Positions 1 through 64,000 of a stretch of DNA of 64,000 nt are shown here, piece after piece. The stretch is from a virus, in the IMG/VR virus record IMGVR_UViG_3300027956_000006; one strand, 5' to 3'. The position numbers and the translations under genes were made by a program. Under the pieces are notes generated by a model. That model was not told the DNA's origin and made no database searches. It was given only the letters and a program-made list of their open reading frames with translations. How positions within the stretch are numbered: the stretch's first letter is position 1; each line of letters begins with the position of its first letter.

Positions 1-486
1 AACTCTTATAATGGGACAAGTGAATTTGGCTTCTTTATACACTTTTTCTAATACATTAAATACTCGATCAGTATCCGAGCCAATAACAATTCGTTTACTA
101 TTTAGAAAATCTTGATTCGCATTTTTATCTGTTAAGAACTCTGGATTAAAAGCGAAATCAAATTTAGGAAATTCTTTTGCTAAACTATTTGTCGTTCCAC
201 TTACAGCTGTCGATCGTATAACTATAATCGTTTTTTCTTCATCATCATATGATGCATATTCATTTAAAATACTAATTGATTCATAAATAGCACTAAGATC
301 TATTTCACCAGACTTCTTCATTGGTGTTGGAACAGTAATAAATATTACAGAACAATTATTAGCAATTTCTTTTAATGTGCCATACTCTTTTTTGTATTTA
401 TCATAATAAAAAAGTTTATGTCCACGCTCTAGCCCTCCGGCAGTAGCAAGCCCTACAACACCACACCCCACGATTCCAATATCCAT
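1..486 (-). CDS. UDP-glucose/GDP-mannose dehydrogenase family protein (partial, runs off window)
   Basis: Own translation from ATG at 486: MDIGIVGCGVVG (GxGxxG), FITVPTP, IRSTAVSGTT, FNPEFL; GGAG RBS upstream. Confidence 0.9.
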   Translation of the reverse strand, partial: MDIGIVGCGVVGLATAGGLERGHKLFYYDKYKKEYGTLKEIANNCSVIFITVPTPMKKSGEIDLSAIYESISILNEYASYDDEEKTIIVIRSTAVSGTTNSLAKEFPKFDFAFNPEFLTDKNANQDFLNSKRIVIGSDTDRVFNVLEKVYKEAKFTCPIIRV

Positions 487-495
487 ATTAATCTC

Positions 496-1488
496 CTATC
501 GCCATATTTCTGGTGTTTTTTCATTCACCAATTCTAATTTATCTTTTGTCCATGGTTGAGGGCCTAATGTTTTAGCCCAAGTCACCATTTCTTGTAAACA
601 TGTTCTTAAATCTTTTGTTTCTTTATACCCTAATTCATGCATCGACTTCTCAAAACTAGAATACGCATTTTTAACTTCACGAGGTCTATCTGGTAAATGT
701 GTAATAATAACCTTATCTTGAACTCCCATTACATCTATTAGCATTTCTGCAGCTTCATTCAATGTAATAGGGTTTATTCCACCAATATTATATGTTTGTC
801 CATTAGTAAAATCTTCAAGACATTTCACATAGCATGGTAACGAAAATTCTATTGGACTAAATGCTCGCTTTTGCATACCATCACCAAAAATATAAATCTC
901 TTTTTCACCATGCATAATTCTATTTATCCAAATAGCAAAAACATTGCGATAACGGTCTGATAAACTTTGTCTAATACCCATTACATTATGTGGCTTAATA
1001 ATAGTGTATTTAAATCCGTGTACTTCTGCTAAAATTTTTGTTGATTCTTCCATTATTGTCTTATTCCAACCATATATATCAGTTGGTCGATTCGGCATAT
1101 CTTCAGTAAATGGTGGCGTTTGTTCTCCGAATGTTGCCATCGACGAAAACATAACCATTTTTTTAAATTTATATTTAATGCATGCGTTTAAAACATTCAT
1201 ATATGCCATAACATTGTCTTCTGTGGATTTTAATGGTTCGAATAATGACCCAATTTCTCTCGCGCTCGCACAAAGATAAAACACAACCTCTGGTTGCCAT
1301 TGTGAAATTAACTTTTCAGTTGCATTTTTATCTTTTAAATCAATAAAAAAACATAAATGATCCAATGTGTTACGCATAAATCCACCACTAAGATTGTCTA
1401 CACCTATAACCGCATGTCCTTGTTTACTTAACTCATCAGCTATCCAAGACCCCATGAATCCAGCAGAACCTGTCACGAGAATTTTCAT
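496..1488 (-). CDS. NAD-dependent epimerase/dehydratase (extended SDR)
   Basis: TGSAGFMG, YGWNK (YxxxK), IFGDGMQKRAF. Confidence 0.92.
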   Translation of the reverse strand: MKILVTGSAGFMGSWIADELSKQGHAVIGVDNLSGGFMRNTLDHLCFFIDLKDKNATEKLISQWQPEVVFYLCASAREIGSLFEPLKSTEDNVMAYMNVLNACIKYKFKKMVMFSSMATFGEQTPPFTEDMPNRPTDIYGWNKTIMEESTKILAEVHGFKYTIIKPHNVMGIRQSLSDRYRNVFAIWINRIMHGEKEIYIFGDGMQKRAFSPIEFSLPCYVKCLEDFTNGQTYNIGGINPITLNEAAEMLIDVMGVQDKVIITHLPDRPREVKNAYSSFEKSMHELGYKETKDLRTCLQEMVTWAKTLGPQPWTKDKLELVNEKTPEIWR

Positions 1489-1500
1489 TTTACCTCCAAA

Positions 1501-2283
1501 TTATGCTTCTTTTATATAAAAATCATTTCCAATTGATTTTAAATATAAATTATTCAATATTTTCATCCATTCAGGATGATAATGTACATTACCTTCAGAT
1601 CCATAACCAAATTTATCATGATTTTCTTTCAAATGGAAAGCACCTTCAGTAAATGTAACTGTTATAAATAAAATACCACCAATTTTTAAATGTTGTACAA
1701 GATATTTAATCACACTTTCAGGGTCTTTCACATGTTCAAGAACTTCGTGTGTAAAGATAATATCAAAGTTATCATTTTCACTTAAAAATGTATGATTATT
1801 ATATGTATATTTAAAATCTATATTTACACCATATTTTTTACAACGATATTCAATAAATTTTATCCAATCTATTGGCATATCAATTACAGTTGTTGCATAC
1901 CCTATGTCATAAAAACAAATTGCATTTGTTAAGTCTCCACACCCATAATCTAATATTTTTTTACCAGGATAACAAAATTCATATATATTTTTCATCCATG
2001 GTCTATCAGATGAGTTTAAATGGTCGTTAGTGTGGTAACTTTTATGTGATAATTCAGCATATCCATATGCATTATAAATAGGATGATTACATATTTTAAT
2101 TAATTCATCGTGTGTATAATTTTTACTACTATCAATTAAATCATCTGTATTATTATTATGTGTTATATGCCAACCATGTCTCATCCCTTTCCAATAAGAT
2201 AAAGGAAATCCACTAAAAGTCAAAACATCTTGTTCAAAAGTTGTTTCTGTAAGGTATTCATTATTCCTTACTGGTATTTTCAT
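1501..2283 (-). CDS. Class I SAM-dependent methyltransferase
   Basis: ILDYGCG motif I, FDIIFTHEVLEHVKDP, LKIGG. Confidence 0.9.
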   Translation of the reverse strand: MKIPVRNNEYLTETTFEQDVLTFSGFPLSYWKGMRHGWHITHNNNTDDLIDSSKNYTHDELIKICNHPIYNAYGYAELSHKSYHTNDHLNSSDRPWMKNIYEFCYPGKKILDYGCGDLTNAICFYDIGYATTVIDMPIDWIKFIEYRCKKYGVNIDFKYTYNNHTFLSENDNFDIIFTHEVLEHVKDPESVIKYLVQHLKIGGILFITVTFTEGAFHLKENHDKFGYGSEGNVHYHPEWMKILNNLYLKSIGNDFYIKEA

Positions 2284-3049
2284 TTTTCTCCTTAATTAAT
2301 TTATAGGGAATAGGGATATCAGCATCTATTTCAAAACAATGTTTACATATCAATGCCGCTTCTTTATTTTTAATATTATTATGAATTTTTTTAATACCTT
2401 TTTTAATTTTATTCACAATATTTATATCAGTAATTTTACCATAAGATATTTCTTGATCTGCTATTCTACAACATGGCACAACGATTCCATCAAAGTAAAT
2501 AAAAAATAATCTATCAATTATGGCACAATCATGTTTCCTTATTATGTTAAGATTATTAATAATACATCTCTGATATCTTACTTTTTTATCATATAAAAGA
2601 TCAGAAAAATATTTAAAATCTTCTGTAGAAAAAATGACCGTTCTAAAATGACAATTTATTCCTATTTGGTTAGCAATAATATATATATTTAATAAATGTG
2701 ATATATATTCCTTTGGCGTGTTTTTATTTAAACTTAAGTCGAGATATGTTAACCCAGCATATTTTAAATTATGTACCATTGGTTCAGTTAATAAAGTACC
2801 ATTTGTAGTAAATCCAATACTAAAATATGGTGCAGCATATTTTATAAATTTTATTAATTCAGGATGTAATAATGGTTCACCCCAATTATGGAGCCAAAGT
2901 TCTTTTAATTTAAGCTTTTTACATAGACTAATCGCTTGTCTAAAAGTTTCAAATGACATATATCCATATCCACGTTTTAGCTTATTTCTAAAACAACCTA
3001 TACACATTAAATTACATTGATTAGTTAATTCTATTTGACAGTATTGCAT
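2261..3049 (-). CDS. Radical SAM protein with SPASM/twitch-like C-terminus
   Basis: CNLMCIGC (CxxxCxxC), WGEPLLHP, TTNG, DGIVVPCC...CKHC. Confidence 0.9.
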   Translation of the reverse strand: MQYCQIELTNQCNLMCIGCFRNKLKRGYGYMSFETFRQAISLCKKLKLKELWLHNWGEPLLHPELIKFIKYAAPYFSIGFTTNGTLLTEPMVHNLKYAGLTYLDLSLNKNTPKEYISHLLNIYIIANQIGINCHFRTVIFSTEDFKYFSDLLYDKKVRYQRCIINNLNIIRKHDCAIIDRLFFIYFDGIVVPCCRIADQEISYGKITDINIVNKIKKGIKKIHNNIKNKEAALICKHCFEIDADIPIPYKLIKEKNENTSKE

Positions 3050-3591
3050 ATTTTTACTAATACTATAATATTATACATGTTATTTTCTAAAGTGTTAAAT
3101 TGTACTATTTTTACATCATGTAATTGTAATACAATATTTTTCCATTCTTCCGCAGTATGTTCATTTGGTGCTTGATATTCAAGCTTTATTTCTTCTTCAT
3201 TATTATGTTGAAATGCTTTAATATCTGGTGCAAAACAAACAAGCATACCACCCTTACGTAATGCTCTAATCCATTCTTGAAAAATAGCTACTGGGTTTCC
3301 TGGTATATGCTCAATAGAAGCTATAGATGTGATGTAGTCTAAGGAATTATCTTGAAATGGCAAACAATTACCATCGCCTACTACTGCATTATGTGCTGGA
3401 GAAGCATGTACATCAAGACCTAAAGAGTACATCTCCGGCCCTCCAGGACCACCAACATCAACACCAAACGCTGCATGTTCTCTATCTCTTGCGCATAATC
3501 CTTTAACAAAATCAAAAAGTAAATCTCTTTGTATATCAGAAACCATATTTCTATTTACAAAATGGTATCGCGCAGGCCCGTCCCACCACAT
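3031..3591 (-). CDS. SAM-dependent methyltransferase (type 11-like)
   Basis: GVDVGG, GDGNCLPFQDNSLDYI, EHI, LRKGG. Confidence 0.85.
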   Translation of the reverse strand: MWWDGPARYHFVNRNMVSDIQRDLLFDFVKGLCARDREHAAFGVDVGGPGGPEMYSLGLDVHASPAHNAVVGDGNCLPFQDNSLDYITSIASIEHIPGNPVAIFQEWIRALRKGGMLVCFAPDIKAFQHNNEEEIKLEYQAPNEHTAEEWKNIVLQLHDVKIVQFNTLENNMYNIIVLVKICNTVK

Positions 3592-4358
3592 ATCTCATCC
3601 TTTCTTATTTGTTTTACTAATTTGTGTTTTATTTTATCATGACACTGTTTACATAATATTTTTCCATTATTAATATCCCAAAAAGGTTGATATGTAATTG
3701 CTAATCTAATTAATATATTTTTATCATCAATTGGTGAAAATTGTGGATATTGTTGTAAAAATTCATTTAATATAATACAAAATTCTTTAATATGATGAGC
3801 TTCTAATGTATTATCATGTTTAAAACATTCTTGACATTCATAATTATCTTTTTTAAATACATTTCTCATCCACTCTCCATATTCAAATGAGTGTCTTATC
3901 ATTAAATGTAATGGCGTCCTACCATCAATCCAAAAATAACATTTTTTACCACGATTATTAACACCTATTTTTTTTCTTATTTCGGGATTTAAAAATGCTT
4001 TTTTAGTACCATCACTAATCTTTTGTCTCATTATAGGACTCGATAATGACTTTTTAACCTTAATCCCTATACTTCTTCTTAATTTAGAATCTTTATATAA
4101 ATTGATTAATATTCTTTTTATTTTTTTTCGAGTTGCTGGAACAGACATAGCTTTTTTTGATCTTACACTCATTAATTGTTTAATTTTAGGATCGTTGCAG
4201 CGTATTTGATTTCTTATTTTATTATTCAATCTAAATTGTGGATCTAAAAATTTATTTTTAATCGCAATACCTATCTTTTCTCTCTCTTTTAATTTAGAGA
4301 AACGTTTTCTTTGGGCTTGAGATCTATTATTAAAAATTATAGTTTTTTTATTATGCAT
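3555..4358 (-). mobile_element. Free-standing HNH homing endonuclease with basic NUMOD3-like repeats
   Basis: DNYECQEC...LEAHHIK...DINNGKILCKQCH; repeated RQKISDGTKKA-like basic helices; WIDGRTP. Confidence 0.85.
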
Positions 4359-4366
4359 ATAATTTT

Positions 4367-4561
4367 TTATACATTATAATTTTGTTTGTATCTTCTCGCA
4401 TATTCAGCTTCATCTGTTAATAATATTGGAACATCGCTTTTAGTAATATTATATATTTTGTTACATCTAACACAAGTTAATGTTCTTGCTTCTTGATTCC
4501 AGCTTAATCTACTTTTACATATCGGACATCCATAAATATTTAATAATTCTTCATTAACCAT
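4367..4561 (-). CDS. Trm112-like zinc-ribbon protein
   Basis: LLNIYGCPICKSRL...LTCVRCNKIYNI...DVPILL pattern. Confidence 0.8.
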   Translation of the reverse strand: MVNEELLNIYGCPICKSRLSWNQEARTLTCVRCNKIYNITKSDVPILLTDEAEYARRYKQNYNV

Positions 4562-4587
4562 ATATACTCCTTATATATAAATAAATA

Positions 4588-5415
4588 TTATCTACAATGT
4601 TGACATGTCCAAGACCCTTTATGCATAGCGACAAACATTTCTTCATAAGAAACTTCTTTACCCGCTTTATGTATTGAACATTTATTACAAATTAAAGGAT
4701 AATGTGCTAAACCACGATTTATATAATAACCATATAAAGGCGTAAGGTCTCTAAAAATATTTGGAAAATGGTAAGAAAAAGCACTTTTTACAGTAAAATT
4801 ATTCCCCCCTTGGCACCCTAGTCTATATTTTAATCCATCTTCATGGTGGATATGCATATCATCATTCCATGTAAATGTAGTATATCCTCCTAATTTATTA
4901 AATGTGTCTTTAGCAATTATTTCTGGAAAATGTCCAAATATTTCTTGTATTAAACCTTCTTTTGTATTAATATTACAATATTCATTAAATTCATCCATAT
5001 GAAAATCATCTTGTGTAAGAACACCAATTTTTGATCCTGTTTCAAATCCAAACCCATTTCCAATTTCAAAACCTTGTAAATATGTAGGTGCTAAAATAAC
5101 ATGATGATTTAAATATTTACTCATATTAATATCCCAATCTTTTGATACTAATAAATCATCTTGAAAAAAAGCGAGATATTCTTTAGTGGCTTTTGTTGCC
5201 CCCAAATTCATCAAAGCATACCAATTGCATAAATTGGCTTGATAATACATAATCTCATTATCTTGCAACCATTTATATGTTTGCCAAGATGTATATATAT
5301 CACAAATAATAATATATTCATGCTCTAATTTTGAATGTTTTTTGAGTGTTTCATAACAGAACTTTAATGCGCCCGATGTATATCTAGTAGGAATTATAAC
5401 TGAAAAACCGTCCAT
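4588..5415 (-). CDS. Glycosyltransferase family 2
   Basis: FSVIIPT, NLGATKATKEYLAFFQDD, FNKLGGY. Confidence 0.85.
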   Translation of the reverse strand: MDGFSVIIPTRYTSGALKFCYETLKKHSKLEHEYIIICDIYTSWQTYKWLQDNEIMYYQANLCNWYALMNLGATKATKEYLAFFQDDLLVSKDWDINMSKYLNHHVILAPTYLQGFEIGNGFGFETGSKIGVLTQDDFHMDEFNEYCNINTKEGLIQEIFGHFPEIIAKDTFNKLGGYTTFTWNDDMHIHHEDGLKYRLGCQGGNNFTVKSAFSYHFPNIFRDLTPLYGYYINRGLAHYPLICNKCSIHKAGKEVSYEEMFVAMHKGSWTCQHCR

Positions 5416-5422
5416 AGAAATC

Positions 5423-6367
5423 TTATCTTTCTTTTTCTAAATGTTGTTGTAATAGTTTTATACCAGTATCTAAATTTACTTTAAATTCATATTTATATGG
5501 TATTTCGGGTCTAAACCATGTATCTGCTAATCTAAAAAAATAGTTTTCTTTTGGTGCATTTTCTATATCCCAAGTTATATCTAGATTCTCTATACCACAG
5601 ATCTCTGCTACAAATTGAACTAATGTCTCTATGGTGATTGGATTACAATAACCAAAATCAACTGTCTGATTTTTAAATTCATGATTTGATACCATTAATA
5701 TCCAATCAATTGTATCTTGTACATACATTGCATCTATTAAATTTTGTCCATTACCTATCAATGTTATTGTCTGCTTTTTATCAAAATAAAAATTCTTAAT
5801 TAATTTGGTAGATATTTTATCTGCACGTTGATAAGGCCCATATGCACCAAAAAAACGAACATTTAAGTATTCCTCGACTTCCCCATTTAACCTAAAGTAT
5901 TCTAATAGTAGCTCGCTTGTGCGTTTTGCAATCGCATATGGTGTAAATGGATGTATATTTATTGTATTTGCAGCACTAACTATTCCTGCATTACCTTCAT
6001 AAATACATCCACTTGAAAAATGAATCAATTTACTACATGTATGATATTTAAAAAATCCAATTAATGCCAAGGGATCTGACTTAAAATTTTGTAATGGTAA
6101 CAAAGTACTATCCAACTTGCGCGTATCACCAATAAGTGAAATAACTAAATCAAAATGTTTTGGGACAAGATTTAAATTTTCTGAACATGTATATGTTGCA
6201 AGATCTTGTTGTACAAGGATGGTGCAAGTATTTATTTTATGTGTTTTAAACCATTCTGGGAAATCTTTTGCTGTATTATAAAAAGCAAATACTTCCCAAT
6301 TTTTATTGAGATTTAACATTAAATTACGACCAACAAAGCCAGAGGCACCCAAAATGGCTACACGCAT
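5423..6367 (-). CDS. NAD-dependent epimerase/dehydratase
   Basis: GASGFVG, YAIAK, RFFGAYGP. Confidence 0.9.
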   Translation of the reverse strand: MRVAILGASGFVGRNLMLNLNKNWEVFAFYNTAKDFPEWFKTHKINTCTILVQQDLATYTCSENLNLVPKHFDLVISLIGDTRKLDSTLLPLQNFKSDPLALIGFFKYHTCSKLIHFSSGCIYEGNAGIVSAANTINIHPFTPYAIAKRTSELLLEYFRLNGEVEEYLNVRFFGAYGPYQRADKISTKLIKNFYFDKKQTITLIGNGQNLIDAMYVQDTIDWILMVSNHEFKNQTVDFGYCNPITIETLVQFVAEICGIENLDITWDIENAPKENYFFRLADTWFRPEIPYKYEFKVNLDTGIKLLQQHLEKER

Positions 6368-7314
6368 TTTTCTTTCTCTTTTTTAATTAAAAATCCAATA
6401 CTTTCATCAATAGGTATTAGAGTTGGATATTTTTGATTAATATTTGTTTCAATTCCAACAAGACAATCTATATCACCAGGCCGTTCTTTTTCAAAAATAA
6501 CATTACATTTAAAATCACCTATTTCAGCGATTAATTTTACTAAATCGATAATACGTATAGCTTGTCCTGAACAAATTTGATAAATAATATTTTTATATTT
6601 ATTTTTTACATCAAAATGATAATCTAAGATCATGAACAAACGTGTTAACATATCTTCGACGTAAATAAAATCTCTTTTTTGTTCACCACTACCATTAATA
6701 ATCACTGGCTTATTAGAATTAAACAATCTAATTGTTTTAGGAATAATACCTTGATATTCAAAATTTATTTGTCTATAACCAAAATTATTAAATGGGCGTA
6801 TAATAACAGCGTCTAAATTAAATATATCAATCATTGTTTTAATTAAATTATCAGCAGCATTTTTACCAACAGCATATGGTGTTGTTGGTGATTTTTTATT
6901 ACGATCATCTAATGGAACAATAGATACATTACCATAAACTTCAGATGATGAAAAATGTACATATTTTTTAATTATTTTATTTCTAGATAAAGAGCAGCAT
7001 GTTTGTGCAATTTTTAATTCTTCAACACAACACCATTCAGGCATTACTAATGAATATAATAAACCAGCTGTAGCTAAATTAAACAATGTATCTATATCCT
7101 GATTGATTAAGTTAGCAGTAACTTTATCAATATCTTGTATATCTAAATGAATAAATTTAAAATTTTTATTTTTCATAGCATCTTGTAAATTCTTCATTGA
7201 TCCAGAATAAAGGTTATCAATTACAATAACTCTATCTCCACGCTTAAGCAAAGCATCAACAAGATGACTCCCAATAAAACCAGCACCACCAACAACTACA
7301 TGTTTAAGACTCAT
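6358..7314 (-). CDS. NAD-dependent epimerase/dehydratase (nucleotide-sugar 4,6-dehydratase/epimerase-like)
   Basis: GGAGFIGSH, SSSEVYG, YAVGK, RPFNNFG, RDFIYVED. Confidence 0.92.
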   Translation of the reverse strand: MSLKHVVVGGAGFIGSHLVDALLKRGDRVIVIDNLYSGSMKNLQDAMKNKNFKFIHLDIQDIDKVTANLINQDIDTLFNLATAGLLYSLVMPEWCCVEELKIAQTCCSLSRNKIIKKYVHFSSSEVYGNVSIVPLDDRNKKSPTTPYAVGKNAADNLIKTMIDIFNLDAVIIRPFNNFGYRQINFEYQGIIPKTIRLFNSNKPVIINGSGEQKRDFIYVEDMLTRLFMILDYHFDVKNKYKNIIYQICSGQAIRIIDLVKLIAEIGDFKCNVIFEKERPGDIDCLVGIETNINQKYPTLIPIDESIGFLIKKEKEKCV

Positions 7315-7852
7315 TTTGTCTCCTGTGCATTATAACTATTCCATATCCATAAGGTAATTCTATCATATCCCATTGATTGGTGTTTCTAATTTCTTTAATT
7401 ACTATTGGTATATCTGGCCACCAATGATTATTTGTATCATGAATTAAAATATAACCATTATTAGATAAATATTTTGACCATTGTTCAAAATCTCTTTTAA
7501 ATTGTTCATAATGGTGATTGCCATCAATATAAAGCAAATCTATTGACCTATTTTTACCCCATATATTAAACGCCTCATCTGATGTTCCAATATATGAACA
7601 TAGAAAAGGATGATTAACCATACTTTTTTCTATATGTGGATTTGGGTCAATAGTATATAATAACGCTGGCTTATTTATTTCATCTAAAGCTTCTAAAAAT
7701 GCTGATGTTGTATGAGATGTACCTGTACCAATCTCTACTATTATATTTGGTTTTAATCCTCTTGTCATATTATAAAGAAGCAATAGAATACCCCCTTCTT
7801 CTGTAACTTGATTGCTGATATATTTAAAAATTCTATATGGATAATCGTTCAT
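7304..7852 (-). CDS. Class I SAM methyltransferase (Methyltransf_24-like)
   Basis: VEIGTG, IDLLYIDGNHHYE, GYILIHD. Confidence 0.88.
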   Translation of the reverse strand: MNDYPYRIFKYISNQVTEEGGILLLLYNMTRGLKPNIIVEIGTGTSHTTSAFLEALDEINKPALLYTIDPNPHIEKSMVNHPFLCSYIGTSDEAFNIWGKNRSIDLLYIDGNHHYEQFKRDFEQWSKYLSNNGYILIHDTNNHWWPDIPIVIKEIRNTNQWDMIELPYGYGIVIMHRRQNES

Positions 7853-8333
7853 TTGATAATTCCTGTACTAATAATGTACTAATACCATAATTATTACCTG
7901 CTAAAATATCAATATTTCTATCACCAATAAAAATAACTTCTTCTTTTGGTATTTTAAATGTATCTATAATTATTCGTAAACCTTCTGGATGAGGTTTTTT
8001 ATGAAACACAGAATCCCTAGAAACAATTATATCAAATTCTGATAATAAATTAAATTGTTTCAATACTGCTGTTATTGTATCTTTATAATTCATTGAAAAT
8101 AAAGCTTTTTTACCCTTAAAGTGTCTTAATAAGTGAATGACACTAACTACGGGAATACTTTCGTTTACTCCTTCCAATTCAATTTTTCGTGCTTCTTCTT
8201 CTTGCCCTAAATTACGTAATTGTTTAACTTTTTCCCAATCACATCTCAAAGTAACTAGAGTACCATCAAGATCCATGATTAGAAGTTTATACTTTTTTAC
8301 AATAAGATTCGTCAGCTTTGAATTTTTCATCAT
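7833..8333 (-). CDS. HAD-superfamily phosphatase
   Basis: DLDGTL, KKPHPEG, FIGDRNID. Confidence 0.9.
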   Translation of the reverse strand: MMKNSKLTNLIVKKYKLLIMDLDGTLVTLRCDWEKVKQLRNLGQEEEARKIELEGVNESIPVVSVIHLLRHFKGKKALFSMNYKDTITAVLKQFNLLSEFDIIVSRDSVFHKKPHPEGLRIIIDTFKIPKEEVIFIGDRNIDILAGNNYGISTLLVQELSNERLSI

Positions 8334-9351
8334 AAATTAAAACTGCTGGGCAATCAATATGTCTTATCCAATAAACATTATCTTTAATTGCATTGTATTG
8401 TAACAAATTTGGTAATTTTTCATTATATGCAAGTTTAACATAATAATATGGCATATTAATACCTGCTGTACTAAAAAATAAACTTGTTGTAAAAAATCTT
8501 CCTGCATTAATTTCTGTTGGATAAATAACACCATTACTATCTTCTTTTAAATCAACACAAAAAATACCAGTTGCATTTTTATCTATAGAAGTAATAGCTG
8601 TGGTAGCCACCTTATTAATATCATCTCTTGCTATGGTCCGAGCAACAGCTGGAGTTCCAGTAATTCTTGATGGAGCTAGATATGGATAAATATATTCTAG
8701 ACGTTCACGTGCTTGTGATACAATTAATTTACCTTTATTCCATAAAGATTGAAAAGCAAAATCTTTACCATTTAAAAATTTTTGTGCTATAAATACCCAA
8801 TCAACATCTCTTGCTTTCCAATATCCAAACCAATGGATAGCCATATCCAAACTTTCTACTTTAGTACTACCACGACCTCCTGCGCCAGAAGAAGCACGCA
8901 TCCAATATGGATACCCTAAAATTTTACCGACCCTTCGTATATCAATAATATTTTTAATAGTATAAGACTTAACAGAATGTATTCCATTTTTTTCCCAAAT
9001 GTTAGCACTAATAAATTTATTTTGACAAATATCAATTGTTTTTTTATTAGGTAATAACATCATGGCATTAATTTTTTTACGATTTTCAGATAAAGTACGC
9101 ACTTCAATATCAGGTTGAGCATGAATAAATTCTATCTTTTCTTTTTTGATAATATCATTAAGAAATTTAATGTAATTAGGGTGTGTCGCTTCATAGGGAG
9201 CTACATATGCTTTATCTAAATCTGGCCATTCTAAATGCCATTTATTCATATCTGTACCAACTAAATACATTGGTTCATCAACTAAACGTAAAGAATTAAT
9301 AAAATTAACTGCTGGCGCCCCACCAGCACCCGTAATTAATATCCGTTTCAT
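8287..9351 (-). CDS. ATP-grasp protein (carbamoyl-phosphate-synthase-like, glycan-cluster type)
   Basis: ILITGAGG, GAGGRGS loop, QKFLNG, TEINAGRF. Confidence 0.85.
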   Translation of the reverse strand: MKRILITGAGGAPAVNFINSLRLVDEPMYLVGTDMNKWHLEWPDLDKAYVAPYEATHPNYIKFLNDIIKKEKIEFIHAQPDIEVRTLSENRKKINAMMLLPNKKTIDICQNKFISANIWEKNGIHSVKSYTIKNIIDIRRVGKILGYPYWMRASSGAGGRGSTKVESLDMAIHWFGYWKARDVDWVFIAQKFLNGKDFAFQSLWNKGKLIVSQARERLEYIYPYLAPSRITGTPAVARTIARDDINKVATTAITSIDKNATGIFCVDLKEDSNGVIYPTEINAGRFFTTSLFFSTAGINMPYYYVKLAYNEKLPNLLQYNAIKDNVYWIRHIDCPAVLIYDEKFKADESYCKKV

Positions 9352-9380
9352 TCCTTTTTTCTCCTTTTATCTTAAAATTA

Positions 9381-10328
9381 TCAATCTTCATTACTAATGC
9401 GCATAAAATCAATTTTTTCTTGAGCAGTGTTCATATCGTACATATCTTGTATAGTAAAATCTTTCCATTCTTTTTCCATATCCTCATTAGGCATTCGGAT
9501 ATCTTTATATACTAAATTTCCTTGCCAATCCCCCTTCGCCATTGCAACAGGATTAATAAAACCTTCTTTAATATTTTTAAAAATATATTTTCCCGTATCA
9601 CCATTTTTAGCGTATTTAATTTGTTTAAAAAATAATTGTATCATAAAACGTCTAAAATTTTTACGATAAAATAAACCAGGATATACAAAAGAATGATTAC
9701 CTCTCCAATAACCTTTTTGATCTTCTGCTTCAGGGAAAGTTACTACTAATTCACCATTTTCTTTTAAAACTCTTTTAATTTCCATACATGCATGCATAGG
9801 ATCACTTAAGTGTTCTACTGTTTCTGTAAAAAAAACAATATCAAAAACATTATCGGGAAAGGGGAATCTATCACGCGAAACATCCATATATAATAATGTA
9901 CAATATTCATACCTTTTTTCATCATAATATAATTTCTGTGCCGCTAAACCAGCGTCAAGTCCTATAATTTTATTACCAAATCTTGATAAATATACCATTA
10001 AATCACCCCGCCCAGCGCCAACATCTAAAATTATTTTATTAGAAGGGGTTTTATAAAAGCCATCAGTAATAATAGTTGCTTGCATACCAATACCTGCCTG
10101 GTCAAAATTTTCCCAATAAGGATCATATGTATATTTTAGTCTTGGTACCCAATACTTACGTAATTCACCATATAATTCACCATGTTCATTTTCAAATCCC
10201 CAACGTTCAAATTCATTGTGCCATGGATATTCTGGTAAATTTCTACATTTAGCTATTTCAGATTTAGATAATGTTGTTAATGTATCATCTTTGTTTTCAT
10301 TTTTATCCATTTTACCCCCTAATATCAA
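9381..10328 (-). CDS. Class I SAM-dependent methyltransferase
   Basis: ILDVGAGRG, FPFPDNVFDIV, EHL, RVLKENG. Confidence 0.9.
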   Translation of the reverse strand: MILGGKMDKNENKDDTLTTLSKSEIAKCRNLPEYPWHNEFERWGFENEHGELYGELRKYWVPRLKYTYDPYWENFDQAGIGMQATIITDGFYKTPSNKIILDVGAGRGDLMVYLSRFGNKIIGLDAGLAAQKLYYDEKRYEYCTLLYMDVSRDRFPFPDNVFDIVFFTETVEHLSDPMHACMEIKRVLKENGELVVTFPEAEDQKGYWRGNHSFVYPGLFYRKNFRRFMIQLFFKQIKYAKNGDTGKYIFKNIKEGFINPVAMAKGDWQGNLVYKDIRMPNEDMEKEWKDFTIQDMYDMNTAQEKIDFMRISNED

Positions 10329-11305
10329 AATTTAAAATCAGTTTTAATAATCTCAGCTTTTTTTAACATCATATGGGCTCTATCAAGATATGTATGTTTA
10401 GAACGCACTTCTATAAAAGCATTACGTCTTATACGCTCAACAAGGTCTTTGTTTCTTCTACAAAGCATAATTTTATCATACAAGTCATTTACATTTAGTG
10501 CGGTTCGCCCATCATCTAATTTATCTGTTTTAACAGATAAGTAATGAACACCTTCAGTAAATAATTGTTCCATTAAAAAGAATTTATCGCTTAACACAAT
10601 ACACCCCATAGACATCGCTTCAAAAACACGCCATTTAATATATTCTTGACCATTAGAGCATGCATAAGTAGTTAAAGACTTATTATGTATAATAGCATAT
10701 TCATCAATTCCTACATTACCAAATTTAATACGTAACCCCTTATCTTGCAACGCATTACATATACGAGGTCTTGGGTCATACATCATTGCTAATAAAGCGA
10801 AATCAAATTCCCTCTCATAATCAAATAATGGATGTATAGCGGGTAAACAAGCACCAGGTAACCATGTAAAACCTTGATATATTGCTTTTCTTGGTTCTGC
10901 ATGAACTCCAAATGGTTGCCCTGTAAAAGCTGCGGTTGGTTTAAACTCTTCGATACGTTTTAAATTAGCTTCCCACCCCTCATGTTCAATTAATAAAAAA
11001 GGTATTCTGTTTTCTGTTTTTTCTATTTTAAAATCCCACCAATCATTTAATATTAATACATCAGGAGTAAAACCATTTTTCACTGCAGTATCTACAACAT
11101 TAGTTAAATCAATTGGGTCATGTTTAGGAACATCCATAATAACTTTTGGTAAATCTTTTTCTTGCCATGTTATCCCATAATGATTTGTAACAACAGTACC
11201 AGCCAATTTAACATTACATCCAATATATCTGAATCCTTCAGCCAACCACCTTTGTATATTAGCTGGATACCATTCAGCTAAAAATAAAATATTTAATTTT
11301 TTCAT
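10325..11305 (-). CDS. Glycosyltransferase, CgeB/Glyco_trans_1_2-like
   Basis: RVFEAMSMGCIVLSD, FTEGVHY, HTYLDRA. Confidence 0.85.
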   Translation of the reverse strand: MKKLNILFLAEWYPANIQRWLAEGFRYIGCNVKLAGTVVTNHYGITWQEKDLPKVIMDVPKHDPIDLTNVVDTAVKNGFTPDVLILNDWWDFKIEKTENRIPFLLIEHEGWEANLKRIEEFKPTAAFTGQPFGVHAEPRKAIYQGFTWLPGACLPAIHPLFDYEREFDFALLAMMYDPRPRICNALQDKGLRIKFGNVGIDEYAIIHNKSLTTYACSNGQEYIKWRVFEAMSMGCIVLSDKFFLMEQLFTEGVHYLSVKTDKLDDGRTALNVNDLYDKIMLCRRNKDLVERIRRNAFIEVRSKHTYLDRAHMMLKKAEIIKTDFKF

Positions 11306-12324
11306 ATTTTATCCCTAATAATATCAATAAAATATGCTGCTTGTGCAAAATTAGTATGGTATTTGAAAGTATGCTGTCTACATGCTTCTGCTATTTGTTT
11401 ACGTTCTTGTTCATGTGATAAATAATAATCTATTTTTTCACGTAAATCATAAATATCATTAAAATAAACACAATGCACTTTATCAATATATGGATTAGGA
11501 ATTATAATCCCTGGATCTTTAATTAACATTAATGTCTCAAAAGATGCTGCTTCCCAATACCGTACTGTATCTCTACCATGTCCACGGACAATTATATTTA
11601 TTTTAGCTGATGCCATAGTTTTTAAGTAATCAATATACCCCTTTAATGGAGGAATATGGAATCTCTTTTCATCTTGCCATGGTAATGCACCAGTATCAAT
11701 TCCAATATATGAATTGTTTAAATTCTGCTCTAAAAGAAACTTGATCACTCTTTCACGCAACGGATGTGTATTACCAAATAAAGCAAAAACATCAAGTGTT
11801 TTATCTAGCTTGCATAAATCCTCATAAATATCTAAATGTGGAACACATGCAGAAAATGGTAATGGATAAATATTATCAATTTGACGTATCAATTCACGTT
11901 TAAATATAAATTGTGGTTTATATTCTTCTATAATATCGGTACAGATATTATCACCATCTTCAAAATCACAAAATGCTAATGGTTTAGGTGATTTACCGCC
12001 ATATAATTTCTTAATAAATTCCATTGCGTGTAACGGATAATGACGTGGCGATGTTAGAACTATCAAATCTATATGTTGCATTTCTTCTACTATTTCTTCA
12101 AATGGATATAAACGTATTTTACGTGATTTAACATATGCAGCTGGTGCTGTCATACCTCTTTTATTTTCGTTATGCAACATATACGACATATCCATAAATC
12201 CCATATAACTTAATTTAAATGGGTATAATATAATATTATCTTCACCTAATAATTCACACAGACCATTATATAAGAAATATTCACCATAATCTTGCTCTGG
12301 ATTCAAAAGAAATAAAATTTTCAT
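11302..12324 (-). CDS. Glycosyltransferase, CgeB/Glyco_trans_1_2-like
   Basis: GRDTVRYWEA, DLREKIDYYLSHEQERKQIA, HT. Confidence 0.85.
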   Translation of the reverse strand: MKILFLLNPEQDYGEYFLYNGLCELLGEDNIILYPFKLSYMGFMDMSYMLHNENKRGMTAPAAYVKSRKIRLYPFEEIVEEMQHIDLIVLTSPRHYPLHAMEFIKKLYGGKSPKPLAFCDFEDGDNICTDIIEEYKPQFIFKRELIRQIDNIYPLPFSACVPHLDIYEDLCKLDKTLDVFALFGNTHPLRERVIKFLLEQNLNNSYIGIDTGALPWQDEKRFHIPPLKGYIDYLKTMASAKINIIVRGHGRDTVRYWEAASFETLMLIKDPGIIIPNPYIDKVHCVYFNDIYDLREKIDYYLSHEQERKQIAEACRQHTFKYHTNFAQAAYFIDIIRDKI

Positions 12325-12935
12325 ATTCGTCTCCCTACATAATTTAAAGAAAAAAAGTTATGCAAATCATTAAAAACTTCTGTTTTTATAAGATCGGTAT
12401 TTAATTTAATTATATTTTGTTCAAAATCTTCTGGTGTATAAAAATTCTTATGTGTAGGGTCCCATTTACCTTTTTCATATCTAGCATCGGGCATTAATAA
12501 TATCATAATACCATCCTTACACAATAACTTACACCATTGTCTAAAAACTATAATTGGATTACAAACATGTTCCAAAATATGGCTCATTACAATAAAAGAA
12601 AATGTGTTTTTGTTAAATAATTTATAACTTTGTTCAGCTAAACCTGTTATTTGTGGTGAATATCTACCACCATATATAGGGTGTTGTTCACCACAATAAT
12701 CATTTACACCAATACAAGCTAAATGAGGGTCCTGTCCACACCCAATATCTAACCCAACACCATAATGTTCACGTAATTGTTTTAAAATCCAATATAAAAT
12801 AAACGCTTCTTGCTGCATACCAACAAGATTGTCTATCAAAGAAAAATCAAGTCTGTGCGGTTGCTTGCAATTAAAATATTCAAAATTTGGAAAAAATTCT
12901 AATAGATCATCTCTGACATGTATATCAAGATTCAT
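12321..12935 (-). CDS. SAM-dependent methyltransferase
   Basis: GLDIGCG, SHILEH, MPD, DPTH. Confidence 0.88.
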   Translation of the reverse strand: MNLDIHVRDDLLEFFPNFEYFNCKQPHRLDFSLIDNLVGMQQEAFILYWILKQLREHYGVGLDIGCGQDPHLACIGVNDYCGEQHPIYGGRYSPQITGLAEQSYKLFNKNTFSFIVMSHILEHVCNPIIVFRQWCKLLCKDGIMILLMPDARYEKGKWDPTHKNFYTPEDFEQNIIKLNTDLIKTEVFNDLHNFFSLNYVGRRI

Positions 12936-12938
12936 ATT

Positions 12939-13871
12939 TTATATCTCACAAATACATTCTTTTAAATTTTTATCTAGATATTTCATCTGAAGCTTAGGTA
13001 ATATATCAACTAATCTATGATGCACCTCAACTTGTGGAATATCGTAATAATCTTTACATCCCCACTTTTTTGCAAAATAAACTCGTGAATAATCCATACG
13101 ATATACTTTACCTGGTATTGGTTCTATTCTAGACATATCATATTTCTTGCTCATAATTTCACGATATTCTTCCATTGAACAAATTTTATCATCCGGGGAC
13201 ATAATATTTAATTCAAAATTATTAGCAAATGTTTGTGAACCCCAATGCTCAATTGGTGGATAAGGAAGCATCACTGAATAATATCCTAATTTAGCAATCT
13301 GAAATCCATAATCAGTTTCCTCGTAAAAACTCTTAATATTTTCATCAAACCCACCAATTTCATCAAAAATTTTACGTTTAAAAGCAAAACAACATCCAAC
13401 AACCGCTCCTACGCGGCCAGGTAAAGTATCATAATTAGGTAAACTATAATTTTTATTTGGTAGACCAGATAAAGGATCTATTTGTATTAATGGATACCCA
13501 ACTGCGGCAACTTTTTCATTATTTTGTAATGCATAAACTATACATTTCAACCAATTATCATTACAAATACATATATCATCATTAAATAAAATAGATATAT
13601 CAGTATCGAAATGTCTCGTTAAATCATTCCATGATTTAGGAATACCACAATTATTTGTATGTTGAATAAAATCAACTTTAAAGCGTTTTGCTAATTCTTC
13701 TACACCCAAACGCATTTCTTGATTAGGTGTGCCATCATCTAAAATAACTGTTCGATATGAATAATTAAAGTCTTGATGAAAATATAATGAGGTTAATAGT
13801 CTTTCTAATCTTACTGTAGAATTATATGTAGGTGCACCAATTCCAATCTTAATATTATTCTCCATTTTCAT
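12939..13871 (-). CDS. Glycosyltransferase family 2
   Basis: APTYN, ILDDGT, FNDD, IGGFDE, EETD. Confidence 0.9.
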   Translation of the reverse strand: MKMENNIKIGIGAPTYNSTVRLERLLTSLYFHQDFNYSYRTVILDDGTPNQEMRLGVEELAKRFKVDFIQHTNNCGIPKSWNDLTRHFDTDISILFNDDICICNDNWLKCIVYALQNNEKVAAVGYPLIQIDPLSGLPNKNYSLPNYDTLPGRVGAVVGCCFAFKRKIFDEIGGFDENIKSFYEETDYGFQIAKLGYYSVMLPYPPIEHWGSQTFANNFELNIMSPDDKICSMEEYREIMSKKYDMSRIEPIPGKVYRMDYSRVYFAKKWGCKDYYDIPQVEVHHRLVDILPKLQMKYLDKNLKECICEI

Positions 13872-13874
13872 CCT

Positions 13875-16169
13875 TTATTTTGCATACAAATCTAAATGTT
13901 TTTGAGCTATTTTACCCCAATTATTTAATTCTATATATCGATTTGCTGCAGTAACTAATGTATGTTGTAGAGAAACATCACCAAATACCTTAAGAATTGT
14001 TTTTGCTATTACTTCTGGATTTATAGAATTAAACTTTAAAACTTCATTATTTAAATCTAAAAATGCTAATGAATCATTAACAATAATCGGGCGTTGTGTT
14101 CTAAATAATGTTTTCACAGCTGCAGAAATACCACCACCAGTCGGAGCATCATGATAATTTAAAACAAATAAATCAGCACATTGTAAAACAGCAAGCAATT
14201 TATCCTCTGGTAAATATTCTCTAATTAATAAAACATTATTTTGTAGATCATGTCTTTCAATAAAATTGAAGAATGATGCATCATATGCTTGGCTACCAAA
14301 TTCATGTTTAGGGCAAATTAATAACGCTAAAACATCATTATACTGCTCTTTTAATAATTTAACCGCTAATAAATAATCATGAAAACCTTTTTGATCTCTT
14401 AAAAAACCAAATGATCCAATAATTGGTGTATTATGGCTTATATTAAGATTCTTTTTAGTTAGATCTACATTCTCCTGTTTTAAAATTGCTAAATCACTTA
14501 CTCCCATAGCAATAACATCTATATCGCAAATATTAGGTAAAAACCCTTTTGTTTCAGAAGAACGTTCTACTAATTTATCTTTAAATTGTTGACAATGTAC
14601 AATTAAATTATCAGCGCGTGATAATAATAACTCATTATATGAAGATAATCCTGGGACTAAACTATGTAAAGTAATAACAACTTTAACATTTAAAGTATGT
14701 AGTTGATCTAATAAAATTCTTAATTGTTCTTTATCTTTAAAAAATGAAAATTCATGTTGTATATGAATTACATTATAATTACCTTCTTTTATTATTTTAG
14801 GTAATTCTTGATACTCATATGATGAGTATACTACAACATGTTGCCCTAATTTACGTATTGCATCAAATAGATATTTTGTATATTCTGCAATACCACAATG
14901 AGTTCCCCAACTAGGTATGACAATTAAAGGATTAATTTCTTTAATTTTAACATGTTCTTTAATAAAATTAAAGTTCTTTTTTGTCATTACTTTATTTATC
15001 CTTTGCATTAAAGCAGAACTTGTCTCATCCCAAGTTAATTGATCTGTGAATTTTTGCGATTTTGTACTAATTTCTTTCCGTAAAGTATGCTGATTCTTGA
15101 AATCATTGTATAAAACATTTAATTTCTCTACTAAATCACTCTGCGATGCTATCGCTCTTTTAATACCATTAAATCCATATAGATATCCTGATGTTTTTAA
15201 TAAAAACCCGCCACCTTGATTAATTAATTCTGTTGTAGCGGCATAATCAGTAGTTAAAACAGGTGTTCCAACAGCCATAGCTTCTAAGGTAGGCAATGAT
15301 AAACCTTCACCTATGCTTGTATTAACACTTGCAGAAGCCAAATTATATATTAAATTCAGTTGTTGATCTGACATTCCTTTTAAAGGGCCCGCTTCTTTAG
15401 TAATAGCAACTTTTTTTCTTAAATCAAAATATTTTACAAAATCCCATAAATCAAAACCAAAAGGATCTGCTGGATCAGTTACAAGTAATAAAAATACATC
15501 ATCTTTATCAATAGCAAAATCTTTAAAAGCCTCTATCGTTAAAGGTATATTTTTTCTATCAGTATTTTGATTAATATTTAGTACTAAAAATGTATCTTTT
15601 AAATTAAATGGAAGTGTATTCTCTTTTATAATTGGAGCTGAAGGGAAAAAAATAGTTTTATCAACTCCTGGATAAATAACATTTGTTTGAATATCGGCAT
15701 ACTTATATATTTCCTGTTTTGCAAAGTATGAAAATACATTAATATCATCTGCTGAATTTAATATAGAATGCCAACTAGGGTGTAAATGCTCCCCATCAAC
15801 AGTAAGCCATAAAACCCATTTAGTATTTGGAAAAGATTCCTTATGTACATTTATAACATGTTGTATATGTTCAAAATTCCAAAGATCTCCTATAGAAAGA
15901 ATTATATCAGGCTGTGCATCAGCTAAAATATGAGAGAATTGTTCCGCTTCTTTACTAGAAGATTTTTCTAAAGGGTATAAAAAATAAGGTAAATCGTGTT
16001 TAGTATTACGATAATGCCATGCAGCATATACTACATCATATATTTTTATATTATTATTCGTTTTGGCATCAAATGTAGTATATTCAACTAAACGTTTTGC
16101 TATTTCCTTACCACAACGAGCTAATCCTGAATATAACAATGGCGAGTCAGTGTGTAGCAGTATTTTCAT
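13875..16169 (-). CDS. Tandem two-domain GT-B (family 4-like) glycosyltransferase
   Basis: Domain 1: RKN, EGLSLPTLEAMAVGTP; domain 2: CGIAEY, IQHEF, FGFLRDQKG. Confidence 0.9.
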   Translation of the reverse strand: MKILLHTDSPLLYSGLARCGKEIAKRLVEYTTFDAKTNNNIKIYDVVYAAWHYRNTKHDLPYFLYPLEKSSSKEAEQFSHILADAQPDIILSIGDLWNFEHIQHVINVHKESFPNTKWVLWLTVDGEHLHPSWHSILNSADDINVFSYFAKQEIYKYADIQTNVIYPGVDKTIFFPSAPIIKENTLPFNLKDTFLVLNINQNTDRKNIPLTIEAFKDFAIDKDDVFLLLVTDPADPFGFDLWDFVKYFDLRKKVAITKEAGPLKGMSDQQLNLIYNLASASVNTSIGEGLSLPTLEAMAVGTPVLTTDYAATTELINQGGGFLLKTSGYLYGFNGIKRAIASQSDLVEKLNVLYNDFKNQHTLRKEISTKSQKFTDQLTWDETSSALMQRINKVMTKKNFNFIKEHVKIKEINPLIVIPSWGTHCGIAEYTKYLFDAIRKLGQHVVVYSSYEYQELPKIIKEGNYNVIHIQHEFSFFKDKEQLRILLDQLHTLNVKVVITLHSLVPGLSSYNELLLSRADNLIVHCQQFKDKLVERSSETKGFLPNICDIDVIAMGVSDLAILKQENVDLTKKNLNISHNTPIIGSFGFLRDQKGFHDYLLAVKLLKEQYNDVLALLICPKHEFGSQAYDASFFNFIERHDLQNNVLLIREYLPEDKLLAVLQCADLFVLNYHDAPTGGGISAAVKTLFRTQRPIIVNDSLAFLDLNNEVLKFNSINPEVIAKTILKVFGDVSLQHTLVTAANRYIELNNWGKIAQKHLDLYAK

Positions 16170-16209
16170 ATCCCATATCCTTTCTATTAATCAATCAAAA
16201 AATAACTAT

Positions 16210-16587
16210 CTATAACTCTCCACCCATTTTTAATTCTATTAATTCAAGAATAGGTTCACCTAATTTTAATTTATCAACCTTAGAAAAAATTCGTGAAAGC
16301 GTTTCTTTGGAATAACTGCCATTTTTTATTTCGTTCATAACCATAGCTTTTGAACGACGTAATAAATTATCAATCTGGTCATCAGTTAAATCCATTAACT
16401 TCTTATAACGAACTAATTCACCATCAGCAGAAACCTCAGAAATACGTTCTTCCATTAATAAACGAGTTCTTTCATTTGGGTCTAATTCTGGACATCCCTC
16501 ACCAGGGCCAAGTCTTACCCCTGTTTTTGATTTTCCATCTTTACCACGATAATCAAAACTCTGTATAATTTTATATTTTTTTGACAT
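16210..16587 (-). CDS. Hypothetical protein after major capsid (possible head-completion/virion protein)
   Basis: Start reassigned to MSKKYK (ATG 16587) because of GGAGGA RBS; function from position only. Confidence 0.6.
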   Translation of the reverse strand: MSKKYKIIQSFDYRGKDGKSKTGVRLGPGEGCPELDPNERTRLLMEERISEVSADGELVRYKKLMDLTDDQIDNLLRRSKAMVMNEIKNGSYSKETLSRIFSKVDKLKLGEPILELIELKMGGEL

Positions 16588-16609
16588 TTTAATCCTCCAT
16601 ATTAATAAA

Positions 16610-16642
16610 GATAGGGCAATACATACTATGCATTGCCCTATC
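16610..16642 (-). terminator. Probable intrinsic terminator after the major capsid gene
   Basis: 11-bp inverted repeat GATAGGGCAAT/ATTGCCCTATC followed by TTTATT on the minus strand. Confidence 0.65.
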
Positions 16643-16695
16643 AATTTGTTCTATATAAAATAAGCTTATCATTTTCATATTTAGAATACTACCTT

Positions 16696-17715
16696 TTAGT
16701 CAGCTTGTATTACATTAGTTGTAACTGTAGGATTAGTGTAATCACCAGTAGTTAACTGATATACAACACCCGCTCCTCTTAATACTACTAACGCTTCTAA
16801 CCAATGGATATAGTCTGCATCAATCATAGGATATTTAGGATCATAACTTCCAGGAGTTAAAATTAAACCCTTAGCAGAAGGATTTTTTTTCTGAATATAA
16901 CGTACAGGTTTATCAGCTCCAGTTGCTTGTGTTCCTAAAATTATTAAATAATCGGTTGGCATCCATTCTGTTTCTTTCCAATCGATACCTAATAATCTTC
17001 CAGCGAAACCTTCAACATTAACATTATCGACTATTTTACCAGGAAGAGTTGTGGTACCTGCAGCAGCGCCATAGAAACCAGCAATATCTTCGATATTTTT
17101 AGTCATATCAGCATTCATGAAACCCCAAAGTTGCCCCTTAAACCCGTGCTCTTTTAAATGCAATTTCATAGCTGTTAGTGTTGCTAACGTAATTGTTGCA
17201 GATCCAGCAGAAACATAATGCGTATGACTTCCAGCGAATTCATTAGCACCATAAGTTGGTGGTGCTGACATTTTCTCATTTGCAGAGAAAGAACCATCGA
17301 AAAACCCACCAGTTGTTAATAATTCGTCTAAAATCACAGCAGTTTGTAACGCACGATCTCTTTCGATTGCTTTACGAGCTAAACCTTCAATTTCAGCAGC
17401 ACTTGAAGAATCGCTCATCAACCAATCATATGTATAACCGATATCAAGACCATACTTTGCACAGTCTTTTTGCATCTTACCCCAAACTTTCTTCTTCGAA
17501 GAAGGTTTTTCAGATTCAGCTAACTTCTGAAATTTCCATTGTCCCGAAGCGTCAAATTTGATGTAACTTTCATCCCAATCTGAGCAAAGAAGTGCCCTTA
17601 AATCTAATACTTCTTCAAGATTGTATAAATCTACAATTGGAAGAACAGTATTATATAGGACTTCATTTAAGTCTATACCATCAGTTGTTGTAAAACCACG
17701 TGTAATATCACCCAT
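16696..17715 (-). CDS. Major capsid protein (probable HK97 fold)
   Basis: 339 aa after protease/scaffold and decoration gene; GGAGGTG RBS; LAESEKP, GRLLGI capsid-like segments. Confidence 0.8.
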   Translation of the reverse strand: MGDITRGFTTTDGIDLNEVLYNTVLPIVDLYNLEEVLDLRALLCSDWDESYIKFDASGQWKFQKLAESEKPSSKKKVWGKMQKDCAKYGLDIGYTYDWLMSDSSSAAEIEGLARKAIERDRALQTAVILDELLTTGGFFDGSFSANEKMSAPPTYGANEFAGSHTHYVSAGSATITLATLTAMKLHLKEHGFKGQLWGFMNADMTKNIEDIAGFYGAAAGTTTLPGKIVDNVNVEGFAGRLLGIDWKETEWMPTDYLIILGTQATGADKPVRYIQKKNPSAKGLILTPGSYDPKYPMIDADYIHWLEALVVLRGAGVVYQLTTGDYTNPTVTTNVIQAD

Positions 17716-17744
17716 TTTACTTTGTCACCTCCTTTATATATATT

Positions 17745-18134
17745 TTATGCACCTAATTGCATGTCTAGATCAACAAATACTTCATAAGCACCTACAGCAA
17801 ATCCAACTTTCTGTGTACCAGTAATTGCATATTTGCCGTCTTCGCCAAGATATACTGTTTGACCAGGACTCATTGTTAAATAACTTACATTAGTTACCTT
17901 ACCTACTCTATCAATACGCACTTTTTGTGCCGTTCCAGCTACTTTTGTTCCAGCACCAGATGTTAACGCAAAACCATGTGCCCAACGACTATCACCATGA
18001 TCTGCTAAACGTCCAGTCAATTTACCACTTGAGACACCTGCCCCGGAATACAAATTCAATAACGTACCAGGACCAACAGATACTCCAGCGGCTAAATCAA
18101 CACCTATATGTGTTTGTAATAAAGATACATCCAT
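17745..18134 (-). CDS. Capsid decoration/cement protein
   Basis: Small Gly/Ala-rich beta protein between scaffold and capsid; PGQTVYLGEDG...QKVGFA. Confidence 0.7.
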   Translation of the reverse strand: MDVSLLQTHIGVDLAAGVSVGPGTLLNLYSGAGVSSGKLTGRLADHGDSRWAHGFALTSGAGTKVAGTAQKVRIDRVGKVTNVSYLTMSPGQTVYLGEDGKYAITGTQKVGFAVGAYEVFVDLDMQLGA

Positions 18135-18151
18135 TTAATGTCACCTCCTCC

Positions 18152-19771
18152 TTATACGATTCTTGTTTTAATGCCACCTTTTCTTAATAATTCTTTTCTA
18201 CGTTCTTCGGTAAGACCCTTTTTAATAACACTAACGTGTTCACCACCAATTCTTAATTCATCATTATTCAATTTTTTCACAACTAAAGCTTCTGTCTCTT
18301 CTGGTGTTAATGCAATACCAGAAATAGATTTCTTTAAGATAGATTTAATTGCAATAGCATCATTTGCATCGTATTCATTTTTCATGTTATCCCAACGTTT
18401 TTCTACTTCTTTATCAGCATTTAAATTAGCAATTTGTTTTTCTAAGTCACTAATTTTAGCTTGGTTATCAGCAAGGCTTTTCACCATAATTTCAATTTCT
18501 TCTTGCGTATATAACTCACCAGTAGATTTTTTAGGTCCAACATTACTTTTTGTAATAGAATCAGGATAAGGGAATTTATCTGCTTGTGTTTTTCTAATTT
18601 CTTCAGACAAATCAACAATTTCCTTCATCTCAACATCAGTCATCTCATTCAAACCTTTAAGCACCTTTTTTTGCTTTTCAACATCTAAAGCTGCTTGTAG
18701 ATCTGCAATCGATTTTTCTAAAAGATCAACACTTTCTTGTGTTAACTCTTCACCTGATTTTTTCTTTAATTTCATAGGCATGTTTTCCTTACCTTCCTTA
18801 CCATTAACAGGTTTACATGCTTTTTCAATCTCAACCTTTAGTGTTTCAAGAAGAGTTTTATCTTCATCCGCGACTAACCGTTTAGATATCTGTTCAATTA
18901 AGTCTGTTATAGTTTTCATAGTTTCTTTTCCAGACACGCTTTGTTCAACGTGTTCTTTTGGAATTTCACCTCCTCCTAGTTCAAACTGTTGTAATGATTT
19001 TGTAATATACCATCGTAATGCACGTGCTTCAGGATTAGCTGGAAGTGCAACTAGGGACGCTTCAATTAAATATAATTCATTAATGACATTTACCACCTTA
19101 CCAATATCTTTAATAAATTTTTTAATTGCATTAATTACCCTACCTCTAATACTGAATTTATTTATTACCCCTTCTTTTACTTTTTGCCAAGTGTCAGGCA
19201 CCGTTTTACTAATTAAGACTTTCACCCATAACCCTTCTTTAGTAGCTTTAACATCTTCTATTTTACCAATAGGTTGTTCTGGGTCATGATTATATAAAAC
19301 TGTTGAATTATTTAATAAATCATCCTCTGCGTTTTTAAATGCATCTTCTGTAATTAAGTCACCAGTTAAATCTAATTCAGTACTACCAGCATAACCCTCA
19401 ATATACCACTTTTCAGAATCCTCATATGTTTTTGTAATTTCAAAAGGACATTCAAATGGTACATCTAAAGATTTTTTTGTAGTTTCTGCAACATTAACCC
19501 CAACTTTTTTTGCAGCTGAAACTAACTTTCTGCGTGCTGTTACCTTAGCTTCGTCAGAAATATCAGTTATAGGTAATCTAGCTAATGCATTACGTACATG
19601 ATCAGCATCAATTTTATTATCTTTATCTTTATATGGTAAATGACGTAACGATCTAGGTACTGTCTTATTATCTTTATCTTTAGTACCACCAGATTCAATA
19701 TATGCAAAAGATGCATCCGGTAAATCATTTATATATGCTGCTGTCCAAATAGCCTTTTCTACTTCTGCCAT
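18152..19771 (-). CDS. HK97-type prohead protease fused to an N-terminal extra domain and a C-terminal scaffold
   Basis: IEGYAG, DLTGD, LYNHD, PIGK, FSIRG, EASLVALPANPEA; charged helical C-terminus. Confidence 0.9.
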   Translation of the reverse strand: MAEVEKAIWTAAYINDLPDASFAYIESGGTKDKDNKTVPRSLRHLPYKDKDNKIDADHVRNALARLPITDISDEAKVTARRKLVSAAKKVGVNVAETTKKSLDVPFECPFEITKTYEDSEKWYIEGYAGSTELDLTGDLITEDAFKNAEDDLLNNSTVLYNHDPEQPIGKIEDVKATKEGLWVKVLISKTVPDTWQKVKEGVINKFSIRGRVINAIKKFIKDIGKVVNVINELYLIEASLVALPANPEARALRWYITKSLQQFELGGGEIPKEHVEQSVSGKETMKTITDLIEQISKRLVADEDKTLLETLKVEIEKACKPVNGKEGKENMPMKLKKKSGEELTQESVDLLEKSIADLQAALDVEKQKKVLKGLNEMTDVEMKEIVDLSEEIRKTQADKFPYPDSITKSNVGPKKSTGELYTQEEIEIMVKSLADNQAKISDLEKQIANLNADKEVEKRWDNMKNEYDANDAIAIKSILKKSISGIALTPEETEALVVKKLNNDELRIGGEHVSVIKKGLTEERRKELLRKGGIKTRIV

Positions 19772-19785
19772 TTATTAACCTCCTA

Positions 19786-22389
19786 CTAAGATCGTCCCTT
19801 AATATCCCTAATTAATTTGCGTTGTTCTAGTAATTTCTCTAAAGATTTTAATAACGCTTGCGGCATATCTAGCGTATCCTCTTTTTGTATAATTTGAGCA
19901 AATCTACAAATTTCTTTTATATGTGCCCCAGAAAAACCTTCTGTTTGTTTTAAAACAGACTCTAATATTGCATCGCTAATATCTTCTTTTAAAAAATGTA
20001 ATAACATTTCTTTTCTTATTTCTTTATTAGGTAAATTAAAATATATAATATCGTGGAATCTCCCAGGTCTATCAATTAATGCTTCAGGTAATTTTTCTGG
20101 AAAATTAGATGTTAATATTGTAAATATGCCATTATTTAATTTTAAACCATCTAATTCTGTTTTTAAAAGATCTATCATCCCATATTCTATGTAAGAATCA
20201 ATGTCTTCCATAAAAAGAATAGAAGGTCGAAGATTACGCGCTAAAGAAAAAGCTATAGAAAAAGCACTACTAGGCCCGATAGCTGAACAATCTTTTGCCG
20301 TGACCCAAATAAATGTTGGAGCCATTTTAGATAATAATTTACCAGTAAGTGTTTTCCCACACCCAGGTGGTCCAATAAAAATTAATCCTCGTGAATCAAG
20401 ATTAGGGTCATTTTTAGAAATCAATGATTCAACTTTTCTTAATTTATCTTTAATTGAATTACTAAGTTTTAAATCTTCCCAAGTAATAGTTTGTTCATCC
20501 AGAAATTCACCAGTAACAGAAAATTTTTCGTTTCTTAAAAAATTATTTTCTTGCGCGTAAAGTAATATGGCTCTTAACAATTTATTATTATATTCTTTTT
20601 CATTAATATGCGTAATAATTTTAGCCTGATATCCACCCCATACTGGATAACGCTGTATTATTATTGGCATATTTTTTGTATCATCATAATAAAAACTAGT
20701 TCCTTCTACTAAAAATGTTTTAGAAAGATTCTTTTTTAATTTTATTTCTTGATATAATGGTGGTATTTCATAACTAGAAAAATTTCTAGTTTCTATTAAA
20801 GTAAAGTTTTTTAATAATACTTCTACTGAATTAAAAATATTACCAGATTCTACATGTGGTATGTGCATTACATTAATATAAATATCTTTAATTTCACAAT
20901 TCAAAAAATTACATAATATTGATATTTCATTAATATTATTTTCATTTTTACATATAGATACACATTTTTTAATTTCTTTATTATAAATAAATAAACCAGG
21001 TTGTTTATACGACAAAGTATAAGGCATATCTACTCTAATTACAACACCATTATTATCAATTAAGTTTAATCTTTGTAATGCTTTTTCTAATTCATCTCTT
21101 TTTTTACAAAAAATATAAGGTAATTTATTTAATTGATAATCAGATTTTGTTAATGTAAATGTTGATTGTTTAATATTTAATATATCTAAAAATTTTCTAC
21201 GTTCTGAAAAATTTAATTTATGTAAATCAGTATCAAAATATAATACATCATTTATATTACAAACGATATTATTATCCTTATTATCTGTTTTTAAATATTC
21301 TAACACTCCATTAGTATCAGTCTGTGTACCTACTAACTCTAAAGTCCCTAAAACAATCAAACTGTCTACAGACAAAGTTTTTATAACTTTTATAATATTC
21401 GGAAGATATTCGTTTAACTTAATTCCTTCTTCTGTATAAATAGAAATAATATCCCCATCTTTATGTATTTGACAATTTAAACCAAAAGAATTTTTAGTAA
21501 TATACAAAGGATAATCTTGTTCAACAAAATTAGAAACAATAAAGTTACTTTCAGTATAAGGTAACGACTTATCTACTAAATTAAGAAAAAAAGTGCTAAC
21601 TAATAACTTATCAGTATCCTTTATATAACGAGCCTGTTTCAATAATTCTCCCTTTATGCATACTGCTGATTTTAGAAAATCTGTATTATTATTATAGGCA
21701 GACTCAACATAGCGGTTATCCTCAACTATACGCGAACAATTTAAAGAAAAAACAGTCTTTGAATCTAAACATTCATCTAAGGTGTTATTTTCTTTTAAAA
21801 ATTTAAACGCTCCCCAATAACGTCTAGGGAGTAATTTTAATGTCTTCCAAATAGCGATCTTCAAAAAGGCTGTTTTTTCTGTTTCTTCTTTGGTAGTATT
21901 AATAATAAACTCATTATCTTTAGTCAAGTATATAAAAGGATCCTTTATTTTAAAACTTTTTAAATATTGTAACAATTCATCAATATTTACTTCATCTTTT
22001 ATATCAAATTCTTGTTTGTCAAATTTATAATAATCATCTAAAAAATCTTCTTTATATTTATGAAATACATTGCGCTGTTCTAATGCCTTTATAACATTCA
22101 GGTGTCGCTCATATAAATTTAAAAAGTCATAATAATTATCAAAATCATCAACTTCGCAAGATAAATGTAGCTGCTCATGTTCATTTGTTAAATTTTTTAT
22201 TTCTTCCTGTACATTACTTGGTAAAATAGGTTTAACTAATATATTACCATTAGTATCTAATGTACAACTACATTTAGGACAATTAATGGCCTGTGATTTT
22301 AAACTATTCATATTAAAATAAATAATCTCTTGATCACAATTTTTACAAGTTACTGTATAGCTTTTTTCTACTGTCATCAATAACCCCAC
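19786..22389 (-). CDS. Multidomain protein: Zn ribbon, degenerate ATP-dependent DNA ligase-like domain, AAA+ ATPase
   Basis: CKNC/CPKC; CQIHKDGD, DVLYFD, FSERRKFL; GPPGCGKT, FMEDID, TSN, DRPGRF. Confidence 0.8.
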   Translation of the reverse strand: MGLLMTVEKSYTVTCKNCDQEIIYFNMNSLKSQAINCPKCSCTLDTNGNILVKPILPSNVQEEIKNLTNEHEQLHLSCEVDDFDNYYDFLNLYERHLNVIKALEQRNVFHKYKEDFLDDYYKFDKQEFDIKDEVNIDELLQYLKSFKIKDPFIYLTKDNEFIINTTKEETEKTAFLKIAIWKTLKLLPRRYWGAFKFLKENNTLDECLDSKTVFSLNCSRIVEDNRYVESAYNNNTDFLKSAVCIKGELLKQARYIKDTDKLLVSTFFLNLVDKSLPYTESNFIVSNFVEQDYPLYITKNSFGLNCQIHKDGDIISIYTEEGIKLNEYLPNIIKVIKTLSVDSLIVLGTLELVGTQTDTNGVLEYLKTDNKDNNIVCNINDVLYFDTDLHKLNFSERRKFLDILNIKQSTFTLTKSDYQLNKLPYIFCKKRDELEKALQRLNLIDNNGVVIRVDMPYTLSYKQPGLFIYNKEIKKCVSICKNENNINEISILCNFLNCEIKDIYINVMHIPHVESGNIFNSVEVLLKNFTLIETRNFSSYEIPPLYQEIKLKKNLSKTFLVEGTSFYYDDTKNMPIIIQRYPVWGGYQAKIITHINEKEYNNKLLRAILLYAQENNFLRNEKFSVTGEFLDEQTITWEDLKLSNSIKDKLRKVESLISKNDPNLDSRGLIFIGPPGCGKTLTGKLLSKMAPTFIWVTAKDCSAIGPSSAFSIAFSLARNLRPSILFMEDIDSYIEYGMIDLLKTELDGLKLNNGIFTILTSNFPEKLPEALIDRPGRFHDIIYFNLPNKEIRKEMLLHFLKEDISDAILESVLKQTEGFSGAHIKEICRFAQIIQKEDTLDMPQALLKSLEKLLEQRKLIRDIKGRS

Positions 22390-22394
22390 AATTA

Positions 22395-22847
22395 TTATAC
22401 TTTACGGCAATTAATACTTACTAAAGTTTTTTGTTGTTCGTCTAATACATTAATCATTTTTTCATGTTCACGTTGTCTATTTGTACAAGCACTATCAAAT
22501 TCTTTTCTTAATTCACGTAAACCAGAACAACACTCTGCTGTCGCACTAAGTATAATTTTATGCTCCTCTTGAAAACGGTTAAAAGAAGCTGTAATTGTAA
22601 GCATGTACTGTCTATAATCACTCGCTTGTGTATCTAAAGTTTTTTGGAATTGTTGTACTAAGGTTACCCATTGTAACCTTTCTTCTTTAGCATCATTTAA
22701 AATTTTTTCTTTTAATTTTAATGTTGATCGCAAAAGAAACATAAACCCAAAAAATATCAACCCGGCAAAACCAAATTGTGTTACTAAATCTTTTGTAGCC
22801 GCTTCTTGTAAAATCGCAGAAGTTGCTGTTGTCGTAGTAGGGTCCAT
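22395..22847 (-). CDS. Membrane-anchored coiled-coil protein (holin-like)
   Basis: One N-terminal TM segment (FGFAGLIFFGFMFLL) then coiled coil. Confidence 0.5.
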   Translation of the reverse strand: MDPTTTTATSAILQEAATKDLVTQFGFAGLIFFGFMFLLRSTLKLKEKILNDAKEERLQWVTLVQQFQKTLDTQASDYRQYMLTITASFNRFQEEHKIILSATAECCSGLRELRKEFDSACTNRQREHEKMINVLDEQQKTLVSINCRKV

Positions 22848-22866
22848 AATAACCTAAATTTAAAAA

Positions 22867-23130
22867 TTATTTTAAAGCAATCATACAAGATGCACTTGTC
22901 CCTGTAAGAGTTGCAAAAATACCAACCTTATATGTAATATTTAAAATTGATAAACCAGAAGATGTGTTTGCAACTGCACTTAATTCCCATAATATTGTGC
23001 CGCTTGCTTCTGTATTATCATAAAGAACAATGGTAGCAGTATCGCTACCGGCTTTTAATCCAATAGCGTCTAAAATTCCCTTACCAGTTAATACTGCACC
23101 TGTAGCAGTAATTCTTTTAGGACATGCCAT
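22867..23130 (-). CDS. Small putative virion protein
   Basis: LYDNTEASGT beta-rich segment; lies in head module. Confidence 0.55.
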   Translation of the reverse strand: MACPKRITATGAVLTGKGILDAIGLKAGSDTATIVLYDNTEASGTILWELSAVANTSSGLSILNITYKVGIFATLTGTSASCMIALK

Positions 23131-23131
23131 A

Positions 23132-24925
23132 TTATTTCTCCTTCGCAGTACCCTTATTTGGTCTACCTTGTTGTTCTAATGGTGATATTTGTGTTTTATT
23201 CTTTTTTTTAGTTTGCTCAATATTATTATCAGGTTCATTTTTAGTTGTAGGATTAACTTTTGCTTGAACATATGAAACTGGTACTTGACGATCAGTTAAT
23301 TCCTTCTCGCCAGAAGATATTTCTTGTGCAATGCGTTCAATCTCAACTTTATCATCTAATCCATAGGCTTGTAATAAACTACGTGTTGATATTTTACCTA
23401 TTTTAATTAAATTTAATAAACCCATTTTAAATGCTTCTGTTTTTGTATTAAGTGGTTTAAACGACATGTTTGGAATAGCAGTTAATTTACCTTTATTACG
23501 TTCTACAATTGCTGTAGTCAATGCTTCCCAAAAACGTCTTATATGATTTAAACGGATATTATCAACAAATTGTTCAAAATTTTGAATATTAATACCAGAA
23601 AAATCCATTCTTTTATCAGCAGGAGAAAGTAATATCCCAAATGCTTGATATACTTCTACCGTAGATTGTACATATTTAGTAGTATTTAATAAAACAGATG
23701 TGTCAGGAGTTTTTATATTAAGTTTAAAATAATAAGGATGGAATAATTGCATTACATTACCACGCGTGTCAGATGTAATAATTTCTTTCGCCATTTCAAT
23801 AGTGCTTTTCTCTATCTTACTTCCACTTGAGTCATATTTTGCAGGTCTAGGTTGATTTGGTAAAATTTCTTTATTTTGACCATTTTGCAATATTGTATTA
23901 TCACCTATTTCCCAATCTAAAATAAAATTTATTACACCATCTAAAATAGCGAGATCTGCAGCGGTTAACGCCCTTCTCATAACGAGAATTTCATATAATC
24001 CAATAAAAGGTGGCGAAGGATATAGACCTTGTCCAGTTTGAACATTACGTCCATATACTAAAGACGTATTATCTGCTGGTGTCCAATCATATTTAACCGC
24101 AAAACCTTCTAATTTTGGTTTAATTGCAGTTCCCATTAAAACGATTTTGTGCCATTCATCAGGATTATGTGTTATCGTAGTGCCAGTACCTAAAGGTGTC
24201 TCCTTGTATGATTCAGCAATACTTTTTCCTGCTAAAGATAATTTTAAATACATCTCTTCATTAGAAAAAGTTTGTTTTGGACGTTCTAATGCGATAGATA
24301 AAGAATTATGTATTACCATTTTAATAGGCATTTGATAATCAATATTATCAACAGTAATAGTGCCCCATTCCCATTCTAGTGGAGCCATGCCACCTAACAA
24401 CAAATGTTTCACGATCCACTTATTTATTTCATCAATACCTGGTAAAACATTTGCTACCCGTTTATTAATAGTAGCCGCCCATTTATTCCATACACGTCTT
24501 TCCTTATCTTCTTTGCTCTCTATTTTAAAAACTTTATTTTTTAACCATTCTGAAAAATTTATTTTTCTCTCTACTGGAACTTCCCACTCAAATCCATTAG
24601 CAGCAAAATCTACACACCTACTGATTAAATATCTGAATAACCGATCAGTTTCATACATCTCCCATGCTTTCTTAACTTGTTCATGATAACCATGAGGAAT
24701 TCTAATATCGATTACTCTTCCATAATCAGATCGGTTAGATTTATTGAAATAGTCTGAAGTTTCTTCTTCAGCTGGTAAGGGACCATATAGAACTCGGGAT
24801 TTTACTGATGATATAACACCAACATGTTGATCATTTTGATGTTTTATAAAAGTAGGGCTTACTTTTTGTGATTTTGTTTTTTTTGGCATGCAATAAAAAA
24901 GAGCTGCACAATACCAAAGTATCAT
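23132..24925 (-). CDS. Portal protein (probable; start may be ATG at 24889)
   Basis: About 590 aa directly after terminase and before protease; C-terminal GRP tail. Confidence 0.7.
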   Translation of the reverse strand: MILWYCAALFYCMPKKTKSQKVSPTFIKHQNDQHVGVISSVKSRVLYGPLPAEEETSDYFNKSNRSDYGRVIDIRIPHGYHEQVKKAWEMYETDRLFRYLISRCVDFAANGFEWEVPVERKINFSEWLKNKVFKIESKEDKERRVWNKWAATINKRVANVLPGIDEINKWIVKHLLLGGMAPLEWEWGTITVDNIDYQMPIKMVIHNSLSIALERPKQTFSNEEMYLKLSLAGKSIAESYKETPLGTGTTITHNPDEWHKIVLMGTAIKPKLEGFAVKYDWTPADNTSLVYGRNVQTGQGLYPSPPFIGLYEILVMRRALTAADLAILDGVINFILDWEIGDNTILQNGQNKEILPNQPRPAKYDSSGSKIEKSTIEMAKEIITSDTRGNVMQLFHPYYFKLNIKTPDTSVLLNTTKYVQSTVEVYQAFGILLSPADKRMDFSGINIQNFEQFVDNIRLNHIRRFWEALTTAIVERNKGKLTAIPNMSFKPLNTKTEAFKMGLLNLIKIGKISTRSLLQAYGLDDKVEIERIAQEISSGEKELTDRQVPVSYVQAKVNPTTKNEPDNNIEQTKKKNKTQISPLEQQGRPNKGTAKEK

Positions 24926-24965
24926 GCAGCTCTCATTTGAATAATGTCGAGCTATCCTTTATATT

Positions 24966-25115
24966 TTATTTTATCTCTTTATATTTTCTTATTGGTGGAG
25001 AAGTCTCTTCAAAAGCAATCCCTCTCCCTTGGTGTACTGTAATTTTTATATTAATTTCACCATATTTTAAATCATTACAATATTCATCTAAAATTTGCCA
25101 AATAGTTTTTTCCAT
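24966..25115 (-). CDS. Small hypothetical protein (YezD/DUF2292-like)
   Basis: Own translation MEKTIWQILDEYCNDLKYGEINIKITVHQGR...; lies behind a consensus promoter. Confidence 0.5.
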   Translation of the reverse strand: MEKTIWQILDEYCNDLKYGEINIKITVHQGRGIAFEETSPPIRKYKEIK

Positions 25116-25168
25116 TATCATTATATTAAATAAAGTAATTATTATTTATTATACTTTATCTCATGTTA

Positions 25169-25197
25169 AGTATAACGCATATTCCTATATTTGTCAA
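25169..25197 (-). promoter_or_regulatory. sigma70-type promoter facing the portal/capsid operon
   Basis: TTGACA-17 bp-TATACT. Confidence 0.75.
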
Positions 25198-25216
25198 CTA
25201 TTTTATTACCAAAATG

Positions 25217-28036
25217 TTACATATTTTCTAAAGATTGTTTTTGTGTTTTAAATAAGTTTAAAGTGTTTTCTTCTTTAGAGGGAAATTGCATTTCGTAAGC
25301 TTCATCATCTTCCATATTTTCTAATGGTGGTTTTTCAATTAATATATGCAATTTCCACCATGCACCAGCAAAACATCTATACGCTTCTGGTATATGCACT
25401 GTTGGTGGGGTATGTATAGAAACACGACCACTAGGGTCGGTTTTCTGCGTTTCAGAAATAAATTCTGGTATCATTTCTTCGTCATAATTTAAAAGAAATT
25501 CAGTACTATAAAATTTTTCACGCAAAATACGAGTAGTAAGATTTTTCATATAATCTTTTACTTCTTCTAAGATATCTCCAGCTCCTTCTTTTTTACGCTT
25601 ATATCCGGTAATAATGGCTTCACGAAAATCTATGAAAAAAATCCTTTTATCATATTGTTTAGATTTATATTGTTCATTTTTGGGATTACATAATTTTGTC
25701 GCTATATCTCTACCATCCGCAGAAGTACAATCTATGCCTGCATATGCTTTATAAAATGTTAATACATAATCAACTAATTCTGTTTGATCATCTGAAATCA
25801 TACGATCTAATAATAAAATTTTTACTTTTAAATTCCATTTTCCTTTATATTTAAAAAAAGGTAACAGAATAGTGGGCTGCGAATAACCTGCATCTATACC
25901 AACAATAACTTCTTCTACACCTTCAGGTAAACCTGGTAAATTACATAATACCTGACACGGATCCATATTCACATAATCTTTTGCTAAAATTGTAATAATA
26001 CGAATTTGGTTTTCAATTAACCCAGGAATATCTTTTGATTCACTAAAATCAATATTCTTTTTAATATCAGCTTCATTCCATACACCAAAAGAAGGCTCTC
26101 CATCCTGTGCTTCAATTTGTTGAATCCAATCATTAGAATTAGGGCCTTTTAATGTAGCTAATTTTTCACGTTTTAATTCTTGATTCCAATTAGGTTCCAT
26201 TGCGCGATGAACCCTAAATTTTTTATTTTTAAATTTCTTTAAACGATGCGTAATCTCATAAAATGGAGAATCAAGGATCCCATTTGATACGCCATAATAA
26301 CGGTCAACAGAACCAGAAGGATGTTGCGTGTTTTGATATTTCATCCAAGCGTCTTGTATATAGAATTGGCCTTCTTCGATAAATCTAAAACAATTAGCGA
26401 CTAATGTATGACTAACAAAATAATTATGTGTATTTTTAATACTAAGATCACATACCTTATTAATTTGTTTATCTATTATAATTTCTTTAACCATTTTTTT
26501 CTGCAATAGAAATTCTTCATTAAAAAATTCATTAAGCTTAGATCCAATGCTAGATGTATCTGTTTCTATATTAACTACTTTATATAAAAAAATTGGATGT
26601 AAGTAAGGTAAAATTAAATTAATAAATTTTAATGCATTTTTACGATTAAGATATAAATGATATAAGAAATGCCCAAAACGTTTATTTTTTACTATTTTTA
26701 CATCAATATCAAATTTAGATTTTAAAAATATTTTTAATAACTTATTTTCATTTAATGTAAATCCTTGTGTATGCAATATAATACAATATATTACACCGCT
26801 TTTACCTAGAGTTCTACCCCCATCATCCATATACCAAATAGCTAAAGATTTTTCATCCACAAATTTTAAAAATTCTTCTGTAATAGTTTTTTTCTTATTT
26901 TTAATACATGTTAATGCAATTGGATCAAATGCAGATAAACAACGAGTGCTAAAAGATGCTTGATAGTGTCCATGTATACGGGGAACTTGTTTAATAATTT
27001 TTACTTTTTTATCTGAAACAAAATTTTTTAATACTTTATATTTAAATTCTATATATTCTCCATGTAAAGCTGTATGCGTAAATCTTATTCTATGTGATGC
27101 ATCTGGAATATTACGTTGTTTATTAATTTTTCTACCAATTCTATGATTATTCCATGGATGAATAGATATTGATGCATCACCCAACAAACTACCAACAACA
27201 AGCGACCTTTGCGCACATGTCAAACTTGGCTCATCAGATAATAAAAAATCTGAAAATGGAATAATATCTTGCGCTTGTTTTTTAGTAATAATATTATTAC
27301 TTTCAACATAAATACTATGATTATTAGTAACTAAAAGATGTGTATTATCTTCTAAAATAATACGTAATATTTTTTTATCTTCAATTGGTGACACCCAACC
27401 ATCAATAATTTCACTATCAACAATTTGTTGTTTATGAAAATCAAAACTTTTAACAAATAATTTTTTACCCCTTCTAATTTCTCTAATAATTTTAATAATA
27501 GAAATATTTCTCCCATCAGAAAGACGAACTCTTTGCCAAGGATGAATACATGGGTGATGTCCCTGAATCATAACGGCTTGAGGATCTTCACCCGTAGAAA
27601 TACCACAAATTTCATGATTATTTTTAAAACGAATTGAATAAATTGGAGTACGTGTAACAGCCTCGCGTAAAGAAACGCTTGTGTCACCTTTTAAGAAACT
27701 TCGCAAATAAGGAACATTCGCAAGATAAGTAATAACCTTCTCTAAACGATCCTTAACATGTGTTTTACGAAATGCTGTAAGAAAAGTTTCTTCTCCTGGA
27801 TATAAATATGGGTTTTGCATAATTGAAAACTCAAGATCAAAACTTTTTCCAGTTCCACGTGCTCCTGCCCACACAAGTTCGTCACATAACGCAGGTGCAT
27901 ATTGATAATAATATGTATAAAAAACTTTTCCTGTTGCTTGGGGTATAAAAAAATCTCGAAATGCTATTTTATGATGAAAAACAAAATATAACCCTAGTTT
28001 TTGCTCAATGGTTGTGTTCTTTGTAGTAGTCGTCAT
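25217..28036 (-). CDS. terL: Terminase large subunit with intein
   Basis: Walker A GARGTGKS, Walker B FRFIEE right after the intein, nuclease VGIDAG; upstream of portal. Confidence 0.85.
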   Translation of the reverse strand: MTTTTKNTTIEQKLGLYFVFHHKIAFRDFFIPQATGKVFYTYYYQYAPALCDELVWAGARGTGKSFDLEFSIMQNPYLYPGEETFLTAFRKTHVKDRLEKVITYLANVPYLRSFLKGDTSVSLREAVTRTPIYSIRFKNNHEICGISTGEDPQAVMIQGHHPCIHPWQRVRLSDGRNISIIKIIREIRRGKKLFVKSFDFHKQQIVDSEIIDGWVSPIEDKKILRIILEDNTHLLVTNNHSIYVESNNIITKKQAQDIIPFSDFLLSDEPSLTCAQRSLVVGSLLGDASISIHPWNNHRIGRKINKQRNIPDASHRIRFTHTALHGEYIEFKYKVLKNFVSDKKVKIIKQVPRIHGHYQASFSTRCLSAFDPIALTCIKNKKKTITEEFLKFVDEKSLAIWYMDDGGRTLGKSGVIYCIILHTQGFTLNENKLLKIFLKSKFDIDVKIVKNKRFGHFLYHLYLNRKNALKFINLILPYLHPIFLYKVVNIETDTSSIGSKLNEFFNEEFLLQKKMVKEIIIDKQINKVCDLSIKNTHNYFVSHTLVANCFRFIEEGQFYIQDAWMKYQNTQHPSGSVDRYYGVSNGILDSPFYEITHRLKKFKNKKFRVHRAMEPNWNQELKREKLATLKGPNSNDWIQQIEAQDGEPSFGVWNEADIKKNIDFSESKDIPGLIENQIRIITILAKDYVNMDPCQVLCNLPGLPEGVEEVIVGIDAGYSQPTILLPFFKYKGKWNLKVKILLLDRMISDDQTELVDYVLTFYKAYAGIDCTSADGRDIATKLCNPKNEQYKSKQYDKRIFFIDFREAIITGYKRKKEGAGDILEEVKDYMKNLTTRILREKFYSTEFLLNYDEEMIPEFISETQKTDPSGRVSIHTPPTVHIPEAYRCFAGAWWKLHILIEKPPLENMEDDEAYEMQFPSKEENTLNLFKTQKQSLENM
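26393..27550 (-). mobile_element. Intein (386 aa) with LAGLIDADG endonuclease
   Basis: N-terminus CIHPWQRV, block B TNNH, GSLLGDAS and AIWYMDDG, C-terminus VCDLSIKNTHNYFV...LVAN/C. Confidence 0.92.
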
Positions 28037-28937
28037 ATACCTTTTGTAAATCCTTTAAAAAACTTTCTTCTTTCTCTAACAGAGGTACATCTTCTTGCAC
28101 TGGCTTAACACCATATTCACCTCTAGCAGCTGCAGTTACTAAAATACCTTCAGGAGAAGTACGTAAAACAAACGCTACATAATGTAATGGAATTAATTGT
28201 TTATGATATAAATACCATAATTCTGGTGAAAAAACATGATAAATTGTTTCACCATTATTATCTAATGTAGTCTTAATTGCAAAACTAGGTAAACCTTGTG
28301 TATTTACAATCGCACCACAAGTACAACGAAAAGTAAATTCCCCAATGTGTGACTTAATAAAAGACTCAGCAGCTTCCATTGTTTCAGCATGTAAATCAGT
28401 AACATCCTTAATCTTTTTACGTTTATCAAGCATCCCTTCTAACGAACGCTGTAATGAAGCTACCTGTTCTGACACATTACGCATTTCTTTTAACCAACTG
28501 ATATTTTCAGCATCATCCTCACTTGTCCCTTTTTTACGATTTAATTTAGCATGCATACGCTGATAAATAATCTGTAATTTACGACTCATTGTCGCCCAAA
28601 ACAAAAATTCATTTAAAGCTGAACAATCGGGGTATCCCTCCTCAAGCATACTCTGTCTTACTTTTTTTAAATAATCTAATGAATTAAATTTATCATATTT
28701 AGAGGAAAAAATTTCCTGTAAATATGATAAATCACCAACATATTTTAAATCGAATTCTTCGGGAAGTTTATTCTCGTCATCTCTTTGTTTTGCCAATATA
28801 TCTTTATCTGGAGATAATGAGGTGGGATTAATTATAGGAAGTGCTTGTTGGTCAGAAAAACTTTTTAATATTTTTTCGTTATATTCTTGTTCTATAGCAT
28901 CTGGTACTGGTTCTTGATCTTCGGACATATTTATCAA
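28005..28937 (-). CDS. Hypothetical protein, possible terminase small subunit
   Basis: Overlaps terL start; helical/coiled-coil; positional inference only. Confidence 0.5.
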   Translation of the reverse strand: MINMSEDQEPVPDAIEQEYNEKILKSFSDQQALPIINPTSLSPDKDILAKQRDDENKLPEEFDLKYVGDLSYLQEIFSSKYDKFNSLDYLKKVRQSMLEEGYPDCSALNEFLFWATMSRKLQIIYQRMHAKLNRKKGTSEDDAENISWLKEMRNVSEQVASLQRSLEGMLDKRKKIKDVTDLHAETMEAAESFIKSHIGEFTFRCTCGAIVNTQGLPSFAIKTTLDNNGETIYHVFSPELWYLYHKQLIPLHYVAFVLRTSPEGILVTAAARGEYGVKPVQEDVPLLEKEESFLKDLQKVYDDYYKEHNH

Positions 28938-29028
28938 TGCATTGTTCTTATTAAAAATTAATAAAATATTCTAATTTTTTTCTATTGAATAAATCTACCA
29001 TTATAATCACGTTTTCTTAAAAAAGTTG

Positions 29029-29619
29029 TTAACACTTTCTAATAGCTCCTATAGTAGTACTAAATAAATCAGCAGTATGAATTAAGCACGCTAAACTTGT
29101 CATTTTACCCTTATCAATAGAAAACCCACCATGATGAAATACCAAAGAATTTAATTGTATATCTGTTAAAAAAATACCATATTTACTAATTAAATTAACT
29201 ACCTCAGCACTATCGTTCATATCTACCTTATTATCATTATATAGAAATTCAGTTTCATATTTATTATGCCCAACATTCGGTGATATATTTCTTTTATATT
29301 TAGTAATTTTTTCTAAATCATGTATAAAAGATATACAAATTACATCATCTCTATTAAAATCATGCAAAAAACGTTCTTTATAAAGATCAAACATATCTAA
29401 TGCAAATTCCATTACTTCTAAAGTATGCACATAAAGCCCACCTTTATAATTATGATGATATTTGATAGAAGCGGGATTATTTCTAAGCTTTTCTTCTACT
29501 GCCGCATATAATTTTAATACATTCTTTCTTAATGCTGGCATCCTAATTTCTTCCAAATAATCTTTAATTTGTTTTTGTATTGCTATTGTTTCTGATAATT
29601 TGCTATCCATGAGTATCAA
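29029..29619 (-). CDS. HD-domain phosphohydrolase (YhaM-like)
   Basis: PASIKYHHNYKGGLYVHTLEV, HDLEK, HHG, HTAD. Confidence 0.88.
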   Translation of the reverse strand: MILMDSKLSETIAIQKQIKDYLEEIRMPALRKNVLKLYAAVEEKLRNNPASIKYHHNYKGGLYVHTLEVMEFALDMFDLYKERFLHDFNRDDVICISFIHDLEKITKYKRNISPNVGHNKYETEFLYNDNKVDMNDSAEVVNLISKYGIFLTDIQLNSLVFHHGGFSIDKGKMTSLACLIHTADLFSTTIGAIRKC

Positions 29620-29836
29620 TTTGGTTAGGGAAAATTTCTTCTACAGCATGATTAAGTGCTTCAGAAAGTTTTACCTTTTCTCTTGTTGTAGGTTTAACTA
29701 AATGATTTTCAATTAATGAAATACGAGATTGTTTTACACCACTACGGAGAGCTAAATCCCATTGTGATATCTTAGGTATAACTCTATATTCTCTAAGACG
29801 ATTTTGTAATGTTTTTTGTTCTTGCGGGTTGTTCAT
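29603..29836 (-). CDS. XRE-family helix-turn-helix regulator
   Basis: SQWDLALRSGVKQSRISLIEN...VEEIF. Confidence 0.9.
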   Translation of the reverse strand: MNNPQEQKTLQNRLREYRVIPKISQWDLALRSGVKQSRISLIENHLVKPTTREKVKLSEALNHAVEEIFPNQIDTHG

Positions 29837-30143
29837 TTATTTTATTTTCTATTATACATATACATATTTTAACAAATTTTTTAAAATCTAAAATATAAAT
29901 ATTTGGAAGTTTGTTCTGTAATAAATATTTATAAAATAAATATGTTGCTTCTTTATCTCCATAGCCCCCAAACACCCCTAATACCATTGCACATAAAGTC
30001 CATGCTTCAAATTGTTTATATGTAACCTTACTTCTAGATAACTGTGAGTATCTTTTTTTAGTATGTTTCTTTAAAACTATAAATTCTTCCTTATCAATAT
30101 TTATAGCCTTAATTATATAATGTGTCTTTTGCTCATCCATCAA
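29793..30143 (-). CDS. Hypothetical protein
   Basis: ORF directly behind a consensus promoter. Confidence 0.5.
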   Translation of the reverse strand: MMDEQKTHYIIKAINIDKEEFIVLKKHTKKRYSQLSRSKVTYKQFEAWTLCAMVLGVFGGYGDKEATYLFYKYLLQNKLPNIYILDFKKFVKICICIIENKINEQPARTKNITKSS

Positions 30144-30181
30144 AGTTGAAATTATTATTAATTATAGTTATTTACATGATA

Positions 30182-30210
30182 AGTATAACACCCTTTCTCT
30201 ATCTTGTCAA
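30182..30210 (-). promoter_or_regulatory. sigma70-type promoter
   Basis: TTGACA-17 bp-TATACT with TG at the extended -10 position. Confidence 0.75.
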
Positions 30211-30503
30211 AGGTTTTTATATATTTGTTCTTGTTTAAATGAAGCTATAAGATCACCTTGTGCGATAACCTTTTTTTCTAAGTCTTCAATATATTTTCTT
30301 AAGGGTAATAAATTATATTGTTGATGCATATTATTAATAGTTTTTCCTAAAATATTAACTACATCAATTAATGTGTCTATTTTTTCCACAATATCAATTA
30401 TGTCTAAATCAATATACTGTTCTTCTGCTATATTACAATCTGTTAGCATGTTTTTAACTTTAATTCTGTAATATTTTTTATCCTTTTCAAATATCTTTTT
30501 CAT
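30207..30503 (-). CDS. Hypothetical protein
   Basis: ORF with GAGGT RBS. Confidence 0.55.
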   Translation of the reverse strand: MKKIFEKDKKYYRIKVKNMLTDCNIAEEQYIDLDIIDIVEKIDTLIDVVNILGKTINNMHQQYNLLPLRKYIEDLEKKVIAQGDLIASFKQEQIYKNL

Positions 30504-30634
30504 CAGATACCTCTATTATTGTATCATCATTAATATTTTTATATTGATTATAAAATAAACAAATATTACATTTTACATCCCGATTTAAACAATCTGTTCT
30601 ATAACAAAAACCTATTCTATAATTACTTCGAGAT

Positions 30635-30862
30635 TTAGTCGTCATTCTTCACATCTCCTGCTAAATTAACACATGTTATTAACTGAATTGATTTATCTAC
30701 ATCAAAATGAAAAGTACAGTTCGAAACTTTTATAGCATCCTTATCTTTTTCATTCAAAATAATAACTGTACCTGGATAAAAATGAACTCCACAAATAGTA
30801 CCACGACCTCTAAGAATGTTCCAGCAAGCTAAAAATCTCAATTTAAGTGTATAAAAAATCAT
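30635..30862 (-). CDS. Hypothetical protein
   Basis: ORF with AAGGAG RBS. Confidence 0.55.
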   Translation of the reverse strand: MIFYTLKLRFLACWNILRGRGTICGVHFYPGTVIILNEKDKDAIKVSNCTFHFDVDKSIQLITCVNLAGDVKNDD

Positions 30863-30923
30863 GCTATCTCCTTTTTATACTAAAATTACACAATATTATA
30901 TAAAAAAGTTCATACTTATTATT

Positions 30924-31406
30924 TTAATGCTTATAATCTTTATTAGTCAAACAATGCTCTAAATACATTATCGGATCACTACTAATCACCATTTCTTGCA
31001 ATCGATATTTATATTCCAATATAGTAAAACAAGCACGTTCATAACTCTCTAAATTAGCTAAAGCTTCTTTTTTTGTCATCCCTGCTTGTAAACAACGTTT
31101 TTCATATTGTTCATATGTTGTACCATTTTTAAAACGACGTTTTGAACCCCAAAAAGCAAGTGCAAATGCATGCGAAAATATGATCTTTTCTTTATTCCTT
31201 TCCCATATACGTTCTATAAGTGCTAAAAATTGTTTTTTATTGAATTTTCTATTATTTTTACCATTTTTATAAGATAAAAATAAAGGTAAAAAAGATAAAT
31301 GTTCTTTAAAACCATTTTTTTCAGCTATTTTTATCACTTTTGCTAAAATTGATGCATTTTTCAATTCATTTTTATCTCTTTTTTGTGGTAAAATCATTTT
31401 TTTCAT
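30924..31406 (-). CDS. Hypothetical phage protein
   Basis: GGAG RBS; IIFSHAFALAFWG...LQEMVISSDPIMYL. Confidence 0.6.
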   Translation of the reverse strand: MKKMILPQKRDKNELKNASILAKVIKIAEKNGFKEHLSFLPLFLSYKNGKNNRKFNKKQFLALIERIWERNKEKIIFSHAFALAFWGSKRRFKNGTTYEQYEKRCLQAGMTKKEALANLESYERACFTILEYKYRLQEMVISSDPIMYLEHCLTNKDYKH

Positions 31407-31434
31407 ATTTCTCCATAATTTTATTATATTTTTA

Positions 31435-32112
31435 TTAATATTTAAAATTTTCCCATGGAGTTTTACTATATCTTTGCCAAATTAACGCGTCTAACTCCGC
31501 AGAAGACAATTTATTCTGTTTTGCAATATCTTGAAATATCATTTCCATTTCTAAATAATGTTTATTTGTTCTTGGAGTACCGAAAGTTATTACCCAATCA
31601 CCGCCTTGTGTCTCAAAAAACTGTTTTCCATCATTTGGAGTTAATGTATTTAAGAATTTAATAATGTGAGTATCAATTATGGCAAGATCTTTATCACCTA
31701 AATTACGCATAAAATGCGATGCTGTCTTCATACCTAAGCCTTTAACATTTTTTACTAACCATTCACGTAATTTTTGAGAAGATAACAATTCTTCATAATC
31801 TTCCCATTTATAAATTTGATAAAGTATGTCTTGAAACTTACTTTTACCTTCTAATAAATATTTAGCTTTATTTCTATAAAACCTAACAGGTTTACAAATT
31901 TCTTCCAATTCAGATTTGGCTATATCTATATAATAAAATTCCTTATCAATTAAAATATCAATTACTTTGCGATTATTAATAAATTTTGTTTGTGGAGCGC
32001 AGATACAGAAGCAAAGGTCATAAAAAACCTCTTCCACATTTTTTTTACGACCAAAATGTTTAAAAGTTTCTTTTAACCCTTGCTTCTCTTTATCTGTAAT
32101 TACTAAAAGCAT
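31435..32112 (-). CDS. ogg: 8-oxoguanine DNA glycosylase/AP lyase (OGG2-type, HhH-GPD)
   Basis: LCFCI, VRFYRNKAKY, REWLVKNVKGLGMKTASHFMRNLG, AIIDTH, ELDALIW. Confidence 0.85.
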   Translation of the reverse strand: MLLVITDKEKQGLKETFKHFGRKKNVEEVFYDLCFCICAPQTKFINNRKVIDILIDKEFYYIDIAKSELEEICKPVRFYRNKAKYLLEGKSKFQDILYQIYKWEDYEELLSSQKLREWLVKNVKGLGMKTASHFMRNLGDKDLAIIDTHIIKFLNTLTPNDGKQFFETQGGDWVITFGTPRTNKHYLEMEMIFQDIAKQNKLSSAELDALIWQRYSKTPWENFKY

Positions 32113-32496
32113 TATTAATCTTTCATAAAATTCTTATATTTCGAACAAACTTTATGAGTTGCACTAACACGTTTTATAACAGGAGCTGCATTACAAATAT
32201 AATGTTCTGGATCGTTTTCATATTGAACTCTGCTACCACATGTACCACATGTTTTCTTCATACTACCCCCTTGTTTATATACTAAATAATTTTAGTATAT
32301 TAATTATTTTATAAATATTTTATCCCAATATCTCTCTATCTTTAGCTGTAAAAGGTAAATCAAAAATTTTATTACATACATAACAATGTATTTTCTTATA
32401 ATATCGATAATCTTGATAATAAACTTTTAATACAATCGTAAAATCACCACCACATTCAGGGCAATCAAAAACATTATAACGTTCGTCATACATTAA

Positions 32497-33159
32497 TTAA
32501 AGTGTCCATTTTACCTTCATCATAGCTTCAACTTGATCGCGTATTTGATGGAAATTAAGGTGTTCTTCTAAATACGGTTGTTGAGGCTCTAATTTATCTC
32601 TTTTTAAAGAACACCATGCCTCAATACCAATTCTACCATATTGATTAAAGATATTATACACTAAAGGTAGCTCTTTGTCTTCAACTAATTCACAATCTGC
32701 AGTTGCCCAAGCAAAAACATCATTGCATACAACACAAAATTGAATCCCGATAAATTCTTCATTAATATTATTATTTTTAAAGTTAGACCCCCAAAAAGCT
32801 ACATCATGATATAATAATTCTGCTTGCATTTTATGTATATTTTTTAATCGATCAGCAGCTTTTAACTCTTCGATAACTTTTTGTAAATAATCTATTATCG
32901 CAGTATCAATATCTGCATCTAACAAATTATCTGTCTTAACCACAAATTCTCTTGGTAATTGTTTTTGTAAATGAAGTAATAAATCCAACCTTTTAGTAAC
33001 ACAACTAATATGGTGATACTGAGCAACACCTGGTTGATCAACATGACAAAACATTAATGGCCATTCACTAGGATTGCCAGCAATGCTATTCGTGTTTTTT
33101 CCACAATAGTAGCAGACACCATCTTCTAATGATGTACATGTTTCATCTGGATTATTCAT
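32497..33159 (-). CDS. Hypothetical protein
   Basis: 220-aa ORF, RBS, CYYC motif. Confidence 0.6.
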   Translation of the reverse strand: MNNPDETCTSLEDGVCYYCGKNTNSIAGNPSEWPLMFCHVDQPGVAQYHHISCVTKRLDLLLHLQKQLPREFVVKTDNLLDADIDTAIIDYLQKVIEELKAADRLKNIHKMQAELLYHDVAFWGSNFKNNNINEEFIGIQFCVVCNDVFAWATADCELVEDKELPLVYNIFNQYGRIGIEAWCSLKRDKLEPQQPYLEEHLNFHQIRDQVEAMMKVKWTL

Positions 33160-33435
33160 TTATATTTCTCTCCTTTCTATTTCTCTTAACCCAAAAGGGT
33201 CTTTATTATCTTCAACATACTTTATAAATGTCTTTTTGATATTAATTTGTGTTCCCCAAACAGCTAAATGACATCTACCACATTCTAATAATTTTCTATT
33301 TTCTAATGGTGGGAAATTACTTTCATACAAATGCTCTGTTTCATTAATTTCTTCCATACATATTGGGCAACGTGCTTGATATGTACAATCAAATGTTAAT
33401 GCTGAAACTTCCCTTGGCTTTTGTTTAAAAAACAT
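33160..33435 (-). CDS. Zn-finger hypothetical protein
   Basis: CPIC...CGRC. Confidence 0.55.
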   Translation of the reverse strand: MFFKQKPREVSALTFDCTYQARCPICMEEINETEHLYESNFPPLENRKLLECGRCHLAVWGTQINIKKTFIKYVEDNKDPFGLREIERREI

Positions 33436-33749
33436 TATATCACCCCTTGTTTTAAATCTTTTAATGTCTCCAACAAATTCTCATAAGGTTCTTTTTCTGT
33501 GAGCATATTATCTAAATCATCTTCACCATAATTATTCTCAATTTCTTCAATTTGATCTTCTGTATCATATATTGCGTCATCTAATGCCTCTATTATATTC
33601 TTAGATTTTAATATATTATTAAATAAAATTATTTCACGATCTAAAGATTCCCAATTATTATTACCGAGCATAGAAAATTCCTTAATACTTTGTCTCGTCT
33701 TAACTAATTCTTTCAATTCTTTTTCTATCGCTTGTTTTAGTTTTTTCAT
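33435..33749 (-). CDS. Hypothetical acidic protein
   Basis: AAGGAG RBS. Confidence 0.6.
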   Translation of the reverse strand: MKKLKQAIEKELKELVKTRQSIKEFSMLGNNNWESLDREIILFNNILKSKNIIEALDDAIYDTEDQIEEIENNYGEDDLDNMLTEKEPYENLLETLKDLKQGVI

Positions 33750-33768
33750 TTTTCTCCTTTATCAATAA

Positions 33769-33872
33769 TGCGCCAGCACGAGCATGCAATTTGCCGAGGT
33801 ATCGAACCACACGGACTCTGCCATCTTATATTTCTATCTATAAGAACAAATCAGGTTGCTAACCATGGCGCA
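33769..33872 (-). ncRNA. tRNA-like structured element 1
   Basis: Terminal stem TGCGCCA/TGGCGCA, GGTT-AGC-AACC hairpin, internal GGTTCGATACC T-loop-like motif; intergenic. Confidence 0.5.
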
Positions 33873-33877
33873 CTATT

Positions 33878-34435
33878 TTAACCTAATTCTTGTTGTAACT
33901 CACATTGTTTTCTTCTGCAAATCTCATCAAAAGCACCAAAAATTACTTCTAACCAAGGATTTAATTTCTTTATTATCGGGATATATTCATAATCTCTCCC
34001 TTGTGGTAAATGATCATAAGCATAAACTATATATCTCTCTTCACATTCATCAACGTATTCTAATAAATTTTCCAAATATTCTCTTTCATCAGTCTCTAAT
34101 TCGTCCTCATCAATATTATCGTGCCTTAGTCTGTTTTCAATTTCTAATCTTGTAGCTTTAGGGTCATAATCACTAAACTTTTGTGTTGATGCTATTGAAA
34201 GTTTTTCACACCAATATGAATCACTAACAAATCCATCAGGAGAAGGGTGAAATTCTCTACAAAATATCCAATTACCATAATCACCAGTAACAGCTAATAC
34301 CCCTTTTGCATTAATAAATATTATAGAACCACATCTTGTGTCAGGTTTTTTAAACTCAGTAATCAATACATCCTGATACCGAGTTTCTATAATTATGTAT
34401 TGATCAAAATTTACATCCGTCCTATGTTCTCTCAT
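33878..34435 (-). CDS. Hypothetical phage protein
   Basis: LAVTGDYGNWIF...YWCEKL. Confidence 0.65.
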   Translation of the reverse strand: MREHRTDVNFDQYIIIETRYQDVLITEFKKPDTRCGSIIFINAKGVLAVTGDYGNWIFCREFHPSPDGFVSDSYWCEKLSIASTQKFSDYDPKATRLEIENRLRHDNIDEDELETDEREYLENLLEYVDECEERYIVYAYDHLPQGRDYEYIPIIKKLNPWLEVIFGAFDEICRRKQCELQQELG

Positions 34436-34542
34436 TTTTATCCTTTCCTACTCTATCACATATTTTAACCAATAATGCTATCAATACACTAAATAATATT
34501 ATAACACAAACAAGAATGGAAGAAAAAAATATAGTTATATTT

Positions 34543-34851
34543 TCACTTAATTTTTGATAATTTATTTTTTTGTGCATTTAAAATAGCCTCAGTAATTTTA
34601 TTAGACATTTTAGAATCATACATCATTTTTAATTTATTTTCACCAACTTCTATAAATTTATCAAATTCTTTTCGAATTTCATCTTTACTCAAAATACAAT
34701 CCCGTTTAATTAATTTACCATCTATTACTGCGAACCCTAATTTCAAAAATACATTAAATGCTTTAATCAATGCTTGTTCATGAGTCCCACAATCTATGGC
34801 TTTAATACATCCATACTGATATAAAATTTCTATTGCCTCTTCCAGTTTCAT
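34543..34851 (-). CDS. Hypothetical protein
   Basis: ORF with RBS, coupled to upstream gene. Confidence 0.55.
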   Translation of the reverse strand: MKLEEAIEILYQYGCIKAIDCGTHEQALIKAFNVFLKLGFAVIDGKLIKRDCILSKDEIRKEFDKFIEVGENKLKMMYDSKMSNKITEAILNAQKNKLSKIK

Positions 34852-35111
34852 CTTCTCCCTTTCTTATTTCGTAATATTTCTGTTGAATCAAAATAATTTT
34901 CATCCCGTATAAGGTTTTTAGGTATATCATCCGGTAAAATTATTACTTTATCAGTAACAATATCTGAATAAAAAATAAGATTCTGTGCACACACTCTTAT
35001 ACCTTTTTTAAACTTAATTCTCACCTTACCATAAATGGAAATATTATATAGTACTTGACTTCCTATAAAAACATGAAAACACACTTTTAATTTATCTAAT
35101 AAATTCATCAA
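34848..35111 (-). CDS. Hypothetical protein
   Basis: GGGGAG RBS. Confidence 0.5.
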   Translation of the reverse strand: MMNLLDKLKVCFHVFIGSQVLYNISIYGKVRIKFKKGIRVCAQNLIFYSDIVTDKVIILPDDIPKNLIRDENYFDSTEILRNKKGRR

Positions 35112-35426
35112 TACTCCCCCTAATCTATATTTAACATAAAACCTATTATCATAATAGGAATAAAAATAATTAATGGGTTAATAAAAGAAAATTGATAACA
35201 CATTAACCAACCAATCATAAATCCTACTCCAACCATATATAATACTGTTCCAATAACATGTTTCACATTTAACATTAATGCTCTCTCTTATATTTTATTT
35301 CAATTCTAATTGTTAAATATTTATTACTTATTTATTACTTATTTCAGTTTTAAATATAATTTATTATATCATAATTTATTATATCATAATTTGTTCCGCA
35401 TTGAAAATCATCTCTCCTTACCAATT

Positions 35427-35669
35427 CTATTCTCTTACAAAAACTATATTATGTGTAACATCTCTATCACCAGAATCAGTCCTAGATCCAATTTTATCAT
35501 ACAAATATCCGCCTTCTACCTTTAATCTAAATGTATTTTCAGCAATCATTTCCCAATCAGAAGTTTCTATAGTCTCTGGGTTAATCTTTTCACATTTAGC
35601 GCATTGCCATTTATCCCTAAAATAACCTATATTTACTATAGTTGATTTACAACATTTTGAAATTTTCAT
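35427..35669 (-). CDS. Hypothetical protein
   Basis: GGAG RBS; TFRLKVEGGYL. Confidence 0.55.
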   Translation of the reverse strand: MKISKCCKSTIVNIGYFRDKWQCAKCEKINPETIETSDWEMIAENTFRLKVEGGYLYDKIGSRTDSGDRDVTHNIVFVRE

Positions 35670-35731
35670 TTACTCCATCCCTTCCCATTAAAGTACCTTA
35701 GCTGCACAATTTTCTATTAACTAATGGATAG

Positions 35732-36001
35732 TTAAGTTGCGACTAAATTTGAACATGTTCCTGTTGACAAATTTAAAACTTTAATATCTTCTAATTTTAT
35801 CTCATGAACAAATATATCATCTTCATCACGCATAATAAAAACTAACCCCCAATCACTTGATTTTGCATTACCCCCAATATTAGTATGATCCCATTTTTTT
35901 ATTGTTATCACATAATTAGAATTAATCACTCTATCTTTTACAAGATACATATATTTTACTTTTTCATTAATATTAGTTTCTACTAAAGTTGTGTCAAACA
36001 T
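35732..36001 (-). CDS. Hypothetical protein
   Basis: GGGGAG RBS. Confidence 0.5.
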   Translation of the reverse strand: MFDTTLVETNINEKVKYMYLVKDRVINSNYVITIKKWDHTNIGGNAKSSDWGLVFIMRDEDDIFVHEIKLEDIKVLNLSTGTCSNLVAT

Positions 36002-36002
36002 T

Positions 36003-36416
36003 CTACTCCCCCTTTGTTAATAGTGCGTGGATTGCTGGAAACACATCTACACTGTTTACATCTGCCGTATATTTACATCTATAGCCGCAATATTCTTTTA
36101 TTCTCACCGTTGTGTAATAATCCTGGATATCGACAGCTGTTATTATTGCTCTTACAAAAATCACATCTCCGATTTTGAGTTTTTCTAAAGGGACTCTATC
36201 GTAATGTTCTGACGGATGATGATAGTTTTTTTTACATAAATCACAGTCTTCGATTGTCGGCACCTTTCCCCACCCTAACGCTCTGAGCTTGGTTTCGTTG
36301 ACTTCTTCTAACTTGCAATCTCCAAGTGCATGATTATACCCTTTATCATATTCACAATACTGACCTCGTTCAACTTTTCTTGCTTCAGGCACATCCACAA
36401 TCTCAGATAGTTTCAT
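36003..36416 (-). CDS. MKLS-family paralog 1
   Basis: Shares MKLS...VNETKLRxxGW.KVP and IHAL..xGE with 37351..37737. Confidence 0.65.
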   Translation of the reverse strand: MKLSEIVDVPEARKVERGQYCEYDKGYNHALGDCKLEEVNETKLRALGWGKVPTIEDCDLCKKNYHHPSEHYDRVPLEKLKIGDVIFVRAIITAVDIQDYYTTVRIKEYCGYRCKYTADVNSVDVFPAIHALLTKGE

Positions 36417-36470
36417 TTTATTATTCCTTTCTTAACAGGATGAGCACAAGCATTACAAGCCGAACACAGT

Positions 36471-36662
36471 TTATCTCTTAGTATGTCTTCGCTCGGCACC
36501 TTCCCCCCACCCTAACGCTCGGAGTTTGGTTTCGTTGACGGGGAGATTAGAGACTTTTAATATTGCATCATTAAAGCCTCGATTGTAATGTTTTGTTGGG
36601 CAAGCCTGAGTTTCAGACTCAAATTTTCCAACAGGCATATTCACTAAATCAGATAGTTTCAT
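36471..36662 (-). CDS. MKLS-family paralog 2 (frameshifted in a G6 tract)
   Basis: About 145 bp nearly identical to 37595-37740; extra G at 36503-36508 shifts frame before KVP. Confidence 0.55.
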   Translation of the reverse strand: MKLSDLVNMPVGKFESETQACPTKHYNRGFNDAILKVSNLPVNETKLRALGWGEGAERRHTKR

Positions 36663-36764
36663 TTTATCCTTCCTTTCTCATCACTTCAATCAACTCTGGA
36701 ACATAGACTAAACAGAATACTATGATACTTAAATCTCTTAAACATGAGATAAACAGTAAAATGT

Positions 36765-36986
36765 TCATTCTGTCCTCCTCAACTCTTTGATTACATCTTT
36801 TACAAACGCATCGTAAAACTCGCCGTTCCCTTTCATCCCCTCCACCCGCTTGACTGCAAGGGAGATGATTTTATCTGCGTTTTCTTTAACATCATTTTGA
36901 GAAGAAACACACAAATCTTTAAACTCAGTTTCGTATATTGCTTTACTTAGTGATTCAATCACCTCATCCCTAAACGTCTTTGTCAT
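36765..36986 (-). CDS. Hypothetical protein
   Basis: AAGCGAGGTGCTGAATG leader, identical to that of 38321..38731. Confidence 0.6.
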   Translation of the reverse strand: MTKTFRDEVIESLSKAIYETEFKDLCVSSQNDVKENADKIISLAVKRVEGMKGNGEFYDAFVKDVIKELRRTE

Positions 36987-37145
36987 TCAGCACCTCGCTT
37001 TTATTATTTCTCTTACTAAATCTAACTAGGAATGAATATCTTCTGTTTATTCTTTTTGTTACACTCTGGACAAGGGCGGCACTCTTCTTCAATAAAATGG
37101 CATTCCGTAACTTCAATTGAATAATATCCTTTGTCACCACACCTT

Positions 37146-37385
37146 TTACACTTCTTCATCGGTGAGTGTCCTTTCTGTAAATAAAGAATCCGTTATGAAA
37201 CCACAACTTATCAATCTTAGGCTTAATTCTTTTTTCACTTCACCAAACTCCCATGCTCCTTTTTGAGTGAAGCACCCATCATAATCATCGCCCTGAGCAG
37301 AGCATATAACTTCTTCCACTAACTCTTGGTTGGATAATTCTTTAAGATGTTTAAGATATTCTTTTTGATATTCTAACTCTTTCAT
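37146..37385 (-). CDS. Hypothetical protein
   Basis: AAGGAG RBS. Confidence 0.55.
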   Translation of the reverse strand: MKELEYQKEYLKHLKELSNQELVEEVICSAQGDDYDGCFTQKGAWEFGEVKKELSLRLISCGFITDSLFTERTLTDEEV

Positions 37386-37737
37386 CTCCTTCCCCCCTCT
37401 CCATTAGTGCGTGGATGAAACTTGCTATCGCTTCACAATCTGGCTCTGTTAACATAGCTTGTACATGGAATTCTTCACAATCCGGTTCTGTAAGTATAGC
37501 TTGTACATGAATTACTTCGCTCAGATGAAACTTACACTTCAATAACATCCTTTTTATATCAGCTTGGCTCGGCACCTTACACCACCCCTGCTTTCGGAGT
37601 TTGGTTTCGTTGACGGGGAGATTAGAGACTTTTAATACTGCATCATTAAAACCTCGATTGTAATGTTTTGTTGGGCAAGCCTGAGTTTCAGACTCAAATT
37701 TTCCAACAGGCATATTCACTAAATTAGATAGCTTCAT
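37351..37737 (-). CDS. MKLS-family paralog 3
   Basis: Near-identical 5' half to paralog 2; internal duplication HVQAxLTEPDCE. Confidence 0.65.
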   Translation of the reverse strand: MKLSNLVNMPVGKFESETQACPTKHYNRGFNDAVLKVSNLPVNETKLRKQGWCKVPSQADIKRMLLKCKFHLSEVIHVQAILTEPDCEEFHVQAMLTEPDCEAIASFIHALMERGEGDERVRISKRIS

Positions 37738-38077
37738 TTTAGCTCCTTTCTTATCACATCATCTAAGCTGGACTGGGTCATCTTAGGCTACTCCTTTTGT
37801 TAATTAAAAATAGTTAGTACCATTTAGTTGTTTTGCTTTTTCCCAATTATAATATACCCACATATAAAGTATTAAACTAATAAATAATAAAACCAAAAGA
37901 GTTAAAAATGAAAGAAACATAAATATAACTCTTTCTTTTGAACTGCCTATCCACCAAAAGAGCTTTACAAAAAGACAGAATCCTATAATTTCTGCTATTT
38001 TTAAACCAATAAATGTTAAGACTACCTTTAATCTGCGCTTTGTTATTTCTCTCATTTTATCAGTCCTTTCTGCGTTG

Positions 38078-38293
38078 TTATGGCGTAGGTAATTGTTTTT
38101 GCTTGTCAAATTCTTTTGTTAAATAATCGCAGTGTATTTTCAAAATGCTTATATTAGCACCAATACAAGTAACCACATCCATTAAATGCGAGGTTTTAGA
38201 ATTAGCTGTCTGCTTTAATAATTTCGATACTTCTGAAATACTCTTTCTTATTTTAGGATAATTTTTTAGTCCGTTCCAACTATGATTACTCAT
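38078..38293 (-). CDS. Hypothetical protein
   Basis: GGAGGGG RBS. Confidence 0.5.
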   Translation of the reverse strand: MSNHSWNGLKNYPKIRKSISEVSKLLKQTANSKTSHLMDVVTCIGANISILKIHCDYLTKEFDKQKQLPTP

Positions 38294-38320
38294 TCCCCCT
38301 CCAATCTGCCCGTAGGTTGG

Positions 38321-38731
38321 TTAGTAATTCCTAATTTCTTTTTCTTCTATAAAATCCTTTAAAATAACTTTTCCACACTTAGGGAACACGACAGGTAATT
38401 GCGGATACCACGCCTCACGATGAATAGTAAGATACTTTTTGGCAAAAATCCATCTTACAGGAAATTTTTGCTTCAACCATTTAGGAAATTTTTCCTCTTT
38501 GAATTGTTGCCACCATGTAGGGCACATTTTGAATACTGCAACATAAAGTTCTTTAGGTTCTTCTTCGGCTAAAATTTCAGTTTTTAATTTATAAACCAAT
38601 CCATTTATAACAACGCTTTCAATTTTCTCTATTGTCAAACTTTGCAATGAATGACCATCCAAAAACTTATCAGCTTCACAATGAACTCTTTTAAGTTCAA
38701 CGCTCATATACTCCCTCACATCATCTTTCAT
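38321..38731 (-). CDS. Hypothetical phage protein
   Basis: PTWWQQFKEEKFPKWLKQKFPV; GAGGTG RBS. Confidence 0.65.
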   Translation of the reverse strand: MKDDVREYMSVELKRVHCEADKFLDGHSLQSLTIEKIESVVINGLVYKLKTEILAEEEPKELYVAVFKMCPTWWQQFKEEKFPKWLKQKFPVRWIFAKKYLTIHREAWYPQLPVVFPKCGKVILKDFIEEKEIRNY

Positions 38732-38744
38732 TCAGCACCTCGCT

Positions 38745-38921
38745 TTAGATTTCTTCTATTGTGATGCGGACTTTAATAACAGATTCTCGGTACTCCATAC
38801 TTTTCTTAACCTTTCCAATGTCTGGCAAGCGTCCTGCATTATAAAAATGTGCTTTTATATATTTTAAATCACAACTGCCAATCCACCCCACCAAACTTTT
38901 CTTCCGCTTCTTATCCTTCAT
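38745..38921 (-). CDS. Small hypothetical protein (MKDKKRKKS...)
   Basis: Own translation, AAGGAG RBS; first 8 codons duplicated at 42148-42171. Confidence 0.55.
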   Translation of the reverse strand: MKDKKRKKSLVGWIGSCDLKYIKAHFYNAGRLPDIGKVKKSMEYRESVIKVRITIEEI

Positions 38922-38937
38922 GGCTCTCCTTTTTAAT

Positions 38938-39108
38938 CAGTGCGCCGGCAGGATTACGTTTGCATCGCCATATTATAGGTCGCCTGCAAAACTCCACTGT
39001 CTATCACAGTACCTGCGTAGGTTCATAGTCTCGGAATTTGTTTCTGTATGGTTATCCGCAAACTCCAAAGATAGTTATTACTGGTGTCCATACGCCACAA
39101 CCACCGCC
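38938..39108 (-). ncRNA. tRNA-like structured element 2 (expanded interior)
   Basis: 5' GGCGGTGGTTGTGGCGTA...3' AATCCTGCCGGCGCACTG, ends shared with element 4. Confidence 0.55.
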
Positions 39109-39116
39109 TTGATGGT

Positions 39117-39374
39117 TTAATAGCCGTAGCCGTTGCCGTTGCCGTCGCCGTAGCCGTAGCCGTAGCCGTTGCCGTCGCCGTAGCCGTAGCCGTAGCCGTA
39201 GCCGTTGCCGTCGCCGTAGCCGTTGCCGTCGCCGTAGCCGTAGCCGTAGCCGTAGCCGTAGCCGTCGCCGTCGCCGTCGCCGTTGCCGTTGCCGTCGCCG
39301 TAGCCGTTGCCGTAGCCGTAGCCGTTGCCGTTGCCTATAATACTATGAGCATCTTCTAAAGTTTTGTTTGCCAT
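39117..39374 (-). CDS. Glycine-rich G(Y/N/D) repeat protein
   Basis: Hexamer repeat GGC(T/A/G)AC; overlaps the upstream gene. Confidence 0.6.
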   Translation of the reverse strand: MANKTLEDAHSIIGNGNGYGYGNGYGDGNGNGDGDGDGYGYGYGYGYGDGNGYGDGNGYGYGYGYGDGNGYGYGYGDGNGNGYGY

Positions 39375-39694
39375 TTAGACACCTCACAGTCAAGAGTTAA
39401 TACAACGGTCATGTAATCAAATTCAACTACCCCATGACATTTATCCAATTTTGTTGTAGAAGTAACTCCGTCTTTAGCAAGTTCTCCCAAACCTTTTGTT
39501 GTACCCCATATTCTAATTACTGAGGCATTATACAATTTACATTGAGATCCTAACCTCGCAAACCTGCCAACAACAATCCAACCACGTTGTAACACTACAA
39601 TCTTTATATCACTGTTAATATCTTTTTCCTGTATTGTACTTTTTTGCACATATACTACCCCATTGATACTGACCTCTTTTTCTTGTATTTCCAT
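39356..39694 (-). CDS. Hypothetical phage protein
   Basis: IVVLQRGWIVVG...ASVIRIWGTTKGLGELA. Confidence 0.7.
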   Translation of the reverse strand: MEIQEKEVSINGVVYVQKSTIQEKDINSDIKIVVLQRGWIVVGRFARLGSQCKLYNASVIRIWGTTKGLGELAKDGVTSTTKLDKCHGVVEFDYMTVVLTLDCEVSKWQTKL

Positions 39695-39724
39695 TCTTCA
39701 CTTCCTTTCCGCCTTGATAGTTAA

Positions 39725-39898
39725 TTATTTTACCCAGATAACCCCAGATTCACCGAGCTTTTGTTGTTGATGGTATCCATTTTTTATAAACTGAGAATTC
39801 ATTTTGTAACTGTAAATCGACAAACAGAGAATCAACCCAATAGATATAATCATTATAACAACAGCCCAAATGATACATTCATTATCCCAATTATCCAT
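39725..39898 (-). CDS. Small membrane protein, copy A (57 aa)
   Basis: Own translation MDNWDNECIIWAVVIMII...GVIWVK; near-duplicate of 42561..42734. Confidence 0.65.
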   Translation of the reverse strand: MDNWDNECIIWAVVIMIISIGLILCLSIYSYKMNSQFIKNGYHQQQKLGESGVIWVK

Positions 39899-40056
39899 AT
39901 CTCCCTTTCCGCCTTATCGGCTTGGTTATTTGTTCTCAAGTTCTTTTATCTTATCTTCCACAACAATTACACCTTACACAAATTTCTCCATAACTCCACA
40001 TAACAGCATAACAATCTTTTACTACAGCTATACTCATCTCCCCTCCTCATTTAATC

Positions 40057-40191
40057 GGCGGTGATTGGCAGGATTTGACCTGCAGGACTTGTTTTATTTC
40101 CTTTACGGTTAATACGGCTCTACGATTTTAAGGACTTTATCAAGTCAACACCGTAACCGTTTGGCGTATTCAATACGCCTCAACCACCGCC
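40057..40191 (-). ncRNA. tRNA-like structured element 3
   Basis: 11-bp stem GGCGGTGGTTG/CAATCACCGCC, GGCGTATT/AATACGCC hairpin, GCAGG-TCAAAT-CCTGC T-arm-like hairpin. Confidence 0.65.
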
Positions 40192-40202
40192 TTGATTGTT
40201 AG

Positions 40203-40403
40203 TTACTTATCAATAACTATAACAAGGGTGGCATCAACAACTGAAGTTGTTTTCTTTACTTCTCCAGCCAACCGATAAGTAGACGCTTTACTAATTGCGT
40301 GCTTCAGATTCTTAGCTAATACATTGATTATTGTTGTATCATCTTCTGTTCCTGGTAAATAACCCGTCTTTTTAACTGCTATGGTACATTTATAAACATT
40401 CAT
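40203..40403 (-). CDS. Hypothetical protein
   Basis: AAAGGGAG RBS. Confidence 0.55.
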   Translation of the reverse strand: MNVYKCTIAVKKTGYLPGTEDDTTIINVLAKNLKHAISKASTYRLAGEVKKTTSVVDATLVIVIDK

Positions 40404-40431
40404 TTCTCCCTTTCCACCTTATCGGCTTTGG

Positions 40432-40941
40432 TTATTCCACTAACCTGTATTTTGCATTGTTAATTATAACCTCTTTTGGATTACTAATCTTTTCAGGTGC
40501 TTTTATAATCTCTAACTTCCCGTCTAAACAAATAGGTACTTGGTGTGCCTCTCGTTTGGCTTTAATCGAAACACATTTTATCGAGTTGTAAACACAACAG
40601 AAAGCGTAATATATGATGTCCCTGGCGGTGATGTTCCCGGCGTTGATGTCACAGGCGGTGATGTTCCTGGCGTTGATGTCACAGGCGGTGATGTTCCCGG
40701 CGTTGATGTTCCTGGCGTTGATGTTCCTGGCGGTGATGTCACAGGCGTTGATGTTCCCGGCGTTGATGTTCCCGGCGGTGATGTCCCAGGCGTTGATGTC
40801 ACAGGCGGTGATGTCCCCGGCGGTAACAACTATGCTCGCACTAATTGAAATCGAACACTCAAACTTTACATTCCCCTCGATTGCCAAAACTCCATCTTTA
40901 ATATCTGCCTCAACCTCTTGCTGCGTTTTGTAAATCTTCAT
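40432..40941 (-). CDS. Pentapeptide-repeat (beta-solenoid-like) protein
   Basis: 15-bp repeats encoding I(N/T)A(G/C/R/W)(N/D); GGAGGGGAG RBS. Confidence 0.75.
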   Translation of the reverse strand: MKIYKTQQEVEADIKDGVLAIEGNVKFECSISISASIVVTAGDITACDINAWDITAGNINAGNINACDITARNINARNINAGNITACDINARNITACDINAGNITARDIIYYAFCCVYNSIKCVSIKAKREAHQVPICLDGKLEIIKAPEKISNPKEVIINNAKYRLVE

Positions 40942-40955
40942 ACTCCCCTCCCTGT

Positions 40956-41783
40956 TTACCTCGGTTTGTCCAACTCCCCCAACTTCTTCCTCTTGATGAT
41001 AGCGCTTCTACTCCATCGTCTTTGAAAGTTTTTCCACCCTTTTGAGTATTCAATATCGTTTTCTTTATTTTTGAATAATTGCGCAAAAGGTAAGCACCCC
41101 ATACGATATACTTCGTTTAGTCTATGGATGTTTTCTCTTGCATTATCTCCGATTAAAACATAACAATAAATATGGTTTTTAGTAAACCCTGCTTTATGTA
41201 AAATATCAATCGCTTTTCTTAACGGCTCAATTCCATTCGGTTGATCACACGCTAACCATAAAGTTTTTATTCTTAACCCTCGCAAATCTTCTGCTATCTT
41301 AGGAGTAATTCGATACTTTTCTAATCCACCCTTAAACTCGATAGATTTTTGTTTTTTAAGCATACTTATAACTAATCTCCAATAGCGATCTGAACACGCT
41401 AAAATATTGTTGTCTTGAATAATGTTACCTTCGGGGAAATCATCAAACTCAATCACTCCTTTTCTTACTATACAAAAACTACAATTATTCGGGCAACCTC
41501 TTGAAGTAATTGTAATGCCTTTTTTAAGATACATACCAGGTACAAAGGGTTTATCACTTTCACCGTTAATAGCAACTCCTCCAAGTTTTACTTTATGAAT
41601 ACCGTCTGACCATTTTTCTACCAATTCTTTAGCTTTTGGGATATCCCAAGTAAATTGACAAGAGATGTGGACTTCTTCATATCTTGGGAACCATAAATCT
41701 CTGGGATCATCTTTATACGAAAAAGATAAAGAATCTATTGGCGTCATACTTGTTCTACTTGGGAATACTCTTGCTATTCTCAT
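40956..41783 (-). CDS. Radical SAM protein
   Basis: TSRGCPNNCSFCIV, QDNNILA, YCYVLIG. Confidence 0.85.
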   Translation of the reverse strand: MRIARVFPSRTSMTPIDSLSFSYKDDPRDLWFPRYEEVHISCQFTWDIPKAKELVEKWSDGIHKVKLGGVAINGESDKPFVPGMYLKKGITITSRGCPNNCSFCIVRKGVIEFDDFPEGNIIQDNNILACSDRYWRLVISMLKKQKSIEFKGGLEKYRITPKIAEDLRGLRIKTLWLACDQPNGIEPLRKAIDILHKAGFTKNHIYCYVLIGDNARENIHRLNEVYRMGCLPFAQLFKNKENDIEYSKGWKNFQRRWSRSAIIKRKKLGELDKPR

Positions 41784-41947
41784 TTGGTTATCTCCCCTCT
41801 CTCAATAGCCTCAGTTAATCTACGCTCTAACCTTTCTCTATCCATCTTTTCTTACCTCTTCATTCTTTTTAGAAAACCTTTATATGCCGCTATCCTACGA
41901 AGCAAACTTTTATTCGCTTCTTGTTCTTCTTCATTTACCCTCCTTTC

Positions 41948-42145
41948 TTAAGAATAAACATCTATTTCTTTCTCACATTTTGGACATTCTATATAAACCC
42001 CATATACACCACAACTTTCACAAGATAAAATATGCAAACAAATCGGAGTATCTTGTTTTTTGGCATCTGAATATTCCCAATGCGATAACAAACCTTCTAC
42101 TTTTGACTTACATTCAGGACAAACAAATTTAATGTGTATGCTCAT
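41948..42145 (-). CDS. Small Cys-rich Zn-binding protein
   Basis: Three CxxC pairs. Confidence 0.55.
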   Translation of the reverse strand: MSIHIKFVCPECKSKVEGLLSHWEYSDAKKQDTPICLHILSCESCGVYGVYIECPKCEKEIDVYS

Positions 42146-42183
42146 AATTTCTTCCGCTTCTTATCCTTCATGGTTACTCCTTT

Positions 42184-42453
42184 TTAAATTATTAAAAATT
42201 CATTTGGTTCTTGGATATTAAGTTTCAAGATAATCCTATTAAGTTTTTTCTCAATACGAAAGAGATAATCTTTAACACTGTCCGACTTAGCTTCTGATAG
42301 CCTTTCAACCTTGTCTTTCATAGCTTGCAATTCTTCATATGTTCCAAAATGAATTGCCTTAGTTTTAGCCATTTCTTTAGGATCACTTAACGCATCTATT
42401 AAAGACTCTTGCACTAAAATCTTACTAAATGTTCCATCATTATATTCTTGCAT
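42184..42453 (-). CDS. Hypothetical protein
   Basis: AAGGAG RBS directly after tRNA-like element 4. Confidence 0.6.
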   Translation of the reverse strand: MQEYNDGTFSKILVQESLIDALSDPKEMAKTKAIHFGTYEELQAMKDKVERLSEAKSDSVKDYLFRIEKKLNRIILKLNIQEPNEFLII

Positions 42454-42470
42454 TAGCTCTCCTTTTTAAT

Positions 42471-42549
42471 CAGTGCACCGGCAGGATTTGAACCTACGAT
42501 TATCCTCTATCGAAGATGCGCTTAACCAGACTACGCCACAACCACCGCC
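42471..42549 (-). ncRNA. tRNA-like element 4 (closest to a canonical cloverleaf, degenerate)
   Basis: TGGCGTAGTCTGGTTAAGCGC D-arm, ATCTT-CGATAG-AGGAT arm with 6-nt loop, GTAGGTTCAAATCCTGC T-arm; weak acceptor stem, no CCA. Confidence 0.65.
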
Positions 42550-42560
42550 TTGATAGTTAA

Positions 42561-42734
42561 TTATTTTACCCAAATAACCCCAGATTCACCGAGCTTTTGT
42601 TGTTGATGGTACCCATTTTTTATAAACTGAGAATTCATTTTGTAACTGTAAATCGGCAAACAGATAACCAACCCAATAGATACAATCATTATAACAACAG
42701 CCAAAATGATACCTTCATTACTCCAATTATCCAT
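42561..42734 (-). CDS. Small membrane protein, copy B (57 aa)
   Basis: Near-duplicate of 39725..39898. Confidence 0.65.
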   Translation of the reverse strand: MDNWSNEGIILAVVIMIVSIGLVICLPIYSYKMNSQFIKNGYHQQQKLGESGVIWVK

Positions 42735-42758
42735 TCTTCACTCCCTTTCCGCCTTTGG

Positions 42759-43010
42759 TTATTTGTTCTCCTGTGTAGGTATTGATTTAAGCCTAACCTT
42801 GTGATTTCCACTATAAATTTCTCTATCAAATTCTTCTAAGTATCCTAACTTTATCAGTTTATCAACCGTTGCCAATTTGTAATGATTCATTGTTTTATGC
42901 ATAAAATAATAAGAAGTAGGATTGTAACTCCCCATGTAAGGCATATAATGGAGAAAATCACCCATCTTTAAATCATTTAACAATTCTTGTTGTGTTTTAC
43001 TTAGTTTCAT
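42759..43010 (-). CDS. Hypothetical protein (possible winged helix)
   Basis: MKLSKTQQELL...TVDKLIKLGYLE. Confidence 0.55.
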   Translation of the reverse strand: MKLSKTQQELLNDLKMGDFLHYMPYMGSYNPTSYYFMHKTMNHYKLATVDKLIKLGYLEEFDREIYSGNHKVRLKSIPTQENK

Positions 43011-43020
43011 ACCCTCTCCT

Positions 43021-43335
43021 TTACTTGTCCGGATTCTGTTTGTTTAAATCAAAATATTCACAAAGACTTTCTATTAATTCTTTCTTACTACTACTTTCTT
43101 CAATTAACATTTTTACATCATCCTGAGTAATTTTCTGATCATAAGTTGTTTCTTCTATTCTTGATATGATTGTGCTTGCATAATAATTTGTTTTAGATAA
43201 TCCTGTAAAATATTCATATACTTTACTTGCTTGTTCCATTAGAAAACCATAGTCTAATAATTCATTCATCACTTTTCTTTTGCTTAACCTACCTTTTACA
43301 TAAATTATCCCTTCCCAATCTTTTTTATTTAGCAT
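43021..43335 (-). CDS. Hypothetical phage protein
   Basis: ELLDY...VYEYFTGLSKTNY; GGAGG RBS. Confidence 0.6.
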   Translation of the reverse strand: MLNKKDWEGIIYVKGRLSKRKVMNELLDYGFLMEQASKVYEYFTGLSKTNYYASTIISRIEETTYDQKITQDDVKMLIEESSSKKELIESLCEYFDLNKQNPDK

Positions 43336-43398
43336 TTGCCTACCTCCCCCAACTTCTGTTTGTATGTGGTGATGAGTCCTTCGAGTTTAAATTATATA

Positions 43399-44106
43399 TT
43401 ATTGCTCCATATTAATACCTAACCTTTTCAAATTAATTTTCTTTTTTATAGTAATATTATTTGCTTGGAGTAATTTTATAAATTCTAAAATCTTTTCCTT
43501 ACTTGGTTCTTTTAATCCACAATTCTTACTGTCTATACCTATATTAACAAAACTTGGTTTAGCATTAACAATTAATAATGCAAAATCTTGAGCATCGAAA
43601 TCTAAAGCTGGTTCAATCGTAATAAATGTTTTAAAACCCGCAGCAGCAATTTGCGTTATCCCCTCTATGCGCTCCATAGATAGTGGTGCTTTACTTATAT
43701 TATCCATATTACGATTAGTTTCTATGGTAGTCCCAATAAGCGAATTCTTAGGAAATAAAGCAAGAAATTCTACCATCCGTTTAGGGTTTTTACTCTGAAA
43801 CACATATTGATTACCAGAATATTTCCGACAATGATTAAGAATCTTTACTATCCACAACCTATCTATTTCTTTAGCAAACATATCATTCATATGCTCAATA
43901 AATATTATTTTATTAAAACCATAATCAACCCCAAACTCTGATTCAATTAATCTAAGATCACCTAAATAACGTGGACTGACCCCAAACCTATTCTTCTGCA
44001 CATAACAATAACTACATTTATGTAGACATGCACCAGCTAAATGAGAATGCATATGTGTAACCCAGTCATACATATTTCCCTTAGATATTTTTAACATGCT
44101 GCCCAC
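43399..44106 (-). CDS. Radical SAM-like protein (Gp37/Gp68, DUF5131-like)
   Basis: GACLHKCSYCY, FQSKNP, GTTIETNR, TIEP. Confidence 0.8.
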   Translation of the reverse strand: MGSMLKISKGNMYDWVTHMHSHLAGACLHKCSYCYVQKNRFGVSPRYLGDLRLIESEFGVDYGFNKIIFIEHMNDMFAKEIDRLWIVKILNHCRKYSGNQYVFQSKNPKRMVEFLALFPKNSLIGTTIETNRNMDNISKAPLSMERIEGITQIAAAGFKTFITIEPALDFDAQDFALLIVNAKPSFVNIGIDSKNCGLKEPSKEKILEFIKLLQANNITIKKKINLKRLGINMEQ

Positions 44107-44341
44107 CCCTTTATATTTTATAATATTTATTTAATAAACTTAAATCTAAAGCAACTTTACTTGCTCTTTTTATTCAATACTATCTCCAATCTCTTGATAA
44201 AAATATCGTACCCCTCACTAACAGTCTCGCCAAATTCTTGTAACAATTCCTGAGACAATTTTTCATCATCTTCCTTAATTTTTATAATCCTCATTATCCA
44301 TTTTTTTTGTTTTTCTTTTAACATTTTAGCTCCATTTAAAA

Positions 44342-44497
44342 GGCCTTAACAAGATTCTTACTTGATTTTAGAGATAGCATATGGTCATTTATCTATCATA
44401 ACACGGCTCTCAATCCTCGCCAAGCCATATGAAACCGTGATTATCTATCTAGTTCGAGGTTTCCTCTAGAGCGTTTTCATCAGAACGCCATAAGGCC
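44342..44497 (-). ncRNA. tRNA-like structured element 5 (expanded interior)
   Basis: 7-bp stem GGCCTTA/TAAGGCC, TG linker, GCGTT...AACGC D-like hairpin, CAAG...CTTG 3' hairpin; intergenic. Confidence 0.5.
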
Positions 44498-44508
44498 AAC
44501 TTTAAAGT

Positions 44509-44754
44509 TTAAATATTGTGTATTCTATCCTCTGCTTTGGTAAAATCTATATAATACTCCTTACCTATTTTAAAAAAATCATACGCTTGTTCATTAGTGA
44601 TAGTAAGTGCTATTTTACCAGAAGGAGTGTACTTAGAAAATGTTTTATTCTCTTCACTCCCAGTTATAGCCGGAAGTAATTCTACGTTAATATTACCTAC
44701 GAAAATTTCTAATCTTGATACAACAAACTTTGCTCTTAATATATTATCTCCCAT
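44509..44754 (-). CDS. Hypothetical phage protein
   Basis: RAKF...ENKTFSKYTPSGKI...GKEYYIDFT. Confidence 0.7.
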   Translation of the reverse strand: MGDNILRAKFVVSRLEIFVGNINVELLPAITGSEENKTFSKYTPSGKIALTITNEQAYDFFKIGKEYYIDFTKAEDRIHNI

Positions 44755-44802
44755 TTAAAGTCTCCTTATTTTGTCCCTGTCTATTATATTTAAAACATTA
44801 AT

Positions 44803-44874
44803 CACTGTTTTAAGTTAAACACTGTTTTAAGTTAAACACTGTTTTAAGTTAAACACTGTTTTAAGTTAAACACT
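44803..44874. repeat. Perfect 17-bp tandem repeat CACTGTTTTAAGTTAAA x4
   Basis: Read directly. Confidence 0.95.
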
Positions 44875-45052
44875 TAGTCTGTGCCCCATATTTACGGATA
44901 TTGAACCTTCGTAATCTTGCCATAATTTCCTTATATATAATATCAACATCTTTCTTCTTTACTTTTTTCTTACCATGTAAATATGCATAATCTGTTAATC
45001 TAGTCACTAAAGATTTCATTCCTATATTTTTTAATTCACTTTTATTCTGCAT
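44861..45052 (-). CDS. Hypothetical basic protein
   Basis: Coupled to upstream ORF. Confidence 0.45.
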   Translation of the reverse strand: MQNKSELKNIGMKSLVTRLTDYAYLHGKKKVKKKDVDIIYKEIMARLRRFNIRKYGAQTKCLT

Positions 45053-45518
45053 CTGATACCCCTATTAATTTAACTAACAATTCATAAAGTCCCTTTGCAA
45101 CATTCCAATGTTTTTTCTTCCCATTAACCATAACCGTAATAAAAACACGACCTCGTTTTAAATTTACATTTTTCTTAACAATCTCAATCTTATCATCATA
45201 ACGCGTTAATTCTGTAAGTAATGCTTCCCCAATATGCTTTTCTATTGCGTAATGATCTACTAAAACCGTACAATTATAATGAGCACCTTGTAAAGATAAA
45301 TTATTCCAATCAAAGTTCCCTAGAGAAGCTGTAGTTTCAACTTTTATACCGAATTTATTATTATAAGGACTTTCATTACCTAATAATAAAGCTATTCTTC
45401 TCCTTTCTTGTTCATCAACAGCAATAATATACACCGCCCTACCTAAAAGAGCTAGTTTTTTAGCCTCTTCCAACATCCTAGTAGTTCTCCCAGTATTTCT
45501 TTTGTTTTTCATATTCAC
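45042..45518 (-). CDS. Hypothetical protein with degenerate P-loop-like N-terminus
   Basis: RNTGRTTRML...VLVDH. Confidence 0.55.
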   Translation of the reverse strand: MNMKNKRNTGRTTRMLEEAKKLALLGRAVYIIAVDEQERRRIALLLGNESPYNNKFGIKVETTASLGNFDWNNLSLQGAHYNCTVLVDHYAIEKHIGEALLTELTRYDDKIEIVKKNVNLKRGRVFITVMVNGKKKHWNVAKGLYELLVKLIGVSDAE

Positions 45519-45548
45519 CCCTATTCAATCTCTTCCTTTTTTAGTCCT

Positions 45549-45866
45549 CTATAACCCACAATCATAATTCAACATATTCAATTTATCCTGTAAACCTAAT
45601 TTATTCAGTTCTCTTATCATTGAACTAGAAATATGAGATAATTTTCTATCACAAATAAAATATACTACTGGAATTTCTAATCCTAAATCTTCGTTCCAAT
45701 ATTGCATATTTGTCTCATATTGTAAATCAGCACCATTTCTTAGCCCTCTAATTACCGCAGAAGCTTGAACTTCTTTACAAAAATAAACCTCATATTTTGT
45801 TCTAATTATTTTCATTTCTAAACTTTTTTTATAACTCATCGCAATTTCTTTTTTATATTTTGACAA
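45549..45866 (-). pseudogene. C-terminal fragment of a phosphopantetheine adenylyltransferase-like (CoaD) gene
   Basis: VIRGLRNGADLQYE and HISSSMIREL present; N-terminal GxFDPxHxGH absent. Confidence 0.65.
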
Positions 45867-46624
45867 AATTTCTTAAACTTAATTTTAAACTTTACTTTAT
45901 CTAAATCAATACCCCTTTTATTAACCCACAAACAATCATTCCACAGACATCTTTCGAGACCTGTATAAGTATCAAATTCTACGCCAAATCTTTTACATCT
46001 AGGACATCGTTTCATTAACGATCATTACCTCAAATATTAAAATCAGAATTTTGAATTTCGAATTTCGAATTTCGAGATTTAAGACTTATTTAAACCCATT
46101 CTGATCTTAATCGTTTTATCTTGCTTTTCTTTTTTAACAATTTTATATTCTTATTTATAGAGGGTATTGATATAGTTAATTTATCAGTAGCACAAAAACC
46201 ACAACTTGATACCAACTGAAATCCTATACACCCTGATGCGTTAGGGCCACCAGTCATTCCACAATTAGCACATTTCCAACCCATTTATTCCACCCCTATC
46301 TTACTTGTATTATTATCATTATACCAAATCCTATCAACAAGAACTTTTAAACCACCAGCCTTATCTATTTTTCTACAAAACCTATTTGTTAAAACTATAA
46401 CCGCATATACCTCAATTACTATAAGTATTGCCAAAAATATCATTGATACTTGAGCTTCTCGATTCATGTTGTTAAGCTCCTTTCTTTAAAAAACACATAT
46501 TATTATTAATAATACTTATAAAGAAGATAACTATATATAGGCATAAGTATTATTATTAATAATTCCTTTGAAAAAAAACATATATATAAAGAAAAGTTAT
46601 TTATTATAAAATAAATAAAAGACA

Positions 46625-46807
46625 CTACTTATACTTACTAAACTCTACTTCTGGAAAACTAGTTGGTTCATCTAGATAAGTGTCAACCAAAGCTTCTATT
46701 ATAATCCCATAAGGGATGTTACGTCGCGCAGAAAAAATCTTTAATTTAGTAAAGATCTCTTGACGCATAGTAAATGTCTTCTTCTGCTTCTTTACTTTGT
46801 CAGTCAT
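46625..46807 (-). CDS. Ribbon-helix-helix-like DNA-binding protein
   Basis: KKTFTMRQEIFTKLKIFSARRNIPYGIIIEALV. Confidence 0.6.
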   Translation of the reverse strand: MTDKVKKQKKTFTMRQEIFTKLKIFSARRNIPYGIIIEALVDTYLDEPTSFPEVEFSKYK

Positions 46808-46933
46808 GTTTCTCCAATCATTAAACCTAATAGAAAAAGAAGCATTTTTTGTTGTTTTAATTCAATCTCTTTTTCATCAGGTATTTCTTCTATCTCTTCA
46901 AAGTTAAACAAATCACCCATATTATGTCTTTCT

Positions 46934-47191
46934 TTAATATACATCTCCATTTAAAGTGATCTTATTGTTTTCATATAAGCTTAGTACTCTGCGATAAAAT
47001 TCAAGTTTGGCGCATTCGAGTATACCAATAACTTCGTTATAAGTACTATAACTATTAGCACGATGATTCGCGTAAGCAATACATAGTTTAGTAATAACAT
47101 AATTAAGATCACCCGGATCTTTAATATTGTCAACTAAAGCAGCAAGACCAGTTGCGAAGTTTGTTCTTGACTCTTTTTTAATATAGGGCAT
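46934..47191 (-). CDS. Conserved hypothetical phage protein (DUF6899-like)
   Basis: MPYIK...GDLNY...YNEVIGILECAKLEFYRR...NGDVY. Confidence 0.7.
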   Translation of the reverse strand: MPYIKKESRTNFATGLAALVDNIKDPGDLNYVITKLCIAYANHRANSYSTYNEVIGILECAKLEFYRRVLSLYENNKITLNGDVY

Positions 47192-47192
47192 A

Positions 47193-48092
47193 TTATGCTT
47201 TCCTCACTTCTTGTGTAAACATCTTAAATCCAGTAACAATACGCTGCCAAACTGTAGGTTTAACTGTTTGTTGCAAAGGTGCCGCTATGTTTTTGGGTAA
47301 AGAGTTTAATTTTAAAATTTCTTTAAACTGTTCTTTTGTTAAGTGAATATTGTGCTTTGTAGCTAGATGTTTTAAAATACGTGCCCGTACTTGGTGCGAG
47401 CCCTTATATTTTAATACTTCTATTAATTCATTAGTATTTAAAATAGGATAAGTATTAGTTGGTGTGTATATATTACTATTCGCATTATATGGCTTGTTAA
47501 TATGATATCGTATAGTAGTATATTTAGGCGACCATCCGAAGGTAGCTTTTAATTGTGTTTCAATAGCAGAAGTAGTGAAATGCTGTTTATGATAAAGCTG
47601 CATTATAGTGCTTATCATATTAAGAGGGACTTTCTTATATAGATGCGAAGATGTAGGAGATGTAGAAGATGAAGAAGATCTGTCAGAAGTTGAAGAAGCG
47701 CTCTTTATATATCGATTGAATCTCTTCTGTTTATTTTTACGATAGTTCTTCGTTTTTGATGATGTCCAATAAGATATAGTAGGAGAAGCAACTGTACGAT
47801 TAAATTGCTGTTGGAATGCGGCAATAATTTCAGTATGTGTTTTAAATTGTTTACGTAAAGAGACAATAAAATGTATCTGTTCTCTTGATAACCTTAGCGT
47901 TGTTTGATTTGAATTGAATCTAACAGCAGATACTTGTATAGTCGGGGTAGAAGGTAGCACTAACTGTTCTTCTTGATGTAAGACTGGGGATGGTGTTATT
48001 GTTGGGCTAGGAGAGAGAGTTGCTTCGATTATAGCGGGAGTTTCTACTTTAGGTGTTTCTGTGACTGATGTTTCTACTTTAACTTCTTCCAT
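47193..48092 (-). CDS. Putative DNA-binding protein with repeated HTH-like units
   Basis: Two similar helical units (..IAAFQQQFNRTVASPTISYW / ..ETQLKATFGWSPKYTTIRYH); strong promoter and RBS. Confidence 0.55.
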   Translation of the reverse strand: MEEVKVETSVTETPKVETPAIIEATLSPSPTITPSPVLHQEEQLVLPSTPTIQVSAVRFNSNQTTLRLSREQIHFIVSLRKQFKTHTEIIAAFQQQFNRTVASPTISYWTSSKTKNYRKNKQKRFNRYIKSASSTSDRSSSSSTSPTSSHLYKKVPLNMISTIMQLYHKQHFTTSAIETQLKATFGWSPKYTTIRYHINKPYNANSNIYTPTNTYPILNTNELIEVLKYKGSHQVRARILKHLATKHNIHLTKEQFKEILKLNSLPKNIAAPLQQTVKPTVWQRIVTGFKMFTQEVRKA

Positions 48093-48140
48093 TTTACTTC
48101 CTCCTTTTATAAGGTTGGTTGTTTTTCTGATCGTAAGTGT

Positions 48141-48168
48141 ATTATAACATATTATCTGTTTTTGTCAA
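48141..48168 (-). promoter_or_regulatory. Strong sigma70-type promoter for the leftward arm
   Basis: TTGACA-16 bp-TATAAT with extended -10 TG. Confidence 0.75.
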
Positions 48169-48409
48169 GAAATATTTATTTATGTATAGAGATCAAAAAA
48201 AATACTGGAAAAATTTTTATTAAACAGTTGCGTTTTTTCTGAAAAAAATTAAAAGAATTTTATAAGAAAAAAAAAGTGGGGGGTCTGTTGTCTTTTCTTT
48301 TTTATCTTTTGTTGTATCTTGTTTATATCATTGAATATTTAAAATACATTTTTTTGTTGAAAGTCTTATGAGCTATTTTTTTAAAAAAAAATATCCAAAG
48401 CTTTGAGCC

Positions 48410-48450
48410 TAACTATACTTAACTATACTTAACTATACTTAACTATAGTT
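48410..48450. repeat. 10-bp tandem repeat AACTATACTT x4 (last copy variant)
   Basis: Read directly. Confidence 0.9.
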
Positions 48451-48590
48451 ATCAACACTCATAAAAAAATGCAAGCTATTTTTTATATTAATGCTTTGTG
48501 TTTTTATAATATGTTGAGTATCTTCTCTCTCTATAATAAAATATACACTTATGAATAAGCGTATATATAGCTATATAAAATAAAAAATAT

Positions 48591-48613
48591 ATGAGCAATG
48601 CTGTAACGCTCAT
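48591..48613 (-). terminator. Possible terminator of the GG/CC-free gene
   Basis: ATGAGC/GCTCAT stem just after the stop, followed by ATATTTTTT. Confidence 0.45.
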
Positions 48614-49009
48614 TTATTTTTTAGCTGTTGACTTCACAGCTTTTTTTTGTGCTGTTGTGTTATCAACATGCTTGTTGATATACTTAACAGCATCATTTTG
48701 CAAAAAACGGGCAAGATTATCTGCACTTGTGCAATACGCTGTATTTTTACATAAGTGCTGTTTTTTAGCTTCACTATCGACTTTTAACTGCGAAGCTATT
48801 TTATAAGTCTTATGCAATTTATGCAAAAAAACTGCACGCTCTTTTGTCTTAAGCAAGTCTTCAACTTGCGAGCGTGTTAGTTTTGCACTATCAACACGCT
48901 TTGAATCGTTAGCAAAATACTTGATAGATTGCAAGACAACATTTTTATTTTTGTCTTGCTCAATATTAATCTTCTCTCTTACTATCTCAACAACTTTTTT
49001 TGTACTCAT
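48614..49009 (-). CDS. Basic 131-aa protein lacking Gly, Pro and Trp, encoded in GG/CC-free DNA
   Basis: MSTKKVV...STAKK; own promoter, GAGAGAG RBS-like tract and terminator; function unknown. Confidence 0.65.
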   Translation of the reverse strand: MSTKKVVEIVREKINIEQDKNKNVVLQSIKYFANDSKRVDSAKLTRSQVEDLLKTKERAVFLHKLHKTYKIASQLKVDSEAKKQHLCKNTAYCTSADNLARFLQNDAVKYINKHVDNTTAQKKAVKSTAKK

Positions 49010-49157
49010 TTTTTTTTCTCTCTCTGTGATATAAAAAATAGCTTGCATTTTTTGCTTGCAAAATTAGCACTACGCAACAAGCTTCTGTTAAGCTTCAACT
49101 GCTTATCGCTTTGAGTATGTTTTGTTATACATACATATATTAAAGAACTATGCTGTT

Positions 49158-49185
49158 ATTATCTCATAATGATATTTTAAGTCAA
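49158..49185 (-). promoter_or_regulatory. Probable sigma70-type promoter for 48614..49009
   Basis: TTGACT-16 bp-GATAAT with A-rich upstream tract. Confidence 0.5.
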
Positions 49186-49267
49186 GTCTTTTTTTTAATA
49201 TTTTTTATGTTATATTTTTTATCATAATTTTAGACTTATTGTAGTTACAATAAGTATCATATATGCA

Positions 49268-49810
49268 GTACCTATCGTACCAATCGTACCAATCGTACCA
49301 ATCATACCAATCATACCAATCATACCAATCGTACCAATCATACCAATCGTACCAATCGTACCAATCATACCAATCATACCAATCGTACCAATCATACCAA
49401 TCGTACCAATCGTACCAATCATACCAATCGTACCAATCGTACCAATCGTACCAATCGTACCAATCATACCAATCGTACCAATCGTACCAATCGTACCAAT
49501 CATACCAATCGTACCAATCGTACCAATCATACCAATCATACCAATCGTACCAATCATACCAATCATACCAATCATACCAATCATACCAATCATACCAATC
49601 ATACCAATCATACCAATCATACCAATCGTACCAATCATACCAATCATACCAATCATACCAATCATACCAATCGTACCAATCATACCAATCGTACCAATCG
49701 TACCAATCATACCAATCATACCAATCGTACCAATCGTACCAATCATACCAATCATACCAATCATACCAATCATACCAATCATACCAATCATACCAATCGT
49801 ACCAATCGTA
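49268..49810. repeat. 9-bp tandem array ACCAATC(A/G)T, about 60 units
   Basis: About 33 A-type and 27 G-type units in irregular order. Confidence 0.97.
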
Positions 49811-49889
49811 AGTATAAAAAATAAAAGTGAAGCGTGAAGCGAGAAAAGCGAAGCGATAACACAGAAGCGAGAAAAGCGAAGCGTGAGTC

Positions 49890-49918
49890 TTGACAGGCGG
49901 CAGGAACGGATTTATGTT
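49890..49918 (+). promoter_or_regulatory. Possible sigma70-type promoter for the rightward arm
   Basis: TTGACA-17 bp-TATGTT. Confidence 0.45.
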
Positions 49919-50846
49919 AAAAGCGTTACTTTCAGTAAAAGCATGTAGGCGTTTTTATATTTTATAAGATGGACATGGACATATTTTTTTAATAGGGATA
50001 TATTTTAATAAAAATTATTTTAAAAAGGTAGAGTACGGTAACAGGAGCTAATTTTTAATAAGGATGTTATTTTCAGTAAAAGGGTGTAGGCATTTTATTA
50101 TTATAGAATACTTAAATTTTTAAAACCAAGCGATCGGAGATGTGGTCAGGAATAACAATATAATGAGCATCGTAAGATGATTTAAATTCCGTCTAACAGA
50201 ACCCAATCAAAATACAGCTATATAAGCATGTATTGGACAGGAGAAGAAAAGACTTGCATTAGTACTATACAATTATATAATGATACTATATGTACTCTTA
50301 TATAGTTTAACACTATACAAGCAGTACATAAGCCTTGACAAAGAAAGCGAAGCATAGCAGAGACCGCGATGCGAAGTAAGAAGAAAACCGAGACAACGAG
50401 AGTGAAGACCCTCGAAAAGTAGCAGTAGCGATAGAGAAGACCCTCTCTAAGAGAAAAGCTCTAAAGCGTACTTCGCAACCCACGCAAAACAGAACATCTG
50501 AAAATGTTTCCGCAGAATAGCGAAATTTTAGCAAAAGAGTAGCGTGGAAAAATAGCAATTTCCACTAGAAAATTATTGCAGTCTTGCACTCTATACGAGT
50601 TAAGCGAGCACGGGTAGGGAGAGCTACGCGAGGAAAGCCTGAACTCAGATAGCATTGACGCAAGAGTTACATAGTTTAACTGACTGCGGGTAGAAGATAG
50701 TAAGCAGGGTAAGAGAGATAATATTGCTAAGAAGCGATTGATTGAATACCCACTCTTATTTATATATACATCTATATAAAGCACATAAAAAAACGAACCA
50801 AGCGAGAGGAGAAACCAAACAGAACGAATAAGAAAGAGAGAGCGAA

Positions 50847-51176
50847 ATGGAAACCGCGTTAGACAAGAAGTTGCGAGAGCGACAATCAGAATTAGGGTAT
50901 CAGAATCACAGAAACGGGTATAACTTCGAATTAAAAAATAAACATCTTGAGCAAAGATTAGCGATACTTGCAATAACATCAGCGGGCAGCCAAAGTCCGA
51001 TCGATATAGTATCAATTCGTAAAGACTATGTATTATTGATAAGCTGTAAAGCGAACGGGTATCTTGATCCTAAGGAGAGGAGAGATCTGGACAAACTAAA
51101 ATCGCAGTTACCCAAGTTTTGCAGAATACAGGTGCGGTACAAAGTCGGGCACAAACTTTATAAACAGTGGTATTAA
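50847..51176 (+). CDS. PD-(D/E)xK nuclease, Holliday junction resolvase (Hjc)-like
   Basis: NGYNFE, SAGSQSPIDIVSI, LLISCK. Confidence 0.7.
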   Translation: METALDKKLRERQSELGYQNHRNGYNFELKNKHLEQRLAILAITSAGSQSPIDIVSIRKDYVLLISCKANGYLDPKERRDLDKLKSQLPKFCRIQVRYKVGHKLYKQWY

Positions 51177-51508
51177 GAGCGAGGTGCGGAATGGGGAAAT
51201 TAAATTCATTAAGAAAAGTCGTTGCGTTACGCAACAGAGTTGATGATAAGAGCGTATTCAACCCAGAACTCAGGATCGGTTTTGTTAAGGGCGAAAAGTC
51301 GGAAGATTATGTTTATATTGACAAGGAATACGCAGGTTTTTTACAAATAACAAAAGATTCGGGCGGTGACGATCCTGTTTATGCGAAAAACGGAATATAC
51401 ATTACTTTGACGCAAGACGAAGCGGAATTTTTGTACCAAACCTTAAAGAAGTTACATCGTTACTTCTATAAACTTCCTAAGACTGACGATTACTCTTATA
51501 ACCCGTAA
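51167..51508 (+). CDS. Hypothetical protein (likely start ATG 51192)
   Basis: GAGGTG RBS before MGKLNS. Confidence 0.55.
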   Translation: MVLRARCGMGKLNSLRKVVALRNRVDDKSVFNPELRIGFVKGEKSEDYVYIDKEYAGFLQITKDSGGDDPVYAKNGIYITLTQDEAEFLYQTLKKLHRYFYKLPKTDDYSYNP

Positions 51509-51523
51509 CGAAAGGAGTCATGA

Positions 51524-51769
51524 ATGTTGAATCTAAAGCCTGTAGTATTAAAACGCTATGCGAGCAGTATTGCGGCTAAATTCCCCTACGAAGTACGCTT
51601 CTCTCGCAGGGACGGGGTAATATACTGTACATGCCCTGGATGGACAAAAACATGGAAACGACCGCGTACATGCAGTCATTTACAGCATTACGAGTACAAA
51701 AACCCGAAGACATACAGAAAGTACATTAAACTCGGAAAAATGATTGCGGCTAGAGTTAAAAAAATATAG
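51524..51769 (+). CDS. SWIM zinc-finger protein
   Basis: YEV...YCTCPGW...CSH. Confidence 0.75.
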   Translation: MLNLKPVVLKRYASSIAAKFPYEVRFSRRDGVIYCTCPGWTKTWKRPRTCSHLQHYEYKNPKTYRKYIKLGKMIAARVKKI

Positions 51770-51805
51770 GCAAATTATAATTTTAGCATCTAGCAAGGAG
51801 AATCT

Positions 51806-52171
51806 ATGTTACGCATTATAGCATATATAACAGGGCTTGAGGGACCTAGGCAAGATAAATACTTTTTTGAAGAATGGAGAGTGGCTCGGAATAACAACCT
51901 GATCGTGGGTCATTTTGGGTTGAGAGAAGATGTAGCTGTTAATGGAAAAACAATTGCAGTAAACGAAAATGCGCAAGCCGTATTTGAGGATTTAATAGGG
52001 CTTGATGGAAAACATTTAGAAAAAGCTTATGCTAGGATCCACTATGTATGTAGTTGCGGCGAAAGGAAGAACTTTCGTATAGAGCATACATACCCTGAAA
52101 CGATAGTACATATTTGTAACAACTGCAACCAGATTGTGTTTGAAACATGCAATATAACAGCTATAAGATGA
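51806..52171 (+). CDS. Hypothetical Zn-binding protein
   Basis: AAGGAG RBS; CSCG...CNNC. Confidence 0.6.
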   Translation: MLRIIAYITGLEGPRQDKYFFEEWRVARNNNLIVGHFGLREDVAVNGKTIAVNENAQAVFEDLIGLDGKHLEKAYARIHYVCSCGERKNFRIEHTYPETIVHICNNCNQIVFETCNITAIR

Positions 52172-52193
52172 AACCAAGCAATAGGGAAAAATG

Positions 52194-52413
52194 TAAGCGT
52201 GCTCTAAGCGTGCTCTAAGCGTGCTCTAAGCGTGCTCTAAGCGTGCTCTAAGCGTGCTCTAAGCGTGCTCTAAGCGTGCTCTAAGCGTGCTCTAAGCGTG
52301 TTCTAAGCGTGCTCTAAGCGTGCTCTAAGCGTGTTCTAAGCGTGTTCTAAGCGTGTTCTAAGCGTGCTCTAAGCGTGTTCTAAGCGTGCTCTAAGCGTGT
52401 TCTAAGCGTGTTC
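52194..52413. repeat. 11-bp tandem array TAAGCGTG(C/T)TC x20
   Basis: 13 C-type and 7 T-type units; intergenic. Confidence 0.97.
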
Positions 52414-52701
52414 TATATTCCTTTATATCTTATCCAAATAAATAAAAATTAAATTTCAATAATATATGCAAGGCTATTTTGTAAGGAAGATTGCTTTCAG
52501 CAAAACTCGAAAGGCGAATTTCGAATTTTAAAACTAAAGAAAGGAGACATATATGCAGAATATTTTATTTATTTTAGAAAAAGTTTTATATGGGATATTC
52601 TGGGTGAGCAGTTATTTCGCTTTCGCTTTATTATGCGCGGGTTTTTGTGGTATTGGGGAAACAAGTCGAGACACTTACTAAAAGAAAGGAAAGGTGAATC
52701 A

Positions 52702-52923
52702 ATGTATTGTTACGATAACTATAAAACGAAAAAAGCTTTAAAGGAAGCAGTTGCGCGTGGGGATAAGGTACGGATTTATCAACCAAACGATATGTTTAAT
52801 AATCCAAAAGCAGATTCGCATTACACAGGGAAAGCAAGTGTTGAGGGCCCGCATTACCCAGCTGCCCATACATGGTACGCTGAGGTAACATTAGTTGATG
52901 GAATAGTAACAAAAGTAAAGTAA
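52702..52923 (+). CDS. Hypothetical phage protein
   Basis: Start reassigned to MYCYDNYKTKKALKEAV by RBS; EGPHYPAAHTWYA. Confidence 0.65.
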   Translation: MYCYDNYKTKKALKEAVARGDKVRIYQPNDMFNNPKADSHYTGKASVEGPHYPAAHTWYAEVTLVDGIVTKVK

Positions 52924-52952
52924 TACTCGTAGAGCCAAGCGAAAGGAGAGAG

Positions 52953-53237
52953 ATGCCAGAAATAAAAGCAACAGTTGAGTTTATTGACTACAATGTTGTA
53001 CGGGAGTTTGAGATAACGATTACGGGTATTGATCTGGAGAAGGATATTAATGCGTATCACGAAAACGGGCGTGAAGTTTTACGTTCAGGTATAAAAGATT
53101 TATGTAACACTGTTTTTATGAATGTAAAACAGGTTACATTGAATGATGAATGTTATGATTGCGGTGAGGTGCTCACGCAGAAGAAACATGAATGTCCAAT
53201 GTTGTTAGCCCCACTTAAGAAAAAACATAACAAATAG
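52953..53237 (+). CDS. Hypothetical protein
   Basis: CCAAGCGAAAGGAG leader. Confidence 0.6.
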   Translation: MPEIKATVEFIDYNVVREFEITITGIDLEKDINAYHENGREVLRSGIKDLCNTVFMNVKQVTLNDECYDCGEVLTQKKHECPMLLAPLKKKHNK

Positions 53238-53267
53238 CGCAGGAGCGTACTAAAGGAGTGTTATAAA

Positions 53268-53519
53268 ATGAAGATTGCGATAGCAATAGAAAAGGCACAG
53301 CGTTATTGTGCAGAAGGGTATGCACAGGCTGATCCAAAAGAAGTGTATGAAGTACTGGACGCGTTGTTGCAGGAGACTAAATTAGTGAAAAAACTGTATT
53401 GGGCTTGCGATTACGCTTTAACAGCAATCAATAACAAAAATAATAGTATCCATTTTGAGGGCATAGTTATTGCGTTAAAAGAAGTCCTAACAGAAATAGA
53501 GGATAGACTTTCTACTTAA
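53268..53519 (+). CDS. Hypothetical protein
   Basis: AAGGAG RBS. Confidence 0.55.
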   Translation: MKIAIAIEKAQRYCAEGYAQADPKEVYEVLDALLQETKLVKKLYWACDYALTAINNKNNSIHFEGIVIALKEVLTEIEDRLST

Positions 53520-53557
53520 TCGGGTTTTGATTAGAACATAATTTAAAGGAGCTTCTT

Positions 53558-54070
53558 ATGATTATTTTGAACAGAGTGAGAGAGAACATTCCAATAATCG
53601 TATGTAAGACATGTGGGAAACGTGCGTTGCAGAGTAGTGTTATTGAATTAGAAGATCCTGCTCTGATAAAAGAAATGCGATACAAGAAGCGTAAAACATG
53701 GGCGCGGATCATTAAACCTTCGTTTAATATATATATGAGCGAGGGTAGAAAGATGCGTAACAAGCGTATATTCTTTTCGGCGTTACTTGTAGGCTGTATT
53801 GAGAAGAAACATAAGTTACAGGTTATTCATCTTAACGGGAGCAAATTTCATCAATCGTATTTAGATACGGTGAAAGAGATGAAGGAGAAGCGTGAATGGA
53901 TCATAAAGCCGAAGAAGAAAAAGAAAGGAGAGAGAGTGAACTGTGCTTCTTGTGGCACAAGAACTGACGCGGACGAGATCTGCATGGGGTGTGGTCGTTG
54001 TGAGGCTTGTTGCAACTGCATTAAAATGAGGAGAGCGAAAAAAGTGCTCAAGTTAAGGGAGGAAAAATGA
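53558..54070 (+). CDS. Hypothetical basic Cys-rich protein
   Basis: CKTC, CASC, CMGCGRCEACCNC. Confidence 0.55.
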   Translation: MIILNRVRENIPIIVCKTCGKRALQSSVIELEDPALIKEMRYKKRKTWARIIKPSFNIYMSEGRKMRNKRIFFSALLVGCIEKKHKLQVIHLNGSKFHQSYLDTVKEMKEKREWIIKPKKKKKGERVNCASCGTRTDADEICMGCGRCEACCNCIKMRRAKKVLKLREEK

Positions 54071-54226
54071 AACGGTATAGATTGTGTTATATAGATCCCG
54101 AAGGTTTCTATGATGAAATTATTTGTAGTACAATCGAAAAAGCAAAGGAAATAAAAAATATACTGGAGCACGATGGATGCGCGTGCACAATTACGGACAT
54201 AGACACAACTCTTACGGAGGTGGATA

Positions 54227-54649
54227 ATGAGTAAAATGATAATGTTAGATGCTGGTAAATTGGCTACTATTTTAAATGCGGCGCTGTTAAATAGTACTCA
54301 ATATAAACGTGCGACAGAAGGAACTCTGTTATGGTGTGAGAAAGACGAGACCTTGTTAGAAATGGGTAAACTGTTACTGACAGAAATTGAGGAACACTTA
54401 ATGAAAAAACAAGTAGCGCCCTTTATTCGCATTGGAGACAAAATTGAAATAGAAGGCATGCAAGGTGAAGTAATATATATTACTTCTATTGAAGCAAATG
54501 GAAGACAGCTTGCACTTTCTGCAGGTAATATATATGTTGCTGAATGTTATGAGAAAAAAACTGATTCTGGTATAGTGTATCAGCATATCCGTAAGTTTGA
54601 CAACCATTTGATACATTGTGGATATGTTAAATTATTAGACAGGGAATAA
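54227..54649 (+). CDS. Hypothetical protein
   Basis: GGAGGTG RBS. Confidence 0.6.
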   Translation: MSKMIMLDAGKLATILNAALLNSTQYKRATEGTLLWCEKDETLLEMGKLLLTEIEEHLMKKQVAPFIRIGDKIEIEGMQGEVIYITSIEANGRQLALSAGNIYVAECYEKKTDSGIVYQHIRKFDNHLIHCGYVKLLDRE

Positions 54650-54662
54650 AAGGAGTGGGGAT

Positions 54663-55418
54663 ATGAAAAAATATACTCAAAAGGAATTTGATAACTTTCT
54701 GGTAGTAAATGGAAAAAAACAGTGCCCGAGTGGGGATTATTCTGCAATAAATACATTCGGTAAGAGGTGTTCATTCGGTAAGAGGTGTTCATTCGGTGAG
54801 GGGTGTTTATTCGGTAAGTGGTGTTCATTCGGTGAGGGGTGTTTATTCGGTAAGTGGTGTTCATTCGGTGAGGGGTGTTTATTCGGTAAGAGGTGTTCAT
54901 TCGGTGAGTGGTGTTCATTCGGTGAGTGGTGTTCATTCGGTGAGGGATGTTCATTCGGTAAGTGGTGTTCATTCGGTGAGGGGTGTTTATTCGGTAAGAG
55001 GTGTTCATTCGGTAAGTGGTGTTTATTCGGTAAGAGGTGTTCATTCGGTGAGTGGTGTTCATTCGGTGAGTGGTGTTCATTCGGTAAGAGGTGTTCATTC
55101 GGTGAGGGGTGTTCATTCGGTGAGGGGTGTTCATTCGGTAAGGGGTGTTCATTCGGTAAGGGGTGTTCATTCGGTGAGGGGTGCAAGTATTGTGGTTTTT
55201 CTTTTAATCATGTTTTTTGTTTATATGGTATTTATACATATAAAGTTATTATTTATCTTGATAAGCAAGATAAATACCTTTTATCCATTGGATGTAATAA
55301 TTTTCCGACACTGGAGAAAGCGGTAAAATACGCAAAGAAAAATAATTTGTATTGCAAAAAGACTCACCAGGTTTTAAAAATATTATTACAAAAAAACAAT
55401 ATAACAAGAAAGGAGTAA
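54663..55418 (+). CDS. Hexapeptide-repeat (beta-helix-like) protein
   Basis: About 24 18-bp units encoding C(S/L)FG(K/E)(R/G/W); non-repetitive ends; AAGGAG RBS. Confidence 0.8.
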   Translation: MKKYTQKEFDNFLVVNGKKQCPSGDYSAINTFGKRCSFGKRCSFGEGCLFGKWCSFGEGCLFGKWCSFGEGCLFGKRCSFGEWCSFGEWCSFGEGCSFGKWCSFGEGCLFGKRCSFGKWCLFGKRCSFGEWCSFGEWCSFGKRCSFGEGCSFGEGCSFGKGCSFGKGCSFGEGCKYCGFSFNHVFCLYGIYTYKVIIYLDKQDKYLLSIGCNNFPTLEKAVKYAKKNNLYCKKTHQVLKILLQKNNITRKE

Positions 55419-56032
55419 AAGATGTATCAGTTTATTGTAGACCTTTTAATTACGGTTTTTATAGTAATAATGAGTATGTTAAGCGGTATTGCGATTGCCA
55501 CAGACCATTGGACAAAATGCCAGAAATGCGGGCATAGACAATTGATGACTATTTGTCCAGATTGTGAGTATGAGCACACACAAGGTGAGCAATATAAAGA
55601 ATTGTAACTTTTTGTGAATAAAAACATATGGACGAAAGGAGGTAGATGTGGCTCCAAATAGTAATAAATGTTGCGCTACCTGTGATAACAAAATTAACGG
55701 ATGGTGCGACATTTGGAATTGTGCAGTAGAGGATGATGTAAGTTTATCCTGCGAATTTTATAGTAGTGATACTCTTACTTTAGGACAACAAATTAATAAC
55801 GAATTATAAAAAGAGAGAGGGTAAAACCATGTTAAACATAACCTTGCACAAACATTACAAAACATTAGCGTATATGATAATACAGAAAGCCAAGCAAGAG
55901 GGTAAGATGCGTAGATACGATTATACGCATAGCGTACTCCCTTACTTCACTTTATTCAGGGAGAAAGTAGTTTTGGAAAAACATCTTGTTTCTGGTTTGC
56001 GTAGACAAGGCATTGAGATTGTGAAATAAAAA

Positions 56033-56215
56033 ATGCGTGAATGTAAATGTGGTTCTGGGTTAGAAAAAGAAGCACAATATGATGCGCGTGGTATTTTTTT
56101 GTTTTATGGTTGTTCTCAATGCGTAAAACTAAAATTGTCGAAGTTCCGTCCAGATGTCCTACACAACCCAAATTATATCGCTGATGAGGCGATAGAAGAG
56201 GAAGAGTTATTATGA
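56033..56215 (+). CDS. Small Cys-containing hypothetical protein
   Basis: CKCGSG...YDARGIF...CSQC. Confidence 0.6.
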   Translation: MRECKCGSGLEKEAQYDARGIFLFYGCSQCVKLKLSKFRPDVLHNPNYIADEAIEEEELL

Positions 56216-56592
56216 CAACACAAATAGCAAACAAGTTGGATTATTATAAACTAACAGCAAGTAAAAGTGGTAACTTTATAGTAATTGATAGTATCGGAGT
56301 ACCACACCCCTATTGTATTACGCCAAGGCATGTTGTTTATGCGAGCGATAACAATTGTGGTATGTTAACAACAGATAGTATACAGGAAGCGGAAGAACAT
56401 GGGGCACGATGCGGTATATGCAAAGGTAAACTTTCGTATAGTGAGCATGAACACGCCTTACTTATATCATGCAAAAAAGATCCACAGACAGACGAAAATG
56501 CAAAGGAAGAATTACACGCATACCTTTTAAAGCTGAAAGACAAAGCGGAAGAAGATGGATATGCGGGATTCGCATTCAAGAAAGATTATTAA
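56212..56592 (+). CDS. Hypothetical protein
   Basis: PHPYCIT, CGIC, EHE; coupled to upstream gene. Confidence 0.65.
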   Translation: MTTQIANKLDYYKLTASKSGNFIVIDSIGVPHPYCITPRHVVYASDNNCGMLTTDSIQEAEEHGARCGICKGKLSYSEHEHALLISCKKDPQTDENAKEELHAYLLKLKDKAEEDGYAGFAFKKDY

Positions 56593-56839
56593 TATGGCGC
56601 GCACAATCGGTAAAAAAAATATTGAGTTGATAAAGAAATTGACTCGGATAGAAAAAAGCAGGGTCATTAAAGCTGATTATCTCGGCAATACTGATTACTC
56701 TAAAATTGAGGAAAGAGTCTTTTTACAGTTACCACTTCAACTTTGGTATACATGGGAAATGGCTGAACAGGAAATACATATGATAATATTTGATGAAATT
56801 ATGAAATAAAAAATCAGTAAAATATAACCAGGAGGACTA

Positions 56840-57133
56840 ATGGATATAAAGAAAGAACTGGCAAAAGCTATATTTTCTAACGATATTATAGAAGTAAAAC
56901 AGACACTTTTGGATATTTATGCGGATTATAAATTAGAAGATACTATGAAAGTGTGTGTTGTGGACGGTTTACCTTTGATATTGGTACGTAATTTTAATGA
57001 AGTTAAATCAATGTTGTTAGAAAATGAGTGGAATTATATTCCGGCAATAAAACTTTTGCGGGATAAAGAACAATTAGGGTTACGAGAGGCAAAAAATATT
57101 GTTGATTGGATTAAAAAATCTCTAAATCTTTGA
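56840..57133 (+). CDS. Protein with ribosomal L7/L12 C-terminal-like domain
   Basis: IPAIKLLRDKEQLGLREAKNIVD. Confidence 0.7.
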   Translation: MDIKKELAKAIFSNDIIEVKQTLLDIYADYKLEDTMKVCVVDGLPLILVRNFNEVKSMLLENEWNYIPAIKLLRDKEQLGLREAKNIVDWIKKSLNL

Positions 57134-57160
57134 TAAATAATTAATAAAATAACCATCAAG

Positions 57161-57232
57161 GCGGTGGTTGTGGCGTGGTAGCCTGACAGGGTGCGAGCCT
57201 AGAAGAGTTGCAGACCAACTGCCAACCACCGC
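57161..57232 (+). ncRNA. tRNA-like structured element 6
   Basis: Perfect 10-bp stem GCGGTGGTTG/CAACCACCGC; AACCATCAAGGCGGTGGTTGTGGCGT identical to the 5' end of element 2; GCAG-ACCAA-CTGC 3' hairpin. Confidence 0.6.
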
Positions 57233-57474
57233 TTAAGTTAGGTGAAGATAACCAGTATGGATATTGTATTTCTTGTTCTGGTAAACAATCTTACTTTAAT
57301 GTTTTATTACTGCTAAAACCTTTATTTAAACCAAAAGGGATCAAGCGGTACATTGCGTCTTGTAATGATAAATATGACCCAGATCATCCTGATTATGATG
57401 CTAATTCCGCAAATTGGAAAAATTTTATATAATGACACAGAAGATAGTATTAACTAAACCAAGCGAAAGGAGTA

Positions 57475-57867
57475 ATGATGGAAAATAAAGAGTTTGATGG
57501 AGATAGTCATATCTATCTTTATGCTAAGAGATGGTATAAACAAAGTAACAATCCCTTTAACGATTTACGCAAGATATATTCTGTGCGTAATGGTATAGAG
57601 GAACAATATATTACCGACATTAATATAATTGAAAATATATCGTGTCTGGTATTTAAACATTTAAAAGAAAATAATTTTCGGGAATTAATGTTACGCATAT
57701 TTAGAAAGAAATCTTTTTTATATTATTCAAGGATAACAAGTATGAGACGGGTACTATTAGAATTACTTTCTATTTTATCGATAGTACAGGTATATGAAAC
57801 AAAAACCAAAACAACATTGATTAATCTCGCACAACCTGATGAGAAAATATTACCATTAAGACCATAA
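57475..57867 (+). CDS. Hypothetical protein
   Basis: CCAAGCGAAAGGAG leader. Confidence 0.6.
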   Translation: MMENKEFDGDSHIYLYAKRWYKQSNNPFNDLRKIYSVRNGIEEQYITDINIIENISCLVFKHLKENNFRELMLRIFRKKSFLYYSRITSMRRVLLELLSILSIVQVYETKTKTTLINLAQPDEKILPLRP

Positions 57868-57868
57868 A

Positions 57869-58291
57869 ATGATTAAACCCATTGTTACTAATATTAAAGA
57901 GTTACAAAAACCTTGTATAGAGGTCGAAAATGGTGAAAATCTTGAGGTAATACTTCAAGATTTAAGAGATACGCTTGCTACGCAGAAAGGATATGGCCTT
58001 TCAGCAAATCAGATAGGCGTTTTTAAAAAAGTAGCATTATACAATTTTGAAGGTAATGAAAATATTTTAATTAATCCAGAATTAATATCTAAATATGGTA
58101 AAATTGTATTTAGAGAAGGTTGTTTGAGTATGCCTGGATTTACGATACTAACAGACAGATATAATGAGATAAAGTTTCGTAACAACTGTGGGTTATATGT
58201 TGCTTTAGGCCTTGAAGCTATAATTATTCAGCACGAAATAGACCATTTAAACGGTTTAACAATACTTAATCGTAAACACAAAGCGAGGTGA
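57869..58291 (+). CDS. def: Peptide deformylase (short, phage-type)
   Basis: GYGLSANQIG, EGCLS, QHEIDHLNG. Confidence 0.95.
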   Translation: MIKPIVTNIKELQKPCIEVENGENLEVILQDLRDTLATQKGYGLSANQIGVFKKVALYNFEGNENILINPELISKYGKIVFREGCLSMPGFTILTDRYNEIKFRNNCGLYVALGLEAIIIQHEIDHLNGLTILNRKHKAR

Positions 58292-58298
58292 TACGAAA

Positions 58299-58607
58299 AT
58301 GGTAAAGCACACACAGAGTAAATGGGAAGTAAGTAGCAGTACTTTAATTATAGCACAAGATAAAATTGTTGCTAATTGTTGTTTTTTTGGAATCGAATCT
58401 GTGGAACTACCCTTTAAAGAATGTGAGGCTAACGCTCGTTTAATCGCTTCTGCTCCTGAGTTAATATATCTGCTTAAAACTTGTTTACCAATTATCCAAC
58501 GTCATGAAGAATATGAAGGGTTATTTATTGCAATGGGGAAAGTTATCGCAAAGGCTGAGGGTGCTAATGAACAGTACTTACTAAGAAAGGAGAAAAATGA
58601 AGAATAA
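58299..58607 (+). CDS. Hypothetical phage protein
   Basis: KHTQSKW...EANARLIASAPEL. Confidence 0.75.
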   Translation: MVKHTQSKWEVSSSTLIIAQDKIVANCCFFGIESVELPFKECEANARLIASAPELIYLLKTCLPIIQRHEEYEGLFIAMGKVIAKAEGANEQYLLRKEKNEE

Positions 58608-58923
58608 AAAATTTGTTACTTGTTCAGCAGAAACCTTGATACAACAATGGGATGAAAATTGGAAAAAACTGACTCACAATGACGAGACCGCGAAAAAGAA
58701 TCATACTTTAGTAGGGCGCTATATCACAGAACCGTTTGCAGATGGTCAAGCTGTTTATGTTGTTGTAAAAGAAATGACGGATACAGTTAGAATTAAAGTT
58801 TGTACTGGATTAGGTGATGATTGGGAGATCCCAATATGGGGAAAAAATGCTGTTGTTAATAAGAAATACATTAAAAATAAACTTCAAGTTCGAGATAGAT
58901 TATCCAAATATTTCGCAAACTAA
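58597..58923 (+). CDS. Hypothetical phage protein
   Basis: VGRYITEPFADGQAVYVV. Confidence 0.65.
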   Translation: MKNKKFVTCSAETLIQQWDENWKKLTHNDETAKKNHTLVGRYITEPFADGQAVYVVVKEMTDTVRIKVCTGLGDDWEIPIWGKNAVVNKKYIKNKLQVRDRLSKYFAN

Positions 58924-58942
58924 TATAGGAGGATATTAAGCC

Positions 58943-59476
58943 ATGTTAAAAAATTCATACTTAATACAGCGTTTAAATAAACCTTATTTACAAGAGGTAA
59001 AATTACCGATACAAGCATTAATGAAATATGGTCTCTCGGCTACTGGTTTATCAAAAGAAGCGCGGGAGATATTGACTAAAATCTGTAAATTCGATTATAT
59101 GGGTTCAGCAGAATACGAATTTGGTGCAATCCCTAAAGCGTTACATCAAATGGCACAAAACAGCTCTCATTTAACTATGTTTGCCGAAGATATAAACTAT
59201 AATTTCAAGAATTATGGTTTAATCAATACTATATCTGGTAAACGAACAGTATATATTATTTGTGATACTGACGATAAGTTAGAAATAACAACAAGGATTA
59301 AAACCATGGCATTGGGTGAAGAGCGATGTAAAGAAAGGACTGAATTTGCTGAAAGTTTAGCAGAGTACAGATATGGTAAAGATACTGTTGGTTGGTTAGA
59401 TTTAGATAACGGATTTATGTTCTTTAAGGATAGAGTAATGTTTGATAACTTCTCATCCTTGTTTAAAAACAAATAA
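58943..59476 (+). CDS. Hypothetical phage protein
   Basis: YLIQRL, FDYMGSAEYEFGAIPKAL, GWLDLDN. Confidence 0.7.
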   Translation: MLKNSYLIQRLNKPYLQEVKLPIQALMKYGLSATGLSKEAREILTKICKFDYMGSAEYEFGAIPKALHQMAQNSSHLTMFAEDINYNFKNYGLINTISGKRTVYIICDTDDKLEITTRIKTMALGEERCKERTEFAESLAEYRYGKDTVGWLDLDNGFMFFKDRVMFDNFSSLFKNK

Positions 59477-59490
59477 ACTTTTATTTCTTT

Positions 59491-59814
59491 TTGTTGTTAA
59501 AAAAAACACTGATTAGAAAGGAGATGGATAAAAACGCCATGAAACATATATATTGGAACTCTAATACTAAAATAAATGATGCCGACATCGATAGATTAGC
59601 AGAAATATATTTAAAATTAAAAGGTAGTATCTTTTTAAGATTAATTAATAAAGATATTTATTCGCAATGTGGTGGGCGGCTGTCCGAACATATTAGTTTA
59701 ATAAAAAGCATTCCCGATCCTAATAATGACGATAATTGGATAATAGAAAGTTTTGATAAAGTAAAAGAATTAACCTTTGGTGAATTTTTGAAAGCGAAAG
59801 GAATCAATATTTAA
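59491..59814 (+). CDS. Hypothetical protein
   Basis: Open frame; true start probably downstream of AAAGGAG. Confidence 0.5.
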   Translation: MLLKKTLIRKEMDKNAMKHIYWNSNTKINDADIDRLAEIYLKLKGSIFLRLINKDIYSQCGGRLSEHISLIKSIPDPNNDDNWIIESFDKVKELTFGEFLKAKGINI

Positions 59815-59895
59815 GTTACAGTATTATAAGGAGTTTAATATCTTCTTAAACAGGGTAATATCAACATTAACTTAAATAAACAACAGGAGAGAAAT

Positions 59896-60291
59896 ATGTT
59901 TAAATTTATTAAAAAATGGATAAAATCAAAACAAGATAAACAATACAGACAAGTTATTGAGGTAGTACATGCTTTACAAGGATTTTATTTAGCTAAATAT
60001 TCTCTAGGAGATACGGATGAAATGTATAAAAAAGCAAGAACAGATATTGAAATGTTAGGTATTACAAGGATAGAAGTTAAAAACTCAACAATCTGTTTCA
60101 CACTTTTGCATCCAGGGTTATTAATAGGGAGATATGGAAGCAATATAAATGCTTTAGAAAAATACTTTCAAACTATATTTAAGCTCCCTCTTAAAATAAG
60201 TTTGGAAGAAGATAGAGTTATACAATCACTGCTACCTTATAAATGGGATGACTTCGGGCAAGAAGATTTTGAAGAAGGGATTAATAAATAA
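59896..60291 (+). CDS. KH-domain protein resembling the ribosomal protein S3 KH fold
   Basis: GITRIEV...HPGLLIGRYGSNINALEKYF (GxxG loop). Confidence 0.7.
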   Translation: MFKFIKKWIKSKQDKQYRQVIEVVHALQGFYLAKYSLGDTDEMYKKARTDIEMLGITRIEVKNSTICFTLLHPGLLIGRYGSNINALEKYFQTIFKLPLKISLEEDRVIQSLLPYKWDDFGQEDFEEGINK

Positions 60292-60302
60292 AGGAGATAA
60301 AC

Positions 60303-60467
60303 ATGGCTAAAGAAATTTTATGCCCTAAGTGCAACACTTTGATTAAACCATCTGATGAGTGGGATTTTATTGATGGTGAAACAGAGCATATAGAATGTTT
60401 AGATTGTGGACATAGTTTTATTGTAATAATTGAGAGACCAATAGAATATTTTATTCCTGAAAATTAG
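60303..60467 (+). CDS. Small Zn-ribbon protein
   Basis: Own translation CPKC...CLDCGHSF; AAGGAG RBS. Confidence 0.6.
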   Translation: MAKEILCPKCNTLIKPSDEWDFIDGETEHIECLDCGHSFIVIIERPIEYFIPEN

Positions 60468-61021
60468 GGAATAAAAAATGTTAATAATATTTAAACCAAG
60501 AGAAAGGGGAGTAAAATGACAACAATAAAAGTTAATAAGGATGATTTAATAACATTATTAGATTATATCGTGTTATTAAATGAGGAAAAAGATTATGAGG
60601 AGAATTGTAAACCAAAGAATCATATTTGGTTAGTGGCGAAACGTTTAATGAAACAAAGTAATTATAAAAAATGAGGTCAGAGTAATGCGGAAAACAAGGA
60701 AAGTACTTGATATAAAACAATACAGATATGAATTTCCAATTATATTATCTGGAGTTGGTAGAAACGCTGATGAAGCGTGGAATGATGCGGTAGAAGCGTT
60801 TTCGCAAGACCCAGGTTATTATGAAAAAGCTGAGAAAGGAGATATTGTTTAATGGCGCAAGAGAAGAAACTTTATTATTCAATACGTGTAGTAGAGACGG
60901 AGAATTATTACGAAGCGGTAGAAAAAGTAAGAGAAAACATATTTGAAGAAGCTGATCCCTTATGCGATAAAATATTAACTATATCTGAATTAACAGGGGC
61001 ACTTCAATACAGGAGAGAATA

Positions 61022-63447
61022 ATGAAAAAAATAAAAACAATGAAAGTAAAAGAGTTAATGGATCTGTTAAGCGAGTGTAGTGGAGATGCTTTAGTGTTTG
61101 TTGCGAGTGATGAAGAAGGTAATAGTTACTCTACAATCAGTATAGATAGTATTGCGTGTCATGGTGCCCCAGAAGAAAAAGTTATTATTATTTATCCATG
61201 GGAAGAAAATGTAGCTCTCCCTGGCTATTAATTATTAACAAAAACTAAGAAAAGGATAAACATGACCGCTAAAGAATTAATTGATATTTTACAGCCTGAA
61301 CATGGAAGAACTTCTTGTAGTGATAATAATTTATGTAATGGGTTCTATTCTGCCGGTGGTAAAAGAGGGGACTTAGGACATGGCAGATGCAGTAGATGTA
61401 TGTTATTAGAAATTCTTAATGGAGAAGAGGTGCCTAAAGATTTTGTTAATTTAATTGATTTTATATAAGGAGAAATTATGCACAAATGTAAGGACTGCGT
61501 TTATTATCTTAATGAATGGTATGATTTTGATCCTGATAGAGAAGATTGCTTATATAGGGAATGGAATCAGTACAATAGAGAAATTATATTTACAGGTAAA
61601 CTCGAAATGAATAAAGATGGAACTTGTCCATACTTCAAACCTAAAAAAATTACTTTTCAACATACTCCATTAGCAGAAATACAAACTAATAGTTATTTCT
61701 GGTTTGGGATGATAATTGCTATATTATTTTGTTTAATACACTTAATTTTATTCTTTAAATAAAATGCGATTAACCGATATTTATATTGTAAAGTATATCC
61801 GACCTACTAATTACGGGTATGAAACACAACAAACATTTTTTACTACGCTTCCTGAAGCGAGAAAGGAGACAGCCAAATTAATTAGGGTTTTACGTACAAA
61901 GGTTAAAGAGAGTGAAGATGACATAAGCATTAGTTTGTACCATAACGATGATGAATTAGGTTATTGGCGTTCTGATGGTGAAAAAGTAGTGTCGTATATT
62001 ACTAAATAAAGGAGAGAGAAATGAAAATAAAAGATAGTGCTATCCAAGAAAAAGAAATGAGGATGCGTGTAGCAATGGCGTGCGAATCATGCAGTTCAAA
62101 ATATTGTGTAGGATGCAAAATAACAATTCGCCAAGAAAACCAGCGTATTATCGTGAATGGTCAGACACGCAAAGTAGAAAAAATAGAACAAATACCAAGT
62201 TTTGTATAAATGTCAAAATTATTTGGTACAGAATTAACAAAAGAACAGCAGAAATTTCTTGAACCATTAGAAACAATACAAGACAACTACGCAAAACAGG
62301 TACTTGAATTTTTAAAATCATTACCATATGAGCAACGGCAAGTCGCTTTGTATGAAAGTATGGATGTTGCCTATGCCCTAGCGTATCGTATTGAGAAGGA
62401 AAAAGCAAAAATAACATAGGAGAACCAATGAAAAAACATTATATTATTCCATTTAAATATTATGTAGAAGTAGAAATTAATACTGTTCCAGACTTTGTTA
62501 TAGATAAACAAGCAATATTACAAATGGGAATAGATAAGTTTATTAAAGAAATAAACGAATTTGCCAAGGAAAACATTTTTAAAGAATTAGCCGAAACAAT
62601 GGCTCCTTCTCGTTTAACAGATATCCATGAAATAGACGATATAGATTAAAGTTATTTTAATTATGCAATAACAAAACCTGGAGTTAAATTATGGAAAATA
62701 AAATATATATTCAATTTGTAATGGTAGAATTTAGAAATTGTGCTCCTTTTATTTATAAAATCATAAGTAAAAACAAAATCACCCTTTCTAAAGTTGTATC
62801 CTATTTTAAAAAAACAGAAGATTGGAGTGAAGAAAGGGACAACATTACTTTGATTAATGAAATAACAACAATAAGGTTATAACTAAAATTTATATTTAAA
62901 ATAATAGGTACACTATGTATAAACAAAAGTGGAGAATATCACAAAAAATGCAATCCGAATTAGATGATTATGAATTGCATATCGATTCCGATTTAGATGT
63001 AAGAGAAAAAAATGGTAAATTAGATTTAAAAAATGCAAAAAGTATATTCTGGATCTCAACACCTGATGATAGGAGTGTTGGTATATTCCCAATAGCAGTG
63101 AGTCCAGAATTTCATACTTTAATAGAACTCGAAGCATGGTGGGAGCAACATGGTGCTAAAATTATAGCGTTAGAAGATTTAATCTTTAACAATATAATTA
63201 CCTATAAAGAGTATGAAAAGAAGTTGGTTGAAATATTAAAAGGGAGATAATAATGTCTATTGAATATTTAGGAAAAATAGCAGAAACAAAAACGATTACC
63301 ATTGAACGTTTAGTCCTACATGGCAAAACAACGGGATATGCCATACTAGGTACACCGTTACTTACCAACATAGAGTTAAATGAGTTAATTGGAGTATGTC
63401 ATCATCAAAGAGAGGTTAATGTAAAACAAGCAAAAAATAATGAATAA
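61022..63447 (+). other. Run of ten small hypothetical ORFs (61022, 61262, 61478, 61764, 62021, 62210, 62428, 62691, 62915, 63253)
   Basis: Co-oriented and closely packed, most with GGAG RBS; no recognisable domains. Confidence 0.6.
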
Positions 63448-63562
63448 AAATACCAAGCAAGAGGGAGTATACTCTCTTAAACATTATTTAAAATAGTATA
63501 AAGAATGTTAAGCAAAAAAAGCACAAATTAATTACTTTCGGTAAATATGAAAGGCGAAAATC

Positions 63563-64000
63563 ATGGTAGTAGAAACTTTAAATTTAGTTGAAGAAAAGGT
63601 AAAACAAATTCTTAATCAAGGGGTAGAGCAAAGAGTTATAGGTGTATTAGCCAACGGCGAGAAACTCAAACTTAGAATTTTTAAATCATCTTATGGTAAT
63701 TATTGTTATAAAGCACCTCATAAACAACGTTATGGCTATCCTATCAATACATTAAAATTAATTGATATATTACCTGAATTTTCTAAGAAGCATAAGTCAG
63801 ACGAACAAATTTGGAGAGATAGTTGGACAAAAGTAAAAGAGAGATTAGAAAAGTCTGGTTTATGGCAAGACATGTTACAGGATGTAATAACTGCTTTAAA
63901 TGTAGGTTATGAAAAATTAAAAGAAGCTGAAAAAAGCTATTGGCAAGATGTTCAAGGTGTTAAGTATGAGGCAAATGAAATACTGCGAACAAAAAGAATA
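63563..64000 (+). CDS. Hypothetical protein (partial, runs off window)
   Basis: Open frame from ATG 63563 to window end. Confidence 0.55.
   Translation, partial: MVVETLNLVEEKVKQILNQGVEQRVIGVLANGEKLKLRIFKSSYGNYCYKAPHKQRYGYPINTLKLIDILPEFSKKHKSDEQIWRDSWTKVKERLEKSGLWQDMLQDVITALNVGYEKLKEAEKSYWQDVQGVKYEANEILRTKRI

Follow-up and report, generated by a model that had tools for sequence, protein, structure and literature searches.

The window analysed here is a stretch of 64,000 nucleotides from an uncultured phage of ~175 kb (IMG/VR record IMGVR_UViG_3300027956_000006), in which positions 1–16169 hold the part of a sugar-gene island that we analysed. The ORF list and Pfam searches documented 19 closely packed, co-oriented ORFs in this part, all on the minus strand, with neighbouring genes spaced by −47 to +29 nt. 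The island follows the major capsid gene and a small conserved gene, here called small125; features are given in gene order, capsid-proximal first:

16696..17715, minus strand: major capsid protein of 339 aa that anchors the island upstream (phrog_3990 major head protein, E 3.6e-38)
16610..16642, minus strand: 15-bp stem-loop with U-rich tail, between the capsid stop codon and the next gene (terminator scan)
16210..16587, minus strand: small125, conserved 125-aa protein, between capsid and tandem GT4 genes (9/9 relatives)
13875..16169, minus strand: tandem GT4 glycosyltransferase, 764 aa (two separate Pfam Glycos_transf_1 matches and one to Glyco_transf_4)
12939..13871, minus strand: GT2 glycosyltransferase, 310 aa (PF00535, E 6e-12)
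12321..12935, minus strand: class I SAM methyltransferase, 204 aa (PF13489, E 2e-9)
11302..12324, minus strand: CgeB-like glycosyltransferase, 340 aa (PF13524, Glyco_trans_1_2, E 1.4e-15)
10325..11305, minus strand: second CgeB-like glycosyltransferase, 326 aa (PF13524, E 1.3e-10)
9381..10328, minus strand: class I SAM methyltransferase, 315 aa (PF08241, E 2.8e-16)
8287..9351, minus strand: ATP-grasp ligase, 354 aa (PylC-like_N and CPSase_L_D2, both weak)
7833..8333, minus strand: HAD phosphatase, 166 aa (PF13419, E 1.4e-20)
7304..7852, minus strand: Methyltransf_24 methyltransferase, 182 aa (PF13578, E 1.5e-16)
6358..7314, minus strand: extended SDR, NDP-sugar epimerase/dehydratase family, 318 aa (PF01370, E 5e-46)
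5423..6367, minus strand: extended SDR, 314 aa (PF01370, E 8.5e-26)
4588..5415, minus strand: GT2-like glycosyltransferase, 275 aa (PF00535, E 1.8e-5)
4367..4561, minus strand: Trm112-like zinc-ribbon ORF, 64 aa (PF03966, E 1.4e-6)
3555..4358, minus strand: HNH homing endonuclease, 267 aa (phrog_5956 HNH endonuclease, PHROG E 4e-10; no Pfam match)
3031..3591, minus strand: class I SAM methyltransferase, 186 aa (PF08241, E 1.5e-9)
2261..3049, minus strand: radical SAM/SPASM enzyme, 262 aa (PF04055, E 1.2e-12; SPASM weak)
1501..2283, minus strand: class I SAM methyltransferase, 260 aa (PF13489, E 4.5e-13)
496..1488, minus strand: core SDR, GalE-like, 330 aa (PF01370, E 1.7e-40)
1..486, minus strand: nucleotide-sugar (UDP-glucose-type) 6-dehydrogenase, N-terminal 162 aa, cut by the window edge (PF03721, E 1e-20; TIGR03026, E 3e-26)

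The tally of five glycosyltransferase genes with six domains, five SAM methyltransferases and three SDRs is the one reached by an earlier sequence-only reading, and the Pfam families agree with its enzyme assignments (ATP-grasp, HAD, radical SAM/SPASM and the truncated dehydrogenase among them); its gene list lacked the Trm112-like ORF and the HNH endonuclease. No island enzyme reached an NCBIfam equivalog cut-off, so ‘epimerase’ is a family label here and the activity only predicted. The top NCBIfam match of the core SDR was GalE (109 bits), those of the SDR at 6358..7314 were dTDP-glucose 4,6-dehydratase and a LegB-like family, and the ATP-grasp protein matched PRK12767 ‘carbamoyl phosphate synthase-like’ (E 1e-24), all under cut-off. 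This last protein, for which no homologs were found among GenBank phages, may, if Cj1438C is a guide (PMC11800379), be an amide ligase whose substrate is a uronic acid. The Methyltransf_24 protein, weakly matching rhamnosyl O-methyltransferase/CmcI (E 2.4e-4), is a likely sugar O-methyltransferase; the ‘complex methylated glycan’ suggested earlier draws on generic class I methyltransferase matches, one in five of which (7304–7852) carries this weak sugar-specific match. No NCBIfam equivalog was found for the radical SAM/SPASM enzyme, nor any similarity between the Trm112-like ORF and a long methyltransferase in a relative, G001. The ORF at 3555–4358, without orthologs found in the relatives, is by its HNH match a selfish insert, not a pathway enzyme.

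The tandem GT4 protein, with ~50 metagenomic relatives, was modelled by AF2 as two GT-B modules (pLDDT 88), of which the N-half retains E288-x7-E296 while the C-half has GGGISAAVK at that place. A fold search returned generic GT4 matches only, the top PDB match being the chlorovirus NY-2A glycosyltransferase B736L (3oy2; 19% identity, generic GT4 similarity). Among the other glycosyltransferases, the GT2 at 12939..13871 has orthologs in all relatives examined except L033, and the first CgeB-like protein has orthologs at 40–70% identity in most relatives and zero homologs among 50,697 GenBank phage records. The second CgeB-like protein has an ortholog in G002 (69% identity), the methyltransferase at 12321..12935 one in G001 (62%) and the GT2-like protein, whose Pfam match is weak (25.2 bits; cut-off 23.3), one in G001 (45%).

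The small gene beside the capsid gene had been read from a TTG at 16644; because this longer frame crosses the 15-bp terminator-like hairpin (16642–16610), we place its start at the ATG at 16587, giving 125 aa. A strong hairpin occupies the same site, with differing sequences, in 8/8 relatives (z −3.1 to −7.4), and is likely an attenuating terminator or a 3′ stabiliser. Pfam and PHROG searches with small125 gave no match, a fold search with its AF2 model (pLDDT 84) gave no informative one and viral hypotheticals were the sole returns from Atlas.

Related phages keep the cluster beside the capsid gene: the order capsid, small125, tandem GT4, variable sugar genes is kept in all nine full-length IMG/VR relatives, with connector and tape-measure genes downstream in every relative whose contig extends there. 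In L032 and L033 the island stops at connector-like ORFs, and in G001 at small ORFs, behind which comes a tape measure protein; phage structural genes flank it on either side in G001, G003 and L033. Wherever both ends are visible, it lies between the capsid and head-tail connector genes. Its length ranges from 4.3 kb (tandem GT4 and one SDR) through 10 kb and 27 kb to >31 kb, and its content from 2 to >25 genes. The conserved core consists of the tandem GT4 and the GalE-like SDR (orthologs at 67% in L032, 57% in G001, 53% in G002, 49–50% in L033, where an intein interrupts the gene, and 40% in L029/L030); beyond this core, the donor-sugar, further glycosyltransferase and tailoring genes are highly variable. 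In L029/L030 and L032, too, a nucleotide-sugar dehydrogenase comes next after the core SDR. The G002 island carries TPP-dependent transketolase-like pairs, two B12 radical SAM enzymes, a DegT aminotransferase, a GHMP kinase and a nucleotidyltransferase. Homing endonucleases, TnpB and an intein occur among these islands, indicating that the region tolerates inserts. Across the relatives, identity runs from 62% to 39% for the tandem GT4 alongside 80% to 53% for the capsid protein (eight relatives), and this parallel divergence points to a long vertical association. In composition the island matches the head module (GC 28.8% against 29.9%, GC3 15.4% against 15.8%, tetranucleotide r 0.98).

The phage most likely coats its particle with a variable glycan of its own. 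We put at somewhat better than even the fuller reading, in which the island serves late, cytoplasmic glycosylation of virion proteins and the acceptor is a candidate; this reading gains support from the fixed position, the matching composition, the co-divergence of GT4 and capsid protein, the soluble proteins, the hairpin, the Ser-rich proteins and the head-region GT4 homologs of cultured phages described below, and precedent. On this model, the stem-loop 3′ of the capsid gene would pass part of late transcription into the enzyme genes, and the dehydrogenase and three SDRs would turn host UDP-/NDP-sugars into uronic, epimerised or deoxy donors. In the cytoplasm, before the head assembles or as it does so, the tandem GT4 would then begin a glycan on a virion protein, at Ser/Thr. 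Elongation would fall to the GT2 and CgeB-like enzymes and O-methylation to the five SAM methyltransferases, while the ATP-grasp and HAD pair may amidate a uronic acid. If so, turnover of island content would give every lineage its own surface glycan. The glycan itself is a prediction from gene content, and its acceptor, sugar and linkage are candidates.

The sequence-only reading had the phage making its own donor sugars and building a methylated glycan late in infection, most simply on the capsid. It is supported in that the cluster is the phage's own, sits within the late head operon and encodes donor enzymes, glycosyltransferases and methyltransferases; the capsid as acceptor is one candidate. 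Beyond a modest conserved tail at the C-terminus, neither the capsid protein nor small125 has an obvious acceptor tract rich in Ser/Thr. Judged by the relatives, giant Ser-rich fibre-like proteins, which close the island in two of them, are at least as strong a candidate. In G001 this is a 1002-aa protein, ~600 aa of which are SPS-type repeats; L054 encodes, behind four methyltransferases, a homolog of its N-domain with ~570 aa of poly-Ser. A poly-Ser and discoidin protein lies in the head module of L033 and an 856-aa tail-fibre-like protein at the island terminus of L032, while from L029 to L032 no Ser-rich proteins were seen within 10 kb of GT4. The likeliest acceptor is a giant Ser-rich fibre or decoration protein at the downstream island end, the capsid protein, or both, although poly-Ser can serve as a mere flexible linker. 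Against the virion reading as a whole, a place in a late operon may also mark a hot spot for accessory genes.

Remodelling of the host envelope is an unlikely reading but one with precedent: the enzymes would build or alter host surface polysaccharide on host lipid carriers, masking receptors and so blocking superinfection or sparing progeny from loss on cell debris. O-antigen and capsule loci typically hold such sets of GT2, GT4, SDR and dehydrogenase genes, and peripheral glycosyltransferases need no membrane helix. Transmembrane segments are what one would expect of a priming phosphoglycosyl transferase, a flippase, a polymerase, an ABC exporter or a protein of the Gtr type, but there is none in 48 island proteins from two genomes, nor more widely in the 21 proteins here (capsid, small125 and 19 island ORFs) and 29 from G001; hydrophobicity peaks >1.6 were confined to Rossmann glycine loops and one segment of the radical SAM protein (1.61). 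Soluble glycosyltransferases act on lipid-linked acceptors too, so host carriers may be used even in the absence of membrane helices. Against this reading also stand the joint inheritance of the core GT4 with the capsid gene and the head-operon site in 9/9 relatives, which implies late expression in a cell near lysis. In its favour, jumbo cyanophages carry large polymorphic sugar clusters that Iyer et al. interpret in this way (PMC7824862), and S-SCSM2R, with 13 glycosyltransferases, was interpreted alike (PMC12801897).

Distinctly less probable is a cytoplasmic glycoconjugate unconnected with the virion, such as a polymethylated oligosaccharide or glycosylated small molecule with a metabolic, protective or anti-defence role. 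Every enzyme is soluble, the combination of GT4 with several O-methyltransferases resembles cytoplasmic methylmannose polysaccharide synthesis and the G002 enzyme set is typical for secondary-metabolite sugars; the mannosyltransferase of that synthesis, 7qsg, also appears among sequence and fold matches of the GT4, but as generic GT4 similarity at fold rank 28. No aglycone-forming genes were seen, and such a product leaves the fixed site behind the capsid gene across such divergence unexplained.

Very improbable, in our view, is sugar hypermodification of DNA, by which the glycosyltransferases would act on hydroxymethylated phage bases before packaging and so evade restriction. To our knowledge, no DNA glycan on record approaches the complexity implied by at least five glycosyltransferases with methyltransferases and an ATP-grasp enzyme. 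The site beside packaging and head genes fits post-replicative modification, but the defining partner genes are missing: Pfam revealed no thymidylate-synthase-like hydroxymethylase, 5mYOX/TET or C5 DNA methylase in the island, the hydroxymethylase and C5 methylase were not found in the 135-kb relative G001, nor the C5 methylase in G003, and a TET search of G001 gave no match, its control also matching nowhere. Phage GT-A and GT-B enzymes akin to LPS and teichoic acid glycosyltransferases do hypermodify 5hmC, sometimes with di- or trisaccharides and from clusters near structural genes, yet the same work rates glycosyltransferase contigs without such partner genes as less likely to act on DNA (Pyle et al., 10.1101/2023.12.21.572611). 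Both this and envelope remodelling, the alternatives raised earlier, are weakened by the lack of membrane or export parts, hydroxymethylase and C5 DNA methylase.

That the block comes from adjoining host chromosome, or from a chimeric assembly with its join near 16.2 kb, has only the bacterial look of its enzyme families behind it and is refuted for practical purposes by the capsid–small125–tandem GT4 junction in nine independent contigs from different samples, structural genes on both sides in three relatives, operon-like spacing, and composition and codon use identical to those of the head module, so that the cluster belongs to the phage.

Returning to virion glycosylation, a working analogy for the tandem GT4 is GtfA/GtfB, two partner enzymes of GT4 type. 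The catalytic signature is missing from one of their GT-B modules, and their genes lie beside that of a huge Ser-rich repeat adhesin. The island may share both the signature-less module and a nearby Ser-rich protein gene, but its modules are fused, the accessory Sec system is absent and no GtfA/GtfB chains were among the Foldseek matches listed for it.

In cultured phages, homologs of the GT4 N-half lie within or beside the packaging and head genes. The gene order in Microcystis phage Mae-JY09 (PP395641) is capsid, a small hypothetical, GT4, a hypothetical, SDR-like, another hypothetical and head-tail adaptor, the layout of the minimal island of L033; Synechococcus phage S-CBS4 (NC_016766) has portal, hypothetical, glycosyltransferase, GalT, methyltransferase and HNH genes, then protease and capsid; and TJE1 has sugar genes directly before its terminase genes. 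Unlike the island, the siphophages Mae-JY09 and S-CBS4 have a single-domain GT4 (26–28% identity) and capsid and small proteins without detectable homology to those here; we found their head-region sugar genes annotated but not discussed in the literature.

Jumbo cyanomyophages such as P-SSM2, with 15 genes for sugar production and modification (Iyer et al. 2021, PMC7824862), share large polymorphic clusters of predicted function with paralogous NAD-dependent epimerase/dehydratases, several glycosyltransferase families, HAD phosphatases and O-methyltransferases. However, these are T4-like myophages whose clusters are read as modifying host polysaccharide (PMC7824862, PMC12801897), and these sources neither place them behind the capsid gene nor describe a conserved tandem GT4, whereas the island has its fixed place between the capsid gene and the connector genes.

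Megavirinae devote clade-specific clusters of 6–33 genes to fibril glycans (Notaro et al. 2022, PMC10117803), against 2 to >25 in the islands. They and the chloroviruses likewise combine nucleotide-sugar pathways and glycosyltransferases in a single cluster of clade-specific content, and a fibrous capsid layer is the target proposed for Megavirinae and, putatively, here; these are giant viruses of eukaryotes, with unrelated capsids and fibril proteins.

The mycobacteriophages offer direct precedent, since their own glycosyltransferases glycosylate capsid and tail tube (Freeman et al. 2023, Cell Host Microbe 31:1216, as relayed in PMC12619734 and PMC11256854). On these summary accounts, Che8, Rita and others resemble the island in using soluble phage-encoded enzymes, presumably in the cytoplasm, on their own structural proteins, and actinophage capsid proteins are distant relatives (26% identity) of the one here. 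They carry few glycosyltransferases, placed near the genome 3′ end in F1 phages as PMC11256854 outlines, whereas the island, known here from genes alone and from a low-GC host, sits immediately behind the capsid gene, counts no fewer than 19 genes in the window, exceeds 31 kb in one relative, and adds nucleotide-sugar enzymes of its own together with five methyltransferases, a radical SAM enzyme and an ATP-grasp.

Every gene from window position 1 to ~50 kb lies on the minus strand, and the sugar genes form an island of at least 16.2 kb that starts behind the capsid gene and runs past the window edge. The features anchoring the island, in order of transcription, are:

18152-19771 (-), head protease/scaffold gene, just upstream of the capsid gene
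16696-17715 (-), capsid gene, matching the major head protein family phrog_3990 (E 3.6e-38)
16610-16642 (-), strong stem-loop right after the capsid stop codon
16210-16587 (-), small ORF encoding a conserved protein, small125
13875-16169 (-), tandem GT4 glycosyltransferase (GT) gene, first of the island ORFs
496-1488 (-), core SDR (epimerase/dehydratase-type) gene

On the 3′ side of the capsid gene, the small ORF is followed by 19 co-oriented island ORFs up to the window edge, with intergenic distances of −47 to +29 nt. According to Pfam searches, these encode, from the capsid side, the tandem GT4 (764 aa), a GT2, a SAM methyltransferase and two CgeB-like Glyco_trans_1_2 proteins; a methyltransferase, an ATP-grasp enzyme, a HAD phosphatase, a Methyltransf_24 protein and two SDRs; a weak GT2, a Trm112-like 64-aa ORF and an ORF without a Pfam match; and finally a methyltransferase, a radical SAM/SPASM enzyme, a methyltransferase, an SDR and a nucleotide-sugar dehydrogenase, cut by the edge after its first 162 aa. 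A reading made from the sequence alone had counted five GT genes with six domains, five methyltransferases, three SDRs, a dehydrogenase, an ATP-grasp, a HAD and a radical SAM protein; Pfam bears out this tally, and we add to it an HNH homing endonuclease (3555-4358, no Pfam match) that the sequence-only reading had missed. Within window 3031-4561, the HNH gene sits between the Trm112-like ORF and a short methyltransferase gene. The idea that these two neighbours are one gene split by the endonuclease found no support, as the 64-aa ORF could not be aligned with the long methyltransferase of a relative, G001.

The island is phage DNA. Its GC content (28.8%) and GC3 (15.4%) are close to those of the head module (29.9% and 15.8%) and the tetranucleotide correlation between the two is 0.98. 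Relatives were sought in IMG/VR, yielding seven loci by capsid protein search and nine full-length loci by a tandem GT4 profile. A 40-mer searched for exactly had no match in IMG/VR, and in the one metagenome scanned, relatives reached at most 78% identity. Whether related phages keep the cluster beside the capsid gene had been left to comparison by the sequence-only reading: they do so in all nine full-length loci, where capsid gene, small125, tandem GT4 and variable sugar genes follow one another in that order. Loci that extend far enough upstream show terminase, portal, a variable slot, protease and a pre-capsid protein ahead of the capsid gene. At the other end, connector-like ORFs close the island in two loci (L032 and L033), while seven small ORFs and a tape measure protein close that of G001. 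Composition and synteny together exclude, for practical purposes, the scenario of flanking host DNA or a chimera at 16.2 kb.

The variable portal-protease slot (window 19786-22389 (-)) encodes an 867-aa AAA-type protein here; those of L028 and L029 measure 1814 and 462 aa, respectively, L031 and L032 have small unrelated ORFs alone, and L033 has a poly-Ser protein with a discoidin domain. The terminase-like ORF (window 25217-28036 (-)) is 939 aa long, with a LAGLIDADG homing-endonuclease match at residues 317-410; its homologs in L029 and L033 measure 531-540 aa and the one in L031 766 aa, and this spread, together with the LAGLIDADG match, suggests an intein or endonuclease insertion.

Translation of the small ORF is taken from the ATG at 16587 (125 aa); a longer TTG frame crosses the 15-bp terminator-like hairpin at 16642-16610. 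Searches of Pfam, PHROGs and the ESM Atlas, and Foldseek comparison of an AF2 model with PDB and BFVD, returned nothing informative on the function of small125, and it shows no similarity to the small protein behind the capsid gene of the cultured siphophage Mae-JY09 (PP395641). The stem-loop of the window recurs at the equivalent spot in L001, L004, L028, L029, L031, L032 and L033; it is kept, with differing sequences, in 8 of 8 relatives compared, and a U-tract accompanies only some copies. It may attenuate transcription or stabilise the 3′ end of the capsid mRNA, and its presence fits island enzymes being read through below the level of the late capsid transcript.

The tandem GT4 has ~50 full-length metagenomic relatives (38-72% identical), one of them on a 175,110-bp contig on which the window's own protein is found. 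Its AlphaFold model (pLDDT 88) consists of two GT-B modules, residues 1-395 and 414-764. Among solved structures, the chlorovirus NY-2A glycosyltransferase B736L matches it best in sequence as well as in fold, the rest being generic GT4 enzymes; sequence searches of PDB returned B736L and 7qsg only. The N-half retains the E-x7-E signature of GT4 enzymes, with E288 and E296 invariant in 24 sequences. The C-half is equally conserved and keeps the GT-B fold and the R-x-x-K donor-binding motif, with GGGISAAVK in place of E-x7-E; it is a non-canonical transferase or else a binding module. A reading of the enzyme as GtfA/GtfB-like, as in O-glycosylation of serine-rich repeats, gained no specific fold or sequence support: GtfA and GtfB were absent among the Foldseek PDB matches listed, which were generic GT4 enzymes instead. 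Only two distant relatives bear names, both CPR labels (Candidatus Gottesmanbacteria and Candidatus Dojkabacteria) on short or partial records; they give a faint hint of host or origin, one that is not usable for host assignment.

Around a conserved core of small125, tandem GT4 and core SDR, the island varies widely in size and content. In L033, whose capsid protein is 62% identical, a 4.3-kb island holds the tandem GT4 and an SDR orthologous to that at window 496-1488. The ~10-kb (10.3-kb) island of relative G003 (locus L032) carries the tandem GT4 (GT4x2), a GT2, a CgeB-like gene, a methyltransferase, the core SDR, a dehydrogenase and a GDP-mannose-dehydratase-like gene, followed by a gene for an 856-aa tail-fibre-like protein. 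G001 (135.5 kb, capsid 79% identical) has an island of ~27 kb with nine GT genes (GT17 included), six methyltransferases, UDP-galactopyranose mutase, GDP-mannose 4,6-dehydratase, radical SAM, ATP-grasp and a TnpB insert. The island of another relative, G002 (locus L051, G002:C1:20449-40448), exceeds 31 kb and runs off its contig, adding TPP-dependent transketolase-like subunit pairs, two B12-binding radical SAM enzymes, further radical SAM/SPASM enzymes, a DegT aminotransferase, a GHMP kinase and a nucleotidyltransferase; pathways to branched, C-methylated amino or deoxy sugars typically show this predicted chemistry. In the window, tandem GT4 and core SDR stand 12 kb apart, and insertions between the two have therefore enlarged the island.

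The islands often harbour selfish elements: an HNH gene in the window, TnpB in G001, two HNH genes in G002, an intein in L033 and, in the cultured Synechococcus siphophage S-CBS4 (NC_016766), HNH in its GT-containing block. The TnpB/Cas12f-like gene lies at L011:4366-5511, within the island of G001, the closest long relative. The core SDR of L033 (L033:12239-14320, equivalent to L006:13756-15837) is 693 aa long, compared with 330 aa in the window; its halves align to both ends of the window protein and there is a weak intein-splicing match, so this sugar enzyme has probably been invaded by an intein.

None of the island enzymes reached an NCBIfam equivalog cut-off, and for that reason no specific sugar can be named. 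The dehydrogenase would be expected to supply a UDP-uronic acid; the core SDR, which adjoins it in the window, L029/L030 and L032, is GalE-like and thus a possible 4-epimerase. The SDR at 6358-7314 resembles 4,6-dehydratases in NCBIfam, and one methyltransferase matches the rhamnosyl O-methyltransferase family weakly. The ATP-grasp and HAD phosphatase genes overlap in the window. The Campylobacter capsule enzymes Cj1438C and Cj1435 amidate glucuronate with an amino-alcohol phosphate and afterwards take the phosphate off (PMC11800379); the phage pair recalls this chemistry, a parallel we offer only as a suggestion. Homology of the phage ATP-grasp to the TupA-like domain is conjectural, and in G001 the ATP-grasp occurs with no HAD beside it.

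We consider late glycosylation of virion proteins the best explanation of the island, and hold this putative role, with its acceptors known only as candidates, to be somewhat likelier true than false. The sequence-only reading had proposed a complex methylated glycan, built most simply on the capsid. That proposal is partly supported: phage ownership and the fixed place behind the capsid gene, kept over capsid divergence down to 53% identity, stand; the capsid as acceptor is reduced to one candidate among several.

Other candidates are serine-rich proteins. At the end of its island, G001 encodes a 1002-aa protein in which a 400-aa N-domain is followed by SPS-type repeats over ~600 aa and an end where RLKSATEQT is duplicated; in L054, a homolog of this N-domain with ~570 aa of poly-Ser comes immediately behind four methyltransferases; and L033 encodes its poly-Ser and discoidin protein in the portal-protease slot. 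The N-domain (L012:7745-8944 in G001) falls within a very large family without annotation (1894 matches at E ≤ 1e-3), whose members (P0067-P0216 among them) are mostly ~400 aa long, share the motif FLDTAVYPV and in some cases extend into C-terminal arrays of ~18-residue TE-rich repeats, discoidin domains or poly-Ser. For this family, neither a PDB structure nor a member from a cultured phage turned up. In L029 to L032, no Ser-rich protein was seen within 10 kb, and the capsid protein therefore stays an equal candidate. It has a variable Ser/Thr/Ala-rich loop and, in all eight relatives, a conserved Thr-rich C-terminal tail (QLTTG.Y.NP.ITTNV) bearing no acceptor mark; in mycobacteriophage virion glycosylation, the acceptor region is summarised as the C-terminus of the structural subunit (PMC12619734). 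The SPS-repeat and poly-Ser proteins of G001, L054 and L033 and the capsid protein are candidate fibre and capsid acceptors. More speculatively, and rather doubtfully, the phages might wear a 'glycocalyx', a giant mucin-like Ser-rich head fibre whose dense O-glycans would come from a hypervariable glycan factory encoded by the phage itself, one that can exceed 31 kb and command amino-, deoxy-, branched- and C-methyl-sugar chemistry; this would be a counterpart of the Mimivirus fibril, with cassette turnover under diversifying selection.

Remodelling of the host envelope is an unlikely alternative, albeit the strongest of those considered. A dehydrogenase, three SDRs and five GTs are what a surface-polysaccharide locus would contain, and the soluble GTs of the island could in principle use host carriers. 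However, none of the island proteins scanned for hydropathy, 19 from the window and 29 from G001, has a transmembrane segment, and the islands searched (window and G001) hold no Pfam family for a flippase, polymerase, exporter, priming phosphoglycosyl transferase or Gtr protein (GtrA/B/C); with these membrane parts missing, a self-contained surface-polysaccharide pathway is disfavoured. A cytoplasmic glycoconjugate that never joins the virion is less probable still. Sugar hypermodification of DNA we judge quite improbable: clusters for it are defined by an adjacent thymidylate-synthase-like hydroxymethylase or 5mYOX/TET enzyme, frequently accompanied by a C5 methylase (Pyle et al., 10.1101/2023.12.21.572611), but Pfam found none of the three in the window island. 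Nor was there any match to PF00303, PF12851 or PF00145 in G001 (135 kb), although the TET control matched in no control genome, or to PF00145 in G003, the relatives searched being 60-77% complete. That the block is an artefact or foreign to the phage has a negligible probability, and a small share of the probability goes to none of these readings.

If the virion-glycosylation reading is true, tailed phages of an unrelated low-GC host spend 10-18% of a 175-kb genome on a tailored surface glycan of their own, with a gene set that varies from lineage to lineage as in giant viruses. Phage particles in many environments would then not be bare protein, with effects on their adsorption, decay and grazing, on immune recognition and on the prediction of host range. 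In addition, the islands offer sugar-tailoring enzymes that are as yet unexplored.

To our knowledge, only a few mycobacteriophages, with two to four transferases, have been shown to glycosylate their virions by enzymes of their own. Phage GTs there glycosylate capsid and tail tube, with few GTs and no sugar pathway (Freeman 2023, as described in PMC12619734 and PMC11256854); the phage-encoded GTs of this Che8-type trait are present here too (five genes, six domains, with two GT-B modules modelled). Jumbo cyanomyophages carry sugar clusters of ~15 genes, read as modifying host polysaccharide (PMC7824862; PMC12801897), and the fibril glycans of Megavirinae depend on clade-specific clusters of 6-33 genes (PMC10117803). 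Clustered sugar pathways and GTs with clade-specific content, as in Megavirinae and chloroviruses, recur here in islands of 4.3, 10.3, 27 and >31 kb with differing genes. No homolog of either the CgeB-like GT or the ATP-grasp came from 50,697 GenBank phage records, and our literature search yielded no description of this lineage or of an island this large beside a capsid gene, nor a paper on the GT genes in the head region of Mae-JY09 or S-CBS4. The head module of S-CBS4 holds GT, GalT, MT and HNH genes. In Mae-JY09, the order capsid, hypothetical, GT4, hypothetical, SDR-like, hypothetical, adaptor is a small version of the island layout, and this minimal GT4 and SDR module, at the equivalent position in a cultured Microcystis phage, offers a test bed. 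Set against these systems, what is special here is the scale, an island that stretches from 4 to >31 kb among phages of a single lineage, a core built on a fused tandem GT4, and the association with giant Ser-rich proteins.
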